Below, piece by piece: positions 1 through 64,000 of a stretch of DNA of 64,000 nucleotides. A program made the position numbers and the translations under genes. Within the stretch, counting starts at the first letter, position 1. Each line of letters opens with the position of its first letter. Source of the stretch: an archaeon. GTDB lineage: Archaea; Hydrothermarchaeota; Hydrothermarchaeia; JALTZZ01. Below the pieces are notes generated by a model. The model saw only the letters and a list, made by a program, of their open reading frames with translations. It had not been told where the DNA came from and searched no databases. The DNA is taken from positions 5,556 to 69,555 of the forward strand of contig JALTZZ010000011.1 in assembly GCA_027051165.1 (NCBI GenBank), given 5' to 3'.

Positions 1-629
1 GCAAAAGAAACGGATAAAACCCATACAGTTTTAGTAGAAAAATCTCTAAAGCCGATTTTAATCTTTTTCTTTTTAATTTTTAAATTAATAGATTTAAATA
101 AATAAAACGCAAGGAAAAAGGATAAAAAATAGAGTATGGAGCCGACAAGAATTATTTCATTATTATTAAGTGGAAGTATTCCATATAAAAAGTATCCTAA
201 ACTTGAACCAATGCCAGAAACAGCAAAATATAGACCCATATATGCACCCCTCCTTCTCTCTGATGCAGAAAATCCAAAGATAACCTGAACCGTTGGCCAT
301 AAAAGACCTGAAAAAAATCCATGAAATCCGCTTAACATTATAATAAGTGCTGTATTTGGTGCATAGATATAGGAGAGCACAAAAAATGATATCGGAAGTA
401 GGGAATACCTTGCAATAGTTATTCTCAGAGCTGGATTTTTATCTCCTGCAATTCCTGCAATAGAGGAAGCTATTGCCCTTGCAATCATGAAGCTTGAGGT
501 TATTGCCGTAACTTCAAGAGCTGTGGATATGTGCTCTGATCTTACCTTAAGTGCTAAAGCTGGCTTTATGAGAAAAAAAGCTATGCTTGAAACAAATATA
601 AGCAAAAAAATTAATATTCTATCCCTCAT
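1..629 (-). CDS. MFS-type transporter, start codon at 627-629, 3' end beyond window start
   Basis: Manual minus-strand translation gives MRDRILIFLLIFVSSIAFFL..., multi-TM and coding-like to the window edge. TAATG overlap with the downstream ORF. Confidence 0.45.
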   Translation of the reverse strand, partial: MRDRILIFLLIFVSSIAFFLIKPALALKVRSEHISTALEVTAITSSFMIARAIASSIAGIAGDKNPALRITIARYSLLPISFFVLSYIYAPNTALIIMLSGFHGFFSGLLWPTVQVIFGFSASERRRGAYMGLYFAVSGIGSSLGYFLYGILPLNNNEIILVGSILYFLSFFLAFYLFKSINLKIKKKKIKIGFRDFSTKTVWVLSVSF

Positions 630-1324
630 TATCTAACCCTTGCAGAAATCTCACGTGCAATTTCTTCCAAAAACTCCCTCGGATATGGATTTAGCCTCTT
701 ATATTCATCTTTTAAAGTTTTTTCATTCCTAAACTGCTGAAGATAGTAAGGACTCGGTTTAACAATCTCTGCAATTTTTAAAATATCCTCTTTTTTTAGA
801 GTTGGTATAACGGTTGTCCTGAACTCGTGCTCTATTCCGCTGTTTTTTATAATCTCTATACTTCTGATAATCTTTTCAATGTCAACGTCTACACCAACTA
901 TTTCACTGTATCTATCCAGAGGAGCCTTTACATCCATTGCAATGTAGTCAACCAATTTTTTTTCTATCAATTCTTCTATAACCTTAGGATTTGATCCGTT
1001 TGTGTCGAGCTTTATATCGTAACCTATTTTCTTTACCTTCTCGGCAAATTCTACAATATCATCTTGGATAGTTGGCTCACCTCCGAGCAAAACAACTCCA
1101 TTAAGCCACTTCTTCCTCTCCTTTAAAAACATAAGCAAATTATCCTCTTCCAAAATACCTTCGCGAAAATCAACAAGCTCTGGATTATGGCAGAAGCCAC
1201 AGCGGAAGTTGCAGCCCTGAAAGAATATGCTACAGGCTCTGTGCTTTGGGTAGTCTATTAGTGTAAACTTTACTATACCACCTATATGAACCATATTATA
1301 GAACCTCATCTTTAACGATTTCAT
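629..1324 (-). CDS. Radical SAM protein, glycyl-radical/NrdG/PflA-activase-like
   Basis: CNFRCGFCHN (CxxxCxxC) cluster near the N-terminus; 231 aa. Confidence 0.65.
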   Translation of the reverse strand: MKSLKMRFYNMVHIGGIVKFTLIDYPKHRACSIFFQGCNFRCGFCHNPELVDFREGILEEDNLLMFLKERKKWLNGVVLLGGEPTIQDDIVEFAEKVKKIGYDIKLDTNGSNPKVIEELIEKKLVDYIAMDVKAPLDRYSEIVGVDVDIEKIIRSIEIIKNSGIEHEFRTTVIPTLKKEDILKIAEIVKPSPYYLQQFRNEKTLKDEYKRLNPYPREFLEEIAREISARVR

Positions 1325-2255
1325 GCAAGCCTATACAGGGTAGGTTTTCAGCTATTTTTTTGTCGAGCACGTAATAATCTAAGCCAGATTCTTCGCATAT
1401 CTCTCTTAGGAACTCTGCACCTATGCCAGCTAAATAAGCCTTGTTGATTTTATAATTTTTCGATATTTTCTTTAGAGGCTCTGAAATTGATCTTATAATT
1501 TCCTCTTTTATTTGCGTGCATATGTTTACAATCTCCTCTTCTTTGACCTCGTAAACGTCGCTGCAGAGAAGTCTCGCAACCCTTCTCAGGCAAGATCTCC
1601 TATCCTTACCCATCCTATCTGGAGTTTCGCATATATATTTAAGCTTATATCCGAGTATTCTGAAGAGATCTGCGGTTATTGCAAAATATTCGCCAGCAAG
1701 CCTTATATCTCTATTTCTAAACCTTATTGTATTCTTTATCGTGTTCAGAGGTGTTCTTAAAAAACCAATGTAAACAAGCTGACCGTTCATTAGCCTCTCA
1801 AGGTCCGTTTTAAAATATAGGATTTTTCCCCTTTTAAATGGAACTATATCGGTTGTCGTTGATCCCATGTCAAGAAGGATTCCTTCATTAAACTTCTTTT
1901 CTAAATAGTATACACTCGCAACGAAGTTTGCGGCTGCAAGCTTTCTCGGCTCGGTAATACTCTCGACAAGCTCTTTATCAACACTCAGAAAATAGACTTT
2001 TTTAAATATTTTTTTGCATGCATCTACTAATTTAACCACACCCTTCTCTTTATCCTCAAAAACATCGCTAAGTTCAGCGGTAAACGTTGCTGCGATAATA
2101 TTTGGTCTTGTTTCTTTCTTTATTTTTCTTAATACACTTATAACACCCTTTTTCCATACAGGATTGTATATTATTCTGCTTTTTTTAAATTTGTTGTTCA
2201 AGAAAAGAGCGTATTTTGTGTTTGCTCCACCTATATCAAGTGTTAAAACTCTCAT
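1296..2255 (-). CDS. ASKHA-superfamily ATPase (hydantoinase/BadF-BcrA-like fold)
   Basis: N-terminal MRVLTLDIGGANTKYALF phosphate-1 motif and a later LLDMGSTTTD motif; 319 aa. Confidence 0.45.
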   Translation of the reverse strand: MRVLTLDIGGANTKYALFLNNKFKKSRIIYNPVWKKGVISVLRKIKKETRPNIIAATFTAELSDVFEDKEKGVVKLVDACKKIFKKVYFLSVDKELVESITEPRKLAAANFVASVYYLEKKFNEGILLDMGSTTTDIVPFKRGKILYFKTDLERLMNGQLVYIGFLRTPLNTIKNTIRFRNRDIRLAGEYFAITADLFRILGYKLKYICETPDRMGKDRRSCLRRVARLLCSDVYEVKEEEIVNICTQIKEEIIRSISEPLKKISKNYKINKAYLAGIGAEFLREICEESGLDYYVLDKKIAENLPCIGLHEIVKDEVL

Positions 2256-2854
2256 TCACCCACCATTTTCAAAAACTTCTTTAGATCTTCTTCCGTATTT
2301 ATATTAAAAAATGTTATAAGATCTTTATCGAATTTTTTAAAGAATTCTACATCTATAAATTGAACGTTCATCTCCTTTAAAATCTCTCTAACCGTTCTTG
2401 AATTTCTTAATACCTTCTTACACGCTTCTAAGAGGGGCTTCCTCCTATATATTGCATGAAGTGCATAGTATCCCTTCTCAGACTTTGGAACAACGGCATC
2501 AAAATTTCCGCTAACTATAACCTTCTTCATATACTCAAAGATATCTTTGTTCATTTTCGGAGAATCGCATGGAAGAACAACTACAAATTCGTTGCTAATC
2601 TCCTCTGCAGAGCTGCAGATCCCTATTAAAGGAGTTTTTATTTTAAGCTTATCAAAAACAAATTTTGCCCTTAGGTGTTTTAATTTCTCGTAATCCTCCT
2701 TTTTTGCAATAGATATTATAACTTCATCACATATCTCACATGCAAACTCGTATATATGCTCTATAAAGGTCTTACCGTTGTATTTGATGAATTTCTTATC
2801 TCTGCCCATCCTCTTGCTTTCACCACCACCGAGTATTATACATGTAAATTTCAT
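2252..2854 (-). CDS. mobA: Molybdenum cofactor guanylyltransferase MobA-like
   Basis: N-terminus ILGGGESKRMGRDKKF matches the MobA LAGGxSxRMGxDK signature; 200 aa. Confidence 0.7.
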   Translation of the reverse strand: MKFTCIILGGGESKRMGRDKKFIKYNGKTFIEHIYEFACEICDEVIISIAKKEDYEKLKHLRAKFVFDKLKIKTPLIGICSSAEEISNEFVVVLPCDSPKMNKDIFEYMKKVIVSGNFDAVVPKSEKGYYALHAIYRRKPLLEACKKVLRNSRTVREILKEMNVQFIDVEFFKKFDKDLITFFNINTEEDLKKFLKMVGE

Positions 2855-2857
2855 TTA

Positions 2858-3329
2858 ACCCAACTCCGCAACTATTGTATATCTGTTGTTTAATTCTCCG
2901 ATCTTTAATATATTGAATCCTTTCTTCCTCAGATATTTAACAACCTCTTCCTTACTTAATCTACGCTCCAACTATTCTACTCTTCGCTTTCCTCTTTTTT
3001 CCATTCAGATATTATAATTATGGCTTTATCTATTTTATCTAAGGCTTTTAGTTCAATTTCGTGAAGAGTTTATATAGAGACAATAACTTCGACATCTCTA
3101 TCCTATCTTTTGAGATATCAATAGCATAAACCTTCTTTGCATGCTCTGCTATTATATCGGTTATAACACCGGTTCCACATCCAACATCCATAACGACCTT
3201 ATTTTCCAGAAAATACATTATTTCATCAAAAAATTTCTTATACATTAGTATTCTTTCTTTATTTTCAAGAACATGAACTTTGCTCGGATCAAACCTATGT
3301 ATCATGCTGGATATAGCAAAGGTTAACAA
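2858..3329 (-). pseudogene. Class I SAM methyltransferase disrupted by at least two frameshifts
   Basis: Motif I VMDVGCGTGVITD in the 3329..3048 frame. Coding-like continuations HEIELKALDKIDKAIIIISEWKK... and LSKEEVVKYLRKKGFNILKIGELNNRYTIVAELG in two other frames down to 2858. Confidence 0.4.
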
Positions 3330-3365
3330 TAGTATTTGTTGTTAGCTAAAAGATGTGAAGCAAAG

Positions 3366-3406
3366 TATAGCCCGGGGCGGATTCGAACCGCCGTCTCGGG
3401 ATCCAG
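3366..3406. repeat. 41-nt direct repeat identical to the 3' portion of tRNA-Gln (18751-18791); putative att site of an integrated island
   Basis: tatagcccggggcggattcgaaccgccgtctcgggatccag occurs at both sites; the sequences diverge immediately after. Confidence 0.7.
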
Positions 3407-3720
3407 TACTTAGGACAATTGCTAAAAATTTCGGTATTAAGGTTAAGCTTTTTGATGAACGTAACACTTACTGAGAATCAGAGGAACTTGTTAGAATAGA
3501 CGGGCTACTTAAATGTTCCAGTTGCTGTATAAAAGCTCATGGAAACGCTGACGATTACTTTGAATATGGCACTCATCTCTTTATGTTAAAGAGATTCTTT
3601 GCTAAGCTGATGTAGCCAGAATATCATTGGTACCCTTAGAAGCACGAACATCCTCTTAAGCACTTTAGTGCAGGGGGGTGTCAATGGTCTCTTCTACATC
3701 TTCATGTGGTGTTTCCATTT

Positions 3721-3904
3721 TCAATTTTTCTTCTTTTCTTTAACATTTCTTCTTACATTTTCAAGTTCAATTTCTGCTTCAACCTCTTTAATAATTCTTT
3801 TATACTCTCCCACTATTTTTCCAATCTCTTGCAATTTCTGGAAGCTTTTTAGGACCAAATATTAAAAGTGCAAGCACCAGTATAATTATAATTTCTTCCA
3901 ACAT
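3721..3904 (-). pseudogene. tatA: Second TatA-like gene with a +1 frameshift
   Basis: MLEEIIIILVLALLIFGPKKLPEIAR then a stop. The +1 frame continues IGKIVGEYKRIIKEVEAEIELENVRRNVKEKKKN, a typical TatA amphipathic helix. Confidence 0.45.
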
Positions 3905-3909
3905 TTTCC

Positions 3910-4068
3910 TTACTCTTTCTTTTCTTTCTCTTCCTCTTTTAAACCTTTCTTGAATTCTCTTTTTGTCTTTCCTAAAGCACGTGCAAGTTCAGGTATTTTA
4001 TTTGCACCAAACAGTATAATTACTACAAGCAATATAAGCAGCCATTCTCCGGCTCCTATGTTAAACAT
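3910..4068 (-). CDS. tatA: Sec-independent (Tat) translocase subunit TatA/E
   Basis: [42 protein letters not shown], the canonical TatA TM plus hinge FG plus amphipathic helix. Not in the ORF track because it is under 60 aa. Confidence 0.75.
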
Positions 4069-4118
4069 CACCTTAACCTCCTTTTGTTTTTAAATTTTTT
4101 TAATAATTATTTAATAAT

Positions 4119-4700
4119 TTAGCTAATAACTTCGAAATATTTTTCATTGAGGCACATTTTGCATACAAGGTTGTTATCAACAATCTTCATGTAGTTTTTT
4201 GGCTGAAGCTCTCCACAAATACTGCACTCGACTATTTCATCTTTTTTAAACTCTAAATTGGCTGTAATTTTCACTTTTTCCACATTGAAATACCTTTCAT
4301 CTAAATTGAGGAAGATTTTAACAAGCTTTTCTCTATCCTCTTTTGAAAGCTTTCCATTTCTATATATAAACTTTTCAACCTCCTTTGAAACCTTGCTTGC
4401 ATCTTTTTTTAGAGAAACTCTATAACCTATTTTAGTATCGTAGTTTGCAAGAGTTAGTGCAAGCTTTCCGTAATCCTTAACAATAAGGTTTAGATTACCG
4501 GGGGTAGTTCCAGCAAATGCTTGCATGGCATCTGGTATGCATACCCTTGTTTCTGCGATTCCTGTTATTCCTCTACCTCTTTTATTTGTTTTTAAATGCT
4601 TATATGCAATTTCGCACATTCTTATCCCAAGTGCTACACCGGGGCTAAGATGCCCATGGATTTTTTCAGCAAGCTTTATAGCTTCTTCTTTGCTTATCAA
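4119..4700 (-). CDS. FmdE/FwdE-family protein with C-terminal zinc ribbon
   Basis: HGHLSPGVALGIRM FwdE-like motif; C-terminal CSICG...CKMC. Confidence 0.65.
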   Translation of the reverse strand: MISKEEAIKLAEKIHGHLSPGVALGIRMCEIAYKHLKTNKRGRGITGIAETRVCIPDAMQAFAGTTPGNLNLIVKDYGKLALTLANYDTKIGYRVSLKKDASKVSKEVEKFIYRNGKLSKEDREKLVKIFLNLDERYFNVEKVKITANLEFKKDEIVECSICGELQPKNYMKIVDNNLVCKMCLNEKYFEVIS

Positions 4701-5911
4701 TACAGGTTCACCTCCACCTCTTCACCTTCTTCTAAATCTCTTTCTGTTAACATGAAGCCATCGGCTAAAACTGTTCTCGTCATTTGAGATATAAGGCTTA
4801 CTGCATATTTATCTCCCTTAGGCAATAAACGAACAGGAGAATCTACATAGCCTACTGGAAAAGCTTTTCCATCGGCAATCTTAACAAAGACTATATATGT
4901 AAATCCCTTTGTTGGTATTCTTACTTCGTGTGCTATTTTTGCTCGAATTTTTGGAAATGGAATATCTCCGTAGAAGAACGCTCTCAAAGCAAACATCATA
5001 GATATAAAAGCTCCTGCTGGCTTTCCTGGAAGGGCAAAAACAGGCTTGTTGTTAACTATACCTATAGCTAATGGTTTTCCCGGTCTCTGCTTAACCCTAT
5101 AAAGCAAAAGATCACCTTCTTCTTTTAAAACCTTTATTACATAATCCTTTCTTCCAACGCTTACACCGCCGCTTGTAACGACTGCATCGTATTCCTTTGT
5201 TCCCTCTATTATCATCTCCCTTATCTCCTCGTAGCTGTCATCGGTTATACCTAAAAAGGCTGGCTCGTGCCCCCATTTCCTCAAAAAGCTCATTATCATT
5301 GGACCATTTGTATCGTTTCTCATTCCCCTCTTTATCTCATCTCCGTTGGAAAACACTGCAACCCTCATCTTCCTATAAACCTTAACCTTCTTGATTCCTA
5401 AGCTGTGAAGAACAGCTATTTCTTGAGGTCCAATACGTCTCTTTGCCTCTATTACAACTTCACCTTCCTTTACCTCACTTCCCCTTTTTAGCACGTATGT
5501 TCCGCTCTTTATTTTTTTACCGTAGAGCAAGCTACCTTTTACTTCAGCAAGCTCAACCTTTAAAACAGCATCCGCACCTCTCGGTAGAGCGGCACCAGTT
5601 GTTATGTAGAACGCTTCTCCTTTATTAAGCTTTGTATCACTCTCATTTCCCGCATATATACTGCCAACTATCTTTAAAGGATAACTGTCAGAGCTCCTTA
5701 TTGCATAGCCATCCATCGTTGCTAAGTCGTGCTTAGGCAATGTTACTGGTGAAACTATGTCTTCTGCAAGCTCTCTATCGAGGGCTTCATCCACATTTAT
5801 CTCCTCAACTCCTCTATTGTAGTAAAATTTTTCCCTAAGTTTTTTCATAAAGCTTATTGAATCATCTATGCTAACCATCTCGTGCATGAAGCTCACCGAT
5901 AATTTCTTCAA
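4697..5911 (-). CDS. moeA: Molybdopterin molybdotransferase MoeA
   Basis: ATMDGYAIRS N-domain motif and a GGVSVG MoCF-binding domain; 404 aa. Confidence 0.8.
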   Translation of the reverse strand: MKKLSVSFMHEMVSIDDSISFMKKLREKFYYNRGVEEINVDEALDRELAEDIVSPVTLPKHDLATMDGYAIRSSDSYPLKIVGSIYAGNESDTKLNKGEAFYITTGAALPRGADAVLKVELAEVKGSLLYGKKIKSGTYVLKRGSEVKEGEVVIEAKRRIGPQEIAVLHSLGIKKVKVYRKMRVAVFSNGDEIKRGMRNDTNGPMIMSFLRKWGHEPAFLGITDDSYEEIREMIIEGTKEYDAVVTSGGVSVGRKDYVIKVLKEEGDLLLYRVKQRPGKPLAIGIVNNKPVFALPGKPAGAFISMMFALRAFFYGDIPFPKIRAKIAHEVRIPTKGFTYIVFVKIADGKAFPVGYVDSPVRLLPKGDKYAVSLISQMTRTVLADGFMLTERDLEEGEEVEVNLY

Positions 5912-6530
5912 TTATGCTCCTCTCAAGCAATATAAAACCTCGTGTAATTTTTGCAACCCCCTTATAAAAATTTACCCTCGATTCTTTCTCCATGACATCG
6001 CAGAACGTTGGTATCCATGATAGTATGTGTTCTTCTAAGAACTCCCTTTCAAAATTTAAATATTTCTTAGCTTCATTTATATTTCCTTTTATATGGGCTT
6101 CCATCTCTCTATAGCAGAGGAGTGACATGAACCTAAGTTCTGTTCCTATATAATCCTGAGGCCCTGGGTATTCATCTATTATTCCAAATCCAGCTTTAAT
6201 AAACTTTTTGAGAACTTCTATTGTAGATTTTCCCATTACTATACCTTCTCCCTTATAAACAGATTCATAAGGCGGAGGCGGACTGTAACCTTCTTTTATA
6301 CCTCTGAAGAGTCTTGTAAACTCTACCAAGAGATTATCTTCTTTCTCTTTTTCTAAAGATTTTTTTAAAATATCAATGCCTTCTTTGATTTCTCTCTCCA
6401 TTCCATTTGTATTTATCTCTTTTAGATTTTCTTTAAGTTTCTTTATAAATTCTTTATCTGGTTTTCTTAAATAGAACTCGCTCAAAAACCAATAAAATTT
6501 GCTCCTTGCTTCTGCTATCTTTTCGAACAA
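5871..6530 (-). CDS. TorD/DmsD-family redox enzyme maturation chaperone
   Basis: TRLFRGIKEGYSPPPPYESVY matches the TorD family signature; 219 aa. Confidence 0.65.
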   Translation of the reverse strand: MFEKIAEARSKFYWFLSEFYLRKPDKEFIKKLKENLKEINTNGMEREIKEGIDILKKSLEKEKEDNLLVEFTRLFRGIKEGYSPPPPYESVYKGEGIVMGKSTIEVLKKFIKAGFGIIDEYPGPQDYIGTELRFMSLLCYREMEAHIKGNINEAKKYLNFEREFLEEHILSWIPTFCDVMEKESRVNFYKGVAKITRGFILLERSIIEEIIGELHARDG

Positions 6531-6556
6531 CTACATCACCACAAAAATAAAGAGAA

Positions 6557-6976
6557 TTATTGTGCAGCGGTTCCATAGAGCTCCTTAGCTATACCTCCCT
6601 TCTTGTGGCAGCCCAAGCAGACTCCTCTGTCAACTACTCCCGGTGCTCCTCTTACTGGAACCTTATACTTGCGCTGGTATATGTAGTCTGGAGCATACTC
6701 CTTAGCTACATGGCACGTTTGACACGTTAAGCCGAGTGCATTTGCATGAATGTTGTGGTATCTCTTGCCTATATCCATGCCGTATTCCTTGCCAACGTCT
6801 ATCTCACCTTTTCTTATCTTTTCAGCAGTTTCTGCAAAAGTGAGCACCTTTATCTTTTCCACAACTTTTGGTTTTTCCTCCGGCTTTGCAGCAGCTGGCT
6901 TTTCCTCTGGCTTTTCGCATGCAGAGAAGACAAATAGAATTCCTACAAAGACAATCAACAACAGGATCTTCCTCAT
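6557..6976 (-). CDS. Membrane-anchored (lipoprotein-like) dihaem cytochrome c, NapB-like size
   Basis: Two CxxCH motifs (CQTCH, CLGCH). N-terminal signal peptide ending VFSAC with a lipobox-like cysteine. KPEEKP linker repeats. Likely real start is the ATG at 6976 with a GAGGTGA RBS; the ORF track starts at a TTG. Confidence 0.7.
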   Translation of the reverse strand: MRKILLLIVFVGILFVFSACEKPEEKPAAAKPEEKPKVVEKIKVLTFAETAEKIRKGEIDVGKEYGMDIGKRYHNIHANALGLTCQTCHVAKEYAPDYIYQRKYKVPVRGAPGVVDRGVCLGCHKKGGIAKELYGTAAQ

Positions 6977-6986
6977 CTCAATCACC

Positions 6987-7646
6987 TCATAGAAGGTAGT
7001 AAACCTGCGGTCTTGTTCCAAACTCCTTCTTTAGCTGTATAGCTCTTCTCTTTGCAATCAGCTTTGAAACTTCGCTGTTGGGATCGTCTAAGTCGCCAAA
7101 ATGTCTTGCTCTTACTGGACAAACCACTACGCAAGCTGGTGTTGATTCCTGATCGCTCCCCGGCTTTTTGCCTTCTTTAATAGCCTTCTCTATCCTGTGC
7201 CAGCAGAGTGTGCACTTCTCAGCCACTCCCGGCTTCTTTCTATGAGTCCAGTGCCTCTTTTCGTATGGTATGTTTTCATAGGGAGTTTTTTCTCTGTTTG
7301 GATACAAAGGCTTGATCTCATCTATAAAGTGAATTACGCCATAGGGACATGCTGCGATGCAGTATCTAGCCCCTTTGCACTTATCATAGTTTATTAGAAC
7401 AACTCCGTATTCGTTTTTGCTTATCGCCTTTGCTGGACAAGCTTTTACGCAAGGCGGATTTTCACAGTGCATGCAGCTTACCGGAACAAAAACCCTTCTA
7501 ACGCTTGGATACCTCCCCTGCTCATACTCGTTAACATACAACCAGTAGTTTCCCGGCTGAACGAAGTTCTCTATTTTGCAAGCAGCTACGCATGCTCTAC
7601 AACCAATGCACCTCTTTAAGTCAACAACAAGACCATATTTAACCAT
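6987..7646 (-). CDS. 4Fe-4S ferredoxin-type electron-transfer subunit of the molybdoenzyme
   Basis: Four Cys clusters (CIGCRACVAAC, CMHCENPPCVKAC, CKGARYCIAACP, CTLC...CVVVCP); 219 aa. Confidence 0.85.
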   Translation of the reverse strand: MVKYGLVVDLKRCIGCRACVAACKIENFVQPGNYWLYVNEYEQGRYPSVRRVFVPVSCMHCENPPCVKACPAKAISKNEYGVVLINYDKCKGARYCIAACPYGVIHFIDEIKPLYPNREKTPYENIPYEKRHWTHRKKPGVAEKCTLCWHRIEKAIKEGKKPGSDQESTPACVVVCPVRARHFGDLDDPNSEVSKLIAKRRAIQLKKEFGTRPQVYYLL

Positions 7647-7656
7647 TTAAACCACC

Positions 7657-10338
7657 TCACGCCTTATAAACCTTTACCTTTGTGTCGTTGAACGAGTTCA
7701 TTCCTGATATCATGTCTGGATGAAGCTCGAGAACCCAGTTTATAGCGGTGCCCTTCTTCGCATATTCTGGAAAGGCTCTCGCAAACCTTCCGTAGTGGTA
7801 GCTTACTGCAACCGTATCAGGTCTTATACCTTCTGTAAGCTTTGCAATCGCCTTTACTTTTCCAATCCTCGACTCTATCCAAACTTCATCGTTATCCTTT
7901 ATTTCGAGCTCCCTTGCGGTTTTAGTGTTTATTAGAACGTAGTTGTAGTTTGAGTCGTGCGCGACCTCTCTAAGCACTGGATAAAGTGCATCTTGGCTTG
8001 CTTGATTTCTATACATTCTTTTGTATGTTATAAGATAGAATGGATAGTCCTTAGCTTTTTTATGAGGGGTCGGGAAAGCATGCTCCTTTATCGGTATTGG
8101 TGAAAGCTTTATATCTAAGAGCCTATCCATGTTGTCTTCTTCATACCACTCTTTAAAAACTGCAGCTACTTTTGGATTCTTCTTTATAATTTCCTTAACC
8201 TTTTCCTTTGATACAACAAGATTTTCAGCGTAGAAATTCATCTTCGGCTTTCCTTTTCCTTTGAACTTCTTCTCAACACCGCTAAGATATCTTTTCTCGA
8301 CATTGAGCTTCTTTCCAACAAATGCATGCTTTATTGCATATTCAAATGGCTTTCCAGTCTTATCTTCCCATATAACCCTTACATAGTCCTTAGCTTTATA
8401 TTCTCTTCCTTTTTCAAACTTAACCTTTTTAAGACCCCACTTCTTGTTCAAGTTTTCTATATACTTCTCCATGAACCCGTTTCCAAGCCTCTTTGCAATC
8501 TCCCAAAGTATGTCCCAGTCCTGATACTTTAGGTTGTAGGGGTTTGCTACTGGCTGTCTTATAGCAGTGTGCTTTGTTCCGGGTGTCCACCTCGTTGGGC
8601 TGAAGTGCCAGCTCTCCAAGTAGCTCTTGTTTGGCAGAACTATGTCGCACATCTGTGCAACTTCGTCAAGGGCGATGCTTATAGAAACGTTGAACGTCTT
8701 CTTTAAACCTTCAAACTGCTTCTTTATGTCTGATGTTGACATAGGTCTGTTTGTTGCATAGAACATCTGCATTTCAGGCTTGTATTCTAAGCCGTATTTT
8801 TCCGGCTCAAGTGCTGTTAGCATTGGTTGCTGTGCAACGTTGTGTGTAGCGTGCGGGAAGAAAACGCTCTCAGCAAGATCAATCCTCTGTGGAGGATACT
8901 CGCACTTGCTTGGTCCCATATATTTAGGCTTCTTGTATACTCCGTGCAGTATTAAGCCGCCTACAGCATCTAAGCATCCTACGAGCATTTGAACGAGCAG
9001 AGCCGCTCTCCAGTTCTGAACGCCATACTCCTTCGCAGACAGTCCTCTGAAGCTGTGTATCGCTACTGGTCTGTATCTGAGCTCCTTTCCTTCGATGTTT
9101 ATTGTAGAGCCTATCCTTGCATTCTCTCCAAACTCTATCGCAATCTTTCTTATAGTTTCTGCTGGAACACCAGTTATTTCCTCAGCTTCCTTTAGATCTA
9201 TCTCAAATACTTCTTCCTTCCATATCCTAAAAGCAGTTTTATACTTTTTGCCATCTACAGTTACCTCTGCATCAAGCTCTATTTCCTCAGCTTCATCGTA
9301 AGTAACTGCTCTGTTTTTCTTCTTGTCCCATACCAATGGAACCTTCTTAGCTTCCTTTCCAAAGCCTACCTTCTTCTTTAAGAACTTTCCATCCTCTCCA
9401 ACCAAAAAAGGCGCATTTGTATACGTTATGAGGAAGTCTTTATCAACATAGCCGTTTTCTATTAGAACTCTCGCCATCGCTAATAAGAATACAACATCAG
9501 TCCCCGGCTTTATTGGGATCCATTCATCAGCCTTTGCTCCTAAGTTGCTCAATCTCGGCTCTACAACGACGAGCTTCATTCCCCTCTCCATAGCATCTAA
9601 GCATGCATGATCGAGCCACCTTGCCCACTGCTCCGCTTCAAAGTAGTTAGCTCCCATGTTTATAAGGTAGTTGCAGTATTCTAAGTCCGGAAGAATTCCA
9701 TGGTATCCCCAGGTTATCTCATCTGCGATGTGCCTTGCTGCCTCACATGTTGTAGTTCTATGAACGTTGTTTGGCGAACCCACAGCCTTTAGAAAAGCCT
9801 TTGTTACCTTATCCCCCATTAAATACTTTCCATGCCCCCACTGGAAAACAAACTTCCTTGGATCTTCTTCCATTATTTTCTTTAATCTTTTTGCTATTTC
9901 ATCAAAAGCTTCTTCCCAGCTTATTTCAACAAACTTTGGATCAGCATCTGGACTTTTGTCCGGATTCGTTCTCTTTAGAGGTGCCTTTATTCTGTATGGG
10001 TTATACATGTCAAATATTCCGCTTAGACCTTTTGGACAGTTGCCCCAGTTGAAGTATTCGGCTCTATTCTCATCTGGATATATTGCTCTTGCAACTCCAT
10101 CCACAACCTTAACCTTTATTCCGCAGAAGTTTACGCAAACGCAGCATGTTGTTGGAATATACCTCTCTCCTTTTAGGCTCTGCTCAAGTGCATATGCTAA
10201 ACCACTCGATTTTTCCGCTTCAGCTTTTATCTTAGCTAAATTTGCCAGAGAATTTCCCAAAGCAGCAAATGCAAGAAGTGCACCAGTTTTCTTTAGAAAC
10301 TCCCTTCGATTCATTAAAATACCATCTTTCATGCACAT
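7657..10338 (-). CDS. Tat-exported molybdopterin oxidoreductase catalytic subunit (DMSO reductase family; Psr/Phs/Ttr/Arr-type)
   Basis: Twin-arginine NRREFLKK with an A-rich h-region; CCVCVNFCG...C (C-x2-C-x3-C-x28-C) FeS motif; 893 aa. Probable true start at 10332 or 10314. Confidence 0.85.
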   Translation of the reverse strand: MCMKDGILMNRREFLKKTGALLAFAALGNSLANLAKIKAEAEKSSGLAYALEQSLKGERYIPTTCCVCVNFCGIKVKVVDGVARAIYPDENRAEYFNWGNCPKGLSGIFDMYNPYRIKAPLKRTNPDKSPDADPKFVEISWEEAFDEIAKRLKKIMEEDPRKFVFQWGHGKYLMGDKVTKAFLKAVGSPNNVHRTTTCEAARHIADEITWGYHGILPDLEYCNYLINMGANYFEAEQWARWLDHACLDAMERGMKLVVVEPRLSNLGAKADEWIPIKPGTDVVFLLAMARVLIENGYVDKDFLITYTNAPFLVGEDGKFLKKKVGFGKEAKKVPLVWDKKKNRAVTYDEAEEIELDAEVTVDGKKYKTAFRIWKEEVFEIDLKEAEEITGVPAETIRKIAIEFGENARIGSTINIEGKELRYRPVAIHSFRGLSAKEYGVQNWRAALLVQMLVGCLDAVGGLILHGVYKKPKYMGPSKCEYPPQRIDLAESVFFPHATHNVAQQPMLTALEPEKYGLEYKPEMQMFYATNRPMSTSDIKKQFEGLKKTFNVSISIALDEVAQMCDIVLPNKSYLESWHFSPTRWTPGTKHTAIRQPVANPYNLKYQDWDILWEIAKRLGNGFMEKYIENLNKKWGLKKVKFEKGREYKAKDYVRVIWEDKTGKPFEYAIKHAFVGKKLNVEKRYLSGVEKKFKGKGKPKMNFYAENLVVSKEKVKEIIKKNPKVAAVFKEWYEEDNMDRLLDIKLSPIPIKEHAFPTPHKKAKDYPFYLITYKRMYRNQASQDALYPVLREVAHDSNYNYVLINTKTARELEIKDNDEVWIESRIGKVKAIAKLTEGIRPDTVAVSYHYGRFARAFPEYAKKGTAINWVLELHPDMISGMNSFNDTKVKVYKA

Positions 10339-10960
10339 GCCCCCTTCAACAAGTGTTTATATGAAGAAACATATATATAAAATTTACTCTAAAACATGTT
10401 GAGAAATCATTATTATGACACAAACATGCACATAGATATTGTGTCAGCTTGTAGAGCAGCGAGCTGGAAAAATTTTAACTACCATTAAGTTATAGGCAAC
10501 GAAGAAATCATTTTAAAAGCCGTTGAAATCATCAACGATTTTGCTTCGCGATTGCCTAAAATATTTGTGATGGACAGATGTTTAGAGATGGAACTGTTGC
10601 ATTTTTCTGTTCTTTCTCGAGCAATTAACTTCTTCTGCACATGCTGTGAAAGCATGATCAAGCTCGTAGCCTCTCGCTATGTATTCCCTTTTAATCCTCT
10701 TATCACAATCTTTGGAGATGTCTTCAGCTTTCTTCCCTTCTTCTGCTCAAATCTTATTGTGATCCTCTGCGATCCTTTCGCTTCTTCAAATGCGAAAGTT
10801 ATTTATCCTATTAAGCTATACCTGCCAGCAGCTCAGTATATACTGGTCTTCTCTGCCCGTATATTTGTTCATAGTTGTTCCATCTTTCACGTGCATGTTC
10901 TTTCAACAATCGTTCATATGAACAAAGTTTATATATAAAACCTACTAAAAACATATATGT

Positions 10961-11653
10961 ATGGAAGTTGATATTCAAGAAGAACTTAACAAAGAAATAA
11001 TCAAAAATTATAGCAGCAACTGCAAGAAGGTGCTAATAGTGGATTACGATGGAGATTTAAAAAACAAACTAAAAAAGAAGCTTTCTTCTTATGGATTTAT
11101 CGTGAAAACCGTAGAAAACGGTGAGGAGGCTCTAAAAATAATAAAAAACGAAGATTTTGATCTTATAGTGGCAAATGAAATCTTACCAGTAGTTAACGGG
11201 ATTGAACTCCTTAGAACCATTAGAAAGATGAGCTTGCGAACAAAATTTATAGTTTTAGCCGAGTATCCAACAGTAGAAAGTGCTGTAGAAGCTATGAAAC
11301 TCGGTGCAAGCGAGTATATACCGAAACATGTAAAAATAAATGAAATTTTTTCAAAAATATTAAAAACGCTTGAAGAAGTTGAATTCAAAGAAATTTTTAT
11401 GAACGATCATTTAGTTAAATGCATGTTGAATCCAACAAGAAGATCCATTATATTATATCTCTTTAAAAACGACAGAGCAAAGTTTATAGATATTATGCAT
11501 GCTGTTAATATAGAAAATTCAGCAAAATTAAGTTTTCATATAAATTACCTAAAAAAACACGATGTAATTAAAAGAGATAAAGAAAACTCCTATTATCTAA
11601 CAAAAAAAGGAAAAATCATGGCAAATATTATCCTATCTTACCTCATACCATAA
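10961..11653 (+). CDS. Receiver-like domain fused to ArsR-like wHTH; phospho-acceptor Asp replaced by Asn (pseudo-receiver)
   Basis: DFDLIVANEILPVVNG where the canonical D of the receiver is N. C-terminal LNPTRRSIILYL...HINYLKKHDVIKR wHTH. Confidence 0.55.
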   Translation: MEVDIQEELNKEIIKNYSSNCKKVLIVDYDGDLKNKLKKKLSSYGFIVKTVENGEEALKIIKNEDFDLIVANEILPVVNGIELLRTIRKMSLRTKFIVLAEYPTVESAVEAMKLGASEYIPKHVKINEIFSKILKTLEEVEFKEIFMNDHLVKCMLNPTRRSIILYLFKNDRAKFIDIMHAVNIENSAKLSFHINYLKKHDVIKRDKENSYYLTKKGKIMANIILSYLIP

Positions 11654-11699
11654 AGTGATGTCTCTTAAGTTTTTATAGACATAAAACCTCATTATAATT

Positions 11700-12557
11700 A
11701 TGTATGGTATTCCAGTAATGACCAAAATAAGAAATAAGAGTCTTACGTTTATCATTCTTATTATAATACTCCTTCTATCTTATAATGTCCTAAAGCTTGG
11801 GTTTAAGGAATTAAAATTTGTGGATGGAAAAATAGCGTTTCAATGGGACATACACTACGGTCTTCTCGAAACTTACACTCACCTCTACTCTGGGACTTTT
11901 CACATTATTGCAAGTATTATAGGAATATTCTTCTTTTACAGAAGTTTTAGGGGAGCTAAATACATGTGGAATCTTATAATGCTAAGCTTTCTTACCCTTG
12001 GTCTTGTTGCTGCTGGAGAAGTCTTTGAGCACTACTTTTTAAACTACAAGGGATACAACTTCATGCACTATTTGCACATGTTAAATGCACCTTTAGGAAT
12101 GTTCTTTATCTACATGGCTATAAGGGAGTTTTATGAGGGAAAAAGAATATTTCATCCGAATTTAGGATTGTTCATCGTAATACTAACTTTTTTAGTGTCT
12201 TACATTCTTGCAGAAAATTCAAAATATATATACGACATTCGTATAGAAAAGCCGATTGTATATTTAACACTACCCCCAACGATAGTTTTTACAATACTCT
12301 TGCTATTTATAGAAGCTAAAAAAATATTTAGGGAATATGGGCTGCTCGTTATGAACATATCTGCACTTGCACTCTCCCATTCCCTTCTTGCAATCTTCAT
12401 CGTTTTTGGAAGGTATGCACATATACATCACGATGCTTGGCTGTATGTAGTAACGCATTCAATACAAAACATACTTCATGTAGCATGCGGATGTGTTATA
12501 TTAACGTTTGCAGCATGTATAAAGATCGTTCACGAAAAATTTAGAAAAATTTGCTAA
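11700..12557 (+). CDS. His-rich polytopic membrane protein of unknown function
   Basis: Roughly 7 predicted TM segments and many His (HYGLLETYTHLYSGTFH, HYFLNYKGYNFMHYLHM, HIHHDAWLY). Confidence 0.35.
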   Translation: MYGIPVMTKIRNKSLTFIILIIILLLSYNVLKLGFKELKFVDGKIAFQWDIHYGLLETYTHLYSGTFHIIASIIGIFFFYRSFRGAKYMWNLIMLSFLTLGLVAAGEVFEHYFLNYKGYNFMHYLHMLNAPLGMFFIYMAIREFYEGKRIFHPNLGLFIVILTFLVSYILAENSKYIYDIRIEKPIVYLTLPPTIVFTILLLFIEAKKIFREYGLLVMNISALALSHSLLAIFIVFGRYAHIHHDAWLYVVTHSIQNILHVACGCVILTFAACIKIVHEKFRKIC

Positions 12558-12558
12558 A

Positions 12559-12999
12559 TTAACGGTTGTTTAATATCATTCTTATATCATCTACAAATCT
12601 CTTTGCAAATCTTTCACCAAACAGTATTGAGAACTCCCTTTCTATATTTTTAAGCCTCTCCTCAACATCTCTTGAAGCTGCAATGTTTTCCCTTATAATT
12701 TTTTCTTTTCCTATTTCTCCAAGAGACTCTTTAGCAATTTCCATTAAAAGATTTTCGATTTCAACAATTTTATCGTAGATCCTCCTATCTGTTAAGCTGT
12801 ATATTCTTTTTTGTCCCCTAACTTCGCTTTTAACTATGTTGTGTTCTCTGAGCTTCTTTAGATGATGCGAGACAAGAGACTGGTTGGAATTTAGAATCTC
12901 TGAAAGCTCACCAACACTCTTTTCCCCTGATCCAAGTATTTTTACTATCTCAAGTCTGTTCTTATCGCTCATCAGTTTGAAGAATGTATGAACATTCAT
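12559..12999 (-). CDS. ArsR-family HTH regulator with C-terminal coiled-coil extension
   Basis: NRLEIVKILGSGEKSVGELSEILNSNQSLVSHHLKKLREHNIV. Confidence 0.6.
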   Translation of the reverse strand: MNVHTFFKLMSDKNRLEIVKILGSGEKSVGELSEILNSNQSLVSHHLKKLREHNIVKSEVRGQKRIYSLTDRRIYDKIVEIENLLMEIAKESLGEIGKEKIIRENIAASRDVEERLKNIEREFSILFGERFAKRFVDDIRMILNNR

Positions 13000-13259
13000 A
13001 TAAATAGCTATAAAGATTTAACTATTAAAAGAATATAGTAAAGCGAACTACTTTTAGTGAATGTGGGAGCTTTCGTGGAATTTGACCCATTTACAGTGCA
13101 ACACCTTACAATGCCTTTGCTCTTGCTCACTGGACGACGACAAACCACCCTTAAGGTTGTTAAAACAGAGCTTAAACTCCGCTATAGCTAAACTATCATA
13201 TTTGCCAGCGTTAACGTTAGGCGGAGATTTTCACCAAGCTCTTTCTTTCGCAAAGAGTC

Positions 13260-14270
13260 TTATAAAGATAGATAATTTTCGAAAATTAAGGAATAAATAT
13301 AAGCTGAGAAAGATGAGAAGAAGATTACAAGAAAAATGTATGTCAAGGAGATCTTAATGCCAGCAATTCTTGATATTGCTATGAAGTTTGGAAGACTAAC
13401 TGCAGGACCGGCTAAGAGAAGTGCAACTGCAGCACTTTTACTCATTCCAAGATCTATTAAAGATTCTGTTATGGGAACCTCCGTTAGCGTTGCAAAGTAG
13501 AAAAGAGCACCTAAAGAACCTGCTATAAGATAGCTAATAAAGTTTTCTTTCCCCAAAAATTCTTTTATAATTTCTTCTGAAGCAAAAGCCTTTATAACTC
13601 CTGCAAAAAATATTCCTATCAGTATTAGGGGGAAAATCATCCTAAAAAGGATATACGTTTCTCTTATCCAGTATATCGTTTCATCTCTTTCAAACTTCTT
13701 AAACAAAAATAAAAATATAAGGGCTAAGATTGCAAGGGAGTAGATACCCTTACCAAATATTAAAAGAAGGAAGAGAAGAAAAATTAAATAAAGATGTTTC
13801 CTCTCATAAACCTTTCCAGAAGCAGCATGGATAAATTCTCCTTTACTTTTAAAGAAAATAGATATTAAAGCTCCTATAATTATTGACATAGTTACTGCAA
13901 AGAATGCCCTGAAAAATCCTATATCTAACCCTATAACTCTTGCTGTATAAACTATTGCTAATATATTTATTGCGGGTGCTGAATATAGAAATGTAAACAA
14001 CGGGCCTATTTTTGCACCTACCCTATAGAGACCTGCAAAAAGTGGTATTACCGTGCAAGAGCAAACTGCTAAAACGGTTCCAGCTGATGCTGAGAATACA
14101 TAAGAAACATATTTTCTCCCAAAATATTTTAGCAAAACCTCTTTCCTGAAAAAAGCAGAAATTGCACCAGCAATAAAGAAAGCTGGTAGAAGGCATGTTA
14201 GAACGTGAAAAGATAAATATTCTTTGAGAGCTTCATATCCGCTTATTAAAACCTTCTCTAAAATATTCAT
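13260..14270 (-). CDS. Permease (two-cysteine predicted-permease family often found in ars operons)
   Basis: 336 aa, about 8 TM, VCSCTVIP motif. Confidence 0.45.
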   Translation of the reverse strand: MNILEKVLISGYEALKEYLSFHVLTCLLPAFFIAGAISAFFRKEVLLKYFGRKYVSYVFSASAGTVLAVCSCTVIPLFAGLYRVGAKIGPLFTFLYSAPAINILAIVYTARVIGLDIGFFRAFFAVTMSIIIGALISIFFKSKGEFIHAASGKVYERKHLYLIFLLFLLLIFGKGIYSLAILALIFLFLFKKFERDETIYWIRETYILFRMIFPLILIGIFFAGVIKAFASEEIIKEFLGKENFISYLIAGSLGALFYFATLTEVPITESLIDLGMSKSAAVALLLAGPAVSLPNFIAISRIAGIKISLTYIFLVIFFSSFSAYIYSLIFENYLSL

Positions 14271-15328
14271 ACAGCAATCACCCTTCTATTTTGAAGAAAC
14301 ATAGAAACATTTACAAGGCTTAAAAGTATGGGAACTTCAAGCAGCGGTCCTATAACAGTTGCAAAGGCTTGCATGCTGTTTATACCAAACATTCCTATAG
14401 CCACAGCAATTGCAAGCTCAAAGTCGTTGCTTGCCGCAGAGAATGCTAAGGCTGTCGCCTTTTCATGATCCGTCCTTATTATATTTGTTGCAACGAAATA
14501 AGTTATAAACCACATGATGAAGAAATAAGCAGTTAGAGGAACAGCAATTCTAAAAACATGGTATGGAAGCTCTACGATATTCCCACCTTTTAAAGAAAAC
14601 ATTATGAATATTGTGTAAAGTAACGCTACAGGTGTTATAATACTTATCCTTCTTGAAAATTCATTCTCATACCAAAAATCTCCTTTTTTTGATCTAAGAA
14701 TTTTTCTTGTTAAGAATCCAGCAATAAATGGTATTCCAAGGAATATAAAAACTGTTTTTGCAACCTCGTATATTGAGATATCAATGTAAACACTTCTAAA
14801 TATTTCAAGCTTGCTTGGAATAACGTTTAGGAAAATATAGATGTAGAAACTGTATGTTAAGATTTGAAATATGGCATTTAAGGCTACGAGACCAACTGCA
14901 AGCTCTCTATCTCCTCTTGCAAGGTCGTTCCACACAATTACCATAGCTATACATCTTGCAAGCCCAACCATGATTACACCCATAGCATATTCAGGATAAT
15001 CCCTTAGAAGCAAAGCTGCAAGGAAAAACATTAAAAAAGGACCAAATATCCAGTTTTGGAACATTGAAAATAAGAGAATCTTCTTGTTAAATAAAACGCT
15101 TCCTATTTTCTCATATTTAACCTTTGCAAGTGGAGGATACATCATAAGTATTAAACCGAGAGCTATGGGCAGTGAAGTTGTTCCTATGCTTAAAGAGCTT
15201 AGGAATTTTGAAAAGCTGGGAAAAGAATATCCAACAAATATTCCTAAAGCCATTGCACTAAAAATTTCAAGAGTGAGATACTTTTCAAACAATCTTAGTT
15301 TTGACAAAATTCTCCACCTCTCTTTCAA
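14267..15328 (-). CDS. ACR3-family arsenite efflux transporter (bile acid:Na+ symporter superfamily)
   Basis: 353 aa, about 10 TM, VIGPLLEVPILL segment typical of ACR3; adjacent to ArsR/ArsD-like genes. Confidence 0.55.
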   Translation of the reverse strand: MKERWRILSKLRLFEKYLTLEIFSAMALGIFVGYSFPSFSKFLSSLSIGTTSLPIALGLILMMYPPLAKVKYEKIGSVLFNKKILLFSMFQNWIFGPFLMFFLAALLLRDYPEYAMGVIMVGLARCIAMVIVWNDLARGDRELAVGLVALNAIFQILTYSFYIYIFLNVIPSKLEIFRSVYIDISIYEVAKTVFIFLGIPFIAGFLTRKILRSKKGDFWYENEFSRRISIITPVALLYTIFIMFSLKGGNIVELPYHVFRIAVPLTAYFFIMWFITYFVATNIIRTDHEKATALAFSAASNDFELAIAVAIGMFGINSMQAFATVIGPLLEVPILLSLVNVSMFLQNRRVIAV

Positions 15329-15584
15329 CAGCCTTTAAAACTTGATCGTATGTAGAAAATCCTTCTAAAATGATTTTATCGTTTAAAACAACGGTATTTA
15401 CCATTGTTACACCTAAGTCGAAGGCTCTTTTTGTGTTTACCTGCATTATAAACCAATCAACCTCAACGTTATACTTTTCCTCTATATACTTGCAAATTTT
15501 TTCAAGGCTTTTTCTTAAAAGCTCGTAGCTGCAAGAGCAAGAGGCAGGTTCAACGAAAACCTCTAAATAAACTCTTTTATCCAT
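15285..15584 (-). CDS. ArsD-like arsenic metallochaperone homolog
   Basis: VFVEPASCSCSYELL resembles the ArsD N-terminus FDPAMCCSTGVCG (vicinal cysteines in a thioredoxin-like fold). Confidence 0.45.
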   Translation of the reverse strand: MDKRVYLEVFVEPASCSCSYELLRKSLEKICKYIEEKYNVEVDWFIMQVNTKRAFDLGVTMVNTVVLNDKIILEGFSTYDQVLKAVEREVENFVKTKIV

Positions 15585-15829
15585 TTTTCTACTTCCTCCT
15601 CCCTTGGAACCCTGCCGCTTGTGACAACCTTTTCGTTTATAACAATTCCAGGTGTCATCATAACTCCATATTTTGCTATTTCGCTTATATCTTTTACCAT
15701 CTCAATTTTTGCATTTAATTTAAGCTTATTAACAACCTTCTCAACAATCTTCTTTGTCATGTTGCACTTTGGACAGCCTGTGCCAAGAACCTTTATCACG
15801 ATCATGTTTATACTTGAAATTTTTATCAA
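15563..15829 (-). CDS. Thioredoxin-fold redox-active disulfide protein (CPKC)
   Basis: GTGCPKCN active site; 88 aa. Confidence 0.6.
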   Translation of the reverse strand: MIKISSINMIVIKVLGTGCPKCNMTKKIVEKVVNKLKLNAKIEMVKDISEIAKYGVMMTPGIVINEKVVTSGRVPREEEVEKWIKEFI

Positions 15830-15859
15830 CTGAAATTTTTTTCAAATGTTATTTTTTTA

Positions 15860-16192
15860 ATGCTTTATGTGGAGTGCAGATTGATAGTGTTAGATGTTGA
15901 TGAAGAGGTGTTTGAAGAGAAGTGCAAAATTGTTAAGCTCTTAGCTAATCCTATAAGGCTAAAAATGGCTTATATAATGTCAAAAAGAGAAGTATGTAAC
16001 TGCGAGCTTGAAAAGCTTTTTAAAGTTGATCCAACGCTCATATCTCACCATTTAAAAAGATTTAAAGAAGCTGGTGTTTTAAAAGAGAGAAGAGAAGGTA
16101 AATGGAGAAAGTATAGAATAGATGATGAAAAAGTTAAAAAAATAATCGAAGTTTTATTTGAAGAAAATACTTCAGGAAGATTTAAACTATAA
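15860..16192 (+). CDS. arsR: ArsR/SmtB-family metalloid-responsive repressor
   Basis: EVCNCEL resembles the As(III)-binding ELCVCDL motif, followed by HTH LISHHLKRFKEAGVL. Confidence 0.7.
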   Translation: MLYVECRLIVLDVDEEVFEEKCKIVKLLANPIRLKMAYIMSKREVCNCELEKLFKVDPTLISHHLKRFKEAGVLKERREGKWRKYRIDDEKVKKIIEVLFEENTSGRFKL

Positions 16193-16202
16193 ACAACCAA
16201 CA

Positions 16203-16958
16203 TTACTTTGACGAAATGGAGACCAAAATTCCACTTACAGAATGAACTTGAACATCTTTAAATCCTACTTTCTCAAGTATCTCTCTGAATTCATCTTTTG
16301 TCATCCCAGGATGTTCCTTGAAACCCATTATCTCTACAAAGTATTTTTCGGCCCATATATTATCTGTTCTTTCAATTTCTAAGGCAACAAGAGTCCCGCC
16401 CTTCCTTAGAGCTTTTTTAAGTCGTGAAAGATAATAGATTGTGCTTGTCTCTTTCCGTTCCATTATAGTACCCACTCCTATCATAGAAATTATCTTGTCG
16501 TAAAAATTTTGCTTCAGGTTTTTTAGATCAAACTGGTAAGTTACATTAGCATCTTTCAACCATTCTTTTGTCAGTTTTGCATCTAAGGTGCAGAGGATCT
16601 TTTCACCCTTTTTGATACTAATATATCTATTTATCACATTAATGAAACGCTTTATGTAAGCGCTCCAATCACAGCAAGTAAGTTTTGTCCAGCTGGAGAG
16701 TAGCCGGCTAAGTTCCTGCACACCTTTCGGTGTTATCTTGTAAATCTTTTTCTTAGCAGCTTCCGTTCTAACGATCTCGTGGAATATAAGTCCTTTCCTC
16801 TCTAAGGAGTGAAGTGTTGGATATATGGTTCCTGGACTCTTTATATTAAGTTTTTTCATGAGTTCTACACCGCACATAGGATTTTCTCTTAAAAGAAGCA
16901 TAATTTTTGCCTGCAAACTTCCCTTGATTTCTGTATCAGCAAATATCATATCGATCAC
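16203..16958 (-). CDS. wHTH (PadR/ArsR-like) fused to a small SAM-methyltransferase-like domain
   Basis: N-terminal GVELMKKLNIKSPGTIYPTLHSLERKGLI; C-terminal MIGVGT...GGTLVALEIE Rossmann-like. Confidence 0.4.
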   Translation of the reverse strand: MIDMIFADTEIKGSLQAKIMLLLRENPMCGVELMKKLNIKSPGTIYPTLHSLERKGLIFHEIVRTEAAKKKIYKITPKGVQELSRLLSSWTKLTCCDWSAYIKRFINVINRYISIKKGEKILCTLDAKLTKEWLKDANVTYQFDLKNLKQNFYDKIISMIGVGTIMERKETSTIYYLSRLKKALRKGGTLVALEIERTDNIWAEKYFVEIMGFKEHPGMTKDEFREILEKVGFKDVQVHSVSGILVSISSK

Positions 16959-17076
16959 CGATAAATTGGGTAAATTTTATATAGCATTTTATCGACAATA
17001 ACGATATCGGTAGTATCGATAATATTACGTTCAGAAAGAACGAGAAGCCAAGTAGCAAACAAAACAGGTGTAAACG

Positions 17077-17430
17077 ATGGAAGAGTTTCATTGTAACTGT
17101 GCATCTTGTGGTAGATTACCTGAGCAGAAAAAAGGAGTACTTAACCTATGGGTAGAGTCTAAAGATGGCATGCTATGCGAGAATTGCTGGAAAAGAGGGA
17201 TTGATATGTTGAAAGCTTCGGCTATACCGGTGAAAAGAAAATATGAGGTGAAGGAAGCTTTCTGTTGCTTCTGTGTGCTCTGCGGCAGAGCACCTCCCGA
17301 TCCAAAGGTTAAGATATGGGTCGAAACAGAGTTCGGTTGTCTTTGTGAGATCTGCATGAAAAGAATAATGAGAAAAGGTATTGAACGGGAGATAAAGAAA
17401 ATGTTAGGGGGTGCTGAAAATGGTTGTTAA
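17077..17430 (+). CDS. Tandemly duplicated C4 zinc-ribbon protein
   Basis: Two repeats CxxCG(R)xP...W(V)E(T/S)xxGxLCExC... Confidence 0.5.
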   Translation: MEEFHCNCASCGRLPEQKKGVLNLWVESKDGMLCENCWKRGIDMLKASAIPVKRKYEVKEAFCCFCVLCGRAPPDPKVKIWVETEFGCLCEICMKRIMRKGIEREIKKMLGGAENGC

Positions 17431-17701
17431 GGTGCAGATCTTTGTAACCCCAACCTGTCCAAGTTGCGAACCTGTTTTTGAGGAAACTTTCAGAGTGGTT
17501 GAAGAGGTCAGAAGAAAATTAGATATAGAAATTGATGTGGAAAAGATTGATGTAACTAAGAAAGAAAACTTGAAGCTGGCTCTAAAGTATGGGGTTAAAT
17601 CCGTGCCTACAATTGTAGTGTGTGGAAAGGAAGTAATAAGAGGTGTTCCAAATAAAGACACCCTTATAAAGATTATTAGAAAATGTTCAGGTTTTGTGTA
17701 A
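17420..17701 (+). CDS. Glutaredoxin/thioredoxin-like small redox protein (CPSC)
   Basis: VTPTCPSCEP active site; GGGGGTG RBS 7 nt upstream of the ATG at 17420. Confidence 0.65.
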   Translation: MVVKVQIFVTPTCPSCEPVFEETFRVVEEVRRKLDIEIDVEKIDVTKKENLKLALKYGVKSVPTIVVCGKEVIRGVPNKDTLIKIIRKCSGFV

Positions 17702-17840
17702 ATTTTTTTATTGGTTGAAATTTTTCAGATAAGCAAAAAATTGCTTTTTATTTAGAATAAATTAATAAACTAACAGATAACCCTCCTGCATCACCCATTT
17801 AGGGTTGCTATAAAATTTACAAGAGTTCCACCAAAGTTTT

Positions 17841-17852
17841 TCACAGCTGTGA
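17841..17852. promoter_or_regulatory. Perfect 12-nt palindrome TCACAGCTGTGA (operator-like), copy 1 of 3
   Basis: Self-complementary; near-copies at 17929-17940 and 18639-18650. Confidence 0.4.
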
Positions 17853-17928
17853 GAATCAGGAACTTATAAGAATTTTATAGAATTGCTATAAGCATGCACA
17901 ACCAAGTTGGCAATCAATTGACAATTTC

Positions 17929-17940
17929 TCACAACTGTGA
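17929..17940. promoter_or_regulatory. Near-palindrome TCACAACTGTGA, copy 2
   Basis: One mismatch to copy 1; sits just 3' of vapC. Confidence 0.35.
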
Positions 17941-17946
17941 AGACAT

Positions 17947-18421
17947 CTAAATCTGATATCTTTTCCTCAATTCTTTTTTAATCTCATCTAAGCTTTTACC
18001 CTTAAGTAATTCCTCAACAGCCTTTGTATCCAAAGCTAAAAACTTCTCAGACTTAAGACCATATATTATAAAATCCCTATCGTTAGTCCATATCGGTATA
18101 TTAAGCTTCAAAGCCAATGCAATAAAAGGAGAATCCTTAACATCGAAATTCTTCGCAATTTCATAAGCTTCATTTAATTTATCTTTATAGTAGAACTCTG
18201 GTATCACCTTCAAAACCTTTGGGAACTTCTGTGTCAGGATATAAAGTATCTGATCTTCCGATAAAGAAATTTTGTCTTATTTCGTAAAATATATAAGCAG
18301 GAACATATAGGGATAATCTTCTGCCAAATATAAACCTCTTAATCTTTAAACTCTTTATTAAAGCAGAAACGATAATATTCGTATCAACTACAAGTCTAAC
18401 ATTTTCTCGATTTTTTTCCAT
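17947..18421 (-). pseudogene. vapC: PIN-domain toxin VapC with a single-nt frameshift
   Basis: N-terminal VVDTNIIVSAL (ORF 18185..18421) and C-terminal SPFIALALKLNIPIWTNDRDF (ORF 17947..18213). Upstream of ORF2 the same frame reads coding-like SEDQILYILTQKFPKVLKV, placing the shift near 18285. Confidence 0.55.
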
Positions 18422-18609
18422 GCTCTCTCCTTTATATTTTCACTTATTTTCTCAACTTCATCATCTGATATTCTGGATTCCTCTAAAGACCTTTCCCAGA
18501 TAGCATCTATAATTAGGTCGTGTAAAATTTCATTTATTTTTTCTTTCAACAAGTTTTCTGACTTTTCATCTATCCACTCAGGAACCTCTATTGTAATCGT
18601 CTTAGGCAT
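18388..18609 (-). CDS. Putative antitoxin-like small protein upstream of vapC
   Basis: 73 aa acidic protein overlapping the vapC start; no recognisable domain by eye. Confidence 0.3.
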   Translation of the reverse strand: MPKTITIEVPEWIDEKSENLLKEKINEILHDLIIDAIWERSLEESRISDDEVEKISENIKERAWKKIEKMLDL

Positions 18610-18638
18610 ATCCTTTCACCTATTCTTAACGTCGTTTC

Positions 18639-18650
18639 TCACAGCTGCGA
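18639..18650. promoter_or_regulatory. Near-palindrome TCACAGCTGCGA about 30 nt upstream of the putative antitoxin start, copy 3
   Basis: One mismatch to copy 1; promoter-proximal, consistent with an autoregulatory operator. Confidence 0.35.
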
Positions 18651-18750
18651 AAAGTTGTTCAGAACATTCCTCAGCAAGAACTTAAATGCTTTGAACCTTC
18701 TATCAGAAATAAAGCTCAAGGAATATTTAGATATGGAAAAAAAGGAAAAA

Positions 18751-18791
18751 TATAGCCCGGGGCGGATTCGAACCGCCGTCTCGGGATCCAG
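18751..18791. repeat. Direct repeat partner (attL/attR) within and adjacent to tRNA-Gln
   Basis: Identical 41 nt to 3366-3406. Confidence 0.7.
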
Positions 18792-18826
18792 AGTCCCGAA
18801 TGATTGACCAGCTACACCACCGGGCT
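18753..18826 (-). tRNA. tRNA-Gln (anticodon CUG)
   Basis: Reverse complement AGCCCGGTGGTGTAGCTGGTCAATCATTCGGGACTCTGGATCCCGAGACGGCGGTTCGAATCCGCCCCGGGCTA folds as a cloverleaf: 7-bp acceptor stem, anticodon loop CTCTGGA, T-loop GGTTCGAATCC. No encoded CCA. Confidence 0.85.
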
Positions 18827-18859
18827 GTTGCAGATCAACAATCCTCTAAAACATTAACA

Positions 18860-18870
18860 TTATAAAAATA
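18860..18870 (-). promoter_or_regulatory. TATA-box-like element upstream of tRNA-Gln
   Basis: Minus-strand TTATTTTTATAA about 35 nt upstream of the tRNA 5' end. Confidence 0.35.
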
Positions 18871-19010
18871 ACAAAAAATTAAAAATAAAAAGAATTAAGA
18901 AGTTTTCTTTAGCTTCCAGTAGAAGTCAGTCGTATATAATGGGTCCCCAAATCTTGGATACTTTTTATAGTTAACCTTTCTCAGCTTATCAAAGATCTCA
19001 AAGAAGTTTT

Positions 19011-19853
19011 TCAACGTATCACCCCGGCAAGCTTTTCAAGTCTCCTTATTCTCTCCTCAGTTGGAGGATGCGTGCTGAACAATTTAATAATCGTTCTCCC
19101 GCTTAAAGGATTTACTATGAACATATGCGATGTTGCAGGGTTCGCATCCATGGGTATTTGCCTCACCGCATACTCAAGCTTCCTTAATGCACTCGCAAGT
19201 GCAAGTGGTTTATGAGTGATCTTTGCTCCGGTTTCGTCTGCCATAAATTCTCTTGTTCTTGAAATTGCCAGCTGAATTATTGTGGCAATTATAGGTGCTA
19301 TTATCGCCATTAAGAGTGCACCAACTACTTCAGCCTTATCTCTATCCCTTGCAGAGAAGAGAACAGCCCACTGAGCCATATAGGCAAGCATTGAAATTGC
19401 ACCAGCTATTGTGGCTGCAACCGTGCTTACAAGGGTATCTCTGTTCTTTATATGTGCTATTTCATGCCCAATTACCCCTTCAAGTTCATCATCATCAAGC
19501 AGCCTTAATATTCCCTGAGTAACGGCTACTGCTGCATGATTTGGATCTCTACCAGTTGCAAAGGCGTTTGGAGTTTCAGTTGGTATTATATAGACCTTTG
19601 GCTTTGGTATGCCAGCACTCATTGCAACCCTATCAACGATTCTGTGAAGCCTCGGTGCCTCTGCTGGACTAACTTCTTTAGCACCATACATTGCAAGAAC
19701 GATTTTATCACTATACCAGTATGCGGTGAAGTTCATCAATGCAGCAAAGAGAAAGGCAACGATAACACCTGCAGGACCACCTATAATCGCTCCTATTGCA
19801 AGCAGTATTCCTGTAAGTGCTCCAAGCAGCAAGGCTGTTCTTAACATTCCCAT
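19011..19853 (-). CDS. htpX: HtpX-type M48 zinc metalloprotease
   Basis: [10 protein letters not shown] HExxH motif; TM segments; 280 aa. Confidence 0.85.
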
Positions 19854-19859
19854 AATTCA

Positions 19860-20252
19860 TCACCTCATATCTAGTTCTTCTTCAGCAAGAGGCTTTATAT
19901 CAACCACCGGAGTTCCGTCAATAGCATCTAAATATTTTACTCTTATAATATTTTTTTCGATACTTAGAACTTTAACAATTGCAAATCCTATTGGATTGGG
20001 TCTATCCGGACTTCTTGTTGCAAAGATACCTCTGTTTTTAATCTCAGAAAACAGAACATCTCTTTTTGCTTTATGCATCCAGTATAGTATTATCAGGTAT
20101 TTATAATTATCTAAACCAATCAATCCTCTTTTAAATTCATCGTATATCACAATTTCAGATACTTCTTCCGTTAAAAAGCCTTGCTTTGGAGCTTCATCCC
20201 TACTTTTAAATTTCGACTTTATATATCCTATTGGAACTATTTTATAATGCAT
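19860..20252 (-). CDS. TsaA/TrmO (YaeB) family protein
   Basis: FATRSPDRPNPIG and GTPVVDIKP motifs. Confidence 0.65.
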   Translation of the reverse strand: MHYKIVPIGYIKSKFKSRDEAPKQGFLTEEVSEIVIYDEFKRGLIGLDNYKYLIILYWMHKAKRDVLFSEIKNRGIFATRSPDRPNPIGFAIVKVLSIEKNIIRVKYLDAIDGTPVVDIKPLAEEELDMR

Positions 20253-20805
20253 TAAAAAACTCCTCCAGCCAGCTTATTTTACCCGGCATGTATTTTTCTA
20301 TTGGTTTTCCATTTTTAAAAGTTTTTATAATTTCTAATACTTCCTCCGCAACATCTTTAGGACTTTTTCCTGTAGTGTCTATTTCAAACACGTTTTTATG
20401 GTTTTCAACGCTTTCTATTAGACACACATCCAAAGCTTCTGCCTCAACATTCTCTCTTACCTTTTTACTGTTATATCCTCTTTTTTCAAGCCTTTTCTTT
20501 AGCTCGTTTGGGTGCAATCTGAGAACAATAACAACATCACCATCAAGAAAGTGAGATAAATGACCCTCTATTATAACATTGTTTTCATTTTTTAATTTTT
20601 CTTTAAGTTTCTCAATATCAACAACATTTGTTTCACGCTCTTCATCATATTCAAGAATTAAATCCCTATTATTTTCAACGAACTTGCCTATATCAATAAC
20701 TTTATATTTAAGCTCTTTACCAACTATCTTCGCCACGGTGCTTTTGCCAACACCAGGGGTTCCAGTTATTAAAATTCTCATAAAAATTATTAAAATTGTT
20801 GACAA
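20242..20805 (-). CDS. AK6/Fap7-like nucleoside-triphosphatase (archaeal adenylate-kinase-like)
   Basis: P-loop ITGTPGVGKSTVAK; 187 aa. Confidence 0.65.
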   Translation of the reverse strand: MSTILIIFMRILITGTPGVGKSTVAKIVGKELKYKVIDIGKFVENNRDLILEYDEERETNVVDIEKLKEKLKNENNVIIEGHLSHFLDGDVVIVLRLHPNELKKRLEKRGYNSKKVRENVEAEALDVCLIESVENHKNVFEIDTTGKSPKDVAEEVLEIIKTFKNGKPIEKYMPGKISWLEEFFNAL

Positions 20806-20974
20806 CTATTTTTCTTTTTGGAATCGTTAGTTTTAAGATCCATTGCTTTTTTAAAGGTTTCTGATAATAAGGAAAAGTCTTCTCGAATTCATCAACAATA
20901 AAATAGGGAAAAAATGCTCAAACAAGGGATATATCAAAGAAAATGCAAAACGATAAAAAGAAAAATAAAACACT

Positions 20975-22045
20975 TCAGTTACGAGAGTGATCTTTAATAA
21001 AAAGAGATATCAAAAAGGCGGAGAATGAAATTATACTGGCGAGTATTAATGTTGCACGATAACCGAAGAACTCTGCTGAAAATCCTCCAAGAATAGGACC
21101 TAAAGCTAAACAAAAACCTTGAATACTGTGTAGAATTCCTACAGCAGTTGTTTTTTCAATATTTTTTTTAGTTAAGTAGTTTAAAGTTCCTAAATAGAGG
21201 AATGCCCACCCAGAGCCAAGAACAGCATTTGAAAAGATACCATGGTATATATTTTTAGTTTGAGAAAAAAGAAACATTCCTAAGGATGTGAGAAGGATCC
21301 CAATTCTCATTGATTTAATAGGATCAACGTTTTCTATTCTTCTGAAAACGAAGAACTGGGTTATATGGTTTGTAATGTATATTATGCTGATCCCAATCTT
21401 TGGTATGCCTACTGTAATATATAAATAAACGGGAAGAATAGCCCATGCCATGTGAGCACCGATGTGCCTAAGCATGAACGGCAAATAAACGGAAAAGTTT
21501 TTCCTTATAATTCTAACCGGCATCTTTTCTACATAGACTTTGTTTTTATCTCTCTGAATAAATAAACTGAAAAAGAAAGCTGCTAAAAAACATAAACCAC
21601 CAAAAAGGAAGACATTTTTCTGAACTGCAAGAACACCAGCAACAGCTTGACCAAATATCCAGCTTAAGCTTGATAGAGAAATAAAACCGCCGAGCTTTCT
21701 CCTAAGCTCGTATGCGTAGACAACAACCGCAGAGAAGAACATTCCGGTTGAAAATCCGTTTAAAAATCTTAAAATTGAGAATAAAAAAGGAGTATTGGCA
21801 AATGCAAGAAGAAACGATGTAACAGCAGCAAAAAACAGCCCTATATTTATAACAATCTTTTTTCCGTGGACATCGGCAAACCTTCCAAAAATAAAGGAAG
21901 AAAGAAAGGAAGCTAAGCCGTATGATGCAACTATTATTCCAATCTGCCAGTCCTTTGATCCTATTTCTTTGGCAAATATTGGAACGAAGAGCATTGCAGA
22001 AGCTATTGACGTGCTTGCAAGAATCTGTATTCCCTCTATCCGCAT
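20975..22045 (-). CDS. MFS transporter
   Basis: 356 aa, 12 TM pattern. Confidence 0.6.
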   Translation of the reverse strand: MRIEGIQILASTSIASAMLFVPIFAKEIGSKDWQIGIIVASYGLASFLSSFIFGRFADVHGKKIVINIGLFFAAVTSFLLAFANTPFLFSILRFLNGFSTGMFFSAVVVYAYELRRKLGGFISLSSLSWIFGQAVAGVLAVQKNVFLFGGLCFLAAFFFSLFIQRDKNKVYVEKMPVRIIRKNFSVYLPFMLRHIGAHMAWAILPVYLYITVGIPKIGISIIYITNHITQFFVFRRIENVDPIKSMRIGILLTSLGMFLFSQTKNIYHGIFSNAVLGSGWAFLYLGTLNYLTKKNIEKTTAVGILHSIQGFCLALGPILGGFSAEFFGYRATLILASIISFSAFLISLFIKDHSRN

Positions 22046-22089
22046 GGTTTAGAATATCGTTGTGCGTTTATTAAGTAGTTTTCGACTAC

Positions 22090-23259
22090 TTAGCAAATTG
22101 CAAAGAGAAGAGAAAGCAAGTATGTAAGTGCACTTGAAATGATAATATAGATATAAACACGATTTATATTAGCTCTATAAAGTTTTGCGGTAAGGACGAG
22201 GCAGAGATGTAGCGGAGATACCATTACACCTATGTATCCAGATAGAAACGCTAAAAAAAGATTTCTTTCTTCTTCAACAAAGTTTATAAGAACGGGCATT
22301 GCTATAGACCCAAAAGAAAGCTCTATGCCAGTTGCAAGTCCTACAACGAAAGAGAGAAGAAGCGAGGAGAGATATACATTTAAAAAAGAGGTATCCCTAA
22401 GAAACTTTTCTGCAGCATTTATTTCAACTATAATATTTTTGTAGAGCATTATTCCAAAGACGAGAACAAATACTGTATAGTCGAAGCTCTTTACTATTGC
22501 TTTTATCTGATCCAAATTTGGTTTCCTGAGAATAAAAGTTAGAAGCAATGAAAAAACGAGTGCAGAAAGAAGGTTCCATATAATAGCCGTTAAAATTAAA
22601 ACAATTATTGGAGAAAATGCGACAAAAAACCTAAAAATAGGCTTTTTGCATGGTGCATTGTAAGCTCTTTTTTCATTGACATCTTTAATTCCAAGTGCAA
22701 GAATAACAAGAATGCCTGAGATAAAAGAAGCTATAGCTATTGGATACGTTGTCTTTATTATGTCAAAGACGTTTTTATCAAGAACAGCTGCAGAAATTAT
22801 TATTGCTGGATAGAGAGGCCAAGAGGAGACCCAAACATGCCTCAACCAGTAGTTTATAAATGTAGCCTTAGAGGGCTCTATACCGTATCTTTTCACAAGG
22901 TCTTTTATCATCATAGCTGAAATTAGAGCTCCGCCCGGCATTGGAATAAGCCCTATTAAAAGAGGTATAAGGATTATTGAGTATTTTTTAGCAACTGAAT
23001 CTACAGAACATGTTATTTCTTTCATAAAACCGAGGACGTTCATCGAAAAGCTTAGCAGCAGTGCTAAAGATACTACTGCAAGGAGATTTAATGTAGATGA
23101 GCTTGCGGCAGTTTCAACAGACACTTTAACAAGGTTTTCTGGTTCAGTAATAATTCCGAGGAAAAATGCACCTATAAGTATAGAATAGGCTATATCTACT
23201 TTTCTTATAAGGATCATTACAAGGAATATTGATAAAATTAGTGCAAGGGTTTCGTTCAT
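22090..23259 (-). CDS. Polytopic membrane protein, probable transporter
   Basis: 389 aa, at least 10 hydrophobic segments. Confidence 0.35.
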   Translation of the reverse strand: MNETLALILSIFLVMILIRKVDIAYSILIGAFFLGIITEPENLVKVSVETAASSSTLNLLAVVSLALLLSFSMNVLGFMKEITCSVDSVAKKYSIILIPLLIGLIPMPGGALISAMMIKDLVKRYGIEPSKATFINYWLRHVWVSSWPLYPAIIISAAVLDKNVFDIIKTTYPIAIASFISGILVILALGIKDVNEKRAYNAPCKKPIFRFFVAFSPIIVLILTAIIWNLLSALVFSLLLTFILRKPNLDQIKAIVKSFDYTVFVLVFGIMLYKNIIVEINAAEKFLRDTSFLNVYLSSLLLSFVVGLATGIELSFGSIAMPVLINFVEEERNLFLAFLSGYIGVMVSPLHLCLVLTAKLYRANINRVYIYIIISSALTYLLSLLFAIC

Positions 23260-23334
23260 GATGATACTGTTTAGAAATTATTTATCCACGTAAAAATTTT
23301 TAGAAATAAATAAAAAATAGGGAGGTGAAGTTGT

Positions 23335-24153
23335 TTGCTAAAAATAACTGTTCTTGTTGACAACACCGTTATAAAGCCGATGGGATTAAAAGGGGAGCAC
23401 GGACTAAGCATGCTTATAGAGAAAGATGGGAAAAAAGTTCTCTTTGATACCGGACAAAGTGATATCTTATTAAAAAACTTAATGAAGCTTGATATAGATG
23501 TAGATTTTGATGCTGTAGTCGTTAGCCATGGACACTACGACCATGCTGGGGGCTTAAAGGCTGTATTGGAAAATACAAGCACAAAGGTTTTCATACACAG
23601 AGAGGCGTTTAAAACCAGATATGCGGAAGAACCTTTTAAAGGGTTTATAGGAATTCCGTTTAAAAAAGAGGTTATAGAGGATCTTGGAGATGTTATATAT
23701 ATAGACAGAGCAAGAGAGATCATAAAAGACGTTTGGGTGAGCGGATATGTTGAGAGAATAACTCCTTTTGAAAAAGGAGATTCAAGACTCTATTTTATAG
23801 AAAATGGAAAAAAAGTAGCCGACATCGTAGAAGATGACATGAGCCTTTATATAAAGACAAAAAAAGGCTTAATAATTGTTCTCGGATGTGCACATGCTGG
23901 CTTAGTAAATATTATAGAGCATGCAAGAAGAACAACGGGAGTCGAGAAGATTTGCGGAATAATCGGTGGCACACATCTCGGACTCGTAGGCAAGGAGCAG
24001 AGAAGAAAAACAATAAAATTTCTCAAGAGCTTAGATTTTGAATTTATAGCACCAAACCACTGCACAACGCAAAGCGTAATAGCCGAGCTCAAGGGCATTT
24101 TTGGAGACAGGCTTCTATTCGCTGGAGTAGGATTTGAGCATGAATTTAGCTAA
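23335..24153 (+). CDS. MBL-fold metallo-hydrolase
   Basis: VSHGHYDHAGG motif; GGAGGTGA RBS before a TTG start. Confidence 0.7.
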   Translation: MLKITVLVDNTVIKPMGLKGEHGLSMLIEKDGKKVLFDTGQSDILLKNLMKLDIDVDFDAVVVSHGHYDHAGGLKAVLENTSTKVFIHREAFKTRYAEEPFKGFIGIPFKKEVIEDLGDVIYIDRAREIIKDVWVSGYVERITPFEKGDSRLYFIENGKKVADIVEDDMSLYIKTKKGLIIVLGCAHAGLVNIIEHARRTTGVEKICGIIGGTHLGLVGKEQRRKTIKFLKSLDFEFIAPNHCTTQSVIAELKGIFGDRLLFAGVGFEHEFS

Positions 24154-24979
24154 ACTTTTAGTTTTAGTAATATTATTAATGTCTGCATGCATAGGTGAAG
24201 AAAAAGAGGAAAAAAATGTTGTTGTGGTTACTATATATCCGCTATATGAAATTACGAAAGAGATAGCTGGAGATAGGTTGGAGGTTGTATCTGTTATGCC
24301 ACCTAATGCCGATATGCACACCTTTGAGCCTGATCCAAAAACCCTTGCATACATCGAAAAGGCAAAGGCTGTTGTTTTTACTGGAACTCTCTCCGAGACT
24401 TGGGAGAAAAGGATATACAAAAGGGCTAAAAATTTAAACAAAAAGATTATAAATGCATCTGAGGGAGTAAAAATAATAGAAGGGGACCCTCACTTTTGGA
24501 TATCTATAAAAAATGCTATCATTATTGTAGAAAATATCAAAAATCGTCTTAAGGAGATAGATCCAGAAAATGCTGAATATTATGAAAAAAATGCAGAAAA
24601 TTTTATTAAAAAACTCAAAGAACTTGATATAGAGTATAAAAATGCATTAAACACTTGTAGTAAAAAAATTATTATTGTTACACATCCAGCGTATACTTAT
24701 TTAGCAGAAGAATACGGTTTTGAGCAGATACCGATATATGAGGTTCATGAAGTTGAACCTTCTCCGAAAAGAATAAAAGAAATTATAGAAAAAGCGAAAA
24801 AAGAGAAAATAAAATTTATTCTATACGAAAAAGGTTTTGACAAAAAAATTGCGGAAACCTTAGCGAGAGAGATAAATGCGGAGCTTCTTGAGGTAAATCC
24901 AATTATTTCTGGGAATTATATAGAAACTATGAAGAGGAATCTTGAAGCTTTTAAGGTGGCGATGGAATGTTCGCAGTAG
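24134..24979 (+). CDS. Metal (Zn/Mn) ABC transporter substrate-binding lipoprotein, ZnuA-like
   Basis: Signal peptide with lipobox LMSAC; cluster 9 SBP-like; followed by ABC ATPase and permease. Confidence 0.65.
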   Translation: MSMNLAKLLVLVILLMSACIGEEKEEKNVVVVTIYPLYEITKEIAGDRLEVVSVMPPNADMHTFEPDPKTLAYIEKAKAVVFTGTLSETWEKRIYKRAKNLNKKIINASEGVKIIEGDPHFWISIKNAIIIVENIKNRLKEIDPENAEYYEKNAENFIKKLKELDIEYKNALNTCSKKIIIVTHPAYTYLAEEYGFEQIPIYEVHEVEPSPKRIKEIIEKAKKEKIKFILYEKGFDKKIAETLAREINAELLEVNPIISGNYIETMKRNLEAFKVAMECSQ

Positions 24980-25647
24980 AAATGGAAGATGTATCGTTTT
25001 CCTATGCAAAGCAAGAGGTTCTCAAGGATGTAAATCTCAAAATAAGCATTGGAGATTTTGTGGGAATTATAGGTCCAAACGGCTCTGGAAAAACAACATT
25101 AATAAAATTAATGCTTGGCATTATAAAACCAAAAAGGGGAAAAATAAGGATTTTTGGAAAAGAGATAGAAGAATTCAGAAAATGGGATTTAATAGGGTAT
25201 GTTCCACAGAAATTTGTAATTTCAAGTAGCTTTCCAGCAACCGTTGAAGAGATACTCTTATCAAGCGGAAGCGTTGATCATGACATCTTAGAAAGATTTG
25301 ATATAGATAAAATCTTGAAGAAGAAATTTGTTGAGCTCAGCGGTGGAGAGCAGCAGAGAGTTTTACTTGCTGTAGCTCTATTAAAAGATCCACAGCTGCT
25401 TATCCTTGATGAGCCAACGGTAAGCATAGACTTTGAAACACAGACAGAGTTTTATAGCATCCTCAGAGAAGAAAACAAAAAAGGGAAAACAATAATTCTC
25501 GTTTCTCACGATGTTGGAATGGTTTATGAGCACGTAAAGACTGTTATCTTTGTAAATAGAGGTATATGCTGCATAACAAAAACAAAAGAGGAAATTTATA
25601 GTGTATATGGGAAATCGTTTAGAAGATTTAACCACAGGCATGATTAG
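24967..25647 (+). CDS. ABC transporter ATP-binding protein (ZnuC-like)
   Basis: Walker A GPNGSGKTT, signature LSGGEQQR, Walker B LLILDEP. Confidence 0.8.
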   Translation: MFAVEMEDVSFSYAKQEVLKDVNLKISIGDFVGIIGPNGSGKTTLIKLMLGIIKPKRGKIRIFGKEIEEFRKWDLIGYVPQKFVISSSFPATVEEILLSSGSVDHDILERFDIDKILKKKFVELSGGEQQRVLLAVALLKDPQLLILDEPTVSIDFETQTEFYSILREENKKGKTIILVSHDVGMVYEHVKTVIFVNRGICCITKTKEEIYSVYGKSFRRFNHRHD

Positions 25648-25655
25648 GTGTTTCC

Positions 25656-26450
25656 ATGGTGTTTGAATATGTGTTCATGAAAAATGCATTGCTCGCTGGC
25701 GTTGCCATTGCTGGAGCATGCTCACTCTTAGGAGTCTTTTTAATACTGAGAAATTTAGCAATGCTTGGCGATGGCTTGGCTCATGCTTCCTTCGGCGGTA
25801 TAGCGGCTGGTATACTTTTTAAGATAAATCCGATAGTATCAGCATTTTTATTTGCCTTGGCAAATGCAGTTGCTGTTAAAAAGCTTATGAAGAACAGGGT
25901 TTATGGTGATGCAGCAATAGCGGTAATATTTTCTTTTGGAATGGCACTGGCGGTTATGCTAATAGGTATAGCAAAGGCATTTAAATCTGATATATTTTCA
26001 TACCTCTTTGGAAGCATACTTACTGCATCGAAGATTGATGTTGCTTTAGGCTTTATAGTTTTTGCTATAGTCCTCTCTACGATCACGATATTCTATAGAG
26101 AACTCTTTCTTATAAGCTTTAATGAAGAAATAGCTCATGTGAACGGAATAAACGTAGATAGATTCAATACTGTCGTAATACTGCTCGCTTCAGCTGTTGT
26201 AGTGGTTGCCATAAAAGTTGCCGGCGTTTTGCTCGCATCTTCCTTTTTAGTAATTCCCGCACTAACAGCACTGCAGATTTCTGCTTCTTTTAAAAAATCC
26301 TTGATATTTTCTTTATTATTCAGCGAGATCTCAACGATTCTTGGAATATTCATGTCATTTTATTTAAACGTGCCTACAAGCGGAATCATAGTAATGATAA
26401 TGATATTTATATTTTTAACACTCTTTTTGGCAAAAATTCTAAGAAAATAA
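25656..26450 (+). CDS. ABC transporter permease (ZnuB-like)
   Basis: 264 aa, about 8 TM, immediately after the ATPase. Confidence 0.7.
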   Translation: MVFEYVFMKNALLAGVAIAGACSLLGVFLILRNLAMLGDGLAHASFGGIAAGILFKINPIVSAFLFALANAVAVKKLMKNRVYGDAAIAVIFSFGMALAVMLIGIAKAFKSDIFSYLFGSILTASKIDVALGFIVFAIVLSTITIFYRELFLISFNEEIAHVNGINVDRFNTVVILLASAVVVVAIKVAGVLLASSFLVIPALTALQISASFKKSLIFSLLFSEISTILGIFMSFYLNVPTSGIIVMIMIFIFLTLFLAKILRK

Positions 26451-26467
26451 AAAAATAAAATGGATAA

Positions 26468-26881
26468 TTAACCTACAATTTTTCTGTGAATTTCCTCAAG
26501 CTTTTCTTTATATTCTTCAATAACATCTGGAAACTCAAATTTTATGTTGTCGTTTTCGAACCTTGGAAGTATGTGTATATGCACATGCATTACCTCCTGT
26601 CCACTTGCTCTGCCGTTGTTGCTAACGATGTTATATCCCTCTGCATTCAACTTCTCTTTCAGCAATTTTGCAACATTCTTCACAGATTTTATCAAAGCTG
26701 CTAAATATTCTTCATCCATCTCATCTATTGTTTCAAAGTGCTTCTTTGGAACAACCAACGTATGTGCATAAGCTCTCGGAAATATATCAAGAAAGGCTAC
26801 TGTTTTCTCATCTTCATAAACTTTATATGCGGGAACCTCACCGTTAACTATCTTGCAGAATATGCACATTTTAATCACCAC
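26468..26881 (-). CDS. HIT-family hydrolase
   Basis: HVHIHILPR histidine triad. Confidence 0.75.
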   Translation of the reverse strand: MVIKMCIFCKIVNGEVPAYKVYEDEKTVAFLDIFPRAYAHTLVVPKKHFETIDEMDEEYLAALIKSVKNVAKLLKEKLNAEGYNIVSNNGRASGQEVMHVHIHILPRFENDNIKFEFPDVIEEYKEKLEEIHRKIVG

Positions 26882-26984
26882 TCAAGAGTCTATGTTATTA
26901 ACAAACAAAAATTTTATATATTCAAAGATTATAATCTAATGTAGTATTTCTAAAATTGCTCGAAGTCTAAATAAAGGTGATAAC

Positions 26985-28259
26985 ATGAACGGTATTGGTA
27001 GGTTCAAGCGAGAGCTTACTTCATTGCTGATAACAATGCTTATAGTGTTCCTGTTGATTTCCTCAGCACCGGCGGGAGCTGTAAACCTCAGAGTAACAAT
27101 TCCCAGCACGGTAGAACAAGGAAAATCGCTTGATTTTAATTTAGAAATAGAAATTGCAGCAAATGAAAGAATAAAAATCTCCAATATAACATTTGTTCTA
27201 AACTGTGGTGGAAACGTTTACAATTATACAGTTGATGCTGGTGGTAACTATATAGCTGGCGATGCAGGAATCTTCAGCGTTAATAAAATTGTTGCAGCTC
27301 CACAAGCTACTTATGGCTACGGTTACCTTATCGGATATGGCTATATCTATGGATACGGCTACGGCTACGTGAATTATGGTTATGGCTACGGCTATGGAGC
27401 ACCGTTCACATCATATCTAAACTACAGTGTATCTATAAATACAAGTTCTCTTCCGGTGGGCTCCTGCAATATAGAAATATTTGTGTGGACGGATGGAAAA
27501 GCTTTTTATACTCAAAAGAGCTTTGAAGTGAAAAAGCCAGCAGTTGTAGCACCGCCGGTAGGAGAAATTACACCCGGATCTATAGCAGTAGACAACACCG
27601 TTGATATAGGTATAACATATATACCGAAGGGTGTGGAGGAAGAACTTGCAATACCTGAGGAAAGCACACTATATAGATATATAGAGAAGATAACTTTGAT
27701 TGCGGAGAAATCTTTAGCAGGATTTATAATAAAAGTGAAGCTAATTGAAGAACCGCCAAAAGAGATACCAAAGATAGAGAATGCATACAGATTCTTTGAA
27801 ATAACCTCACCAATAAAAGAAGGATTTAAAGCCAAAATTAAATTCAAAGTAGAAAAGAAGTGGATAGAAGAAAATGATATTGACAAGAACAAAGTTTATA
27901 TGTATAGATACAGAGAAGCATGGGAAAAGCTCGATACGAGGAAAATTGATGAAGATGACGGGTATGTCTATTACGAAGCAGTTACTACAGGATTCAGCTA
28001 CTATGCAATAGCTGGAGAGAAGGTTGTTGCTAAGCCGCCAGAGATTAAGCCACCGGAAGTTAAGCCACCTAAACCGCCAGAAGTCAAGCCTCCGAAACCA
28101 CCGGAAGTTAAGCCACCTAAACCGCCAGAGGAGGTTAAACCACCCGCACCTACACCAGTTCCACCAAAGCCAACATGGGTTAAGTATGCAGTGATAGCAA
28201 TAATAATCGTTGCAATAATAGCAATAATAGCAGTGCTTTATCTTAGAAAGAAAGAGTAA
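26985..28259 (+). CDS. Secreted cell-surface protein with Gly-Tyr repeat and PEVKPPKP tandem repeats, C-terminal TM anchor and basic tail
   Basis: Signal peptide; GYGYLIGYGYIYGYGYGYVNYGYGYGYG; (PEVKPPKP)x4; IAIIIVAIIAIIAVLYLRKKE. Confidence 0.6.
   Translation: MNGIGRFKRELTSLLITMLIVFLLISSAPAGAVNLRVTIPSTVEQGKSLDFNLEIEIAANERIKISNITFVLNCGGNVYNYTVDAGGNYIAGDAGIFSVNKIVAAPQATYGYGYLIGYGYIYGYGYGYVNYGYGYGYGAPFTSYLNYSVSINTSSLPVGSCNIEIFVWTDGKAFYTQKSFEVKKPAVVAPPVGEITPGSIAVDNTVDIGITYIPKGVEEELAIPEESTLYRYIEKITLIAEKSLAGFIIKVKLIEEPPKEIPKIENAYRFFEITSPIKEGFKAKIKFKVEKKWIEENDIDKNKVYMYRYREAWEKLDTRKIDEDDGYVYYEAVTTGFSYYAIAGEKVVAKPPEIKPPEVKPPKPPEVKPPKPPEVKPPKPPEEVKPPAPTPVPPKPTWVKYAVIAIIIVAIIAIIAVLYLRKKE
28039..28140 (+). 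repeat. 24-nt tandem repeats encoding PEVKPPKP
   Basis: Repeated gaagttaagccacctaaaccgcca-like units visible in the DNA. Confidence 0.6.
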
Positions 28260-28298
28260 TTAAATTTTAATTTTTTATTTTTTTAATGTATTAAATTT

Positions 28299-28574
28299 TT
28301 AATCTAATTCTAAAAGTTCGTTGATTATTTCAACCAATTTTCTCCCTTTTTCTGTTAAAAAATAAAATTCACCATCCTTGCTTATAAGATTAATTTTGGT
28401 GAGTATCTTTAAATGGCGATTGAGAATTCCAGGATTCAGCTGCGTTGAAAACATAAGCTCAGAAAACCTACTCGGTTTTTTATCTAATTCATTAAGAATT
28501 TCTTTAACACCGCTACGTGCAATTATCTTAAGGAACTCTGTGGTGTATTTTTCATCAACATCGTTGCTGATCAT
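28299..28574 (-). CDS. Small winged-helix transcriptional regulator
   Basis: 91 aa; wHTH-like KPSRFSELMFSTQLNPGILNRHLKIL. Confidence 0.35.
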   Translation of the reverse strand: MISNDVDEKYTTEFLKIIARSGVKEILNELDKKPSRFSELMFSTQLNPGILNRHLKILTKINLISKDGEFYFLTEKGRKLVEIINELLELD

Positions 28575-28646
28575 ATCTTTTTTAATTAAATATATACCCT
28601 TTAAAAATTTTATTTTACGATTTTCAAATCAAAAAATGTAACAAAT

Positions 28647-28952
28647 TTATAGGTCGTCAAGTATTACCTTTTCCATTCTTATCTTAGAAGAAGCTTTATA
28701 TGAGTTTATTTCAACATCAATATCCTCACCCATCAGCTTTTTTTCTATTAAAAGCTCTAAAAATTTTCCATCTTTAACAAGGTTGCACGCTTTTTCGAAG
28801 AGCTTGTGAGCATTGTCTGCGTTTTCTGTTGTGCAGCTAAAGTAGTAGGAGTAGGGTGTAATGATTATAATTTCAAACGTATTCGGATATCTGTGAAGCT
28901 CAACTTCCCAACGATCACCAGCGAACTCTATATCACATCTTTTAACTATCAT
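28647..28952 (-). CDS. Hypothetical protein co-transcribed with the YHS-domain gene
   Basis: ATGA start/stop overlap with the upstream small ORF. Confidence 0.3.
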   Translation of the reverse strand: MIVKRCDIEFAGDRWEVELHRYPNTFEIIIITPYSYYFSCTTENADNAHKLFEKACNLVKDGKFLELLIEKKLMGEDIDVEINSYKASSKIRMEKVILDDL

Positions 28953-29113
28953 ACAGGCATGCCCTTTGGTCCTTCTTTTAAATATTTTTCAGCATCTCTC
29001 TTAAACTCCTCTAAGCAGTGCTTACAGCAAAAGTAATAAACCTTTCCTTTATAATAATATTTAAAATTTGTATTTTCATCAACTTCCATGCCACACACAG
29101 GGTCTTTAGCCAT
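28949..29113 (-). CDS. YHS/TRASH-domain metal-binding small protein (54 aa; not in ORF track)
   Basis: MAKDPVCGMEVDENTNFKYYYKGKVYYFCCKHCLEEF matches the DPVCGM...FCxxxC YHS/TRASH signature. Confidence 0.6.
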   Translation of the reverse strand: MAKDPVCGMEVDENTNFKYYYKGKVYYFCCKHCLEEFKRDAEKYLKEGPKGMPV

Positions 29114-29435
29114 GATTTTCACCACCTAAGAGAATTTTAAGAGAATTAACCACATCATCTTTTCTTATATATCCAGAAAGTCTTGATACCTCTCTACCCT
29201 TCTTAAAGAAGATTATCGTGGGAACGGATGTAATGCCATACTTTTCTGCAACGTCTGGATTTTTATCAACGTCTATTTTAAAGAATTTTATATTTTTATA
29301 TTTTACTGATACATTTATCATCGTTGGCTTAATTTTTTTGCATGGTGCACACTTAGGGTTTGAAAACCATAAAACATAGTTTTCTATCTTGTTCAAATCA
29401 TTTATGTTTCTTAATTCTTCAATCATAAGAATCAC
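29106..29435 (-). CDS. trx: Thioredoxin
   Basis: WFSNPKCAPCK (CAPC active site). Confidence 0.75.
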   Translation of the reverse strand: MILMIEELRNINDLNKIENYVLWFSNPKCAPCKKIKPTMINVSVKYKNIKFFKIDVDKNPDVAEKYGITSVPTIIFFKKGREVSRLSGYIRKDDVVNSLKILLGGENHG

Positions 29436-30206
29436 CTACCTTAAGCCAGCAAACAGCTTTAAATATTCTTTTTCCATAAAGTGGAGATTTCCCGGTATAA
29501 TCAGGCAGTGCGGCGGTTTTCCGAAATCTTCATTAACAAGTTCTCCAACAGCTCCAGCCCTAACAACCTCGTCATCATAGCCTATTCTTGCAAGAACAAT
29601 ACACAGCGTATCTTCCGTAAATATTCTCTCTTTTCTCTTTTTTTCTATTTTTAAAAGGATTTCCATTGCTTCATTAGCGGTCATCATTCTTTTTTCATTT
29701 TTATCGATTTTCAAATCGAGAAATAAGAGTGTATGCAACCCCCTTGATATATTCTCCTTTAAAACGTTATATGGGGTTTCTGGAATAACATCTTTATAAG
29801 GAAAGGCTACTGTTGCGCTTGCACCAAATTTGTAGTTGTGCAAACCGCTTTTTCCTATTGCAGCTGACAATATGCTTGCATTGTGAACCACAACAGTTTT
29901 TATACCATTTTTTTGTGCTTCCATCCTTAAAACTGCATGGGTTGTTGCAATAAGCGGATCTCCACCAACAAGAATTGAAACAACTTTCTTTTTAGCTTCT
30001 TCTATAATTTTAGATAAGTTTTCTTCTAAATCCTTTCTTTCAAGAAAAATAATCTTTTTTCCAATAAGCTTTTCGAGTTCTTGAGATTCAACATCAACAA
30101 CGCTTGTATAAAGCTCTGCATAAACAACATCACTGTTCTTAGCTTCTTTAAGTCCCCTCAGTGTTATATAGTCCTTACCTAAGCCGAGCCCTATAAGCTT
30201 GAGCAT
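29436..30206 (-). CDS. dph5: Diphthine synthase (Dph5)
   Basis: MLKLIGLGLG...DVVYAELYTS N-terminus typical of archaeal Dph5 (tetrapyrrole-methylase fold). The ORF track extends 18 codons further upstream. Confidence 0.7.
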   Translation of the reverse strand: MLKLIGLGLGKDYITLRGLKEAKNSDVVYAELYTSVVDVESQELEKLIGKKIIFLERKDLEENLSKIIEEAKKKVVSILVGGDPLIATTHAVLRMEAQKNGIKTVVVHNASILSAAIGKSGLHNYKFGASATVAFPYKDVIPETPYNVLKENISRGLHTLLFLDLKIDKNEKRMMTANEAMEILLKIEKKRKERIFTEDTLCIVLARIGYDDEVVRAGAVGELVNEDFGKPPHCLIIPGNLHFMEKEYLKLFAGLR

Positions 30207-30247
30207 AATAGAAGGGTTTATATTCTTCTTAATAAAAATAATTTTCA

Positions 30248-31132
30248 ATGAGCGTAACAAGGGAAGTTATAAAAACTGCAGTATCTCTTTCAAAAAAACT
30301 TAAAGCAAAGGCATTGATTATTTTAACTGAGACTGGAGAATCTTATGAAATATTAAAGAAATTAAAGCCAAATATAAAGGTAATTGTCGCAACTCCAAAT
30401 ATGGAGATATACGAAAGCATAAGCAAGATAAAGGATAAAAATACGCATTTAATAAAGCTTTTCAATAGATCTTTTTCTATTCAAAAAGAACTCAAGGAAA
30501 TAATTTCAATTGCTCTTGACCACGAAATATTGAATGAAAACGATATTGTTGTAGCCGTTGGCTCAACGCTCTCAAAAGAGGCAAATTCTTTGTTTGTTTT
30601 TAAAGTAAAAAGAGAAGACACAGATTTTTCTTTCTACAGAATTATAAAAAGCAGTAATATCAAGTCTGGTGTTTTAGAAAAGGTGCTGGAAATAGCACTT
30701 GAAATAGGGATGGAGGGTAGAGAAGGCAAGCATATAGGAACTGCCTTTATTGTTGGTGATTCTGAAAATGTCCTAAAAAGAACAAAACAGCTTATACTTA
30801 ATCCATTTGCTGGGCACGAAAAAGAAAAAAGGCTTATAACGAATCCTGATATAAAAGAAACAGTAAAATCTCTTGCACAGCTTGACGGTGTATTTATAAT
30901 AAGTGAAGAGGGAGAAATACTTACCGCTGGTGCATATTTAAATGTTGATACGAGCAGGGTAGATATTCCTCATGGCTTGGGAGCAAGGCATGCGGCAGTT
31001 GCCGCAATAACTAAGGAGACAAATGCAATAGGCGTTTGCGTTTCTCAGAGCGGCGGCATAGTTAGAGTATTTAAAGATGGAAAAATCGTTCTCGCCATAG
31101 AACCTCAGAAGAGGTATAGACTTCTCGGCTAA
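30248..31132 (+). CDS. dacZ: DacZ-type diadenylate cyclase (pyruvate-kinase-C-like N-domain plus DAC domain)
   Basis: DGVFIISEEG...GARHAAVAAITKETNAIGVCVSQSGGIVRVF matches DAC DGA/RHR motifs. Confidence 0.65.
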   Translation: MSVTREVIKTAVSLSKKLKAKALIILTETGESYEILKKLKPNIKVIVATPNMEIYESISKIKDKNTHLIKLFNRSFSIQKELKEIISIALDHEILNENDIVVAVGSTLSKEANSLFVFKVKREDTDFSFYRIIKSSNIKSGVLEKVLEIALEIGMEGREGKHIGTAFIVGDSENVLKRTKQLILNPFAGHEKEKRLITNPDIKETVKSLAQLDGVFIISEEGEILTAGAYLNVDTSRVDIPHGLGARHAAVAAITKETNAIGVCVSQSGGIVRVFKDGKIVLAIEPQKRYRLLG

Positions 31133-31157
31133 GTTTTAATAAAAAATAATTAAAGAA

Positions 31158-31811
31158 TTAAGCCATAGCTCTTCCCCTCTTCTCTATCATTGACTTAATC
31201 CTCTTAAGCCTGAAGAAGCTTTCTCTCTCCATTTCGTCGAGCCTCATCTTTATATATTTAACTGTAGCCCTAAGTCTTGGAAGGATTATATTCTCTAAGG
31301 AGTTTACTCTCCTTTTTGTTTTCTCAATTTCTTCCGCAAGAAGATATATTGCTCTTTCAATTTCTGCGAGCTTAACAACAGCATCAAGGGCTTTTTCAAA
31401 TTTCCTGCATGCATCATCGAGGAGTATTGAGGTATCGCTCAATCCATATCCCCTATCTAAAATTGTTGTTTCTGGGTCTTCAACCTCAAGAACCGGGACT
31501 CTAACCCCCATAATGCTTCTTGAGAAGAATTCAAGCTTAGCTTCTTTTCTTATTGAATAGCTTGCCTCAACAACCTTCTGAGTGCCTACATAGGCTTCGG
31601 CAGTTATAAGGGCTTTGTAAGCTTCCATAAGCTTTTCTTCAGCAACCTTTCTTGCATTTTTTGCCTCTTCGAGGATGTTGAAGAATTCCATAATGAGAGC
31701 ATCTCTCTTTTCTTTAAGGAGCTTGTGTCCTTTTTCAGCTAATTTAACACGCTTCTTTAATCTGAGAAGTTCCATTCTTGTCGGATTTATTCCTTCAATT
31801 CTTTCTACCAT
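31158..31811 (-). CDS. atpD: A-type ATP synthase subunit D
   Basis: Position and coiled-coil composition at the end of the HIKECFABD operon. Confidence 0.8.
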   Translation of the reverse strand: MVERIEGINPTRMELLRLKKRVKLAEKGHKLLKEKRDALIMEFFNILEEAKNARKVAEEKLMEAYKALITAEAYVGTQKVVEASYSIRKEAKLEFFSRSIMGVRVPVLEVEDPETTILDRGYGLSDTSILLDDACRKFEKALDAVVKLAEIERAIYLLAEEIEKTKRRVNSLENIILPRLRATVKYIKMRLDEMERESFFRLKRIKSMIEKRGRAMA

Positions 31812-31838
31812 GAAATCACCTCAAAAATAAAAATAGAA

Positions 31839-33227
31839 TTATTTTTGCTTGTATTTTGGATGATACTTCTCAATGAACTCCCTTTTAACCTTCTTAAGCT
31901 CTGTTTCGGGAAGCATGCTTAGGAGATCCCATCCTATATCCAAGGTTTGCTCAACGCTCCTCTCCTCATACTCACCCTGTGCAATGAACTTCCTTTCGAA
32001 CTCGTCGGCAAACTTTAGATAGAGCTTATCTCTATCCGTCAACGCTTCCTCACCGACTACAGCTACTAAATCTCTTAAATCTCTTCCCTCAGCGTATGCT
32101 GCATAGAGCTGGTCGCTAACGTTTGCATGGTCTTCTCTTGTTCTTCCCTTCCCTATACCGCTCTTCATGAGTCTACTTAAGCTTGGAAGCGGGTCTATAG
32201 GCGGATATATACCCTTTCTGTGAAGCTCCCTGCTGAGAACTATCTGCCCCTCGGTTATGTAGCCCGTAAGGTCTGGTATCGGATGCGTTATGTCGTCATC
32301 TGGCATTGTAAGTATTGGCATCTGAGTTATGCTTCCTTTTTTGCCCCTAACCCTGCCAGCACGCTCGTATATTGTTGCAAGGTCTGTATACATGTAACCA
32401 GGGTAGCCTCTTCTTCCCGGAACCTCGCCGCGAGCAGCACTTATCTCTCTAAGAGCTTCACAGTAGTTCGTTAGGTCTGTTGTTATAACGAGAACGTGCA
32501 TATTGTGCTCAAAGGCAAGGTATTCCGCTGTAGTTAGTGCAAGCCTCGGTGTCATTATTCTCTCTATAGCAGGGTCGTTTGCAAGATTTATGAACGCAAC
32601 GACCCTTTCTAAGGCTCCAGTTCTCTCGAAATCTTTTATAAAGAAGCTTGCTTCCTCGTATGTAATACCCATTGCTGCAAAGACTACTGCAAACTCCTCT
32701 TCTTCACCGAGAACCTTAGCCTGTCTCGCTATCTGTGCAGCAATCTTGTTGTGCGGCAAACCGCTACCGCTGAATATCGGCAGCTTCTGCCCCCTAACAA
32801 GGGTGTTCATTCCGTCTATAACGCTTATACCGGTTTGTATGAAGTCCCTCGGATACTCTCTTATAGCTGGGTTTAGAGGTGCACCGTGAATGTCCCTCTT
32901 CTCCTCTGGAATTATTTTTGGACCCTTATCTATGGGCTCGCCTCTTCCGTTGAATATCCTTCCAAGCATGTCTATGCTCACACCAAGCTTAACAGTTTCC
33001 CCGGTAAACCTTACCTTAGTGCTCTTGTTGTCCAAACCTCTCGTTCCTTCAAAGACCTGAACTACAGCCCTATTACCGGTAACCTCTAAAACCTGACCTC
33101 TTCTTTTCTCTCCGTAAGCTGTTTCTATTTCTACTACCTCGCCATAGGCTACTCCTTCTATTCCTTCAACGATCATTAAGGGTCCAGATATCTCGCTTAT
33201 TGTTGTGTATTCTTTAATAGCCTGCAT
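31839..33227 (-). CDS. atpB: A-type ATP synthase subunit B
   Basis: 462 aa, ...[19 protein letters not shown]... Confidence 0.9.
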
Positions 33228-33233
33228 GATAGA

Positions 33234-34991
33234 TCACCCTAAAACACTCTTAAATTCTTCATCCATTACTTCCATAATCTTCTTTATTGCATCATCAAGC
33301 TCCTCATCCTTAACTTCTTTTAACCTCGCTATGAGCTCTCTAACCTTAAACTGAATTATCTTTTTAACGCTTACACCCTTGCTTACTGCATGCATTCCCC
33401 TTCTATAGAATTCCATTATAACCTTGAGCATCTTATACTGCTTCTGGGGTGAGCAGTATGTATCAATCTCGTGGAATGCATTCTGCTGCAGGAAATCTTC
33501 TCTTATCATTCTTGCACCTTCGAGGATCATCCTCTCCCTTTCCGGCAAGGCATCTGGACCTACAAGCTGAACTATTTCCTGAAGCTCAGCCTCCTTTTGC
33601 AGGAGCTCCATAGCCTCTCTTCTAAGCTCATACCAATCGCTTGCTATGTTTCTGTGCCACCAGTCTTTAACATCCTCTACGTAAAGGCTATAGCTTCTAA
33701 GCCAGTTTACAGCTGGGAAGTGCCTTCTGTGAGCAAGCTTTGCATCCAACCCCCAGAACACCTTAACAATCCTCAACGTATTCTGGGTAACGGGCTCGCT
33801 GAAATCTCCACCCGGTGGAGAGACTGCTCCTACAACCGTTACTGTTCCTATCCTTCCGTTTTTACCGAGCGTTACCACTTTTCCAGCCCTCTCATAGAAC
33901 TCAGCTAATCTGCTTGCTAAGTATGCTGGATAACCTTCTTCACCTGGCATCTCCTCAAGCCTACCGCTTATTTCTCTCATCGCTTCCGCCCATCTACTCG
34001 TAGAGTCTGCCATTAGTGCAACGTTGTAGCCCATATCTCTATAATACTCCGCCAACGTAATGCCGGTGTATATGCTTGCTTCTCTCGCAGCTACAGGCAT
34101 GTTGCTCGTGTTAGCTATCAGTATCGTTCTCTCCATAAGGGGCTTGCCGGTGTATGGGTCTTTTAGGTGAGGGAACTCCTCAAGAACCTCTGTCATCTCG
34201 TTTCCTCTTTCACCGCAGCCTATGTAGATGAACACCTGAGCATCACTCCACTTTGCAAGCTGATGACCAAGAACAGTCTTTCCTCCTCCAAAAGGCCCGG
34301 GTATGCTTGCAGTTCCTCCTTTTGCAACTGGGAAGAACGTATCTAAAACGCGCTGCCCTGTTATTAACGGCTCGTTTACATCTATCTTCTCTTTATATGG
34401 TCTCGGCTTTCTTACAGGCCAGCGCTGAAGCATTTTTATTTCTTTTTCTCCTTCCTTAGTTTTTATAACTGCTACCGGCTCTTCCACAGTATATTTTCCT
34501 TCGTTTATTTCAACTACTTCGCCATTTATTCCGGGAGGAACCATTATCTTATGAACAACAAGCTCTGTTTCTTGCACCTCACCAATTATATCTCCTTCAA
34601 CAACCTCATCTCCCTTCTTCACAGTTGGTTTAAACTCCCACTTCTTCTTTTTATCTATGGCATCTGCCTCTATACCTCTTCTTATAAAAATACCGCTCTT
34701 TTCCTTGATCACTTCAAGGGGTCTCTGTATTCCGTCATACATCTGCTTCAGTATTCCCGGACCAAGTTCAACGCTGAGCGGCATTCCAGTTCCTATAACA
34801 TCCTCTCCCGGCTTTAAGCCGGCTGTTTCTTCGTAAACCTGAATTGTAGCTCTATCTCCCGTTATTCTTATTATCTCACCGATGAGCCTTTCTTCACCAA
34901 CCCTAACTACCTCATACATCTGCGAACCTTTCATCCCATCTGCTACAACTACTGGTCCTGCGATTTTAACGATTTTTCCTTTTGATACCAT
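33234..34991 (-). CDS. atpA: A-type ATP synthase catalytic subunit A (no intein)
   Basis: P-loop GPFGGGKT; 585 aa. Confidence 0.9.
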
Positions 34992-35315
34992 TTATTCACC
35001 CCCAAGCTTTATTTCTATACCAACTGCCTTTCTTGTAAGCTCTTTGATAACATCAACGCGCTCTATTGCGCCTTTCTTGTCTGGGATATCTACTATTAGG
35101 GGTTTTTCTCTACCCTCAAGCAGTGCTTCTACATCTTTTCTTATATCCATCATGAACCTCTCGTTTATTATTATAAGACCTATTTCATTATTTTTTATAA
35201 GCTCCTCTATTTTTTTCAGGGCTTCTTTCGAGTTTTCTACAACATATCCTTCTTTAACACCAGCGAGTCTGAAGCCTACAACGGTCTCCAAATCACCTAT
35301 TGTTACAATCCTCAT
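34992..35315 (-). CDS. atpF: A-type ATP synthase subunit F
   Basis: 107 aa, MRIVTIGDLETVVGFRLAGV. Confidence 0.8.
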   Translation of the reverse strand: MRIVTIGDLETVVGFRLAGVKEGYVVENSKEALKKIEELIKNNEIGLIIINERFMMDIRKDVEALLEGREKPLIVDIPDKKGAIERVDVIKELTRKAVGIEIKLGGE

Positions 35316-36301
35316 GCTATCCCTCTCAGATGTTCTTTGATTTCCTCCACACTAAAGTTCTCTTGCTTAAGTTTTACAATCGTCCTTAAATTCGAAACCT
35401 CAAACTCTTTAAGATACATGTAGGCAACTATAGGAGCCAAGCCAAATGGAACTTTTATTATTATTTCATAAGCCTTTTCGTAAAGAAAGTCATCAAGTTT
35501 TATTTCAAAAGGAATCATGCTTCTTTTTTCATTATACTTAGAGATTGCATCAACAACATACGTATAGTAGGATGTCCCCTCTAAGCTTGTAACCATTCTA
35601 TCTAAAGTTCCACCACTTACAATTTCCTCAAATACCCACGGAGAAAGCTCATAACCGTTTGGAAGAGGCTTAAATCCTTCTCTTATACCGTCTAATACAT
35701 ATCTTATTGCCATTTTTATATTTTTTATGTCAACCTCCCTACCTAAAATTTCTCTAAGATCATTTTCATCCTTAGGTATAGACATGAAGAGGTTTTTATA
35801 ATAAATATTGTCGAGGGAATGTTCTATAACATAGAGATTCTTTGTTCTCTTGAATTCTTCATATTCTGGCGATAAATTGAACATTGTTACTACATCTTCA
35901 ATCCCGTCTACATCATCAAAAAAGCGGTGATGCTGCCTCGGTATCATTTCCAAGATTTCATCTTTTCTTAAACCAAAGTATATTCCTCTAATAAAAGTCT
36001 TTATACTTTCTATTTCATACCTTTTTATAAAATTATTAAAGAAGTTTATTCCTACACTCGGCATGCTTAGCCTTATTTTTTCTGCAGCGGAAATAATATT
36101 TTCTCTAAGCCTTTTTTCAAATTCTATAAGATCATTTCCAAGAATCCTACTGTACTCCGTATCTTCAAGCATGTTTGCTATTGCAACTAAGCTTGTCTGC
36201 TCTAAGAGCTCCATAAGCTTCTTTTTACCTAAAAGCTTGCTCTGCATTGCTCGAACCTTAGCATTTATATATGCATATCTGATCGCTCGTAGGGCACTCA
36301 T
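35312..36301 (-). CDS. atpC: A-type ATP synthase subunit C
   Basis: 329 aa, operon position. Confidence 0.75.
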   Translation of the reverse strand: MSALRAIRYAYINAKVRAMQSKLLGKKKLMELLEQTSLVAIANMLEDTEYSRILGNDLIEFEKRLRENIISAAEKIRLSMPSVGINFFNNFIKRYEIESIKTFIRGIYFGLRKDEILEMIPRQHHRFFDDVDGIEDVVTMFNLSPEYEEFKRTKNLYVIEHSLDNIYYKNLFMSIPKDENDLREILGREVDIKNIKMAIRYVLDGIREGFKPLPNGYELSPWVFEEIVSGGTLDRMVTSLEGTSYYTYVVDAISKYNEKRSMIPFEIKLDDFLYEKAYEIIIKVPFGLAPIVAYMYLKEFEVSNLRTIVKLKQENFSVEEIKEHLRGIA

Positions 36302-36305
36302 ACAA

Positions 36306-36887
36306 TCACCCGAAGAGCTCCTTAGCCACCTTTATCCTTAATTCATCCATCTTTCTTTCCAATATTCTTTCGAATCTATTGTCAATTATAAGGCTTTCAT
36401 CGGGACTCTCTACAACAACACCCATAGAATCGAGCTCTTCAGAGATCTCTGCCTTTATATCAAGCTCTTTTATGATATCTTCCACAAGACCCCTATCTTC
36501 TTTTCTTACTTTGATTCTTACATCTTTACTACCGAGGACTTCTACACTTGATTTTATAAGCCTTTTAAGTGTGTTTTTATAGTTATCGGCTTCTACATTT
36601 TTTATTTTTTCAAGTGCTTTATCAAAAACCTCTTTTATAATACCTTCCTTAGTTTCCTCTATTTTTCTTTTTGCACTGAGCTTAGCACTTGCTAAAATTC
36701 TCTGTTTCTCAGCCTTGGCACTGTCCCTCCCCCTTGCAAGTATCCTCTCCCTTAGAAGTTCAGCCTCTCTTTTTGCGTTATCTATAATTTTCTTTGCCTC
36801 TTCTTCTGCTTCTCTAATTATTTTATTAGCTTCTTCTTCCGCCTCACTTTTTATCTTTGATATTATTGAATTTAATTTTTCTTCCAT
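36306..36887 (-). CDS. atpE: A-type ATP synthase subunit E
   Basis: 193 aa, coiled-coil N-terminus. Confidence 0.75.
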   Translation of the reverse strand: MEEKLNSIISKIKSEAEEEANKIIREAEEEAKKIIDNAKREAELLRERILARGRDSAKAEKQRILASAKLSAKRKIEETKEGIIKEVFDKALEKIKNVEADNYKNTLKRLIKSSVEVLGSKDVRIKVRKEDRGLVEDIIKELDIKAEISEELDSMGVVVESPDESLIIDNRFERILERKMDELRIKVAKELFG

Positions 36888-36921
36888 TTTACCACCCTAA
36901 AACTTAAAAAATAAACTAAAT

Positions 36922-37641
36922 TTATCCGAGCATTTTTACACCCAATAGTATTAACACTGCCCCCAGCAAGCCGAATATAGCGAAGGTTTCGCTCATTACG
37001 CTGAATACCATGTTCTTACCCATGGTCTCCGGTCTTCTTGCAATACTCGCAACACCACCGGCAGCTGTTATACCCTGCCCTATGGCGCTAAATCCAGCAA
37101 ATCCCACACTAAATCCGGCACCAACAGCAGCTAATCCCATAGTCATTGTTATTTCCTTGGGAACTCCTCCAAAAAGTCCTGCACCAGCCATTATGAGTAT
37201 AGCCACAAGTAAGCCATATATAGCCTGTGTTTCTGGAAGAACGCTAAACACCATACCTCTGCCAAACATTTCCGGCTTTTCGCTTGTAACACCTATTCCG
37301 CTTGAAGTGACGATCCCCTGACCTACTGCGCTCAATCCAGCCAATCCCGTAGCTAAACCTGCTCCAAGAGCTGCCCAACCCAGAGGTTCGCTGAGCTCCT
37401 TAGCTCCTCCGCCAAGCATTCCAGCACCGAGCATTATAAGAATTCCTATAAGCAAGCCGTATATTGCTTGTGTCTGTGGAAGAGCCTGAAACACAAGTGC
37501 AGTTCCGAACTTTTCTGGTCTTTCGCTTATAACACCCGCTCCAGCTGCTCCAGCAATACCCACACCTATACCAGAGCCTATACCGCTAAGCCCTATAGCT
37601 AATCCAGCACCTATTGCCGCTAATGCTAAAGGATCAACCAA
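36922..37641 (-). CDS. atpK: A-type ATP synthase proteolipid subunit K/c, triplicated hairpin
   Basis: Three about 75-aa repeats. Helix-2 motifs are QTQAIYGLL (no carboxylate), PETQAIYGLL and SETFAIFGLL. Gln residues in helices 1 of hairpins 2 and 3 give a Q...ET Na+-type signature. Confidence 0.85.
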   Translation of the reverse strand: MVDPLALAAIGAGLAIGLSGIGSGIGVGIAGAAGAGVISERPEKFGTALVFQALPQTQAIYGLLIGILIMLGAGMLGGGAKELSEPLGWAALGAGLATGLAGLSAVGQGIVTSSGIGVTSEKPEMFGRGMVFSVLPETQAIYGLLVAILIMAGAGLFGGVPKEITMTMGLAAVGAGFSVGFAGFSAIGQGITAAGGVASIARRPETMGKNMVFSVMSETFAIFGLLGAVLILLGVKMLG

Positions 37642-37644
37642 ATT

Positions 37645-39543
37645 TTACACCTCCTCTGTATATTCTCTTTTTATTTTAAACGGATTGTATTTTTTACCCC
37701 CACCTTCATAAAATTTGCTGAAGAACTCAACGTAATGAAGCCTTAAGCTGTGTATAAATGCTCCCAAGGTCTGTATAACAGTGTTAGCTAAGTGCCCCAC
37801 GATAAATATTATAGGTGCCAGTATATAACCCAAGATCGGTATTCCTTTTACAAGATTTACGAGTATGTTTATAGCCATCGCTATACCGCTTGTTGCTAAG
37901 GATAGAGCCAAGAGTCTTGCATAGCTGAGAATATCACCGAGAAGACCTGTTAAACTGAATATTCCTAGTGCTCCATAAAGGTAGAACACCGTTATAAGCC
38001 CTGCAGCAAGGAAAATAAAACTTGCTGGATTTACTCCCAAGATATACAATATTATGCCTATTTCTAACAAGAAGAACCATGCTTTTGATAGTTTTTCTTT
38101 GCCGTTTTTTGCTTTAAGGAACCCAAGCAGAAAACCTATGTTTATGTGTAAAACACCTATAGCTAATGCCATAACCAATATAAACATTATCGGCACAAGC
38201 TCCTTTCCAAATAAAACTACAGGCTCTGCTCCAAATGGATCTATTATACCTTGAACGTTGCCTATCTTTTTCAGGAAGTCTCCAAGATAGCTACCAAAGA
38301 TAGCTCCGAAAAACATTGCACTTATTCCACTTGCAGTTAAAATTATTCCTAAGTCTCTATATGTGCTCTTAAATCCGAGCCTTTTATACAGGAAGTATCC
38401 AACAAGTGCTACAATCGCTCCGTAGACGAAATCCGTAAGCATAATTCCAAAGAACAATATGAAGCCTATTGCTAATAGAGGTGTGGGATCAAATTCGTTG
38501 TACCTCGGAGGAGCGAAAGTCTCGGTTAATATCTCAAAAGGTCTAAATATCTTCGGATTGTCGAGCATCACGGGAATATCTTCGTTGGGATTCGGATCTT
38601 TAAGCTCAGCTATACAGTCAAACTTCCCAACCTCTTTAAGCACGTTGCTTGCATACTTCTCTGGCACGTAACCCTCGATTAAGTAAGTTCTTTTTGTCCT
38701 TCCAAAAAGATTAAATGCTTCCATCCTCTCCTTTTCTATATCGAGAAGCTCTAAAAATGCTAAAATTTGCTTTTCATATTTATCCTTATATTTTCCTACT
38801 TTGGCTATTATATCCTCGTTTTCTTTTTCAAGAGCCCTTATCTTCTCCTTAAGCTCGGATAAAACTTCAACCGGTTTTCCTTTAAATTCGGCTCTTATTT
38901 CTATGAAGCGATGTTTTCTTAAAGAATCTTCACATTTATCTATATCTTCCATTAAACCGATTATTATCAGAAATGCCTCATCTTCATACTCCTTAGAAAA
39001 GACGACAAAGTTTTCTTCAAGCTCTTTTTTTATTTTGTTTATACTTTCAAGATCAACGTATCCGGCTTTTATAAAAACTCTTTTACCTTTTCCCAAATAT
39101 CTAAGATCGAAGTCCAAATCTTTTATTTTTTCAACAAGCTTTAGGTTTTCCCTATATTCCGAGATTTTTTCGTTGTTTTCATTAAACTTCCTTCCCAAAG
39201 ATCTCAAATCATTCTCGAATTCCGATAAAAATTTTCTTACATCGTCGATGAGTTCACGTGTATTACTATACTTTTTAACCTTTACTTTCTCAGGTGGTTT
39301 TGGCAAGCTGAAACCTTTTTTCTTCTCTTCTGCAAGCTTTAATATATCTTTAAGGGAGTTAAGAGACATCTGAAGAGAAATCACATCTCTAAGTTCTTCT
39401 TTAGCGGTAGCTTTTTCCACATTTGGATCGTTTATTTCCCTAAGCTCTAAAACACCAATTTCATGCAGTTTTTTGACGAGTTCGTCCTTATCATTATCGT
39501 AAACGAGCAAGCTTATTTTTTTCATTCTCGCAGGTTTTAGCAT
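37645..39543 (-). CDS. atpI: A-type ATP synthase subunit I (a-subunit)
   Basis: 632 aa, soluble N-domain plus C-terminal TM domain. Confidence 0.85.
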   Translation of the reverse strand: MLKPARMKKISLLVYDNDKDELVKKLHEIGVLELREINDPNVEKATAKEELRDVISLQMSLNSLKDILKLAEEKKKGFSLPKPPEKVKVKKYSNTRELIDDVRKFLSEFENDLRSLGRKFNENNEKISEYRENLKLVEKIKDLDFDLRYLGKGKRVFIKAGYVDLESINKIKKELEENFVVFSKEYEDEAFLIIIGLMEDIDKCEDSLRKHRFIEIRAEFKGKPVEVLSELKEKIRALEKENEDIIAKVGKYKDKYEKQILAFLELLDIEKERMEAFNLFGRTKRTYLIEGYVPEKYASNVLKEVGKFDCIAELKDPNPNEDIPVMLDNPKIFRPFEILTETFAPPRYNEFDPTPLLAIGFILFFGIMLTDFVYGAIVALVGYFLYKRLGFKSTYRDLGIILTASGISAMFFGAIFGSYLGDFLKKIGNVQGIIDPFGAEPVVLFGKELVPIMFILVMALAIGVLHINIGFLLGFLKAKNGKEKLSKAWFFLLEIGIILYILGVNPASFIFLAAGLITVFYLYGALGIFSLTGLLGDILSYARLLALSLATSGIAMAINILVNLVKGIPILGYILAPIIFIVGHLANTVIQTLGAFIHSLRLHYVEFFSKFYEGGGKKYNPFKIKREYTEEV

Positions 39544-39547
39544 GGAC

Positions 39548-39862
39548 TCACCCTTTTAATATTTCATTTACAATTATTTCACTTGCTTTTTCTATTTTTG
39601 ACTTTGTTTTCTCAATTATTTCTTTTTTATTTTTTTCAGCTTCCTCTTTTATTTTTTCTGCTTCCTTTTCAGCTTCTTTTCTTGCTTTTTCCACCATTTT
39701 ATTTACTTCGTCTTTTGCCTCCTTTTCAGCTTTTGAAATAATTTCCCTTGCTTCTTCCTCAGCTTTTTTTATAATCTCCTTTGCCTTTTCCCTTGCTTCT
39801 GCAACAATTTTTTCTGCCTCTTCTTCTGCTTCTCTAACCCTTATTAACGCCTCTGCGATCAT
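39548..39862 (-). CDS. atpH: A-type ATP synthase subunit H
   Basis: 104 aa, E/K/A-rich coiled-coil. Confidence 0.7.
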   Translation of the reverse strand: MIAEALIRVREAEEEAEKIVAEAREKAKEIIKKAEEEAREIISKAEKEAKDEVNKMVEKARKEAEKEAEKIKEEAEKNKKEIIEKTKSKIEKASEIIVNEILKG

Positions 39863-40311
39863 TCAACCACCTCTTGCTTTCTGCATGGTGTGATAACAAG
39901 AGGGATAAATATATCTATTCCAACCCGTCTAACGAGCCTCTCAGTTACGCTACCGATCATCTTTCTCGTAAGGAAGTCTTTTCCATAAGATCCGAGGAAT
40001 AGGACTGCCACATCTTTATCTTCTTTTATCTCCTTTAAAATTTCCTCGGGAACCCAGCCTTCCCTTAGCTTTGTCTCAACTTCTATACCTTCTGCTTCTA
40101 AAACCTTTTTTCCCTCTTCAAGAATTTTTTCACCCTTCTTCTTTAAATCTCCGTAGAGCTCCTTAATTCTAATACCGAGCAGAGAGGATATTCTCTTAGT
40201 TTCAACAACATGAAGAAGTTTTACCTTAAGATTAAGCTTCTTTGCAAGCTTTGCAACGCTTGTAAGCAATAAAGGACATGCCCCATCTGTAGCTACAAGT
40301 ATTTTTTTCAT
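39859..40311 (-). CDS. Universal stress protein (UspA family)
   Basis: MKKILVATDG... 150 aa. Confidence 0.65.
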   Translation of the reverse strand: MKKILVATDGACPLLLTSVAKLAKKLNLKVKLLHVVETKRISSLLGIRIKELYGDLKKKGEKILEEGKKVLEAEGIEVETKLREGWVPEEILKEIKEDKDVAVLFLGSYGKDFLTRKMIGSVTERLVRRVGIDIFIPLVITPCRKQEVVE

Positions 40312-40514
40312 TCTTCAACCTCCCAAGTGGATAACCAAAACCAATGTTGACCTCATCGCTATTTATAAACTTTTCGCCCATCTACATGTCCACGTGAATA
40401 TATAAAAGTTTTTTGTATATAGAATATATAAAGTATAGATTGAATATAGATTTATGCAACAAAGGAGACCAACAATATTAACCAAACGTTACAACTTGAG
40501 CTTACTAAGAAAGG

Positions 40515-40871
40515 GTGTTGACATTGATAGACGAAGAATTCAGAAGAAGATACCCCAATCTTGCAAGAGAGATTGAGGAAAATCTTATGAGTTTAAAAAT
40601 AGATGGTATTAGGAGTAGCATTGAAGAGGCAGAAAAAGCTGCAAATATAGAGCACTACGAGCCTACAGTTATAGATTTTCTCAGAAGGTGCGAAACCGAA
40701 GAGGAGGGTCTTGAGGTTATTGAATATCTTGAAAAGAGGGGAGAGATAAGCAGAGAGTATGCAGCAAAACTGAAAATACAGCTACTAACAAAAGGGATCA
40801 GAAGTTTTGGTCCAAAAAAAGAACCCGGATACTACTACAGGTTTTTTGGATATAAAGATGAAGAAGATTAG
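40515..40871 (+). CDS. Hypothetical protein
   Basis: 118 aa; no motif recognised. Confidence 0.3.
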   Translation: MLTLIDEEFRRRYPNLAREIEENLMSLKIDGIRSSIEEAEKAANIEHYEPTVIDFLRRCETEEEGLEVIEYLEKRGEISREYAAKLKIQLLTKGIRSFGPKKEPGYYYRFFGYKDEED

Positions 40872-42181
40872 CTCCAGAAGAGCACCAAGAATATATATCC
40901 TAAGAATGTTGAGTAGATCATGTATGGTAAGCCATACTTCATGAAATCTATGGATCTTATAGGATAACCGACTCTTTCGGATATCCCAGCCACGACTATG
41001 TTTGCAGATGCACCTATGAGGGTTCCGTTTCCGCCGAAACATGCTCCTAAGGACAACGCCCATATAAGAGGTGTCGCATCTATTCCTACGGTTCTTGATA
41101 TTGTATCTATGAGAGGTAGCATAGTAGCTGTTAAGGGTATGTTATTTATAAATGCCGAAAGGAATGCCATAAACCAGACTATAACCGTTATTGCCAATAA
41201 AGTATTTTCTCCAATAAGATTAGATATTGAATAAGCAAGCTTATCAATTAATCCAACATTTTCAGCTCCTCTAATAACTACAAACAAAAATGCAAAAAAG
41301 AGTAAAGTGGGCCATTCTACATACTCTAACACTTCCTCTATAGTAAATTTCCTTCTTCCAACTAAAATTAAAAGTAAAGATGCACTTGTAAGTGCTATTA
41401 TTGCTATATTTAGTCCAAGCTTTTTTTGAAGCAAAAACATTAGAATTAATATAAACAAAACAAATAATGATTTTATAAGCAACATCTTATCTTTTATTAA
41501 ATTTTTTTCTGAAATGCTTCTTAGCACGGCTTCGTTAATCTTATTTTTTTTAATATAATCTTTTGTGATAAGGTAGAAGTATGGTATTGATAAGGTTAGG
41601 ACAAAGACTACTAAGGGGAGCATTGTGGGCTTATTTTCATATATTATAAAATCTGAAAAACTTAGGTCCGCATAAGCAGCGATTAAGATGTTCGGTGGAT
41701 CTCCCACAAGTGTTCCAGTTCCTCCTACATTTGATGCTAAAGCGATGATTATTAGTATGGGCACAGGATTTATTTTTAGTAGGTAAGCAACTTCTATAAG
41801 CGGAGGTGTTGTTAATAGAACTGTTGTTACATTATCAAGGATCATTGAAGAAAATGCTGTTAGCATTGCAAATGATATCATTATCAGAAATAAATTTCCC
41901 TTAGATTTCTTTAAAATTTTTACCCCCAACCACTGAAAAACTCCCGTATGCGCTATAATTGATACAATTATCATCATTCCTAAAAGCAATCCTATTACCT
42001 CAAAATCTATTGCAAGAATAGCCTCTTCCCACGTTAAAAAGCCGAAATACGTTCCGGCGAGAACCATTGCAACCGCACCTATGAGTGCAGCAACGGTTTG
42101 ATGAAAAACGTCGAATATTATGAGAAGATATGTTACCAAGAATATTGCTGTTGCTACATAGAAAGACATGTCCGCCTCCAT
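40868..42181 (-). CDS. ArsB/NhaD-superfamily anion permease
   Basis: 437 aa, 10-12 TM. Confidence 0.55.
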   Translation of the reverse strand: MEADMSFYVATAIFLVTYLLIIFDVFHQTVAALIGAVAMVLAGTYFGFLTWEEAILAIDFEVIGLLLGMMIIVSIIAHTGVFQWLGVKILKKSKGNLFLIMISFAMLTAFSSMILDNVTTVLLTTPPLIEVAYLLKINPVPILIIIALASNVGGTGTLVGDPPNILIAAYADLSFSDFIIYENKPTMLPLVVFVLTLSIPYFYLITKDYIKKNKINEAVLRSISEKNLIKDKMLLIKSLFVLFILILMFLLQKKLGLNIAIIALTSASLLLILVGRRKFTIEEVLEYVEWPTLLFFAFLFVVIRGAENVGLIDKLAYSISNLIGENTLLAITVIVWFMAFLSAFINNIPLTATMLPLIDTISRTVGIDATPLIWALSLGACFGGNGTLIGASANIVVAGISERVGYPIRSIDFMKYGLPYMIYSTFLGYIFLVLFWS

Positions 42182-42481
42182 ACAACAATCTTCTCCAAAA
42201 GCTGACGTTCTAATTTATAATTATAAATCATTAAAATTTGTGATGCACCTTAACAGGGTGGTGGTGCTTTAACTGCATGTTTAAAGTTTTCTTTAATAAA
42301 TCTTTTTTAAATTTTTCAAATATACAATAAATTCTAAAAAACAACAAGCTTTTTTATTGTTCAAAATAATTTTTTAAGTTTCCTGCCTAAAAAGTTCAAT
42401 TTGAAACATGCACCATGTTCGAAAGGTTTAAAAATGTGAAGGTATCATTTATTTGGGGTTTCAACATAAGGAGGAATAAGC

Positions 42482-43852
42482 TTGAGGTTCGATGTCGTCA
42501 TAATAGGCGCTGGACCCGCTGGTCTCTTTGCCGCTTATGAACTCTCCACAAAAAGCAATCTCAAAGTCCTCATCATAGAAATGGGTAAGGACGTTGAAAA
42601 AAGAGTGTGTCCAATGGAAAAAACTGGTGAGTGCATAAACTGCAAGCCGTGCAATGTTATGAGCGGTGTTGGCGGTAGCGGAGGCTTAAGCGATGGAACG
42701 CTGAATTTAAGACCCGACATAGGAGGAAATCTATACGAATACATGAGCGAGGAAGAAGCTTGGGAGCTTGTAAACTACGTTGATTCCATATGGATAAGGT
42801 TCGGTGCTCCAAAAAAGCTATATAAGGCGACAAGCAGAGAGGAAGAGGAGCTTTCAAGAAGAGCTGCAAGTGCCGGGATAGAGTTCATCCAAATACCTCA
42901 GAGACACATTGGAAGCGACTACACGCCGAAGGTAATAGCTAATATAAGAGATTTCTTAAGAGAGAAAGGAGTTCAGTTTATGCTTGAAACAGAGGTCGTT
43001 AAAATCGAAAAAGATGGGGTCATCCTTAAAGATGGAAGAAAAATAGAATCTAAGTATATAATCTCAGCCCCGGGAAGAGCTGGTGCAAACTTCATGCTTA
43101 ATCAGGCAAAGAGGCTCGGAATAAAGTTTAGACATGGACCTATAGACGTCGGTGTCAGAGTGGAGGTTCCAGCGATAGTTATGGAGGAAGTATGCTCTAT
43201 AAACAGGGATCCAAAGTTTCACATAATTACAAGAACATATGACGACTTCGTTAGAACATTCTGTGTAAATCATAGAGGTTTCGTTGTAAAAGAAACATAT
43301 AAAGGATATGTTGGTGTAAATGGTCACAGCCTAAGAGATAAGCAGACAAACAATACAAATTTTGCTTTTCTGGTTAGAATAGAGCTTACGGAGCCTATAG
43401 AAAACTCGACGGTTTACGGAGAGAGCATTGCAAAAACAGCCACAGTTCTCGGTGGCGGGAATCCTCTGATACAGAGGCTTGGAGATTTAAGAAGGGGTAG
43501 GAGAAGCACTTGGAATAGGATAAACAGAGGACTCGTAAAGCCTACGCTGAAGAGCGTTACGCCCGGGGATATAAGCATGGTGATGCCGCACAGAATTGTT
43601 ACAGACATACTTGAAGGATTGGAAAAATTGGATAGGGTTATCCCAGGAGTCGCAAGCGATTCAACGCTGCTGTATGCACCAGAAATAAAATACTACGCAA
43701 TGAAGGTTGAAGTTAACAAATATATGCAGACAAACATTCCAAATATATTCGTCGCTGGAGACGGCGTAGGCGTTTCAAGAGGACTTATAATCGCAAGTGC
43801 AACCGGCGTTTTAGCTGCAAGAGGCGTTTTAAAAGAATTAGGTATCTTGTAA
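42482..43852 (+). CDS. FAD-dependent oxidoreductase (uncharacterized FAD-dehydrogenase family)
   Basis: VVIIGAGPAGLFAA dinucleotide-binding motif; 456 aa. Confidence 0.7.
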   Translation: MRFDVVIIGAGPAGLFAAYELSTKSNLKVLIIEMGKDVEKRVCPMEKTGECINCKPCNVMSGVGGSGGLSDGTLNLRPDIGGNLYEYMSEEEAWELVNYVDSIWIRFGAPKKLYKATSREEEELSRRAASAGIEFIQIPQRHIGSDYTPKVIANIRDFLREKGVQFMLETEVVKIEKDGVILKDGRKIESKYIISAPGRAGANFMLNQAKRLGIKFRHGPIDVGVRVEVPAIVMEEVCSINRDPKFHIITRTYDDFVRTFCVNHRGFVVKETYKGYVGVNGHSLRDKQTNNTNFAFLVRIELTEPIENSTVYGESIAKTATVLGGGNPLIQRLGDLRRGRRSTWNRINRGLVKPTLKSVTPGDISMVMPHRIVTDILEGLEKLDRVIPGVASDSTLLYAPEIKYYAMKVEVNKYMQTNIPNIFVAGDGVGVSRGLIIASATGVLAARGVLKELGIL

Positions 43853-43982
43853 TTTTTAAATCGCTCTTATATCTTTTCTGGTTGGTAGCTGAACAAATGC
43901 AACATGATTTTAAGCTTAAAAGCGAGAAGTTTCAACTAAAAGGGTTATAAGGCGTTTTTAAATTAATGCGGGTATTTCATCT

Positions 43983-45056
43983 TTGAAGGCTTTTCCCAAC
44001 GTTATTTCAGAGATCTCAGAGACTTCCGCTGTGCCAACTAATTCTACGAAAATTAACATTCAGGGGTCAAAATTGAATGAAGCAGTAGAAGAGCTTAATA
44101 AAATGGTAAAGTTTAGTTTAAACGGAAAATACTTCTATACTACTAAGGGAAGCAGACTTTTAAGGATTTTACCAATAATAAGGAAGAGAAAAGTATTTAC
44201 CACGAGAGACATAGCCAAAGAGCTTGGAGAAGATGTAAGGAGAATATCAGACGTCTTAACATTATTATACAAGAGAGGAGCAATTGAGAGAACACCTGTA
44301 ATATCCTTAGACAGGAACGTAAGGGAAAGAATTTACTACCTGAAAGGCTATGAATACTTAGTTCCAGAGTATTTACTAAACAAATTAGATCCAGATGACA
44401 GGAAGTTTATTGAAGAGCTTATTTTTTCAAAGACTTTGAAGAGTAGCATAAGGCTAGAAAAAGAAGGATTCAGAAACTTCAAAGTCTTAAACAACTTTGT
44501 AAAAGTAGGCTTAGTAAAGAAGAAGACTATACATCTTTGGCACGAAAACGATAGATCCCTAGTAAACGTATTCTATTCACCAAGGCTAAAAGAAAAAGAA
44601 ATTGAGAGACTTATAGAGAAAGAAAAGGAAATACTAAGGGAATACGTTAAAAATGCTGTAAGGAACGGTAGAACACTTGAAAAAGAGGTAGAAGAGTTAG
44701 CATGGAAAATAACCTTTAAGCCTGTTGACGTAAAGAGAAACCAAAGGATAAAGCTTAGAAATGGCATTGAAGTAGAGTTCGATGTTATAGCTATTTTTAA
44801 GCCATTCATTAAAGATAAACCAATAGGCTACTGCTATGGCAAGTGTTTAGTTGTAGCGTTTAGCTGCAAGGAGCTCGCAAGCGGTAACTCAGTTCTCGAG
44901 ATAGTAGCGAATGCAAGGGACATATTCCCTAATGCTATAGTTGTCTTGGTTGCAGAGAATATAACAGAAAGCGTTCTAAGAGAAGCAGAAAAGAGGGAAA
45001 TATTACTTATAGCAAGTAAAAAGCTCAAAGAGTTAAGAGAATTAGCAAAGGACTAA
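43983..45056 (+). CDS. Element protein: winged-helix N-region plus C-terminal restriction-endonuclease-like region
   Basis: KEVFTTRDIAKELGEDVRRISDVLTLLYKRGAIERT wHTH-like; C-terminal DVIAIFKP...CLVVAFSCKE. True start may be M41 (44103). Confidence 0.4.
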   Translation: MKAFPNVISEISETSAVPTNSTKINIQGSKLNEAVEELNKMVKFSLNGKYFYTTKGSRLLRILPIIRKRKVFTTRDIAKELGEDVRRISDVLTLLYKRGAIERTPVISLDRNVRERIYYLKGYEYLVPEYLLNKLDPDDRKFIEELIFSKTLKSSIRLEKEGFRNFKVLNNFVKVGLVKKKTIHLWHENDRSLVNVFYSPRLKEKEIERLIEKEKEILREYVKNAVRNGRTLEKEVEELAWKITFKPVDVKRNQRIKLRNGIEVEFDVIAIFKPFIKDKPIGYCYGKCLVVAFSCKELASGNSVLEIVANARDIFPNAIVVLVAENITESVLREAEKREILLIASKKLKELRELAKD

Positions 45057-45080
45057 CTAACAACGATTTTCCATAGTTCC

Positions 45081-46475
45081 ATGGATAAAGAAGAAAAAAT
45101 AAAAGTATTGGAACTATTGTATCAATCTGGCATTGTCTCAATACCATATATTTTTTCAGTGCTATACGAGAAAAAAGATGCATGCTTAGACATTAGATTT
45201 AAGAGAAGAAAAATAAAACAGCTTCAGCGGTTTTTCAATGAGCTACATGACTTAGGAATCGTGAAAAAAGAGAGATATGGGAAGATTGTTTTTTACAAAT
45301 TAAACGAAGTCCGCAAGGACATAATTAGCTCGGTAATTAAGACAAAGTATTATTCAAAAAAATCAAAAAGGTCAAATTCGCTTCAAAAGCTTTTTTACAT
45401 CGTAAATTCGTTAGATAATAAGGAAAATTTAACGGGAAGAATGAAAAATATAGATATTTTAAGCAATACAATAATGCTAAATAACGATGTCAAAGCGAAA
45501 ATAATAAACGAATTTTTGTATTATATCATGAACATAAACAATAAAATCGTTATTTTCAAAAAAACGGAAGATAAACATGAAATAACAGAGGACGGCTCAG
45601 TTATTCTATATGACCAACCAGAGTATTTAGCATATGACTACAGGGTAAGGTTTAATTCGGCAAGATGGTTCAAAAATGTAAACAGATTTATAAGAAATGC
45701 ATTTGAGGAAGCAGGAAAGAGATTTAAATGGGCAGTTCACATAACTTTAACGGTAAATCCTAAGAAGTTTAACAACCACGTAGAAACAGTAATAAAAGCA
45801 AAAAAGCAATTAAACAGTTTTTTAACAACATTACGTTATCAGCAAAAGAAATTATATGAAAAGGGCTTAAGCAAACATAAAAAACTATATTATTTATGCT
45901 TTACAGAATTCGGGGAAGAAAACGGGTTAATACATTTTCATCTTATAGTTTTTGGAAGAAGAAGGATAGCAGATATTAAAAACTTAGAAGAAAAGAAATG
46001 GAAAATAGGCTATGTAAAAGCGAAACAATTAGTTTATAAGCGTGGAATTGGATGGACTTACCCCAAATGGAAGAACCGACCAAAAGATTTTGACAAAAGA
46101 GTTAAAAAAATTTTAGGCAACAAATATAGCTTTAAATTCCCAATTAAGCTATATTTCTACTTCTCATTACCTAAGATGAAGAAGAAGGATGATAAATTAG
46201 AGAAAGATGATTACGATGGCTTAGATCCTTACTTTTTATTAAATTATGCTTTATTGTTTACATACAATCTAAAGTATATCACTTACAGCAGAAACATTTT
46301 AAAGTGGAACGTAGAACCTTATGGAATAAGATATATTGACCTTCCAAATGATAACTATGAATTTTTTGCTGTATGCTATGAATGGGATCTAAAAACAACT
46401 TTTATTGGAAAGTATAGCTTATATGATTTGCTGTTTTATTCGGATGCTTTTATCATAAAATCGAAAGGAGGTTGA
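45081..46475 (+). CDS. rep: HUH-superfamily rolling-circle replication initiator (Rep)-like protein with N-terminal wHTH
   Basis: Motif I HITLTV, motif II (HUH) HFHLIVF and Tyr/Lys motif GYVKAKQLVYK, all in canonical order. Confidence 0.6.
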   Translation: MDKEEKIKVLELLYQSGIVSIPYIFSVLYEKKDACLDIRFKRRKIKQLQRFFNELHDLGIVKKERYGKIVFYKLNEVRKDIISSVIKTKYYSKKSKRSNSLQKLFYIVNSLDNKENLTGRMKNIDILSNTIMLNNDVKAKIINEFLYYIMNINNKIVIFKKTEDKHEITEDGSVILYDQPEYLAYDYRVRFNSARWFKNVNRFIRNAFEEAGKRFKWAVHITLTVNPKKFNNHVETVIKAKKQLNSFLTTLRYQQKKLYEKGLSKHKKLYYLCFTEFGEENGLIHFHLIVFGRRRIADIKNLEEKKWKIGYVKAKQLVYKRGIGWTYPKWKNRPKDFDKRVKKILGNKYSFKFPIKLYFYFSLPKMKKKDDKLEKDDYDGLDPYFLLNYALLFTYNLKYITYSRNILKWNVEPYGIRYIDLPNDNYEFFAVCYEWDLKTTFIGKYSLYDLLFYSDAFIIKSKGG

Positions 46476-46939
46476 GAACAATGACAGAAACGTATGGATA
46501 TTTTTGCCCAAAATGCGAAATAAGGTGGGTAAGATATCTAAATAAGGGAGAATTTTTAGCTTGTGGTTGTGGGGTAAAAAAGGAAGATGCTCCATATATA
46601 TACAGAAAGCACTATGGAAACGATAGAACGCAAATCTACATAAAATTCAAAGACATAATAATAGAAAGAACCTTTAAAACAGAGGAAACGAAGAAAATAG
46701 AAGAAGAATTAAAGAAGCTAGTAAAAGGAAACAAATACGAAGATTTACTAAAGAAAGCGATAGAAAACGCTTTGTATGGAATGAGTCACTACGACCACTA
46801 TTGGGTAAGGTGCAGAAAATGCAAACACTATCTAGGAAGACTTAGAAAAAGAAAATGTAAGCTCCACAGATGGCTTAGTATTGGTTGCAAAGATTTTATA
46901 AAAAGAAAAAAGCCATTAAATGATATAATAGCAATATAG
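46472..46939 (+). CDS. Multi-zinc-ribbon protein
   Basis: CPKCEIRW...CGC and CRKCKHYLG...CKLHRW...C. Confidence 0.45.
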   Translation: MRTMTETYGYFCPKCEIRWVRYLNKGEFLACGCGVKKEDAPYIYRKHYGNDRTQIYIKFKDIIIERTFKTEETKKIEEELKKLVKGNKYEDLLKKAIENALYGMSHYDHYWVRCRKCKHYLGRLRKRKCKLHRWLSIGCKDFIKRKKPLNDIIAI

Positions 46940-46941
46940 AG

Positions 46942-47178
46942 GTGAATAAGATGCCATTCAGTAGAAAAGAAAGAAAATTTCTGGAAGAACTACTTAAGCT
47001 TAATAAACCAAGTGCAGATGATGTAGTAAGAGCATTTTACAAAGTTTATGGAGAGAACAATCATGCAAACTATCCTTACGTAGTAAAGCATAGAATAAAA
47101 AAGAAAGTAGAACAAATGGAAGAAGATTTAGAATTATACTACAAAGTTCAGCATATTTTACAGCTATTAGGCTACTGA
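46942..47178 (+). CDS. Small hypothetical protein of the element
   Basis: 78 aa; 2-nt gap to the previous gene. Confidence 0.35.
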   Translation: MNKMPFSRKERKFLEELLKLNKPSADDVVRAFYKVYGENNHANYPYVVKHRIKKKVEQMEEDLELYYKVQHILQLLGY

Positions 47179-47636
47179 CAGCAATTATAAGCAGAATACC
47201 TATAAACTAACGGTCTTAATTTATCCTTATTTTATATATTTTAAGAATGAAATAGGATTTTTGATATCTGCTGCCTGCTGAGCTCCTGCAGGATCTTGCT
47301 ATGGTCCTATGCACATTAATTAATATTTTATAATGTAGTTTATTATAGATCATAAGTTTGTAAGCGCTTCTGGAACTTCCGGAAACCTAATCAGAGCCTA
47401 TAAGCTCTAAGCTGCAGATGTCTAACAACAATCTGTAAGAATGGACCATTATGACAACTATATGTAAGATATGCAACTGTTACATGATTATGCACAACCA
47501 TATAAATAAGCATAAATTAAGCTTAATATTCAAAAATAAGGAAATTAAACAAAAATTGTAAAAAGTAACTCACGCCAAACCGTTGGTAACAAACCTCAGT
47601 TACTTTTATTAATATTAAAAAGATGTATTATAAAGC

Positions 47637-48149
47637 ATGGGAAAGAAGATCACGATCACAGGCTCTAAGATATTTGATATAGGTTATAGATACTTCTTAG
47701 TAGAGCAAGCTTTAGGCTTTGGAATAGAAAGGTTTAGAGCTGTTAATTTAAGAAAAGAAAATAAATTATTAGTTTTTGTTGAAGGAAATGAAGAAGCTTT
47801 AAACGAGTTCGTAGAATTTGCTAAAAATAATTTTCCTAAGGATGCTCAAGTAGATAACATTGAAGTTGAAGACTACAAAGGCTATGTTCCAAAAGTAGAT
47901 CAGTTTTTGCTTTTGTTTAATGTCCAACAGTCAAGAAAGTTTATAGAAATTGGTAAAGAGGTAAGAGACGAAGTTAAACAAACAAGAGAAGAGCTTGGCA
48001 AAAAGATAGAAGATGTAGGGAAGAAGGTTGATAAAGTAGCAGACAAAATAGATGAGCTAAGAACAGATCTAAAGAGCTATATGGATGAAAGATTCAGAAT
48101 AATAGAAGAGGACATAAGAAAAATAAAAGCAAAATTAGGGATGATTTAA
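47637..48149 (+). CDS. Acylphosphatase-like N-domain plus coiled-coil protein
   Basis: ITGSKIFDIGYRYFLVEQALGFGIERFRAVNL...LLVFVEG resembles the acylphosphatase VxGxVQGVxFR...G..G.V.N...G.V pattern. Confidence 0.35.
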   Translation: MGKKITITGSKIFDIGYRYFLVEQALGFGIERFRAVNLRKENKLLVFVEGNEEALNEFVEFAKNNFPKDAQVDNIEVEDYKGYVPKVDQFLLLFNVQQSRKFIEIGKEVRDEVKQTREELGKKIEDVGKKVDKVADKIDELRTDLKSYMDERFRIIEEDIRKIKAKLGMI

Positions 48150-48374
48150 ATGCAACAAAAGAAAACTAAACCAAAAAAGCAACAGAAAAGATTTTTCTCA
48201 TTTTTAGATGATCTTAAAGGGGAAGATGTAGAAGTAATAATGCATAGCGGCATGAAGTTTGAAGGCAAAATATTAGATGTAAGCGATTTTGAGCTAAAAT
48301 TTAAGCCTAAAGATAAAGAAGAAGTTTGGTATATACATAAAAGCCATATAGCAATTTTAAAGCTTAAATTTTAG
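48150..48374 (+). CDS. Small basic protein (possible nucleic-acid binding)
   Basis: KKTKPKKQQKRF basic N-terminus followed by a beta-rich segment. Confidence 0.3.
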   Translation: MQQKKTKPKKQQKRFFSFLDDLKGEDVEVIMHSGMKFEGKILDVSDFELKFKPKDKEEVWYIHKSHIAILKLKF

Positions 48375-48507
48375 CTATACGTCTCAAAGTTCTTAGCTCG
48401 GTAACTAATTGTAAAATCAAAGCTGAAATATTTTCAGTATTATATTCCTTTTTTAGTTCTTCAAGCTTCTTCATAGCTTCATCGTTGAGATATACACTTA
48501 CGCCCAT
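48364..48507 (-). CDS. Ribbon-helix-helix (CopG-like) small DNA-binding protein (47 aa; not in ORF track)
   Basis: MGVSVYLNDEAMKKLEELKKEY..., an RHH beta-strand followed by a helix; divergent from the structural operon. Confidence 0.5.
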   Translation of the reverse strand: MGVSVYLNDEAMKKLEELKKEYNTENISALILQLVTELRTLRRIAKI

Positions 48508-48654
48508 AGTCGTTTATATATACGGCAATTGTATAAAAATCTTTCGTCATCTAAGATTATCTTAGAAAATCTTAGAAAGTCTAATATTATCTTTAAATTC
48601 CAAAAGAAAGGTATTTATAAGGTATTTTTCAGAAATTATGTTGGAGGTGATAGC

Positions 48655-49632
48655 ATGAAATTTAAACATATTTTATTAACTTTTGTCTTGGTTTTGGTAG
48701 CGATTTCAAGCGTTTCAGCAAGCATATATGACTTTGAGAATACCAACGAAATTCAGTTGTTCGAACAGCTAATGATAGACAGCAACAACACTATCTCCAC
48801 ATTAAATACCAGCTATGCAACTATAACCGTTACTAATGGCTTAGTAATGCTCAAAAGTTTGGACAATATACACATGCCGGCAATAGCAATACCCTATCAG
48901 CAGGGGCAAGTCTATGCCGTTGAAGGTAAAAACCTAAAAATCGGAGTTATAGCGAACAATACACTACAAGGAGCAATAGACATAATTGACAGAGGATATA
49001 TATACTTTGATAGTCAAACAGCAGCAGTATTAACCGATGGAGCTTTCAGCATAAAGGTATTTTCAACAACACCAATAGAGAAAGTTGTTATATACTCAAA
49101 AGATGGTTTAATAGATAAATTAGCCATTGATACACCAAAAACAGAGCTAAGCAGCGGTAGCCATCTATATCAATGGTCAGGAACTACAAGCGTAACAAAA
49201 AGAATAACACTAACTGCTGGAGCAAGATATAAATTCTATCTGGTGCAAAGCGGAGATACTGATGCTTTTCTGTTTAAACCAAGCAATCCAAATTATGGAA
49301 GTGCATCTGAATACCAAAGCTATCATTGGCTAGTTAATAATGCAGACTTTAAGCACTACATAGGAACAAAATACTACACAGCACCAGAAAGCGGAACATA
49401 TAAGCTCGTAATTAAGATTTTATCAGGAGACAGCTGGAGCTACACTATTGATTGCATATCAGGATGTAGCAGCAATACTCCACCTCCGGATAATAATCCA
49501 CCGCCAAGCCAAGATAATCCAGCAGGAATAGTAAAGAACATGGATGATAAAAAGAAAATGCTGCTAATTGGTATCGGAGCTTTTGCAGTAACGCTATTTA
49601 TAGTGTTCTTGGCTGGAGGGAGAAGAAAATGA
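48655..49632 (+). CDS. Secreted protein with signal peptide, Pro-rich stalk, C-terminal TM anchor and basic tail (spike/adhesin-like)
   Basis: GGAGGTGA RBS; MKFKHILLTFVLVLVAISSVSA signal peptide; PPPDNNPPPSQDNP; LLIGIGAFAVTLFIVFLAGGRRK. Confidence 0.6.
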   Translation: MKFKHILLTFVLVLVAISSVSASIYDFENTNEIQLFEQLMIDSNNTISTLNTSYATITVTNGLVMLKSLDNIHMPAIAIPYQQGQVYAVEGKNLKIGVIANNTLQGAIDIIDRGYIYFDSQTAAVLTDGAFSIKVFSTTPIEKVVIYSKDGLIDKLAIDTPKTELSSGSHLYQWSGTTSVTKRITLTAGARYKFYLVQSGDTDAFLFKPSNPNYGSASEYQSYHWLVNNADFKHYIGTKYYTAPESGTYKLVIKILSGDSWSYTIDCISGCSSNTPPPDNNPPPSQDNPAGIVKNMDDKKKMLLIGIGAFAVTLFIVFLAGGRRK

Positions 49633-50195
49633 TGCATATATTCATATTACTAATTTTATTGGCTATCCCTACTGCTGTTGCACAGGAATTACCCATACAG
49701 CAGTTTAATAATGAAATAGAAGCTTATCAACTGCAACAGGCACAGCTTGCACAGCTTGCAGCTCAATATGATCTAACCAAAGCCATAACAGTTTATAGCG
49801 GAGTATTGTTTAATGGATGGAAAAGCTATGGAACTATAGAGATCCCCAAGGATTGGAAAAAGGTCTACCTAATAATAATACCCACAGAAGCCCCAAGAGC
49901 TGATGTAAGAATATATGCAATGATTAATGGTCAGGAAGTATTAGCAAATGCTCCCTTAGGAGCAACAGTAAGCGTTGATATAACTGATGCTCTATCTTCT
50001 ACAAGAACAGCAAGCATAAATATATATGCTTCAGGATCAGTCAGAGCAAAAGTTCTCGTAGCTCCACCAAATCCAGCAGTAATGCAGGCTGAAGAGCTAA
50101 ACAGCAACATCAAAAATACAAAATATATACTAATAGGTTTAGCAGGCATAATTTTAGCAGCAATAGTTGTAACAGCAGGAAGAAAGAGGAGATAA
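49629..50195 (+). CDS. Secreted protein with signal peptide and C-terminal TM anchor plus basic tail
   Basis: ILLILLAIPTAVAQ signal; C-terminus YILIGLAGIILAAIVVTAGRKRR. Confidence 0.55.
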   Translation: MMHIFILLILLAIPTAVAQELPIQQFNNEIEAYQLQQAQLAQLAAQYDLTKAITVYSGVLFNGWKSYGTIEIPKDWKKVYLIIIPTEAPRADVRIYAMINGQEVLANAPLGATVSVDITDALSSTRTASINIYASGSVRAKVLVAPPNPAVMQAEELNSNIKNTKYILIGLAGIILAAIVVTAGRKRR

Positions 50196-50197
50196 AA

Positions 50198-50350
50198 ATG
50201 ATTGCCTTAATTTTTATTTTATTATTATTTCTAATGGCAGCAGTAACGGTAGTTGTCATAGATCCAATCAAGCTTGCAATAATAATGCTGTTTTTCCTTG
50301 GAGTATTTTGGGTATATCTTGCCCATGCCCATGGAGGGCAGAAAAAATGA
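50198..50350 (+). CDS. Small (50 aa) two-helix membrane protein (not in ORF track)
   Basis: MIALIFILLLFLMAAVTVVVIDPIKLAIIMLFFLGVFWVYLAHAHGGQKK; ATGA overlap with the next gene. Confidence 0.45.
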   Translation: MIALIFILLLFLMAAVTVVVIDPIKLAIIMLFFLGVFWVYLAHAHGGQKK

Positions 50351-50976
50351 AATTACTAATAATTCTACTGTTACTATTGCCAATAGTGTATGCTCAGGAT
50401 GTAGAAGAGATAGAACTTGGAAAACCACCAGAACTAAGTAGCACAGGCTACACAATAAAAAAGGGAGAATATGTTACCTGTTGGATAAAGATGCCAGATA
50501 ATCCATTAATAGGAGAAAAATATGGCGGAGCAGTAGGACTATATTCAACAAATCAGGACATCAGGATATACGCTGTTGCAAAGGGATTTATAAGACATAC
50601 ACCAAGGCTTGAAGTATATGAAAATTCTCAGCTAAAGACCCATGCAGAGTTCGAAGAAAATCAGTTTAACGAGGAATTTCAAGTGAGATTGGCATATTTA
50701 AACGATGGAACAATAAAAATAGGATACAGGTATGCAACAGTCACTGAATGGCAGATTTTGTATAGTGTTTTAGCAAAGTCTTCAATGTATTCTGTTAAAG
50801 GATTAAAAGCCTATAAATGCGAGAAAAGACAAATTGCACCACCAAGTCCACCAAGTAACGGAAACAATCCTTTTGATGACAGTGAACCTTTTGACAAATC
50901 AGATAACAAGAAATACCTACTTGCTGCAGGAGCTTTGATAATAATAGCATTAATACTGCTGGTGACAAGAAAATGA
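50347..50976 (+). CDS. Secreted protein with signal peptide, Pro/Ser-rich linker, C-terminal TM anchor and basic tail
   Basis: MKLLIILLLLLPIVYAQ; PPSPPSNGNNP; LLAAGALIIIALILLVTRK. Confidence 0.55.
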   Translation: MKLLIILLLLLPIVYAQDVEEIELGKPPELSSTGYTIKKGEYVTCWIKMPDNPLIGEKYGGAVGLYSTNQDIRIYAVAKGFIRHTPRLEVYENSQLKTHAEFEENQFNEEFQVRLAYLNDGTIKIGYRYATVTEWQILYSVLAKSSMYSVKGLKAYKCEKRQIAPPSPPSNGNNPFDDSEPFDKSDNKKYLLAAGALIIIALILLVTRK

Positions 50977-52073
50977 ACGAAGTTTTGTTTTATATTTTAT
51001 TTAGCATTCCATTTGGCTTAACTCTATATTTAACTTTAGTAAGACACATAAAAGCTCATGTTATTGACAATAGAGACCATGCAAGATTCTTTTTATATCC
51101 ATATCCTCCAAGAAGGATGCTTATTCTTCATAAGCTCGATGGAAAATTTAGCATATACTATGATGATCAAATAAAAGAAATAAAAGGAGATGAAAAAAGT
51201 GAAGTATCATGTAAAAATCATGATGAAGTAGATCATTTTGTTTTAGATGGAAATCTAAGCGATTACAGCTTAAAAGTAAGCATGTATGATGCAAGAGGAG
51301 CAAAAGGTTATGATAGTCCTTTCAGCTTGGCATGGCGATGGATCGTAGCAGCAAGCTTTACCGTATATATAAACTACATTGCAATGATAGAAGGCTGGTT
51401 CCCAAGAAATGGCGAACCCGACATGTTTTGGGCAATGCTTGGAACTATGGCTTTTTTCCTAAGTTTAATGTGGTTCCTAACGAACATTATTAGATTTCGA
51501 GATGAAACAATAGAATACATATATCTGCTCCCTAAATCAATAAATCAGGGGTTAACAGAATACGTTCATGCTCCGGAGCCTCTTAGCAACCTAAGCCTAC
51601 CAAACTTTCTCAAAAGACTCGGTAAAGAAATTAAGGTAGAGGTTCCAAATGAGCTTAAAGAAGTATTTGAAAATCTAAAAAAGGGAAAAAAGGACGTTTT
51701 AGTATCAGCATTAAGCCTTACCAAGTTTTATGAAGCTGAAGCTTGGAGAAAAGCACTAAGCCAAAGCTTAGAGGACATGATGAAGCTAAGAAAAGCTGGA
51801 GAAACAATTGCTCTCATAAAGATGAAGGGGCTTATATATAGACCTGTAATGGTCTATGTTGTCATCTTTATATTGGGCTTAATTATTGGCTACATATTTG
51901 GTAACATATTTTCAATTGGCTTTGAAGAACCAACGGAGCATGCAAGGAACTTAACTCAAGTTCCCATCATATCACAGATACCACAGAACATAACACTACC
52001 TCAGCCTCAGCTACCGGAGCTCCCAGAGGCTCCTCTTAAACCTGCTCCTCCACCACCTCCACCAACGAGGTGA
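50973..52073 (+). CDS. Polytopic membrane protein with Pro-rich C-terminal tail
   Basis: N-terminal TM, central TM pairs, C-terminal TM, PELPEAPLKPAPPPPPPTR. Confidence 0.45.
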   Translation: MNEVLFYILFSIPFGLTLYLTLVRHIKAHVIDNRDHARFFLYPYPPRRMLILHKLDGKFSIYYDDQIKEIKGDEKSEVSCKNHDEVDHFVLDGNLSDYSLKVSMYDARGAKGYDSPFSLAWRWIVAASFTVYINYIAMIEGWFPRNGEPDMFWAMLGTMAFFLSLMWFLTNIIRFRDETIEYIYLLPKSINQGLTEYVHAPEPLSNLSLPNFLKRLGKEIKVEVPNELKEVFENLKKGKKDVLVSALSLTKFYEAEAWRKALSQSLEDMMKLRKAGETIALIKMKGLIYRPVMVYVVIFILGLIIGYIFGNIFSIGFEEPTEHARNLTQVPIISQIPQNITLPQPQLPELPEAPLKPAPPPPPPTR

Positions 52074-52423
52074 GACCCATGATTGAGCTTATAGCAAGCA
52101 TAATTCTCATTGTTTTAATGGTTCAGGTCTTCATTATAATATATTTAAAGACAAAGAGCTTGTTTAAGGCATGGATATTTGCTTTAATAATAGGCAAAGC
52201 AATAGTTGTTGTCTTTTGGGCATTTGGTATTGAACACTCATTAGGAACTTTATACATATACAACAAAAGGAGTAATGAAGTAATATCCTTTGAGATTACT
52301 TCAAGTCATGTCATATTTTTAGCTTTTTTAAGCTCATTGATTATAAGTTTGTTTTGGTATGACATAATAAGATATGCTCCACCTTCATTGAGAAAAAGAA
52401 TAAAAGATAAGAGGGGGATATAA
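52070..52423 (+). CDS. Small membrane protein (3-4 TM)
   Basis: 117 aa hydrophobic. Confidence 0.4.
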   Translation: MRPMIELIASIILIVLMVQVFIIIYLKTKSLFKAWIFALIIGKAIVVVFWAFGIEHSLGTLYIYNKRSNEVISFEITSSHVIFLAFLSSLIISLFWYDIIRYAPPSLRKRIKDKRGI

Positions 52424-52735
52424 ATGGAGTTCTACGATGCACCAAAAATGATAGAATTCGGAATAAAGCTTGGAAAAGACAGCGTAGATAGAATTTTAGA
52501 AGTTCTCAGAAAAGGAGATCTAAAGGAGATATTAGCATACATAGATGAAGAAGCTGCAAGAGGATTATTTTTTGCTTTTGCTGATTTGGAAATTCACAAG
52601 AATATTGAGTATATTGCAAGTAGCAGCAAGAAACCTGAATATCTTGAAGTAGAGTTCCTAAGAGCATTTTCTCTAAGCGAGAAGATAATAAAATTCTCTA
52701 CACCTAAGTTTGATCTTCAGGTGGAAAGAGGATGA
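52424..52735 (+). CDS. Hypothetical soluble protein of the element
   Basis: 103 aa; start/stop overlap with the following NTPase gene. Confidence 0.35.
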   Translation: MEFYDAPKMIEFGIKLGKDSVDRILEVLRKGDLKEILAYIDEEAARGLFFAFADLEIHKNIEYIASSSKKPEYLEVEFLRAFSLSEKIIKFSTPKFDLQVERG

Positions 52736-53601
52736 ACATACTAAACGTAATTGCTGGAGAAAAGAGAGTTGATGGAGTAGAACTTAGAACAATAACTATA
52801 ATAGGAACTATGGGAAGCGGTAAAACAACATTAGCGAGACATTTAGCTTCAAGGGGCTACAGAGAGTTAACACAAAGAGGAGTTGATGACAGCAGAATAT
52901 TAATAGTTCACTTTTATAGATCAAGCATAACCGCTATTCTCAATTATTTAACCGAAAATTTTGATTTAGAAGATATAGAATTTCTCTATCTTATAAATGA
53001 CGATGCTGCTTATATGAACATGAGCAGAAGAGCAATGAATGATATAAACATAAATGATGCAAGGCAGTATATTGTTATTAGGCATAAGCTTGCGGAGAAT
53101 AATTTTAAAGGCGTTTTGATTGCTGTTCACTTAACACAACTTTATTATTTGCTGGACAAAGTGTTAAGGGATTCTCAAGTTTTAATGTTTAAAAGCATGA
53201 GTAGGGATAATAATGAGAGGAAATATTTAGCTACACTTTTAGGTAGGCATTATTTTAGAGTTCTAAGAAAGATAAGCGATGATATAGCGTATGGGAACAA
53301 AGATAGGTATATAGAAGCATTAAGCAGAGCAGTTGCAGTTGTTGGTTCAAGAAGACTTATTTACGAGTTTAAAAAAGAAGATCCACCAAGAAATATCTAT
53401 TATGAAGTATCTCCAGAGGAAATAAATATAGAACCTAAGATTACTTTGAACACTTTAAGGGATTTTGTAAGAGGTTGTGGGATACAGGCTAAAGATACAA
53501 AAATTTACAGGCTATATAAGCTGATTAATGCTTATTTAAATGGCTTGGATGTAGATATGCTACTTCAGGAGATCCAAGAGGAGGTGGAAGCTCATGCTTA
53601 A
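52732..53601 (+). CDS. P-loop NTPase with N-terminal Walker A
   Basis: IIGTMGSGKTTLARHL; 289 aa; last-but-one gene of the operon. Confidence 0.6.
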   Translation: MNILNVIAGEKRVDGVELRTITIIGTMGSGKTTLARHLASRGYRELTQRGVDDSRILIVHFYRSSITAILNYLTENFDLEDIEFLYLINDDAAYMNMSRRAMNDININDARQYIVIRHKLAENNFKGVLIAVHLTQLYYLLDKVLRDSQVLMFKSMSRDNNERKYLATLLGRHYFRVLRKISDDIAYGNKDRYIEALSRAVAVVGSRRLIYEFKKEDPPRNIYYEVSPEEINIEPKITLNTLRDFVRGCGIQAKDTKIYRLYKLINAYLNGLDVDMLLQEIQEEVEAHA

Positions 53602-54349
53602 GTATGTAGTTATATGTATTATTCTCTGTTCCTTATTCCCTGTTGCAGCATCTGAACAAGAGCAGCTAATAAAAATGATGGTGGACAAAGGCTGGGACAA
53701 AGGAGTAGCAATTGTTACTGCTGATGGATACTATGGAACAGGCTGGTGGATTGATAGGAATACCATGGTAACAGCAGCACATGTAGTTGAATATAAGTAT
53801 AAGACTGTTAGAGTAATTCATGGATATTTCGAAACTACAGGAAGAGTTGTCTCAATAGACCAAAAAAGAGACATAGCAATAATAAAAACCCAAAGCATGC
53901 CTAAGGATGCCTATATTTTTGTGATTGATAAAAGAGTTGAAAAAACGGAAACCGTATATGCAATAGGCTACCCTTATGAACTTATGCAGCTTGAGAGAGA
54001 CGTTTACAGCCTAAGTGCAAATCCAAGAATAGCAAAGGGAACTATTAGCTGGATATCTCCAGATATTGGCATTGCTGAGATAACAGTTAGCGTGGATGCA
54101 GGTAACAGCGGTGGTCCGGTAGTAAATGAAAATGGTGAGGTAGTAGGCTTGGTAACTTTTGCTTTAAAAGGTAGGGCTGCTACCCTTTATTTTATAACAT
54201 TAAGCAAGGAGCTTGAGGGAAATGTTAACTATAGAGTAGGATTAGGATTGTCTCATGAACAAAGAGAAATGCTTAAATCTATCGCATTAGGGATATTTAT
54301 CTCTGTATTCACTACATTCTTAGTGCTTTATGGGTTCAGAAAGAGGTAA
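53594..54349 (+). CDS. Membrane-anchored trypsin-like (S1/HtrA-like) serine protease
   Basis: Signal peptide; TAAHVV (His), DIAIIK (Asp), GNSGGPVV (Ser); C-terminal TM plus FRKR. Confidence 0.65.
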   Translation: MLKYVVICIILCSLFPVAASEQEQLIKMMVDKGWDKGVAIVTADGYYGTGWWIDRNTMVTAAHVVEYKYKTVRVIHGYFETTGRVVSIDQKRDIAIIKTQSMPKDAYIFVIDKRVEKTETVYAIGYPYELMQLERDVYSLSANPRIAKGTISWISPDIGIAEITVSVDAGNSGGPVVNENGEVVGLVTFALKGRAATLYFITLSKELEGNVNYRVGLGLSHEQREMLKSIALGIFISVFTTFLVLYGFRKR

Positions 54350-54816
54350 TTTTTCAATTAAAAAATTATAAAGGACCTTAGCATTCTCTCTGGAGCTTTT
54401 AATAGTCCACTTTATACTACCCAAAATTTCTACAACACCTTTCTTCCTAACTATGCCTACTTCCTTAAATTTTATACCGTCTATCTGTCTTAAGTTCATA
54501 CTCAGCATGTTATCCTTTTTTAAAATCAATCCAGAACGTTTATAGCAAATAAGCCTTTTATTTGTAATAACTAATTCACTATATTTTTCATCATTTACCA
54601 CAAACTTCTTTAAATCAAACTTATATTGAATCTCCTCATTAGGCAATAAAAAATCTTGCAAACCTATAGTAAGATCACCATTAACCTTTATATATCAGTT
54701 ATGACAATATATAACACAAAAATGGGAACGGAGGTGGAAGACAACATGGAAACACCAACAACCACCTGTAAGGATAAGTATGTACTTTTCTTATATATAA
54801 AAGTTACGGTCGTTTA

Positions 54817-54902
54817 TGCGGGGGGAGGGATTTGAACCCTCGCAGGCTCTACGCCAACGGATCCTGAGCCCGTCCCCTTTGACCAGACTCGGGCACCCCC
54901 GC
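54817..54902 (-). tRNA. tRNA-Leu (anticodon CAG) with long variable arm
   Basis: Reverse complement GCGGGGGTGCCCGAGTCTGGTCAAAGGGGACGGGCTCAGGATCCGTTGGCGTAGAGCCTGCGAGGGTTCAAATCCCTCCCCCCGCA; anticodon loop CTCAGGA. Confidence 0.8.
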
Positions 54903-55769
54903 ATATTCAAGCAGAGCTTTACCAAATCCATAGCCGAAGTATGTGCTCGTTATTCCAAGTATCTCCTGAAGGAAAGTTTTTTCACGATAATATACAATCT
55001 CAGGTTTTTTTGTTATATTTGCAAGCTTTTTCGCAATCTCTATGGCATCCTCCTTGGTTCCGACCTCATCCACAAGTCCCACTTCCTTTGCCTGAAGTCC
55101 AGTATACAACCTACCTTCGGCAATCTTTCTTACATAGTCTTTGCTCAAGTTTCTGTTATCAGCCACCTCCTCGATAAACATATCGTATATTTGATAGCTT
55201 ATATTTTCGAGCATCTCTATTTCCTCCTGCGTTAGCGGTCTGTATCCGCTTCCCATGTCCTTATATTTCCCAGCCTTAATTACGGTTACATTTATTCCAA
55301 GCTTCTTTAAAAGTCCAGAATAATCGGTAAATATTGATATAACCCCTATACTACCGGTTAAGCTCCCCTTACTTGCAACTATATAGTCACATGCGCTTGC
55401 AATATAGTATGCACCGCTTGTGCCTATCTCGCCAATCCAAGCAACAACTGGCTTGTTTGACTTCTTTATAATGTTTGCTATCTCATCACTCGCCACCACG
55501 CTACCGCCGGGACTGTTTATTTCTATCAGTATTGCCTTAACACTGTTATCGGATAACGCCCTCTCAAAGAACCTTTTAAACTTCTCAGGTGTAGTTGCAC
55601 TCGTGCTAAAGAACCCCTCTTGTTCGTCGAGGGATATAACCCCTTTAACCTCTATTATTGCTATTTTTTCTCCACCAACCTTTTCCCTTGGAGAAATCAT
55701 ATATACAAATACTATTGAAATTATAAGAAGGCTGAATATCATGAGTAGAAATAAAAATATTAAACGCAT
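54849..55769 (-). CDS. sppA: Signal peptide peptidase SppA (S49 family)
   Basis: N-terminal TM; GSVVASDEI; catalytic Ser in SLTGSIGVIS and Lys in VIKAGKYKDMGSG. The last about 18 codons overlap the tRNA-Leu gene. Confidence 0.7.
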   Translation of the reverse strand: MRLIFLFLLMIFSLLIISIVFVYMISPREKVGGEKIAIIEVKGVISLDEQEGFFSTSATTPEKFKRFFERALSDNSVKAILIEINSPGGSVVASDEIANIIKKSNKPVVAWIGEIGTSGAYYIASACDYIVASKGSLTGSIGVISIFTDYSGLLKKLGINVTVIKAGKYKDMGSGYRPLTQEEIEMLENISYQIYDMFIEEVADNRNLSKDYVRKIAEGRLYTGLQAKEVGLVDEVGTKEDAIEIAKKLANITKKPEIVYYREKTFLQEILGITSTYFGYGFGKALLEYAGVPESGQRGRAQDPLA

Positions 55770-55826
55770 GTTAACACCACCATTAGGAGATACCATATTA
55801 ACATAGTAAAAGCTGGAGGTGATTGG

Positions 55827-56018
55827 TTGGGAAGAATAAAGACAACGCTTATAAAGAGGGTAGCAAGAGAACTTGTTGAAAGGTATAGGCACATGCTTAC
55901 AACAGATTTCGAAAAAAATAAGGAAATTTTAAAGGAAATTTTAGTAACACACGACAAAACAATGAGAAATAAAATAGCCGGATACGTTACGAGACTCATG
56001 AAGAGGCAAAGCTCATAG
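55827..56018 (+). CDS. rps17e: Ribosomal protein S17e
   Basis: MGRIKTTLIKRVARELVERY... 63 aa. Confidence 0.8.
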   Translation: MGRIKTTLIKRVARELVERYRHMLTTDFEKNKEILKEILVTHDKTMRNKIAGYVTRLMKRQSS

Positions 56019-56020
56019 AT

Positions 56021-56932
56021 ATGAATCTTGGTATTGATATTGGCGGAACAAACATAAAATTTGGATTTGTAGAAGGAAAAAAAGTTAAAAAAAAGAAAAT
56101 TATAAGAGCTAAAAAAGGAGAAATACTTTCCACAGTTAAAGATTTTATCCTAAAAAATAAGGATAGATTTGATAAAGTTGGATTGGCTGTTGCTGGCTTT
56201 CTTAAAAAGAATGGTGAAGTTGTATTTTCTCCAAACGTTAGAGAGCTTGACGGAACAAACTTTAAAGAGGAGCTTGGTGATGTTGGAAAAGAAATTCACG
56301 TTATAAACGATGTCAATGCAATGGCACTCTGCGAGCTTAAGTATGGATACGGAAAAAAATTTAGGAATTTCGTTGTCATAGCAATAGGAACCGGCGTTGG
56401 TGGTGCCATAGTTCTCGATCGCAAGCTGTATCTTGGCAGCATGGGATTTGCGGGTGAAATAGGGCATGCAGTTGTTGATATTAATGGGAGAACATGCAAA
56501 TGCGGGAGAAAAGGATGTTTAGAAACTTTCTTAGGAAGAAAATATATCCTCGAACTTTCAAAGAATATTATAGACAGAAGCTCCTCACTCTATGGAAAAG
56601 ATTATGATGTTGTCGATATATATCGAGAGGCAAAGAAAGGGGATAAATGTGCCTTGAAGGTATTCGATATTGTCGCAAGATATCTCGCAGTTGGAATAGT
56701 AAATGTTTTAAACATTTTGGACATAGATGGTGTCGTTCTTTCTGGCGGGATCTCAAACGAGATCTTATTGAGATGCCTCAGAATGCACTTGAAGGATGAA
56801 AAAATCGTTCCTAAAAACTTGGAAGTCAGAATAAGCAGATTTAGGAACAATGCTGGCATAATAGGGGCTTCAATATATGCAGATATGAGGAACAAGTCTT
56901 TAAAGTCATTAGATAATCTATCATTTTTATAA
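56021..56932 (+). CDS. ROK-family sugar kinase/regulator
   Basis: LGIDIGGTNIKFG; zinc motif CKCGRKGCLE. Confidence 0.75.
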   Translation: MNLGIDIGGTNIKFGFVEGKKVKKKKIIRAKKGEILSTVKDFILKNKDRFDKVGLAVAGFLKKNGEVVFSPNVRELDGTNFKEELGDVGKEIHVINDVNAMALCELKYGYGKKFRNFVVIAIGTGVGGAIVLDRKLYLGSMGFAGEIGHAVVDINGRTCKCGRKGCLETFLGRKYILELSKNIIDRSSSLYGKDYDVVDIYREAKKGDKCALKVFDIVARYLAVGIVNVLNILDIDGVVLSGGISNEILLRCLRMHLKDEKIVPKNLEVRISRFRNNAGIIGASIYADMRNKSLKSLDNLSFL

Positions 56933-57044
56933 ATTATGTTTCTTAACTTTTACTCATGACTTCCGAAAATTATTTATATTTCATAAGGTCATTCTTATAA
57001 AAGTAAACTCATATCTCCCACCCCGCAGCATATAAAATATTTGG

Positions 57045-57638
57045 GTGTTGTCTATGAACAGAAGGTTTAAGCTTGATGATAAGGATAGGATGATAATATC
57101 TCTTTTATCTAAAAATCCAGAAATGAGTCAGAGTGATATAGCGAGAGTTGTTGGTATAAGTCAGCCTTCCGTTGGCATAAGACTCAAGAGGCTTCAAAAA
57201 GAGGGAACGATATCTATTGTCGCAGGAATAGATTTTAAAAAAATAAAGCTATATTTAGCTAAGGTTGAAATGGAGGCTAAAAATACTGTAGAAATAATAG
57301 AGAAATTTAAAAACTGTCCATACTTCGTTAATGCCTTTATAACATCTGGAAAGAAAAATCTGTGCATATTCTTCATGAGCGAAGATATAGCAACATTAGA
57401 TGCTCTTGTTGATAGAAATCTGAGAGGAAATCCGAATATAAAGAACGTTGAGATGAATCTCGTTGTTACACCGATATCAAGCTTCGTTCTGCCGATTAAA
57501 ATGAAGATAGAGAAGAGGGACGTTGCACCTTGTAATTTAGGCGTTGACTGCAGAGAATGCATATACTATAAGGAGCATAGATGCTTAGGTTGCCCCGCAC
57601 TTGGGCATTATAGGGGAAACTTCTGGAAGGTTGAATAG
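57045..57638 (+). CDS. Lrp/AsnC-type HTH regulator with Cys-rich C-terminal domain
   Basis: MIISLLSKNPEMSQSDIARVVGISQPSVGIRLKRL; C-terminal CNLGVDCRECIYYKEHRCLGC. Confidence 0.55.
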   Translation: MLSMNRRFKLDDKDRMIISLLSKNPEMSQSDIARVVGISQPSVGIRLKRLQKEGTISIVAGIDFKKIKLYLAKVEMEAKNTVEIIEKFKNCPYFVNAFITSGKKNLCIFFMSEDIATLDALVDRNLRGNPNIKNVEMNLVVTPISSFVLPIKMKIEKRDVAPCNLGVDCRECIYYKEHRCLGCPALGHYRGNFWKVE

Positions 57639-58391
57639 CTAATCTGAAGATAGATCCTCGCCAGCGTAGAACGTCTGCTGAACAGCGTTATATAGGTCTT
57701 CCATGCCAAAGTTTTCCTGTGCGGAAACTGGGGTAATATTTCTATAAAGCTCCATTGATTCAAGAACTCTAAATATTTCCATATCAACCTGCTTATTCTC
57801 CATATTAAGATCATCGTAAAGTGAAAATGGATCGCTGCTCCATGAGATTATTTTTTCAAGCTCCTCTTCACTCAAAAGATCAACCTTGCTAAGTATATTT
57901 ACCTGTGGCAATCCAAGCCTAAAGTATGTAGAGGCTGAGAGAAAAAGCATGCTCACATATCCGCTTGGCGTCTTAGAAATTATGGGGTCAAACAAAAAAG
58001 CTACTAATGAATTTTCTCTTCCAAGAACGTCAATTATTATCTTTCCAGATTCCCTTAGGGTAAAGAGCTCCATCTGTCCGGGGGTATCTATTAAAACGTA
58101 TTCAACGGGATACTCTTCAATAGCCTTTTTTATTTCATCAGCTTTTGTTGCTATAAGGTCTGCACATATAATCTGCGCACCGTTGGGTCCAACGTTATAC
58201 ATATCCATGACTCTGCTTATGTCTATCCATTCCCTAACATCAACTTCGCATGTATACGGTATCCTCTCCGCACCGGGATCAAGGTTCACGGTTATACAGT
58301 CCAAACCCTGCTGATTTAACCAAAGCTGGAACGCATAGGTTAGCGTTGTTTTTCCAGAACCAGCACTTCCTATGAAGTATATATTCACCAT
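57639..58391 (-). CDS. GPN-loop GTPase
   Basis: IGSAGSGKTT and VNLDPGAE (GPN motif). Confidence 0.8.
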   Translation of the reverse strand: MVNIYFIGSAGSGKTTLTYAFQLWLNQQGLDCITVNLDPGAERIPYTCEVDVREWIDISRVMDMYNVGPNGAQIICADLIATKADEIKKAIEEYPVEYVLIDTPGQMELFTLRESGKIIIDVLGRENSLVAFLFDPIISKTPSGYVSMLFLSASTYFRLGLPQVNILSKVDLLSEEELEKIISWSSDPFSLYDDLNMENKQVDMEIFRVLESMELYRNITPVSAQENFGMEDLYNAVQQTFYAGEDLSSD

Positions 58392-58425
58392 AGTTTTTTA
58401 ATAAGTAGATTTAACTTTAAAAATT

Positions 58426-59013
58426 ATGAACATATACTTTGGAGAATATGAGTTTAAAGTCTTTGCAAAAGTATATAAGCCAGCGGAAGATTCCTTCATG
58501 CTTGCTGAAAACTTAGAGATAAAAGCCAACGATAAAGTTCTTGACATGGGAACGGGATGCGGAATACAGGCAATAGTGGCAAGCAAAAGTGCAAAAGAGG
58601 TTCATGCATGCGACATAAATATACAAGCAGTGAGATGTGCGAGATTCAATGCAGAGAAATATGGTAGAGATATCGAGGTTTTCTGGAGCGATCTCTTCTC
58701 AAACATCCTCGAAAGCTACGATGTCATAATATTTAACCCCCCATATTTGCCGAGAGAAAGAGATGAAAAGAAGGATATCGAAACAAGAGCATGGAACGGC
58801 GGAAAAAGTGGTAGAGAGGTCTTAGATAGGTTCCTTGAAGAGGTTCCAGAGTATTTAAATAAAAATGGCAGACTATTCCTTGTTCAATCTTCATTGACAG
58901 ATTTAAATAAAACCATAGAAAAACTTAAAAATTTAAATTTTAAAATAGAAATAAAGGAAAGAAAAAGGTTTTTCTTTGAAGAACTCTATGTTATAAAAGC
59001 TGTAAAACGCTGA
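58426..59013 (+). CDS. HemK/Mtq2-like N5-glutamine (NPPY) methyltransferase
   Basis: VLDMGTGCGIQAI motif I; IIFNPPYLP motif IV. Confidence 0.7.
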   Translation: MNIYFGEYEFKVFAKVYKPAEDSFMLAENLEIKANDKVLDMGTGCGIQAIVASKSAKEVHACDINIQAVRCARFNAEKYGRDIEVFWSDLFSNILESYDVIIFNPPYLPRERDEKKDIETRAWNGGKSGREVLDRFLEEVPEYLNKNGRLFLVQSSLTDLNKTIEKLKNLNFKIEIKERKRFFFEELYVIKAVKR

Positions 59014-59062
59014 TACTTGATAAAAAAATAATATAAAAGATTAAGATATATAAACAGACAGC

Positions 59063-59701
59063 ATGCCAAAGTTCATTACAATAGTAAGGAAGGATATAAT
59101 TCAGGAGTTTAGAGATAAGCAGACATTAAATACAATGTTCCTGTTCTCATTTTTAACCGTAGTTATTTTTAGCTATTCTCTTTTCGAAGTATCTTTTGTT
59201 CCTCATCTTTTATGGATCATAATACTTTTTGCAAGCCTGCTCGGTCTTTCGAGAGCATTTTTTAAAGAAAAGGAAGTAGGAACTCTTGAAGGTCTGCTAA
59301 TTTCACCAATATCCCCTACAAGCATTCTAATAGCAAAGATAATCTACAACTTTATACTCATCCTTATAATTGAATTTTCGCTGTTCATTCTCTTTTTAAT
59401 CTTCTTTGAAGTGAATTTTGGAATCTATGGTTTTTTATTTACACTTTATGCAACTCTCGGCTTTGTTGTTGTTATTTCAGTTTTTTCATCTTTCCTTTTA
59501 AATTCAAAGGCAAAAAGCATGATGCTCCCAGTAATATCAATGCCTATAATTTTCCCACTTCTTTTAGCAAGTATTTCCGGATTGAGAAAGATTATGGACG
59601 GCAATCTTGATATCCTAAGCGAAATAAAATTAATCACATCATATATAGGTATCGTATCTGTTATTTCTATGTTAACGTTTGAGTATGTAATTGAGGATTG
59701 A
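59063..59701 (+). CDS. ccmB: Haem exporter permease CcmB
   Basis: 212 aa, 6 TM, precedes CcmC/D/E/F. Confidence 0.6.
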   Translation: MPKFITIVRKDIIQEFRDKQTLNTMFLFSFLTVVIFSYSLFEVSFVPHLLWIIILFASLLGLSRAFFKEKEVGTLEGLLISPISPTSILIAKIIYNFILILIIEFSLFILFLIFFEVNFGIYGFLFTLYATLGFVVVISVFSSFLLNSKAKSMMLPVISMPIIFPLLLASISGLRKIMDGNLDILSEIKLITSYIGIVSVISMLTFEYVIED

Positions 59702-59784
59702 CCTCCTCCGCCCTCTAAAGGGCGAGGCTTTCTTAGCGATGTTTTGTAATTTTTTTTAATTGGTTAAATTTATCTACGTATGCG

Positions 59785-60438
59785 ATGCTGCCGCTTGTAA
59801 TCCTTGTATACTTACTGGTAATCTATGGAATGTATAATGCTCTGCTTGTATTTGGACCAATAGACTTCTATGGAAAGCCTTGGGACAGCTACAGAATCGT
59901 CTTCTTCCACGTTCCCGCTGCTGTTACAAGCTATGTTGCGTTTACTGTAACCCTCATCTTCAGCATTGGATATCTTGCAAAAAGAAAGGTTACATACGAT
60001 ATTATAGCAAGTAAATCGGCAAAACTTGGGCTTATTTTTGCCACGCTTACGCTGGTAAGCGGAATAATATTCTCTAAGGAAGGCTGGGGTGCTTATTGGA
60101 ACTGGGATCCAAGGCAGACAACGATGCTCATTCTCTGGTTCGTGTATGCTGGTTATCTCGTTCTCAGAAGTGCAATTGAGAATGAGGAACAGAAGGCAAA
60201 GGTTAGTGCAGCCTATGGAATATTCGGATACGTTACTATACCGCTGACATATCTATCAACGAAGCTCTGGTTTTCCTTACATCCGACAGCAAGCAAGTTT
60301 GGATTATCTCCAGCAATGAAACCTGTTCTCGTGATAATGATAATTTCGATGATAGCTCTATATGCATACATGTTAAGGATTGAGGTTAAGTTGGAGAAGC
60401 TGGAAAGATACATAAAGGTGAGGGTATATGGGCTATGA
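59785..60438 (+). CDS. ccmC: Haem exporter CcmC
   Basis: WWD domain WGAYWNWDPRQTT. Confidence 0.75.
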   Translation: MLPLVILVYLLVIYGMYNALLVFGPIDFYGKPWDSYRIVFFHVPAAVTSYVAFTVTLIFSIGYLAKRKVTYDIIASKSAKLGLIFATLTLVSGIIFSKEGWGAYWNWDPRQTTMLILWFVYAGYLVLRSAIENEEQKAKVSAAYGIFGYVTIPLTYLSTKLWFSLHPTASKFGLSPAMKPVLVIMIISMIALYAYMLRIEVKLEKLERYIKVRVYGL

Positions 60439-60562
60439 ACCCGTGTTTGCTGTAGCCGTTCTGCTCTGGACGGGGCTTATAGTATATCTCATTACGCTCG
60501 ATATTAAATTAAGGAAACTTTCAAAACTCATAAAAGAGGTTGAAGAATATGAAAATAAGTAA
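60428..60562 (+). CDS. ccmD: CcmD-like small single-TM protein (not in ORF track)
   Basis: MGYEPVFAVAVLLWTGLIVYLITLDIKLRKLSKLIKEVEEYENK; overlaps the ccmC end and the ccmE start. Confidence 0.45.
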   Translation: MGYEPVFAVAVLLWTGLIVYLITLDIKLRKLSKLIKEVEEYENK

Positions 60563-60977
60563 GAAAAATTTTAAAATATACGTGGGAGTTGTGGTTGTAG
60601 CTCTCTTCATGCTTATAGGGTTTAGTGCACTCTTCGGATTCTTAAGCCCCACTCTAAGCGTTAGTGAAGTTTCCGAAAAATATCTTGGTAAGGTTGTTCA
60701 AGTTCATGGTTACGTTGTAAAGGAGAGTATTTCTTGGGTTCCGGGAAACTTAAACTTTACTATGACGGATGGAAAAGCGTATATAAATGTTGTATACTAT
60801 GGAACCTTGCCAGCAAACTTTCCTGTTGGGAGTGAGATAAACGAAAAGTCGAAAATTGAGGTTCTTGTTACTGGAAAGCTTGTTGATAAAAATACTATTT
60901 TAGCCAAAGGTAGTAAATCTCTGCTCGTTAAGTGTCCAAGTAAATATCAAGAAATTGAAAAAGAGGTGAAAAAGTGA
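60540..60977 (+). CDS. ccmE: Haem chaperone CcmE, archaeal CxxxY variant
   Basis: N-terminal TM, OB-fold-like, C-terminal LVKCPSKYQE (CxxxY in place of HxxxY). Confidence 0.6.
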   Translation: MKNMKISKKNFKIYVGVVVVALFMLIGFSALFGFLSPTLSVSEVSEKYLGKVVQVHGYVVKESISWVPGNLNFTMTDGKAYINVVYYGTLPANFPVGSEINEKSKIEVLVTGKLVDKNTILAKGSKSLLVKCPSKYQEIEKEVKK

Positions 60978-63076
60978 TAGGTAGTGTATTGCTCTACAGC
61001 ACATTCTTAGTGAACGTTCTTGCAATAATCTTAGTAATCTTAAACAAAAATAAAATTGCAAAATATCTCGTAAGAATTTCCTTCTTTCTCCTTGTTGCTA
61101 CAACGCTTTTGTTGGCATACTACTTCGTAACCTCCGACTTCAGATTTTTATACGTCTGGCAGTATAGCGAAAAAAACCTAAGCTTCTGGTATAAGCTCTC
61201 CGGACTATGGGCTGGGCAAGAGGGAACATACCTAATATGGGCAATTGTAGTCCTTGCCTCAGCCCTCTGGTATGCTGAAAAGTTCAACCTTGAAGATAGG
61301 GTGGCATCAACAATAGTTCTGCTCACCTCAGCTCTTTTAATAGGACTTGCTCTTCTTACAAACCCATTTAAAACGTTTCTTCAGTTCTTCGAGGAGCAGG
61401 CAAAAAACTTTGCAGTTCCGCTCAGCAACGTCATACACTTTTACGAGCAACAATATGGCATGCCTTTTATGGGCGATAGATTCCCAGACGGAAATGGACT
61501 TAATCCTCTACTTAAAGACCCTTGGATGGCAGTTCACCCACCGGTAGTTTTCATAGGATATGGAACTCTTGCTCTGCCATTTGCTATGGCTATCTCGTAT
61601 CTCTGGAGCAGATATCAAAGATGGCTCGATGTTTCACTTTTCTGGATAAGAATTTCATGGCTCTTTTTAACCCTCGGCATAGCTATAGGAGGATACTGGG
61701 CATACAAGGTTCTCGGCTGGGGAGGATTTTGGGCATGGGACCCTGTTGAAACTGCAAGCCTAATCCCGTGGCTAACTCTCACAGCCTTTCTGCATGCGTT
61801 TCACAGAAGATATGATAATCTTTCTCTCTTATTAATAAGCGTATCATACGCCTTTATATTCTATGCTACGTTTATAACAAGGAGCGGAATATGGGAGAGC
61901 GTCCATGCATTCGCAGAAACTGTCGCTGGCTTCTGGCTTGCACTTGCAATCCTAAATTCTGTGATTATTCCATCAATTTTAATAGGGGAAAGGATATTTA
62001 AAGGCTACAACGATGTCTCAAAGAAAGTTGCTTTCTCAATATTCCTATCTCAGGTAATCTTCATTACATACAGAATACTAATCCAAGACTTTTCCATGAT
62101 GAAGCTCTATGAATTTATAGCCTTAGCTGTTCTCTCCATAGGAATATTCTTAGGCGTATTGAGAAGTGATAAAATAAAAAGGGTTGCAGATGAGATTAAG
62201 AAAGAAGAAAAGAGAAAAGAATACGTTGAAATTAACATATTCTCAAGTGCTACAATGTTTACGATAACAATAATTCTATTATCAGTATTAGCTTTTGTCT
62301 CTTTTTGGGGGTTAACGCAACCAATAATCATTCAAGCATACTCTGGAGAAAAGATAAAAGTTACTCCAGAGTTCTTTAATACATGGAGCTATCCTTTTAC
62401 CTATATGCTAATTATAATTCTTGTTTTGTGCCTTTCCTACAGATACAACAAAAAACTTTCCAAGATTCTGACCGTATCATCATTTGCTTTTTCCATACTC
62501 TTAGCGTTTATTTTGAAGTCCTATGAGCTTTTAATTGTAGGAGCATCAATTTTCGCAGCTTTTGCAAGCGTTCTCGTAATGCCAAGAGGTTATATATATC
62601 TATCTCACTTAGGCGTTGCACTAATCCTTATAGGTGCAATACTAAGCACAACCCTCGACGAAGAAAAAAGAATATTCTTCAATTATGATTTTGAAAAAGG
62701 AATTGAAAAGTCTGTAAAGCCAATAAATGATAAATATGGGATTAAAATTGAAAGTATGAGGATATTTCCTAATGAAAAGGGGTACATGACAACAGAACTC
62801 CTCGTTACTATTTACAAGAACGGAAAAGAAATCGGGAGCGGGACCACAGGAATTGTGAATGATCTAAAATGGGGAAGGGTGTTTAAAGTGTATATAGAAA
62901 ACGATTTCCTTAGCTCTATCTATGTTGTATTTGAGGGAATAGGTGCCCATGGATATGAAAGCGAAGGAATAACAATACCGATAACGGTAATAATACACCC
63001 ATATGTTGTTCTTTTGTGGCTCGGTATAATACTTCTTTCCATAGGAATACTGCCGAGAATTCTAAATAAAGAATAA
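60974..63076 (+). CDS. ccmF: Cytochrome c-type biogenesis protein CcmF
   Basis: 700 aa polytopic; WWD motif WGGFWAWDPVETASLIPWL. Confidence 0.8.
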   Translation: MIGSVLLYSTFLVNVLAIILVILNKNKIAKYLVRISFFLLVATTLLLAYYFVTSDFRFLYVWQYSEKNLSFWYKLSGLWAGQEGTYLIWAIVVLASALWYAEKFNLEDRVASTIVLLTSALLIGLALLTNPFKTFLQFFEEQAKNFAVPLSNVIHFYEQQYGMPFMGDRFPDGNGLNPLLKDPWMAVHPPVVFIGYGTLALPFAMAISYLWSRYQRWLDVSLFWIRISWLFLTLGIAIGGYWAYKVLGWGGFWAWDPVETASLIPWLTLTAFLHAFHRRYDNLSLLLISVSYAFIFYATFITRSGIWESVHAFAETVAGFWLALAILNSVIIPSILIGERIFKGYNDVSKKVAFSIFLSQVIFITYRILIQDFSMMKLYEFIALAVLSIGIFLGVLRSDKIKRVADEIKKEEKRKEYVEINIFSSATMFTITIILLSVLAFVSFWGLTQPIIIQAYSGEKIKVTPEFFNTWSYPFTYMLIIILVLCLSYRYNKKLSKILTVSSFAFSILLAFILKSYELLIVGASIFAAFASVLVMPRGYIYLSHLGVALILIGAILSTTLDEEKRIFFNYDFEKGIEKSVKPINDKYGIKIESMRIFPNEKGYMTTELLVTIYKNGKEIGSGTTGIVNDLKWGRVFKVYIENDFLSSIYVVFEGIGAHGYESEGITIPITVIIHPYVVLLWLGIILLSIGILPRILNKE

Positions 63077-63482
63077 TATTTGAGATATTTTTGTCGAAAA
63101 ATTAAAAAAATCAAGCTTAAAATTTTAAAAAATTACTGAAACCCTATTATTGTTGAAAATGATTATATTAGCTCAAAACCGCTAAATTGGTAAAAAAATT
63201 TTGTTAACTATATAGGGTATTGTGTTGTAAGATATAATCCAAAAATGACGGAAATACTATATAACCCTCTTGTGGGATGAGTGATGCAAGGAGGTTAGTT
63301 TTTCTATAAAAACAAATTTTTCGAGAGAAACTATTCATTCTTATAAAAGGACGTTTGCATTAGAAACAAAGCAAAATTTTCCAGACGAAACGCAGAAAGA
63401 TTTATATAGGGGAAGGGGTATTAACCCCTTCTCCGGTGAAAAACATGAAACATCCTCTAATCCCAGATTTAAGACATTCAAC

Positions 63483-64000
63483 ATGGAGGAATTTCAAACA
63501 AATCTTTTTGACAGCAGGACTGTTAAGAAAGAGTTGGCTAAAGCTTGGATAAAATCGGTTAAGAGGGCAGCTCTAATGCTTAGAATAACGATAACAGCGA
63601 TATTCTTTGAGAGAAGCATAACAGATAGAGGAGCTTAAAAGTAATGGAGAGCTCAGATTAGAGCTGCAGAGATTCCATCTGCAGACGAAATATACAGCTT
63701 CCTCAGCAGATTCAGCGAGGATCAGTTCATAAAGCTTTTATCAGTTATAAACAGGTTAAGCAAGAGGAGCTCGATAAAGCTCCTCGATACTACCGATGTA
63801 AATCTGTTCAGAGAGCAAAAAATATAAATGGGGCTATGCTGTAGGCAAGGGGTTCTATAGGGGCTACAAGCTCGCTTTAGTCGTTGAATTTCCCTCTTTA
63901 AAGTCCAAGGGATTTATCTATACGAAAGCTCGCCAAACGATTCTAAACTTTTCTTAGAAATCGTCAAAGACCTTAAGAGAAGGAGAGTTCTGAGAAAGGT
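63483..64000 (+). mobile_element. Degraded IS4/IS5-superfamily transposase gene (several frameshifts/stops), running off the window edge
   Basis: Frames read ...IPSADEIYSFLSRFSEDQFIKLLSVINRL...LLDTTDVNLF / KWGYAVGKGFYRGYKLALVVEF / NDSKLFLEIVKDLKRRRVL, DDE-transposase-like segments each in a different frame. Confidence 0.5.

Follow-up and report, generated by a model that had tools for sequence, protein, structure and literature searches.

A probable captured genomic island at a tRNA-Gln gene of a Hydrothermarchaeota-like archaeon, with molybdoenzyme and metalloid-resistance cargo and no detectable integrase

The window, which is the whole stretch of 64 kb (64,000 nt) analysed here, comes from an uncultured deep-sea vent archaeon and contains two copies of the 3' end of a tRNA-Gln gene, with metalloid-resistance, toxin-antitoxin and molybdoenzyme genes between them. 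It raises the question of how this segment reached the chromosome and whether it could still leave it. We consider it very likely that 3407-18750 is a tRNA-integrated genomic island, which entered by site-specific recombination and is now captured cargo of mosaic structure without an integrase. The features are collected in Table 1.

Table 1. Features of the locus (positions in the window)
Feature	Position	Strand	Evidence or remark
Class-I methyltransferase gene, left chromosomal flank	3048-3329	-	truncated by 79-nt deletion near 3097 in this strain
Distal 41-nt repeat copy, orphan 3' tRNA-Gln fragment	3366-3406		exact repeat; identical (41/41) in L088
Inserted segment, 15,344 nt	3407-18750		missing from orthologous L098 site
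Unassigned spacer beside distal repeat	3407-3799		holds ORF-like 3407-3612 (+), one internal stop
TatA, truncated, 34 aa	3800-3904	-	translation, PF02416; would run on after frameshift
TatA, intact, 53 aa	3910-4071	-	translation, PF02416
FmdE-domain protein (maturation)	4119-4700	-	Pfam
MoeA (maturation)	4697-5911	-	Pfam
TorD/NarJ-type chaperone	5871-6530	-	Pfam; NCBIfam TorD-like matches all under curated cut-offs
Dihaem c-type cytochrome lipoprotein	6557-7021	-	two CXXCH motifs
Four-cluster Fe-S subunit	6987-7646	-	profile searches
Bis-MGD molybdopterin catalytic subunit, twin-arginine signal	7657-10338	-	Arr/Arx/Psr clade
Response regulator with winged helix	10961-11653	+	regulatory gene, molybdoenzyme module
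285-aa membrane protein	11700-12557	+	about six predicted TM segments; molybdoenzyme module
ArsR	12559-12999	-	regulatory gene, molybdoenzyme module
Module boundary	13291		similarity to L090/L091/L092 stops here, within last arsP codons
ArsP-type permease	13260-14270		metalloid-resistance block 13260-17701
ACR3	14267-15328		NCBIfam TIGR00832, 419.9 bits, above cut-off 282.8
99-aa protein	between ACR3 and thioredoxin		metalloid-resistance/thiol-redox block
Thioredoxin	15563-15829		thiol-redox gene
ArsR	15860-16192		metalloid-resistance/thiol-redox block
PadR-fusion protein	16203-16958		metalloid-resistance/thiol-redox block
Zn-ribbon protein	17077-17430		metalloid-resistance/thiol-redox block
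Thioredoxin-like protein	17411-17701		metalloid-resistance/thiol-redox block
PIN toxin in two ORFs	18185-18421 + 17947-18213	-	Pfam PIN_2 on both halves
Antitoxin-like ORF, 73 aa	18388-18609	-	toxin-antitoxin pair 17947-18609
Proximal 41-nt repeat copy (att core)	18751-18791		anticodon C34 through discriminator + 2 nt downstream (TA)
Intact archaeal tRNA-Gln(CUG)	18753-18826	-	ARAGORN; Rfam RF00005, 59.7 bits vs gathering score 29
M48 (HtpX-like) peptidase, right chromosomal flank	19011-19853	-	adjoins tRNA in occupied and empty sites alike

Direct repeat, tRNA-Gln gene and empty site

The 41-mer TATAGCCCGGGGCGGATTCGAACCGCCGTCTCGGGATCCAG occurs exactly twice on the plus strand, with no mismatch between the copies, and none of 100 dinucleotide-preserving shuffles matched a repeat of 41 nt. 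The direct repeat of the tRNA-Gln 3' end, noticed earlier in a sequence-only reading, is thus exact at both places (41/41). A repeat search could stretch it to 45 nt with one mismatch (3362-3406 and 18747-18791); the four added nucleotides are A-rich and may have arisen by chance. Elsewhere in the 64-kb window there is no further copy, not even a degenerate one; the best other ungapped match was 21/41. The repeat had been described as running from the discriminator to the anticodon stem, which is correct on the discriminator side, but the anticodon itself and two nucleotides downstream are also inside. Att sites of archaeal SSV-type and pNOB8-type integrases in tRNA genes are 40-50 bp long, and the 41 bp from C34 to two nucleotides beyond the discriminator fit this size and the anticodon-loop side, as given in a review's section on attachment site characteristics (PMC8371274).

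The intact tRNA-Gln gene has an A1-U72 pair, and its 3' end points toward the island, which starts at 18750. It is the target gene, regenerated at the tRNA-proximal att junction. A second tRNA gene at 3366-3406 was considered and rejected: ARAGORN detected none there, and Rfam gave a sub-threshold partial match only.

An empty tRNA-Gln site is present in a related Hydrothermarchaeota-like MAG (L098, GCA_054046405.1), where the genes are ordered kinase-TrmO-M48-tRNA-Gln, followed after 190 nt by MobA-hydantoinase-rSAM-LeuA-LysR. Its 74-nt tRNA-Gln sequence does not differ from that of the window. With BLASTN the similarity ran from 20790 to 18751 of the window, then from 3406 to 3358 and from 2861 to 629, breaking exactly on the repeat borders, and the L098 DNA downstream of the tRNA has its ortholog just outside the distal repeat. 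Because the L098 flanks are joined directly and the similarity breaks at the repeat borders, segment 3407-18750 must have been inserted at the 3' end of the tRNA gene; at the level of sequence, both the insertion and its exact borders are established. L098 is another species than the window, with flank nucleotide identity of 73-81%, and no empty-site allele from the window's own species was seen. The tRNA 3' end facing the insert, the 3' tRNA fragment at the far repeat and the empty L098 site together uphold the earlier proposal of site-specific integration into the tRNA gene.

Cargo and absence of mobility genes

Metalloid-resistance and toxin-antitoxin genes were confirmed in the island by Pfam and NCBIfam. 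They form the tRNA-proximal module. The PIN toxin in this module is split identically in L092, a contig from another lineage. The trio of PadR, Zn-ribbon and thioredoxin genes also stands as a cassette on the chromosome of a distant archaeon (L100).

The distal module encodes a molybdoenzyme system. The best PDB match of the catalytic subunit was ArrA (6cz7); the Mo-ligand Cys is kept, and the aligned motif is WGHGKY versus RGRY in ArrA. The catalytic subunit scored 201 bits against the ArrA equivalog cut-off of 1600, also far under the PhsA equivalog cut-off, and the Fe-S subunit scored 171 bits against the ArrB cut-off of 450 (NCBIfam). The diagnostic motifs are (R/K)GRY for ArrA and XGRGWG for ArxA. 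Respiratory arsenate reductase Arr and arsenite oxidase Arx were both rejected by score and motif, and we call the enzyme Arr/Arx-like only. The sequence-only reading had spoken of a self-contained respiratory module; this is right for cofactor insertion and export, but a quinol-oxidising membrane subunit was not identified among the genes.

A syntenic molybdoenzyme cluster was found in Ca. Pyrohabitans (L086), with 64% identity in the A subunit and 80% in the B subunit. It includes ACR3 and response regulators and has no toxin-antitoxin module, and no tRNA was found in its 21.7-kb locus. Deviant composition is a common but not obligatory feature of islands. Compared with the flanks by GC and codon usage, this island was not flagged: its RSCU distance, GC and GC3 were within the null of contiguous flank gene runs, and the GC3 of the distal module (0.370) exceeded the null maximum (0.362) marginally. 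Host-like composition and the syntenic Ca. Pyrohabitans cluster suggest that the cargo came from within the same archaeal phylum.

Scans of every sizeable ORF in the 64-kb window, island included, with Pfam, PHROGs and NCBIfam gave no tyrosine or serine recombinase domain, as the first inspection had stated for the island. Neither an integrase, an integrase remnant nor an integrase-bearing parent element was found, and the biggest unassigned gap measures about 620 nt. The stretch 3407-3612 next to the left repeat had been taken as a stop-interrupted coding-like remnant. It is indeed ORF-like with an internal stop, but neither coding nor integrase origin is demonstrable: profile searches for integrase remnants were empty (no Pfam match at E<=10, no PHROG match), and its 46-aa part, 3475-3612, had no match among 1.84 billion representative proteins. 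In six-frame translation, the frame through the repeat runs for 22 codons on the island side before it meets a stop; at the other end it is already closed 7 codons upstream. As no long ORF crosses the reconstructed attP, there are no int(N)/int(C) pseudogenes of SSV type. With no ORF across the repeat, no Pfam match and no homolog of 3475-3612, an SSV-type ("suicidal") integrase element was rejected.

Replication and transfer genes are likewise absent from the element. Without integrase, replication or transfer gene, the island by itself is "captured" cargo, and the element probably lost its mobility genes. The island is thus probably immobilised, as first proposed, although perfect att repeats would permit excision by an integrase in trans.

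Module history and alternative origins

The two modules are distributed differently among relatives. From 18894 to 13291 the window is 97.6-98.5% identical in nucleotides to L090-L092, and most proteins are 100% identical; beyond the boundary these contigs run into the core genes NikR-TIM-FBPase. Their core genes are 83.5% identical to those of L093, which comes from a run (SRR10312489) that also gave contigs identical to the window, and the flank genes of L097, from the sample of L092, are 81-83% identical to the window; L092 with L097, and the window with L093, are taken as one genome each by sample co-occurrence only. The L092-type lineage has the toxin-antitoxin/ars module (13291-18750) beside tRNA-Gln, without the molybdoenzyme module and without the distal repeat. 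The tRNA-proximal junction sequence of L092 is the same as that of the window, as site-specific integration predicts. Meanwhile, in L092-type genomes the module lies 11 nt from the core gene NikR, and this junction without a distal repeat means that the history was partly rearrangement or non-site-specific recombination. The methyltransferase left of the island, intact in L088 (176 aa), stands beside GatD in L097, so that the L092-type lineage has lost the tRNA-methyltransferase adjacency. The proximal module was probably shared recently between lineages at the same tRNA gene.

Between the two island-bearing strains, the window and L088, identity is 99.58% in the island and 98.23% in the flank (Fisher p about 1e-9), which makes the island divergence about four times lower than that of the flank. 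The modularity of the island and its lower divergence relative to the flank are what is new here.

In the reading that we prefer, a circular element with a 41-bp attP-like sequence would have recombined into the 3' half of the chromosomal tRNA-Gln(CUG) of a Hydrothermarchaeota-like archaeon, by a putative tyrosine-recombinase-type reaction. The intact tRNA would be restored at the proximal junction and an orphan 3' half left at the distal one. The integrase would have been lost later, and the cargo would remain captured. This cargo would be a mosaic of toxin-antitoxin, ACR3/ArsP/ArsR and thioredoxin genes proximally and a Tat-exported Arr/Arx-like molybdoenzyme distally, the latter bringing its Fe-S subunit, dihaem cytochrome c, chaperone, MoeA, FmdE, TatA and regulators.

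Among the alternatives, the most serious, though distinctly less probable, is that the toxin-antitoxin/ars and molybdoenzyme modules arrived in two successive events, either through tandem integration at one tRNA, the internal att being lost, or because one module later inserted into the other, and that the 15.4-kb unit was never a single mobile element. The sharp boundary at 13291, the proximal module standing without the distal one in L090-L092 and the Ca. Pyrohabitans cluster without the toxin-antitoxin module all point this way. However, there is no internal att or degenerate tRNA fragment between the repeats (the best match being the 21/41 given above), the distal module is not bounded by terminal repeats, and the L092-type arrangement can equally be derived, because the tRNA-methyltransferase adjacency was also lost there (GatD-methyltransferase in L097).

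It is rather unlikely, in our view, that the island is a still-mobile cis-mobilisable element, excised and reintegrated in trans by the integrase of a related element, virus or plasmid in the same cell, so that modules move between species. The two att copies are perfect and the same in two strains, the island diverged less than the flank, and lineages with about 83% identity in the core share the proximal module at about 98%, with the same tRNA-proximal junction. Excision of archaeal integrated elements by a related exogenous integrase is also documented, for SSV2 and pTN3 (PMC8371274). On the other hand, the window has no integrase gene, the att core had no exact match in IMG/VR or JGI metagenome contigs, no circular or excised form, same-species empty site or helper element was seen, and the missing distal att of the L092 type is unlike clean site-specific transfer. 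Two intact att sites do surround cargo without recombination or transfer genes, as in a CIME. A wider version, in which integrases of unrelated co-resident elements shuffle cassettes between Hydrothermarchaeota species, with tRNA-Gln as shared docking site of an archaeal CIME equivalent, is more doubtful still.

We regard as very improbable that no integration took place and that the repeat is a relic of an old duplication or rearrangement of the tRNA region, the genes being ancestral and lost in L098. Such a history would suit the host-like composition, the related molybdoenzyme cluster in the same phylum and the position of MobA, required for the bis-MGD cofactor, just outside the repeat. 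But the L098 borders equal the repeat borders to the nucleotide with one copy kept as tRNA end, as expected of attB and not of a random deletion; the orphan copy is non-functional yet still 41/41; and the repeat starts exactly at the anticodon, like tRNA att sites (PMC8371274). A deletion by recombination between the two copies would leave an identical empty site, but the repeats would have had to be created beforehand.

A metagenomic misjoin through a 41-nt repeat common to the chromosome and a separate element is hardly credible: short-read Logan contigs do stop at or beside the repeat (L085 at 3395, L082 at 18800), but the left junction was assembled independently in L088, from another sample, the right junction is present in three other assemblies (the L090-L092 region, with L092 spanning the tRNA), and the whole arrangement stands on two records (ENA 68.5 kb, NCBI 89 kb).

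Comparison with known systems

Bacterial tRNA-associated genomic islands include the "arsenic islands", for example of Thiomonas and Herminiimonas. The captured island resembles these in its place at a tRNA 3' end, flanking direct repeat, variable presence among relatives, and combination of ars resistance with an arsenic-type molybdoenzyme cluster and regulators. In bacterial islands a P4-type integrase usually persists beside the tRNA, and compositional bias is often seen; this island has neither, and its enzyme is not assignable to Arr, Arx or Aio.

CIMEs, the cis-mobilisable elements of Streptococcus, were reportedly described by Pavlovic and co-workers in 2004 and Bellanger and co-workers in 2011. 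They derive from an integrative element by deletion. Like them, the island is att-flanked cargo without recombination or transfer genes that could potentially be mobilised in trans. For CIMEs this mobilisation has been demonstrated, whereas here it would be a possibility and no helper element was identified.

The enzyme system shares with Arr and Arx (ArrAB, PDB 6cz7; Arx, PMC6683785) a catalytic subunit with Tat signal, a four-cluster Fe-S subunit and a TorD-like chaperone, but has a dihaem cytochrome c in place of the ArrC/ArxC-type membrane anchor. The link of such a cluster to ACR3, ArsR and a response regulator is found both here and in Ca. Pyrohabitans.

The closest parallel is the "gene capture" of archaeal tRNA-integrated elements (She et al. 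2001, Nature 409:478; She, Brugger & Chen 2002; reviewed in PMC8371274). In the portion of the review cited here, as in our locus, an exact att of 40-50 bp covers the tRNA 3' half from the anticodon loop, the tRNA is regenerated with an orphan 3' fragment at the far end, and loss of integrase function leaves the element trapped in the chromosome. SSV-type elements differ: they leave recognisable int(N) and int(C) halves over both att copies, none of which is detectable here. Unlike archaeal integrated elements, the island has purely metabolic and resistance cargo with no viral or plasmid backbone gene, and its Hydrothermarchaeota-like host phylum is not among the lineages named in that portion of the review. 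It is a real and ordinary tRNA-integrated captured island, of a kind already well known, here without the inserting enzyme, and it leaves the general understanding of such islands unchanged. Its value is that of a nucleotide-resolved case, in which a complete periplasmic molybdoenzyme system and metalloid resistance were gained via a tRNA gene in an uncultured vent archaeal phylum, with part of the cargo probably shared recently between lineages. It means that in the annotation of Hydrothermarchaeota MAGs this respiratory trait should be treated as accessory, not core, and it exemplifies gene capture in archaea where the cargo is wholly metabolic.

Insertion at the tRNA-Gln(CUG) gene

The window has exactly two copies of the 41-nt core, both on one strand and without a mismatch, and the right copy lies within an intact tRNA-Gln(CUG) (Table), as the sequence-only reading had described. 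This tRNA was called by both ARAGORN and Rfam (59.7 bits; gathering score 29) and has an A1-U72 pair. Matches of the 41-mer were found in 0 of 100 dinucleotide-preserving shuffles. A repeat finder extended the copies to 45 nt with one mismatch, and the core was taken as 41 nt because the additional bases were A-rich. It spans C34 (the first anticodon base), the anticodon stem, variable loop, T arm, acceptor strand and discriminator, plus TA. The left copy is an orphan fragment, at which ARAGORN found no tRNA and Rfam gave only a sub-threshold partial match. There was no third or degenerate copy in the window (next-best ungapped match 21/41), and an exact 39-nt att/tRNA pattern had 0 matches in IMG/VR and in JGI metagenome contigs. 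The 3' end of the tRNA points toward the enclosed segment, which is the canonical geometry of tRNA-gene integration.

An empty site was found in a related genome, L098 (GCA_054046405.1), whose contig JBPLHO010000054.1 carries a homolog (70% amino acid identity) of the hydantoinase-like gene of the left flank. The order there is AAA kinase, TrmO, M48 peptidase, tRNA-Gln(CUG), 190 nt, MobA, hydantoinase-like, radical SAM, LeuA-like and LysR, which is the right flank of the window joined straight to its left flank. The two tRNA-Gln are identical at 74/74 nt, and BLASTN gave three collinear segments (Table). When the three junctions were aligned, the bases past the core in L098 (CCTCGCTTG) were common to the outer left flank of the window (CTTTGCTTC), and the island-side bases (TTTTTCCTT) were not. 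Therefore the 15,344 nt between the repeats are an insertion with borders coinciding with the repeat, which is the prediction of recombination between an empty chromosomal site (attB) and an element site (attP). The integration into a tRNA gene proposed earlier is borne out by this empty site; neither the same gene order without the repeat in related genomes nor a second tRNA gene at the left copy, which had been named as speaking against it, was seen.

A genome scan with the M48 peptidase gave no syntenic empty site among the best 80 loci, which were mostly bacterial and had a Hydrothermarchaeota MAG as top match (68%). A metagenome scan with the hydantoinase-like flank protein gave no matches; the named homologs of its gene are from Hydrothermarchaeota. 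The window belongs to scaffold_408 of a vent metagenome of Brothers-volcano type.

Three flanking features were observed in addition. The M48/HtpX-like peptidase is 95% identical in amino acids between the window and L098, its neighbouring genes being 69-85% identical, and its best genome matches are mostly bacterial, with about 60% identity; the gene may have been under unusual constraint or have undergone gene conversion or horizontal transfer. The 67 nt upstream of the tRNA-Gln are near-invariant (2-3 differences) in three lineages whose adjoining genes are 70-85% identical, and presumably form a strongly constrained tRNA promoter or leader region. A transfer reaching past the tRNA, considered because this stretch is 97% identical between the window and contig L092, was rejected since the L098 stretch is equally conserved. 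The methyltransferase gene between the distal repeat and MobA is chromosomal, because L097, a contig of another lineage, has GatD, methyltransferase and MobA without any repeat. It encodes 93 aa here and an intact 176 aa in L088, a second island-bearing strain, relative to which a 79-nt deletion at about 3097 and a 1-nt indel at 2982 caused the truncation.

Table. Features of the island and its surroundings (cargo in order from the distal repeat to the tRNA side)
Feature	Window (strand)	Other contig	Remarks
BLASTN segment 1	20790-18751	L098 7171-9214	80.6%
BLASTN segment 2	3406-3358	L098 9174-9222	
BLASTN segment 3	2861-629	L098 9395-11650	73.3%
Methyltransferase gene	3048-3329 (-)		just outside distal repeat
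Distal (left) repeat copy	3366-3406		
Unassigned DNA	3407-3799		about 390 nt, adjoining distal repeat
TatA, truncated	3800-3904 (-)		34 aa
TatA, intact	3910-4071		
FmdE-domain protein, MoeA, TorD/NarJ-type chaperone			next inward after TatA genes
Lipoprotein			two CXXCH haem motifs
Four-cluster Fe-S protein			inward of lipoprotein
Molybdopterin oxidoreductase			893 aa, twin-arginine signal
Response regulator with winged helix; multi-pass membrane protein			divergently transcribed
ArsR			
GC-rich spacer	13055-13262		boundary of two modules
ArsP-type permease, ACR3			ACR3 419.9 bits, equivalog cut-off 282.8
Two thioredoxin-fold proteins, second ArsR, PadR-fusion protein, Zn-ribbon protein			
Split PIN toxin gene	17947-18421 (-)	L092 475-949	two ORFs, with 73-aa antitoxin-like ORF at tRNA-side end
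Proximal (right) repeat copy	18751-18791		
tRNA-Gln(CUG)	18753-18826 (-)		
Near-invariant upstream stretch	18827-18894	L098 9072-9138; L092 1-67	
M48/HtpX-like peptidase	19011-19853 (-)	L098 8112-8954	
Same-strand ORF block	43983-53601		
tRNA-Leu(CAG)	54816-54903 (-)		
S49/NfeD-type peptidase ORF	54849-55892 (-)		
CcmB	59063-59701 (+)		host chromosome
CcmF	60974-63076 (+)		host chromosome

Cargo and the molybdenum enzyme

The catalytic subunit of the molybdenum enzyme has ArrA (6cz7) as its best solved relative and keeps the Mo-ligand cysteine. Its scores are far under the ArrA and PhsA equivalog cut-offs, it did not pass the Arr/Arx equivalog test, and its motif is WGHGKY versus RGRY of ArrA. 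Because of these scores and this motif, we call it an enzyme of the Arr/Arx/Psr clade, with the substrate unassigned. Only the neighbouring genes, in the window and in Ca. Pyrohabitans, link it to arsenic. None of the island genes was recognised as a quinol-oxidising membrane subunit. CcmB and CcmF for cytochrome c maturation are present in the host chromosome, and therefore the host can mature the dihaem cytochrome c of the island.

The closest named relative of the cluster is in Ca. Pyrohabitans (A subunit 64%, B subunit 80%, same gene order). The syntenic cluster there (JBPNPY010000090.1, 7874-21662) has two FmdE, two TatA, ACR3, four response regulators, a histidine kinase and the start of a second molybdopterin oxidoreductase. 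It adjoins MoaE/MobB in a chromosomal context, and no tRNA was found in the 21.7-kb locus. Among distant contexts of the PadR-fusion gene, the closest one, in a distant archaeon, is a chromosomal thiol-redox cassette and not a mobile backbone.

The normal C-terminal helix of the truncated TatA carries on in another frame to about 3668, so this copy is probably a frameshifted pseudogene; the 34-aa ORF is called likewise in L088. In the window and likewise in the L092 lineage, two overlapping ORFs (78 and 88 aa) make up the split PIN toxin gene, with the antitoxin intact; inactivation of the toxin probably preceded the sharing of the module.

Modular distribution and divergence

Three contigs from independent assemblies (L090, L091 from MAG GCA_015520175.1, and L092) match window 18894-13291 at 97.6-98.5% nucleotide identity. 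Within this match lie the tRNA, the tRNA-proximal junction seen in the window, the toxin-antitoxin pair and the ars/thioredoxin genes, and the majority of the proteins show 100% identity. The match stops in the final arsP codons, followed by an 11-nt spacer and then NikR, triose-phosphate isomerase, FBPase, dihydroorotate dehydrogenase and GAPDH. Neither the Mo-enzyme module nor the second repeat is present on these contigs, and the L092 lineage is also without the adjacency of tRNA and methyltransferase gene.

The most economical reading, which we hold to be probable, places the L092-type contigs in a different species that has a nearly identical proximal module; the module would then have been transferred or introgressed recently at the same tRNA gene. 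We grade it no higher because genome membership was assigned through sample co-occurrence and through the lack of M48, TrmO, MobA and hydantoinase variants of the window type in the L092-type assemblies. Core genes of L092 are only 83.5% identical to those of L093, a contig whose source run (SRR10312489) also gives contigs identical to the window; L093 and L094 both have NikR followed by ArgRS, and L097, from the sample of L092, has a hydantoinase/MobA flank 81-83% identical to the window. A rearrangement polymorphism inside a single species would be the alternative. Under both readings the 15.4-kb unit is heterogeneous: it was assembled in two steps, or a rearrangement removed its distal part together with the distal att in the L092 lineage. 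At the module boundary there was no internal att copy, and no terminal repeats surround the distal module.

A spacer at this boundary, about 200 nt long, reaches 50% GC in a genome otherwise of 35%. It contains no ORF, and a structured RNA was rejected (z-scores +0.2 and -0.1, no Rfam match).

L088 shares the left junction, and its alignment with the window gave 99.58% identity for the island part (33 mismatches over 7,821 aligned nt) and 98.23% for the adjacent chromosome (42/2,376; Fisher p ~1e-9). The orphan repeat is 41/41 in both strains. Because the island is less diverged than the flank, the alignment suggests, without proving it, that the island is of later date than the divergence of the strains, or that strains exchange it by recombination. 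The comparison of composition with flanking DNA that the sequence-only reading had suggested was uninformative. The GC, GC3 and relative codon usage of both modules are within the spread of contiguous flank-gene runs, so composition was rejected as evidence of foreignness. The host-like composition fits a donor of the same phylum.

Integrase search and comparison with known systems

No recombinase domain was found in any island ORF, nor in the sizeable ORFs of the rest of the 64 kb, which agrees with the earlier view that the island has no integrase. The longest unassigned stretch of the island, about 620 nt, does not look coding in any of its six frames, and six-frame reading of all island gaps >100 nt gave nothing coding-like. 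The supposed coding remnant at 3407-3612 held up in part: one frame has a single stop and continues through the repeat, but it has no homolog. Pfam and PHROGs gave no match even at E<=10, and its 46-aa part (3475-3612) had 0 matches in a full HMMER scan of 1.84 billion representative proteins. At the opposite end of the island this frame closes 7 codons short of the repeat, and the antitoxin promoter region takes up the space that an int(N) would need. The SSV-type signature, in which int halves overlap the two att copies, is therefore absent. IMG/VR scans for a parent element with the PadR-fusion protein, the Zn-ribbon protein and the A subunit matched nothing, and no helper integrase, circular form or same-species empty allele was found.

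A same-strand ORF block, mostly without family match, lies near tRNA-Leu(CAG). It encodes a 464-aa protein with a Rep ORF2/G2P-type replication domain (PF23343, E 2e-10), proline-rich membrane proteins and a 289-aa P-loop ATPase, and its GC falls to 0.29-0.31. The block has the look of a second integrated element of viral or plasmid kind; neither an integrase nor a repeat of the tRNA-Leu was found. The S49/NfeD-type peptidase ORF overlaps the first 55 nt of this tRNA on the same strand, and either its true end is elsewhere or the overlap is real.

The comparisons show an insertion into the 3' half of tRNA-Gln that duplicated a 41-bp core and regenerated the tRNA, with no integrase and with a modular distribution of the cargo. 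A tyrosine recombinase would have acted on a circular element with a 41-bp attP, and later loss of the integrase may have left a captured island. The captured-island concept reportedly comes from She et al. 2001. The island is of use mainly for annotation, where such metabolism in Hydrothermarchaeota is to be treated as accessory, and it hints that modules are exchanged at a tRNA gene serving as a common docking site.

The att sites of SSV-type and pNOB8-type archaeal elements are described as 40-50 bp long and in tRNA genes, with strand exchange at the anticodon loop, and excision in trans by exogenous integrases is documented for SSV2 and pTN3 (PMC8371274). The island is well supported and is a tRNA-integrated genomic island of the classical kind. 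SSV-type elements differ from it by their int halves, which it lacks, and it is not a member of that type. Among archaeal systems the island comes closest to the "gene capture" class and among bacterial ones to the arsenic island, and it has an anatomical likeness to a cis-mobilisable element (CIME).

Follow-up and report, generated by a model that had tools for sequence, protein, structure and literature searches.

The arsenic-related region of the window, that is, the whole 64-kb stretch of DNA that was analyzed, consists of three independent units rather than one. The sequence supports a cluster of the arsenic-resistance type, in which a true ACR3 and an ArsP-family permease accompany an ArsR that has a CxC pair. 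Unit A (13260-16192) would be an arsenic/thiophile efflux operon controlled by an ArsR repressor, and unit B (16203-17701) would be a separate, autoregulated module. Unit C, a Cys-less ArsR-family gene, would be part of a strain-variable molybdoenzyme segment with no role as an arsenic sensor. We favor this explanation, with the roles proposed for the three units, at moderate confidence. The ORFs listed in a preliminary description of this DNA were all recovered with their coordinates, and the motifs EVCNCEL and VFVEPASCSCSYELL were found exactly as quoted there. The arsenic-resistance-like cluster it described stands for the ars operon (ACR3, ArsP_1, CxC ArsR) and falls as one single unit.

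The arsenite efflux operon

The arsR gene (15860-16192, plus strand) codes for an ArsR/SmtB metalloregulator of 110 aa (103 aa in some gene calls; HTH_5, 42.4 bits; NF033788, 75.1 bits against a cutoff of 55), and is divergent from four overlapping minus-strand genes. Its Cys46-X-Cys48 pair in EVCNCEL sits at the classical α-3 As(III) site, in agreement with the earlier reading of this motif. The pair was kept in every ArsR adjoining the module in five related loci, and was missing from the 146-aa ArsR of unit C. An inverted-repeat search of the 54-bp arsR/trx intergenic region identified a candidate ArsR operator (15814-15845, no strand) made of two tandem 16-nt imperfect palindromes, TTGAAA-N4-TATCAA and CTGAAA-N4-TTTCAA, a layout also present in a 70%-identical locus (L005/L004). 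We infer from the sequence that ArsR binds these repeats. When metalloid is absent, an ArsR dimer would occupy the tandem palindromes of the divergent promoter, and capture of As(III) by Cys46 and Cys48 would cause it to leave the DNA.

The first operon gene, trx (15563-15805, minus strand; call taken from locus L009), codes for an 80-aa protein of the MTH895/ArsE family (redox-active disulfide protein 2). With 94.5 bits to Thioredoxin_3 and 102 bits to TIGR00412 (cutoff 62), it is the one clear case by profile of the thioredoxin-fold proteins proposed earlier. It has a CPKC motif plus the cis-Pro, and would maintain the thiols in the reduced state. It is followed by the gene for a 99-aa protein, acr3, and arsP, with successive overlaps of 22, 23, and 4 nt. 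The acr3 gene (14267-15307, minus strand; longest ORF to 15328) codes for an arsenite efflux permease of 346 aa that scored 419.9 bits with the TIGR00832 equivalog (cutoff 282.8) and 197.6 bits with SBF, so that a probable ACR3 exporter becomes a firm family assignment. The protein has a single cysteine, the conserved Cys126, within GLARCIAMV, and a Glu in GPLLEVP; published Acr3 mutagenesis points to the roles of Cys126 and Glu331. ACR3 would pump arsenite out of the cell. ArsC, ArsA, and ArsM were not found within the 64-kb window, and arsenate reductase genes in general were missing from both the ars operon and the rest of the window.

The last gene (13260-14270, minus strand) codes for a 336-aa permease with a Cys70-Ser-Cys72 motif. 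Its assignment to the ArsP family (PF03773, ArsP_1, 216.5 bits) bears out the second permease of the preliminary description. Its scores with SaoE (116 bits) and SO_0444 (99 bits) were both far under the equivalog cutoffs. Membership of PF03773 takes in SaoE and Cu/Zn exporters (SO_0444) as well; the permease falls under all equivalog cutoffs, so any substrate assigned to it is tentative. Judging from family behavior, the permease would export thiol-reactive species through the CSC pair in the membrane. The substrate would most likely be a second thiol-reactive species, trivalent organo- or thio-arsenicals.

A rare CxC thioredoxin-fold protein

The 99-aa protein encoded between trx and acr3 (15285-15584, minus strand) carries Cys16-Ser-Cys18 at the N-terminus of helix 1. 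Its AF2 model (pLDDT 90.7, topology β-α-β-α-β-β-α) was a confident minimal thioredoxin fold with the CxC at the canonical active-site position. The best sequence match was the MJ0307 thioredoxin 1fo5 (E = 8e-4), and in the alignment to 1fo5 Asn63 takes the place of the thioredoxin cis-Pro. As both the CxxC spacing and the cis-proline are lost, an oxidoreductase role is unlikely. This protein had been described as ArsD-like. ArsD too has a thioredoxin fold, but its motif is CC-x4-C rather than CxC. The ArsD models PF06953 and NF033727 gave no match to the 99-aa protein at E ≤ 0.1, and Foldseek returned generic thioredoxins, with no ArsD entry among the top 50. Together with the cis-Pro to Asn change and the lack of an ArsA partner in the window, these results led us to reject the ArsD assignment.

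By its sequence, the 99-aa protein falls in an unannotated family that is very rare: searches of 1.84e9 representatives gave 9 matches, and those of 5.8e9 proteins gave 22 clusters. The CxC is present in 17 of 23 members. The family usually adjoins ArsP-family permeases, and stands beside Trx_3, ArsP_1, and ArsR in the window and in L004/5, L100, L102, and L104; the ars linkage is missing for one member of the CxC subgroup (L101) and for the SPC subgroup (L103). In the recurrent set of four genes (CxC ArsR, MTH895-type thioredoxin, ArsP_1, CxC protein), the gene order varies and ACR3 is present or absent, suggesting that both small thioredoxin-fold proteins serve the permease rather than ACR3. 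The CxC protein would hold the metalloid by two thiolates and pass it to the permease through ligand exchange. Such a hand-over would resemble that from ArsD to ArsA, yet without an ATPase.

The same set could instead be a general efflux system for soft metals and chalcogens (Cu, Zn, Cd, Hg, Se, Te) into which ACR3 was merely inserted, arsenic not being the primary substrate. The module lacks ACR3 in L004/L005 and L100, and the best NCBIfam matches of the permease, though far under cutoff, were SaoE and the Cu/Zn exporter SO_0444. SaoE is an ArsP-family exporter with a CSC motif that is paired with SaoT, a thioredoxin-like protein with an altered Cys motif, and a role in heavy-metal handling has been proposed (Haft preprint); this pairing is analogous to that of the permease and CxC protein in the window. 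However, the linked regulator always has the ArsR-type CxC at the α-3 As(III) site, and two independent arrangements of the module include an ACR3 or ACR3-like gene (the window, and L102 with 252 bits). Moreover, characterized ArsP is an exporter of trivalent organoarsenicals (review). We therefore consider general soft-metal efflux unlikely, and retain arsenic/thiophile efflux for unit A.

The PadR fusion and its divergent operon

Unit B begins with a 248-aa protein (16203-16949, minus strand; ORF to 16958), in which a PadR wHTH is joined to a degenerate class-I-methyltransferase-like domain. The PadR domain scored 49 bits and also had PadR matches in the PDB. With the AF2 model (pLDDT 79.8), Foldseek retrieved wHTH+OMT enzymes at E of about 1e-10 and placed the C-terminal part in the class I methyltransferase fold, so that the fusion itself was correctly recognized in the preliminary description. 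Its reading as a divergent ArsM-type enzyme was not upheld. Motif I is ILCTLDAKLT across the family, the glycines of the SAM loop being absent; ArsM and Methyltransf HMMs gave no match to the fusion; and hhalign against a neighboring ArsM-like methyltransferase covered β2-β5 only (E = 0.049). The other suggestion, a SAM-sensing regulator, fits better as far as sensing is concerned, while SAM is a doubtful, though conceivable, ligand of the degenerate domain. The glycine-less domain would act as a dimerization or ligand module rather than as an enzyme.

In the family alignment Cys29, Cys95, and Asp97 were invariant and Cys96 was found in at least 90% of members. The fusion would probably respond to a thiol-reactive metalloid or oxidant, sensed through Cys29 and the vicinal Cys95-Cys96 pair of a flexible linker. 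Because the pLDDT drops below 50 near Cys95/96, the model allows no claim on the geometry of a three-Cys site. A PadR-type operator/promoter (16950-17025, no strand) has TATCGR/YCGATA half-sites arranged as palindromes flanking a TATA box, and includes a 40-nt near-palindrome (16986-17025) with 20-nt arms that are 80% complementary. Such inverted repeats are unique to this intergenic region within the window. The operator was conserved in loci of Hydrothermarchaeota, Bathyarchaeia, Methanomassiliicoccales, and Thorarchaeota, where 1-6 half-sites were counted per 126 nt and 0.08-0.29 were expected (10- to 70-fold enriched); this conservation shows a putative operator footprint across phyla. The PadR fusion would bind these palindromes, and would regulate itself plus the divergent operon.

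That operon starts with a 117-aa protein (17077-17430, plus strand) that has 13 cysteines and two zinc-ribbon-like repeats, CNCxxCG...CxxC and CCFCxLCG...CLCxxC. Family searches gave none in NCBIfam and only a weak Pfam match under cutoff (DUF4428, E = 0.013), and orthologues with an identical start occur in L020, L016, L013, and L010. The next gene (17420-17701, plus strand) codes for an MJ0307-type thioredoxin of 93 aa with CPSC and the cis-Pro (Thioredoxin_3, 46.3 bits; TIGR00411, 69.7 bits, under the 92.75 cutoff). In L020, from the sister species, the Cys-rich protein, thioredoxin, ArsP_1, and ArsR (CVC) are encoded in one operon of six genes that overlap by 4 bp. Elsewhere, other phyla included, 12 of 19 GTDB loci have, beside the PadR fusion, a half-size ArsA/Get3 ATPase and a CC-motif Trx_3/ArsD-like protein, and several of these 12 have an LMWP-type ArsC, ArsR, or ACR3 nearby.

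These partners would suit a metalloid regulon, but equally a general disulfide/oxidative-stress one. Accordingly, the small thioredoxin-fold proteins and the PadR fusion might form a thiol-redox system unrelated to metalloid binding, which adjoins ars genes only because arsenite depletes thiols too. The divergent partners of the fusion are thioredoxins, the 13-Cys protein, or Get3-like ATPases; redox switches typically have invariant cysteines; DsbD-like and thioredoxin genes lie downstream in L016; and the CxC pair could be a disulfide isomerase-type redox center. However, the cis-Pro and CxxC spacing that classical thioredoxin chemistry requires are both missing from the CxC protein, which tracks ArsP_1 permeases, not reductases. 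The window offers no thioredoxin-dependent ArsC for a reductant to serve, and several Bathyarchaeia loci pair the PadR fusion with ArsC-type LMWP, ArsR, ACR3, and ArsM-like genes. On balance, a pure thiol-redox system appears quite improbable.

Island borders, strain variation, and the molybdoenzyme

The preliminary description placed the ars cluster inside an island together with a molybdoenzyme. An exact 41-nt repeat of the 3' half of tRNA-Gln occurs at 3366-3406 and 18751-18791 (0 expected by chance). One copy belongs to the tRNA-Gln(CTG) gene (18753-18826, minus strand; ARAGORN and Rfam), and the other is a displaced, att-like 3' half (3366-3406, plus strand) 15.4 kb away. The repeats enclose the molybdoenzyme block and the ars cluster alike, which agrees with an island. 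However, strain-variant contigs are 98% identical over the segment from tRNA-Gln to arsP, and carry housekeeping genes beyond approximately 13291, showing that the ars operon can occur without the molybdoenzyme block. The second of the two ArsR regulators described earlier (12559-12999, minus strand) lies on the molybdoenzyme side of this breakpoint and is missing in variants L010/L001. Both regulators are ArsR/SmtB-family wHTH proteins by profile (HTH_5, 57.9 bits, and NF033788, 80 bits against a cutoff of 55, for this one). This 146-aa protein with a C-terminal helical extension has zero cysteines along its whole sequence and is thereby ruled out as a thiolate-based As(III) sensor.

The best PDB match of the Mo subunit was ArrA 6cz7 (164 bits, vs 110 for PsrA), and the best NCBIfam match of the Fe-S subunit was ArrB (171 bits, cutoff 450). 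With the shared tRNA-half repeats, the ArsD-like N-terminal motif of the 99-aa protein, and the thioredoxin fold common to ArsD, this could point to a single metalloid respiration and detoxification island comprising an ArsD chaperone, a divergent ArsM-type methyltransferase, and an arsenate-respiring molybdoenzyme. However, the Mo subunit scored 201 bits with the ArrA equivalog (cutoff 1600) and higher with PhsA (249 bits), and RGRY of ArrA 6cz7 is replaced by WGHG, similar to FGHG in PsrA; on these measures it fails as an ArrA. The GC content of the Mo block also deviates (0.39-0.43 vs 0.32-0.35), and the block is absent from the 98%-identical variants that retain the ars operon. Adding the lack of ArsD and ArsM HMM matches and of ArsA in the window, and the loss of SAM motif I in the PadR fusion, the single island is very improbable, and its ArsD and ArsM parts are for the most part disproved. 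The metalloid respiration unit is not supported, and three separate units remain our preferred reading.

The host of this stretch, a deep-sea vent archaeon, carries a fairly ordinary arsenite-export operon, beside which lie two uncharacterized parts, a rare small CxC thioredoxin-like protein and the fusion of a regulator with a degenerate methyltransferase-like domain. The whole is a system of a known type to which two new accessory families are added.

Gene content of the arsenic-efflux operon

The locus at 12559-16958 is a real and mostly ordinary arsenic-efflux locus, and the open reading frames (ORFs) named in the preliminary description are present at their positions. Its core consists of an arsR gene (15860-16192, +) that diverges across 54 bp from four minus-strand genes, trx, cxc, acr3, and arsP, which overlap by 22, 23, and 4 nt in the gene calls of the source contig. 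The window is identical to part of the ENA metagenome scaffold REYS20-1_SAMN12239309 scaffold_408 (100% over 20.3 kb).

The acr3 ORF (14267-15328, -; 346 aa in the gene call) passes the TIGR00832 equivalog (419.9 bits, cutoff 282.8), with a match spanning protein residues 11-341, which confirms the proposed ACR3 exporter. The TTG-start ORF gave no exact look-up match because its start differs from the gene call. Mutagenesis of Acr3 has shown that a TM4 cysteine (R-C-I-A-M) and a TM9 glutamate (E-V-P) are needed for transport. The window protein contains a sole cysteine, Cys126 in GLARCIAMV, and Glu331 in GPLLEVP, which we take to be these two transport-essential residues. The neighboring arsP gene (13260-14270, -) codes for a permease of 336 aa that matches PF03773 (ArsP_1) over its full length (residues 14-327, 216.5 bits), and falls below the NCBIfam equivalogs for SaoE (116 bits, cutoff 325) and SO_0444 (99 bits, cutoff 300). 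Neither ACR3 nor the permease has a sequence relative among solved structures. The function of C. jejuni ArsP is the export of trivalent organoarsenicals, and by analogy the window permease may do the same. The window permease carries a membrane Cys70-Ser-Cys72, and within the ArsP family the SaoE and SO_0444 branches have CSC as their most conserved motif (Haft and Gwadz preprint, 10.1101/2022.07.06.499078).

The trx ORF (15563-15829, -; 80 aa in the gene call) belongs to the Thioredoxin_3 or MTH895/ArsE family, "redox-active disulfide protein 2" (TIGR00412, 102 bits, cutoff 62), from which it shows no notable difference. This family has already been described as an ars-operon determinant (Castillo and Saier, 2010), and the 80-aa thioredoxin is an ordinary ars-operon part.

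The product of arsR, ArsR110 (110 aa), is an ArsR/SmtB winged helix-turn-helix (wHTH) protein (NF033788, 75.1 bits, cutoff 55) with Cys46-X-Cys48 (EVCNCEL) at the alpha-3 position. In R773-type ArsR/SmtB proteins the As(III) site is a Cys-X-Cys at the alpha-3 helix, with the sequence ELCVCDL. The cysteine pair was always kept in an alignment with the ArsRs of six related loci (L010, L005, L100, L102, L020, and L025). Two tandem 16-nt imperfect palindromes of the type TTGAAA-N4-TTTCAA lie between arsR and trx (15814-15845) and are retained in a 70%-identical locus (L005/L004); judged from their sequence, they are likely the ArsR operator.

The presence of an ArsR with a cysteine pair together with ACR3 and an ArsP-family permease is similar to the C. 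jejuni-type ars operon (arsP-arsR-arsC-acr3) and to archaeal and bacterial arsR-acr3 operons, and according to a review such a combination of ACR3 and an ArsP-family permease controlled by ArsR is already known. However, the window has no ArsC, two thioredoxin-fold genes precede the transporters, and the permease scores below every characterised equivalog. When all ORFs of the window were screened with phmmer, no credible gene for ArsC/LMWP, ArsA, or an ArsM-like protein emerged. The core set of ArsR, ACR3, ArsP-family permease, and MTH895-type thioredoxin adds nothing new to arsenic biology. The annotation is corrected here in that the locus contains no ArsD, no ArsM, and no demonstrable arsenate respiration, and these three readings are rejected. 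Two families, the rare CxC family encoded by cxc and a PadR fusion family whose predicted operator is conserved across phyla, are new accessory variants that are worth modest follow-up.

The putative tRNA-Gln island, its breakpoint and the molybdoenzyme

A 41-nt exact repeat of the tRNA-Gln(CTG) 3' half occurs at 18751-18791 and 3366-3406 (0 expected by chance). The two copies bracket 15.4 kb that include the molybdoenzyme (Mo) genes, the ars operon, the PadR module, and a split PIN gene, and they are an att-like signature of an integrated element. No integrase-sized ORF was seen near either copy in the ORF lists. The left copy adjoins a truncated class I methyltransferase fragment (3048-3329). 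Next to the tRNA, a PIN_2 toxin gene is seemingly split into two overlapping ORFs of 88 and 78 aa (17947-18609); a 73-aa ORF upstream may code for the antitoxin, and the pair is probably a decayed toxin-antitoxin system.

Two contigs of related strains (L010, 5614-10891, and L001) are 98% identical to the window from tRNA-Gln to 13291, inside the last arsP codons. Beyond this point they carry genes for NikR, TIM, FBPase, DHOD, and GAPDH, which are absent from the window. Position ~13291 thus marks a breakpoint, due to a rearrangement or indel, that separates the ars operon from the Mo block, and because the strain contigs diverge there, the Mo block and the gene for ArsR146, a second ArsR-family protein (146 aa), are variable relative to the ars operon. 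The base composition of the two sides also differs, with a GC content of 0.32-0.35 around the ars/PadR region versus 0.39-0.43 over the molybdoenzyme genes at ~5-10 kb, above their surroundings in this AT-rich DNA.

The preliminary description counted two ArsR regulators. The wHTH assignment holds for both, since ArsR146 (12559-12999, -) also passes NF033788 (80.2 bits, cutoff 55). The As(III)-site Cys-X-Cys is present in ArsR110 and absent from ArsR146, which reads KSVGEL at the corresponding position and has no cysteine anywhere. ArsR146 was rejected as a second ars regulator because it lacks cysteine and is encoded beyond the breakpoint, in the part that varies among strains. Two further genes of this strain-variable part, located between those of the Mo enzyme and that of ArsR146 (10961-12557), code for a response regulator fused to a DUF7347-type wHTH and, next in order, a 285-aa polytopic membrane protein without a family match.

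The Mo region (6557-10338, with 3910-6530) codes for a Tat-exported DMSO-reductase-family enzyme, a 4Fe-4S subunit, a membrane-anchored subunit with two CxxCH haem motifs, a TorD-like chaperone, MoeA, an FwdE-like protein, and TatA. The enzyme falls in the Psr/Phs/Arr-related clade. The island had been read as a metalloid respiration unit, and the best PDB sequence match of the Mo subunit is indeed ArrA (6cz7, 164 bits), followed by PsrA (2vpw, 110 bits). However, the subunit fails the equivalogs for PhsA (249 bits, cutoff 694) and ArrA (NF041714, 201 bits, cutoff 1600). It has WGHG, akin to the FGHG of PsrA, where ArrA 6cz7 has RGRY, and the surroundings of the Mo-ligand cysteine differ. We take (R/K)GRY to be the ArrA active-site stretch. 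Because the subunit carries WGHG instead of RGRY and fails both equivalogs, arsenate respiration by this enzyme is not supported by its sequence, and the variability of the Mo block among strains also speaks against a respiration unit.

The CxC protein and the ArsP-family permease

The cxc gene (15285-15584, -) codes for a 99-aa thioredoxin-fold protein, the CxC protein, with weak thioredoxin matches only (MJ0307 family, E = 3.9e-5). Among proteins of solved structure, its best sequence relative is 1fo5, the MJ0307 thioredoxin (E = 8e-4). The alignment pairs Cys18 with the second cysteine of CPHC, leaves CxC as a shortened motif, and places Asn63 opposite the cis-proline of the thioredoxin (VPT). 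An AlphaFold model based on the family alignment (pLDDT 90.7) has the minimal thioredoxin topology b-a-b-a-b-b-a, with the CxC motif at the start of helix 1. With both the CxxC spacing and the cis-proline lost from the sequence, a role as a classical oxidoreductase is unlikely.

The CxC protein had been considered ArsD-like. Similar to ArsD, the metallochaperone of ArsA, it is a small thioredoxin-fold protein whose gene lies in an ars operon, and it has cysteines where helix 1 begins, as in a thioredoxin active site. However, the ArsD profiles PF06953 and NF033727 gave no match at E <= 0.1, and no ArsD entry was present among its top 50 Foldseek matches in the PDB, which are ordinary thioredoxins, with MTH895 at rank 11. 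Its Cys16-Ser-Cys18 differs from Cys12-Cys13-x4-Cys18 of ArsD, as it has no third cysteine nearby and Cys31 is not conserved. An ArsA partner is also lacking, the only ArsA phmmer match in the window being a P-loop ORF (57639-58391; E = 9e-4, 12 bits) that is not credible. On these grounds the CxC protein is not ArsD; the predicted thioredoxin fold is common to many families and is not diagnostic. The CC-motif Trx_3 proteins encoded beside half-size ArsA genes in Bathyarchaeia are nearer to ArsD than the CxC protein is, at 18 bits and below the cutoff. Merging the CxC family with this family was rejected after a weak hhalign comparison (E = 0.0026, probability 12%).

The closest described analogue of the CxC/permease pair is the SaoT/SaoE pairing of the SAO locus, in which an ArsP-family exporter with CSC lies beside an MJ0307-like thioredoxin-fold protein whose altered motif suggests metal contact rather than redox activity (10.1101/2022.07.06.499078). 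The window likewise has a CSC permease beside a thioredoxin-fold protein with an altered motif, though the CxC protein does not match the SaoT model NF040730, and the 88-aa thioredoxin ORF reaches 23.7 bits against it (cutoff 65). In contrast to SaoT/SaoE, the motif is CxC instead of CxCC or CxUC, selenocysteine, ABC importer, and MerB-like genes are lacking, and the pair occurs in an archaeal host in an ArsR/ACR3 setting.

The CxC family is very small. A search of 1.84 billion representatives gave 9 matches at E <= 1e-3, and one of 5.8 billion sequences gave 22 clusters; no member is named or has a Pfam domain. No homologue was found in the plasmid collection, nor in GTDB species representatives with a close alignment as query, and a metagenome scan yielded two loci, one of them already known. 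No description of the family in arsenic or archaeal contexts was found in the literature outside subscription journals. In an alignment of 23 sequences, C[SAH]C is present in 17, and a separate subgroup has SPC. The CxC subgroup occurs in five arrangements together with ArsR, an MTH895-type thioredoxin, and an ArsP_1 permease: trx-cxc-acr3-arsP in the window, trx-cxc-arsP without ACR3 in L004/L005, arsR-trx-arsP-cxc in L100, arsR-arsP-trx-cxc-acr3-like in L102 (ACR3 model 252 bits, just below the cutoff), and the arsP C-terminus followed by cxc in L104. One CxC member (L101) and one SPC member (L103) are not ars-linked. The constancy of this set while gene order shifts points to a functional module built around the ArsP-family permease rather than ACR3.

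Two thiolates at the active-site position, adjoined by the CSC of the permease and the CxC of the repressor, suggest ligand exchange of a thiol-bound metalloid. We consider it possible, but less likely than not, that the CxC protein would work in this ArsD-like way and hand over a thiolate-bound metalloid.

The PadR fusion, its predicted operator and its partners

The ORF at 16203-16958 (-) codes for a PadR wHTH (PF03551, 49 bits, cutoff 27) fused to a C-terminal half without family assignment. Its AlphaFold model (pLDDT 79.8; below 50 for residues 91-96) consists of the wHTH, two linker helices, and a six-stranded Rossmann-like domain. The PadR half alone matches solved structures by sequence, with PadR profile matches down to 3e-9. 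The best Foldseek matches are the winged-helix and class I O-methyltransferase enzymes RedM, DsyB, and Rv2258c (E ~1e-10, TM 0.35-0.44), to which the architecture is alike at fold level only. Among the twenty cluster representatives of the family (~248 aa), Cys29, Cys95, and Asp97 never vary, at least 90% have Cys96, and an E-x-E-(K/R)-T-D-N stretch shows little or no variation; the invariant cysteines are located in the wHTH and the linker.

The fusion had been proposed as a divergent ArsM. The HMM check gave no Pfam match to a Methyltransf or ArsM family at E <= 0.1, and the matches in NCBIfam were only weak (MpqE at 6.6e-4). The motif I position reads (K)ILCTLDxxxxK (ILCTLDAKLT), without glycine, and the only cysteine of the methyltransferase-like domain, Cys123, is Ser in several members. 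An hhalign comparison with an ArsM-like methyltransferase of a Bathyarchaeia ars island covered beta2-beta5 only, excluding motif I, at E = 0.049. The ArsM assignment was rejected on this evidence. Because motif I lacks glycine, the structural matches are at fold level, and the hhalign match is weak and partial, the protein is probably not an enzyme, as judged from sequence and model.

Similar to the PadR repressors 5h20, 4esb, and 5x11, the fusion has a wHTH and its gene lies beside palindromic sites. However, its C-terminal domain, a glycine-less class-I-methyltransferase-like fold, is absent from the described PadR subfamilies. The combination of wHTH and methyltransferase fold in an arsenic context also resembles ArsRM, an ArsR-ArsM fusion (PMC10190100), except that the wHTH is PadR instead of ArsR and there is no ArsM signature. 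The plasmid collection contained generic PadR N-terminal domains only and no fusion. No PadR-type arsenic regulator or PadR-methyltransferase-like regulator in arsenic or archaeal contexts was found in the literature outside subscription journals.

The 80-130 nt upstream of the fusion gene have a common architecture in all lineages examined (Hydrothermarchaeota, Bathyarchaeia, Methanomassiliicoccales, and Thorarchaeota), with TATCGR/YCGATA half-site palindromes upstream of the TATA box (e.g., TATCGGTATTACCGATA in L020) and a further palindrome between the TATA box and the fusion start codon. There are 1-6 half-sites per 126 nt upstream, versus 0.08-0.29 expected from each locus. The window sites lie at 16949-17025 and include a 40-nt near-palindrome, and inverted repeats of this kind occur nowhere else in the 64-kb window. 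Their restriction to this region and the conserved architecture support the prediction that the fusion would be an autoregulator, acting on the promoter of its own gene and on the divergent operon separately from the operon under ArsR. As these sites are confined to 16949-17025 in the window, control of the ars operon through them was considered and rejected.

A full-length fusion homologue was found in 19 GTDB species loci (Hydrothermarchaeota, Bathyarchaeia, Thorarchaeota, and Methanomassiliicoccales), the nearest being a Candidatus Hydrothermarchaeota MAG (L020, 73% identity). In 12 of the 19, a half-size ArsA/Get3-family ATPase (TIGR00345, 245 bits; ArsA_ATPase, 254 bits) precedes a Trx_3 protein of 110 aa in which a Cys-Cys pair is invariant, and this gene pair is directly divergent from the regulator in 11 loci. 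LMWP-type ArsC genes are present in four of the 12, ArsR with an ArsM-like methyltransferase in two, and ACR3 in one. These loci (L022-L029, L032, L034, L037, and L038; e.g., L025, 6664-7909) belong to Bathyarchaeia, Methanomassiliicoccales, and Thorarchaeota, and the motif of their Trx_3 proteins is Cys-Cys-x-Pro. The Trx_3 protein scores 17-19 bits with ArsD models, below the cutoff, and E = 0.09-1.5 only against ArsD structures. Lying between thioredoxin and ArsD by profile scores, it may be the counterpart of ArsD in these archaea.

In the hydrothermal clade (window, L010, L020, L016, and L013), the divergent partners are a Cys-rich protein and a CPSC thioredoxin, the latter absent in L013. 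In the window they lie just beyond the range of the preliminary description, where 17077-17430 (+) codes for a protein of 117 aa with 13 cysteines and 17411-17701 (+) is the ORF of an MJ0307-type thioredoxin. The Cys-rich protein, shortened to 74 aa by one gene caller, has two repeats resembling zinc ribbons (CNCxxCG...CxxC and CCFCxLCG...CLCxxC). It matches no Pfam or NCBIfam family significantly and is kept beside the fusion in four hydrothermal lineages. In L020, the sister species within Hydrothermarchaeota, an operon of six genes with 4-bp overlaps (5485-7918), divergent from the fusion, codes for a 97-aa membrane protein, an 85-aa protein, the Cys-rich protein, the thioredoxin, an ArsP_1 permease, and an ArsR with CVC; by eye, the product of the gene after the fusion resembles a cation exporter of the CDF type.

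Atypical As(III)-sensing sites are known from the Rosen laboratory, namely Cys95-Cys96-Cys102 in AfArsR and Cys15-Cys16-Cys55 in CgArsR1. We presume that the single cysteine of the fusion and the vicinal pair in its flexible linker resemble these sites, as both have a vicinal Cys-Cys with a distant cysteine in a wHTH regulator near ars-type genes, although the regulator family is PadR. The cysteine layout recalls a metalloid sensor, which the thiol- and metalloid-related neighborhoods would also fit, while a disulfide-stress switch fits equally well.

A joint reading, which we put forward as speculative and somewhat unlikely, is that CxC proteins would be thiolate carriers devoted to ArsP-family permeases, corresponding to ArsD but independent of an ATPase, and descended from MJ0307-type thioredoxins through loss of the CxxC spacing and cis-proline. 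The PadR-pseudo-methyltransferases would be pan-archaeal metalloid or thiol-stress sensors, sensing through the Cys29/Cys95-Cys96 site, binding TATCGGT-N3-ACCGATA, and targeting half-size ArsA and ArsD-like pairs or Cys-rich protein and thioredoxin operons. To our knowledge, the substrates of the widespread ArsP-family permeases and the delivery of substrate to them are poorly understood, and the CxC protein, which travels with these permeases, is a concrete, easily purified candidate for the hand-over step. We know of very few archaeal transcription factors with a known operator and a plausible signal. The PadR fusion family combines a footprint across phyla with consistent targets, so its regulon and ligand are directly testable by EMSA.

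Follow-up and report, generated by a model that had tools for sequence, protein, structure and literature searches.

The element occupies about 10.9 kb (~43.9-54.8 kb) of the analyzed window, a stretch of 64,000 nucleotides from a 68.5-kb scaffold of an uncultured euryarchaeon inhabiting a deep-sea vent deposit, and is flanked on both sides by ordinary host genes. The GC content of the element is 33.6%, compared with about 37% in the flanks. The features of the locus are as follows.

43983-45056, plus strand: wHTH DNA-binding protein, 357 aa, first gene of the replication block
45081-46475, plus strand: HUH rolling-circle Rep, 464 aa, Pfam PF23343 (REP_ORF2-G2P)
46472-46939, plus strand: Zn-ribbon-type basic protein, 155 aa, CPKC and CRKC motifs
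46942-47178, plus strand: small protein, 78 aa, last of the replication block, only a weak HTH_54 match
47179-47636, no strand: AT-rich non-coding spacer, 458 nt, 30% GC, several short GC-rich palindromes
47637-48149, plus strand: acylphosphatase-like and coiled-coil protein, 170 aa, PF00708 E 2.8e-8
48150-48374, plus strand: basic small protein, 74 aa, only weak SH3/LSM-type matches
48364-48507, minus strand: ribbon-helix-helix (RHH) regulator, 47 aa, RHH_1 20.9 bits (over cutoff), heading the morphogenetic operon
48655-49632, plus strand: secreted, C-terminally anchored beta-rich protein, 325 aa, signal peptide, TM helix and GRRK tail
49629-50195, plus strand: secreted, C-terminally anchored protein, 188 aa
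50198-50350, plus strand: hydrophobic membrane protein, 50 aa
50347-50976, plus strand: secreted, C-terminally anchored protein, 209 aa, Pro-rich linker
50973-52073, plus strand: polytopic membrane protein, 366 aa, Pro-rich tail
52070-52423, plus strand: three-TM protein, 117 aa
52424-52735, plus strand: acidic soluble protein, 103 aa, preceding the NTPase
52732-53601, plus strand: ASCE P-loop NTPase, 289 aa, Walker A GTMGSGKT at residue 25, Walker B LYLINDD at residue 85
53594-54349, plus strand: membrane-anchored trypsin/HtrA-like serine protease, 251 aa, Trypsin_2 E 1.2e-19
54320-54661, minus strand: bacterial-PH-domain protein, 113 aa, bPH_3 24 bits (over cutoff)
54816-54903, minus strand: tRNA-Leu(CAG), flanking host gene, 3' end toward the element

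The initial annotation had correctly placed all open reading frames, including those for the HUH Rep, P-loop NTPase and anchored trypsin-like protease, as well as the tRNA-Leu(CAG), and the start/stop overlaps that it described between element genes are real and span 4-8 nt. The two parts of the element, which it took to be divergently arranged, are instead co-directional. The three secreted-protein ORFs are present and display the predicted design, a hydrophobic signal at the N terminus and, at the C terminus, a TM helix followed by a basic tail, although the best starts of the first and third are at 48655 and 50347, not at 48529 and 50308 (the lengths of 325, 188, and 209 aa are counted from ATG starts). 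The protease has a signal peptide, is anchored at its C terminus and contains the triad motifs TAAH, DIAI, and GNSGG. The gene for the 113-aa PH-domain protein, which sits between the protease and the tRNA, had been overlooked; none of the related loci has a PH gene, and its membership in the element is uncertain.

The Rep matches PF23343 with 41.1 bits (cutoff 27.8) and contains all three HUH motifs (ITLT at residue 221, HFH at 285-287, and YNLKY at 395-399); judged from its sequence, it is a genuine, catalytically intact HUH enzyme. No close relatives of this Rep were found in a database of 5.8 billion proteins. The wHTH protein displays weak matches to TrmB, MarR and HVO_A0114 HTH domains over residues 57-114 and has no homolog in the related loci L004, L007, L009, and L011, and the Zn-ribbon gene, which overlaps the Rep stop by 4 nt and is translationally coupled to it, encodes a product with no family match in profile searches. 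As a whole, the replication block (43983-47178) was found at no other related locus. The spacer that follows contains inverted repeats (I10 and I23); its folding is not significantly better than that of shuffled sequences (z -1.7), and an Rfam search of it returned no match. The double-strand origin, a promoter region or both may lie here. Downstream of the spacer, the acylphosphatase-like gene is absent from the same four loci and present only on two long contigs, and the slot of the 47-aa RHH gene is occupied in the relatives by a 70-aa RHH-like gene. The replication block and the acylphosphatase-like and PH genes are common to no relative, and that they form one element with the module downstream we infer from contiguity only.

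By contrast, the nine genes at 48655-54349 recur, in identical order and with 30-60% identity, at four other vent metagenome or MAG loci. In L007, L009, and L011, the module lies beside an SSV-type integrase (PF16795) and the 70-aa RHH-like DNA-binding gene, both closely related to those of AvPV1; the same three loci carry an extra 128-aa Zn-ribbon gene, and 65-aa and 312-aa genes after the protease, which are absent from the element and from L004. In L004, the module is surrounded by defence genes and a serine resolvase. None of the four loci encodes a Rep, which is present in the element. Because the nine genes recur in order amid differing flanking genes, the module is best described as a portable cassette. 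Its most conserved hallmark is the 366-aa membrane protein, with 57-60% identity in the four sister loci and, in every case, the 117-aa gene downstream; the corresponding values are 48-60% for the 103-aa protein and 34-40% for the 325-aa protein. Only 6 close homologs of the NTPase were found among the 5.8 billion proteins, along with 45 wider relatives. At the inspected loci L050, L052, L053, and L054, an integrase adjoins the NTPase; those reaching far enough contain an operon with the protease at its end, and L052 also holds a homolog of the 366-aa protein. A pattern scan revealed no close NTPase homologs in GTDB species representatives or IMG/VR, and the nearest available genomes lack the cassette. 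The distribution of the module is thus patchy, and it is rare.

Four of the module proteins have homologs in Aeropyrum globular virus 1 (AGV1; NC_036595, unclassified), a virus with spherical 60-nm virions (bioRxiv 10.1101/2021.04.21.440749), namely the NTPase (gp32; tblastn E 4e-23, phmmer E 6e-29), the protease (gp04; E 1e-29), the 366-aa protein (gp07; phmmer E 8e-12) and the 117-aa protein (gp11; E 1e-5 to 1e-9). All of these except the NTPase also have homologs in Sulfolobus super-elliptical virus (SSeV; MN539721), which NCBI places under Fuselloviridae, which forms plaques on S. islandicus and of which no published description was found in the literature searched. The 366-aa protein matches SSeV gp33 (tblastn E 2e-35, the strongest match to any isolate), the 117-aa protein matches gp2 (E 3.5e-10) and the protease has its homolog in gp9; in SSeV, gp33, gp2, a small protein, the P-loop ATPase gp6 and gp9 are collinear with the module. 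On sequence comparison, the module at 48655-54349 is homologous to, and of one lineage with, the modules of these two crenarchaeal isolates.

The likeness to AGV1 extends to several proteins that start with a signal peptide and end in a TM helix plus basic tail, to small 2-TM proteins and to RHH regulators, and AGV1-type loci encode a small protein of about 105-110 aa at the position of the 103-aa protein. However, identities between AGV1 and element proteins are only 21-32%, and the AGV1 genome is crenarchaeal, 18.2 kb long, with 56% GC, encodes an SSV-type integrase, in which a tRNA-Glu is embedded, but no Rep, and has its module in two divergent operons, with the NTPase adjoining the integrase. 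SSeV differs in being 15.4 kb long, lytic on Sulfolobus and devoid of a Rep, with a fusellovirus-like backbone (integrase, B251, D244 nuclease, and VP2); the SSeV ATPase is genuinely homologous to SSV1 B251 (E 1e-13) and, outside the P-loop, bears no detectable similarity to the element NTPase. The AGV1 major virion protein, gp01, also has this design, with its signal peptide and, at the C terminus, a TM helix and basic tail. None of the element's secreted proteins displays detectable similarity to it (not significant for the 325-aa protein); a homolog of the 325-aa protein occupies the gp01 slot in L053, and the 325-aa protein is a candidate for the major virion envelope protein.

As the initial annotation had reported, neither an integrase in the element nor an att-type direct repeat around it was found; an integrase remnant was not found either, and none of these features accounts for its chromosomal location. 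The tRNA-Leu(CAG), 467 nt from the protease stop, had been suggested as the integration target, a suggestion that is not supported, as there is no att repeat and no empty site was found in the related genomes compared. Neither junction was bridged in the Logan assembly, made independently from the same run, so that integration rests on a single assembly lineage; that assembly also breaks between the replication block and the module, at 47570 and 48439.

Collectively, we consider it probable that an AGV1/SSeV-type enveloped archaeal virus, in which the integrase has been replaced by a rolling-circle Rep, has its genome resident in the chromosome at ~43.9-54.8 kb. Alternatively, a hot spot at the tRNA-Leu could have brought together two unrelated neighbours, a small integrated rolling-circle plasmid (43983-47178) and an integrase-less, possibly defective provirus remnant of the AGV1/SSeV type (48364-54349). 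This would be consistent with the sharing of the nine-gene module alone, with the 458-nt spacer and the unshared acylphosphatase-like gene between the parts, with the Logan assembly break there and with L004, in which the module likewise has no adjacent Rep or tyrosine integrase. Yet the two parts are tightly packed in the same direction, with no host-type gene between them, a module without a replication or integration gene would be orphaned, and related viruses swap backbones, as illustrated by the fusellovirus genes of SSeV and the AvPV1-type integrase of L009, which makes the two-part origin unlikely.

The NTPase has an FtsK/HerA-like fold (VirB4, STIV2 B204); in fold comparisons, STIV2 B204 scored nearly equal to VirB4, with AAA+ initiators just slightly lower. 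Its sequence identity to STIV2 B204, A32-like and VirB4 proteins is only 13-15%, and these proteins work either for icosahedral capsids that have an internal membrane or in secretion systems, whereas no jelly-roll capsid protein is evident in the element. Weak Pfam and NCBIfam matches to TrwB and TraD, together with the plasmid-type Rep and the lack of a recognizable capsid protein, would suit a plasmid, rather than a true virus, that uses its membrane module for vesicle- or contact-mediated transfer (a "plasmidion", or a system akin to conjugation whose ATPase resembles VirB4 or coupling proteins). This is highly unlikely considering that homologous modules are carried by two isolates making virions or plaques, that the packaging NTPase B204 scores almost as well as VirB4, that other conjugation components are absent and that the 366-aa hallmark protein has no match among PLSDB plasmids. 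The previously proposed likeness to Thermococcales plasmids is likewise not sustained, with no match to these plasmids in PLSDB.

The initial annotation also drew an analogy with pleolipoviruses, and the gene content (Rep, anchored secreted proteins, small membrane proteins, and NTPase) would fit a pleomorphic virus of the Pleolipoviridae or "Thalassapleoviridae" with a VP4-type fusogen. Members of these groups also join an envelope-protein module and an NTPase to alternative replication/integration modules, RCR Reps included, and thalassapleoviruses, some of which encode RCR Reps, share the vent archaeal habitat of the element (PMC10919331). The element Rep has motifs I-III in common with the HRPV-1 Rep and aligns with it over motifs I-II (pairwise E 1e-7), but this similarity lacks significance in a database-wide comparison (E 0.2), and microvirus Reps and pTP2 are equally near. 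Moreover, no module family has a sequence or profile match to VP3, VP4, the ORF6-like protein or the NTPase of HRPV-1, AvPV1, and GacPV1; pleolipoviruses have an NTPase of another family and lack the protease and the 366-aa hallmark protein; and the secreted proteins (190-325 aa) are shorter than VP4 (about 490-520 aa). Membership in these groups is therefore extremely unlikely, and the pleolipovirus analogy fails; the earlier idea of a new, unclassified virus family, enveloped or pleomorphic, is a reasonable one. Finally, a surface or secretion island belonging to the host, whether domesticated or never having been mobile, would agree with the near-host GC content, the lack of an integrase and att site and the exclusively membrane or secreted products plus ATPase and protease, but is barely conceivable for an extremely rare cassette that is missing from the nearest available genomes and GTDB representatives, always adjoins mobility genes elsewhere and has homologs in virus isolates.

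The view of the locus as a mobile virus-like element is thus upheld by the portability of the cassette, found beside SSV-type integrases elsewhere, and by its homologs in AGV1 and SSeV. In the AGV1/SSeV-type virus that we favor, the three proteins with a signal peptide and C-terminal anchor and the small hydrophobic proteins would be placed in the host membrane and later serve as envelope proteins of the virion, a role suggested for the anchored proteins by the AGV1 major virion protein, which has exactly such a design. The 366-aa and 117-aa membrane proteins may organize assembly or budding, the FtsK/HerA-like NTPase would move or load the genome, the membrane-anchored serine protease may mature virion proteins and the RHH protein may control the operon. 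Upstream, the block of wHTH, HUH Rep and Zn-ribbon genes would stand in place of the SSV-type integrase of the relatives, and the genome would presumably replicate as an episome by the rolling-circle mode, starting from the AT-rich spacer. The element would thereby represent a variant of a barely described kind of virus, of which AGV1 and SSeV have been cultured yet barely studied.

The element occupies about 43.9-54.8 kb of the window, itself a segment of a scaffold of 68.5 kb assembled from the metagenome of a deep-sea vent deposit (ERZ23495399, REYS20-1). The ORF map yielded the same description of the gene layout as the initial annotation: 4 co-directional genes at 43983-47178 (the replication block, encoding a wHTH protein of 357 aa, a Rep of 464 aa, hereafter Rep464, a Zn-ribbon protein of 155 aa and a 78-aa protein), a spacer, and 12 plus-strand genes at 47637-54349, with neighboring genes overlapping by 4-8 nt all along the element. 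The last 9 of these genes (48655-54349), encoding proteins of 325, 188, 50, 209, 366, 117 and 103 aa, an NTPase (289 aa) and a protease (251 aa), are referred to as the module or cassette.

Features within and next to the element
47179-47636: spacer of 458 nt with 30% GC, following the replication block
48364-48507, minus strand: RHH gene (47 aa), Pfam RHH match above the cutoff
54320-54661, minus strand: bacterial-PH gene (113 aa), between the protease gene and the tRNA gene
54816-54903, minus strand: tRNA-Leu(CAG), 3' end facing the element

Pfam searches identified an acylphosphatase-like domain in the element (E 2.8e-8) and assigned the protease to Trypsin_2 (E 1.2e-19), with both a membrane anchor and the catalytic triad present, and returned only generic P-loop matches for the NTPase. 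Comparison of the module proteins with PHROGs, NCBIfam and PDB sequences told nothing beyond the protease and P-loop noise, and no NCBIfam model of an archaeosortase-type sorting signal was matched. In the hydropathy scan, an N-terminal hydrophobic segment and a C-terminal TM helix followed by a basic tail were seen in the protease and in the proteins of 325, 188 and 209 aa (tails GRRK, GRKRR, TRK and FRKR); the 50-aa protein is hydrophobic, the 366-aa protein has 3 hydrophobic segments and the 117-aa protein 3 TM segments. The single-sequence structure model of the 325-aa protein reached a pLDDT of only 41, too low to be of use. No CRISPR arrays were found within the window.

The recognition of an HUH Rep in the element was substantiated. 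Rep464 matches PF23343 with 41.1 bits against a cutoff of 27.8 and carries all 3 motifs of two-tyrosine HUH Reps of the PF23343 type, namely ITLT (221) for motif I (uuTLT), HFH (285-287) for motif II (HUH) and YNLKY (395-399) for motif III (YxxKY). The corresponding motifs in the Rep of the pleolipovirus HRPV-1 are VTLT, HLH and YLGKY, and pairwise BLASTP aligned the 2 proteins over motifs I-II with an E of 1e-7. The best database-wide matches were weak (microvirus Reps, 2e-4; Thermococcus prieurii pTP2, 6e-3; HRPV-1, 0.2), and a k-mer-indexed search of 5.8 billion proteins retrieved only the query itself; thus, Rep464 is an orphan two-tyrosine HUH Rep. The spacer downstream of the replication block contains short GC-rich palindromes, including those at 47270-47300, 47390-47420 and 47564-47604, showed no significant folding and matched no Rfam family; it is a candidate replication origin.

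The NTPase has only 6 relatives with more than 45% identity among 5.8 billion proteins. Inspection of the contigs encoding these relatives, together with tblastn searches, revealed that the 9 module genes recur together, with unchanged order and 30-60% identity, in 4 other loci, those of uncultured vent elements (L004, L007, L009 and L011), which do not share the replication block at 43983-47178 or the acylphosphatase-like, 74-aa and PH genes. In L007, L009 and L011, an SSV-type integrase gene (PF16795) and a 70-aa RHH-like gene precede the cassette, and genes for 65-aa and 312-aa membrane-anchored proteins come after it; tblastn of all proteins of the relatives against the window uncovered no integrase remnant and no 65-aa or 312-aa gene. 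In L004, the cassette is flanked by AAA_15/21 ATPase genes on one side and by a cluster of DUF2357/PDDEXK_7, McrB-like, Mrr and resolvase genes on the other. The GC content of the cassette tracks that of its own flanks in each copy, over a range from 33% to 65%, which argues for long residence in different hosts. The surroundings of the module in L004 (1-5000 and 11900-18800) resemble a defence island, with two AAA_15/AAA_21 ATPases, DUF2357/PDDEXK_7, a 612-aa McrB-like protein, an Mrr-TrmB fusion and a serine resolvase.

In the sister loci, the integrase and the 70-aa RHH-like protein encoded after it (L009 13-1175, L007 4490-5532 and L011 4667-5538) are close relatives of the integrase and gp02 of the thalassapleovirus AvPV1 (Archaeoglobus veneficus pleomorphic virus 1), with about 40% identity between the integrases (blastp E 3e-65). 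The morphogenetic modules show no such relationship, which suggests that vent virus families have exchanged integration cassettes. The integrase ORF of L009 begins with a tRNA-like sequence (MGPPRFELGSP...), which is what a split SSV-type int(C) at an att site would be expected to show. In L007, a 19-nt palindrome, TTGTCATATTATGACAATA, is present in 3 tandemly spaced copies at 13891-13963, downstream of a 311-aa gene, and could serve as an operator or origin iteron. The 312-aa protein following the protease in L009 (7708-8646) ends in TPGFEIALGAVAILSTLYLRRKFQ, which resembles the PGF-CTERM archaeosortase signal and was matched by no NCBIfam model; the other anchored proteins have a looser common ending, G-x-G, TM, RR(K).

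Searches for viral relatives of the module pointed to 2 isolated viruses. The only match of the NTPase in a tblastn search against GenBank phage and archaeal virus records was Aeropyrum globular virus 1 (AGV1, NC_036595; E 4e-23), a temperate virus whose virions are spheres of 60 nm and whose circular dsDNA genome measures 18.2 kb (bioRxiv 10.1101/2021.04.21.440749). In phmmer comparisons with the AGV1 proteome, the NTPase matched gp32 (E 6e-29), the protease gp04 (E 1e-29), the 366-aa protein gp07 (E 8e-12) and the 117-aa protein gp11 (E 1e-5 to 1e-9), and the integrases of the sister loci matched gp25. The single major virion protein of AGV1, ORF1_309, was detected with an internal N-terminus (bioRxiv 10.1101/2021.04.21.440749). 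Its beta-rich ectodomain is preceded by a signal peptide and followed by a C-terminal TM helix with a basic tail, a design recurring in 3 more AGV1 proteins and shared by the secreted proteins of the window. The candidate counterpart of AGV1 gp01 in the window has the same topology and gene position, with an hhalign probability of only 8-11%, and profile comparison of the secreted-protein families with gp01, gp03, gp08 and gp27 produced no match.

The second virus is Sulfolobus super-elliptical virus (SSeV, MN539721), a plaque-forming Sulfolobus virus which, in the literature searched, is mentioned only as a tool virus. The 366-aa protein matched SSeV gp33 (tblastn E 2e-35), the 117-aa protein gp2 (E 3.5e-10) and the protease gp9 (E 8e-10). 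Beyond these homologs, SSeV encodes an SSV-type integrase and a P-loop ATPase, and its gene order is that of the window module, with the ATPase filling the slot of the NTPase without detectable homology to it. SSeV is filed under Fuselloviridae and has the integrase, B251, D244 nuclease, VP2 and several small ORFs in common with SSV1; it has no VP1/VP3 match, carrying the 366-aa, 117-aa and protease module instead, and seems to join a different virion module to a fusellovirus backbone.

Based on these comparisons, we consider the 9-gene block, with high confidence, a homolog of the module found in AGV1/SSeV-type viruses, an informal group without an ICTV family. The element encodes 4 traits of that group, namely a polytopic protein of the gp07/gp33 family, a 3-TM protein of the gp11/gp2 family, an anchored protease and a gp32-type NTPase, and the block would represent a virion morphogenesis module. 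Viruses of this kind are so far known only from 2 barely described isolates. An SSV-type tyrosine integrase is present in AGV1, SSeV, L007, L009, L011 and 4 NTPase loci of the wider family (L050, L052, L053 and L054) and has no match within the window. With moderate confidence, the whole 10.9-kb stretch is most simply interpreted as one composite viral element, in which an RCR Rep replaces the integrase.

The AlphaFold model of the NTPase, which draws on 40 homologs, has high confidence (pLDDT 89). Among viral models, Foldseek placed a protein of an uncultured archaeal virus and the AGV1 protein at the top, followed by a Nitrosopumilus spindle-shaped virus protein (6e-9) and by many A32-like packaging ATPases, Zot and FtsK; the matches in the PDB were TcpA, RecA, EccC, STIV B204 and HerA. 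The modeled fold is best, if not decisively, assigned to the FtsK/HerA type. Profiles also link the NTPase weakly to B251, the "DnaA-like" protein of fuselloviruses (PHROG 5484, E 5e-6), with an hhalign probability of 59-65% across the Walker A-B stretch, and the slot equivalent to that of the NTPase holds a genuine B251 homolog in SSeV. We prefer a function in packaging or translocation, with replication initiation as the alternative.

Profile searches extended the family to 45 NTPase relatives, including proteins from a Desulfurococcales MAG and Pyrodictium abyssi. In the loci inspected, the integrase gene adjoins that of the NTPase, and the operon ends in the protease wherever the contig reaches far enough. 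In L053, which displays the AGV1-type layout, the slot of the AGV1 major virion protein is taken by a 325-aa protein homolog (E 1e-15 to L011 and 7e-8 to the window). The family is rare: an exhaustive HMMER search of 1.84 billion cluster representatives retrieved only 170 clusters at E <=1e-3, pattern scans for the NTPase and the 366-aa protein found nothing in the GTDB representatives and IMG/VR, and the scan of JGI metagenomes yielded 2 loci, one of them new. A distant NTPase relative (LC711081.1 67421-68488; tblastn E 3e-6), whose annotation reads DnaA-like replication initiator, is encoded by the 84-kb circular plasmid of "uncultured archaeon 10H_0", from which the rest of the module is absent.

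The initial annotation had likened the element to pleolipovirus-type genomes and to plasmid-virus hybrids of Thermococcales and Methanococcales; comparison with pleolipoviruses and with Thermococcales plasmids gave no support for this. The proteomes of HRPV-1, AvPV1 and the second thalassapleovirus, GacPV1 (PMC10919331), have nothing in common with the module in phmmer and profile-profile searches. The VP4 proteins of these 3 viruses had no phmmer or hhalign match to the 3 secreted-protein families, the hhalign probability for a VP3-like protein or a VP8-type NTPase was below 20% in all pairs, and the NTPase compared with VP8 at an E of 0.13 and a probability of 0.4%. At the level of sequence and profile similarity, VP4-like and VP3-like proteins and a VP8-type NTPase thus appear to be absent, which argues against membership in Pleolipoviridae or Thalassapleoviridae; the links to these viruses are limited to the integrase and DNA-binding protein pair of L007/L009 and the weak Rep similarity. 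Assignment to Fuselloviridae is likewise rejected, since phmmer with all SSV1 ORFs found no homolog in the window, neither a VP1/VP3-type capsid protein nor other SSV core genes, and the NTPase-B251 link is only weak. As for the Thermococcales plasmid families (pT26-2, pTN3 and pTN1/pGT5 type), tblastn of the NTPase and the hallmark 366-aa membrane protein against PLSDB revealed no archaeal-plasmid core match and no homolog of the latter among the PLSDB entries, whichever of these families they cover, and the Rep resembles that of pTP2 only at an E of 6e-3.

The FAD oxidoreductase encoded upstream of the element is 73-77% identical to proteins from MAGs labelled Methanobacteriota or Hydrothermarchaeota and 64% identical to Thermococcus proteins, with no crenarchaeal matches, so that the host is most likely a euryarchaeon and a lineage shared with AGV1 and SSeV would be cross-phylum. 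The host genes near the element (7657-15328, 40868-42181 and about 57-63 kb of the window) are ordinary and include those for a molybdopterin oxidoreductase, a response regulator, ArsP and ACR3-type and ArsB-type transporters; the upstream flank holds a V-type ATPase operon, and the downstream flank a gene cluster for cytochrome c maturation (Ccm).

As initially annotated, neither an integrase nor an att site is visible: tblastn detected no integrase or remnant thereof, and no direct repeat of at least 10 nt, as would be expected of an att core duplicated over the tRNA 3' end, is shared by the borders. When 42-56.5 kb was searched for repeats and the borders were compared by k-mers, just one 9-mer emerged, GTAATTTTT, at 43849-43857 and 54346-54354, overlapping the stop codon of the upstream host gene at the first position and that of the protease gene at the second; with about 0.6 matches expected by chance, it is not evidence for an att site. 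Synteny is conserved neither in 34 GTDB genomes traced by the FAD oxidoreductase nor in a 90%-identical strain, whose nucleotide identity over the oxidoreductase gene region is 83.5%, and hence there was no empty site to examine. In the Logan assembly of the same run, contigs break at 43890/43902 and 54819/54836, i.e., at both presumed borders, so that neither junction is confirmed by an independent assembly; 47571-48438 is omitted, leaving the acylphosphatase-like and 74-aa genes unassembled. Heterogeneity at the borders or an excised form could explain the breaks, as could trivial causes such as coverage or the poly-G at the tRNA end.

AGV1, described in one preprint, and SSeV, a tool virus available from GenBank only, have so far counted as orphans; the conserved module is common to both and reaches euryarchaeal genomes from deep-sea vents, with at least 3 different integration/replication backbones. 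The IMG/VR pattern scans, in which the group has no relatives, expose a blind spot of viral databases. A tentative reading, which we regard as possible rather than probable, is that AGV1, SSeV and the vent elements constitute an unrecognised archaeal virus lineage spanning 2 phyla, defined by the membrane-protein/ATPase/protease module and by genome-maintenance modules that were repeatedly swapped (variously a fusellovirus-type backbone, an AvPV1-type integrase or the context of a serine resolvase, and in the window a rolling-circle Rep), much as pleolipoviruses swap theirs, and that an FtsK/HerA-type motor loads DNA into a lipid-enveloped, capsid-less particle. If so, the element in the window would be the first member to carry a Rep and might package ssDNA. 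The 366-aa and 117-aa proteins, the NTPase and the anchored protease provide a concrete gene set with which to define and hunt for a new family. The findings suggest a second case, besides pleolipoviruses, in which one virion type is combined with several genome-maintenance modules, and raise mechanistic questions about the roles of an FtsK/HerA-like ATPase in a capsid-less enveloped virion and of a virion-associated membrane protease.
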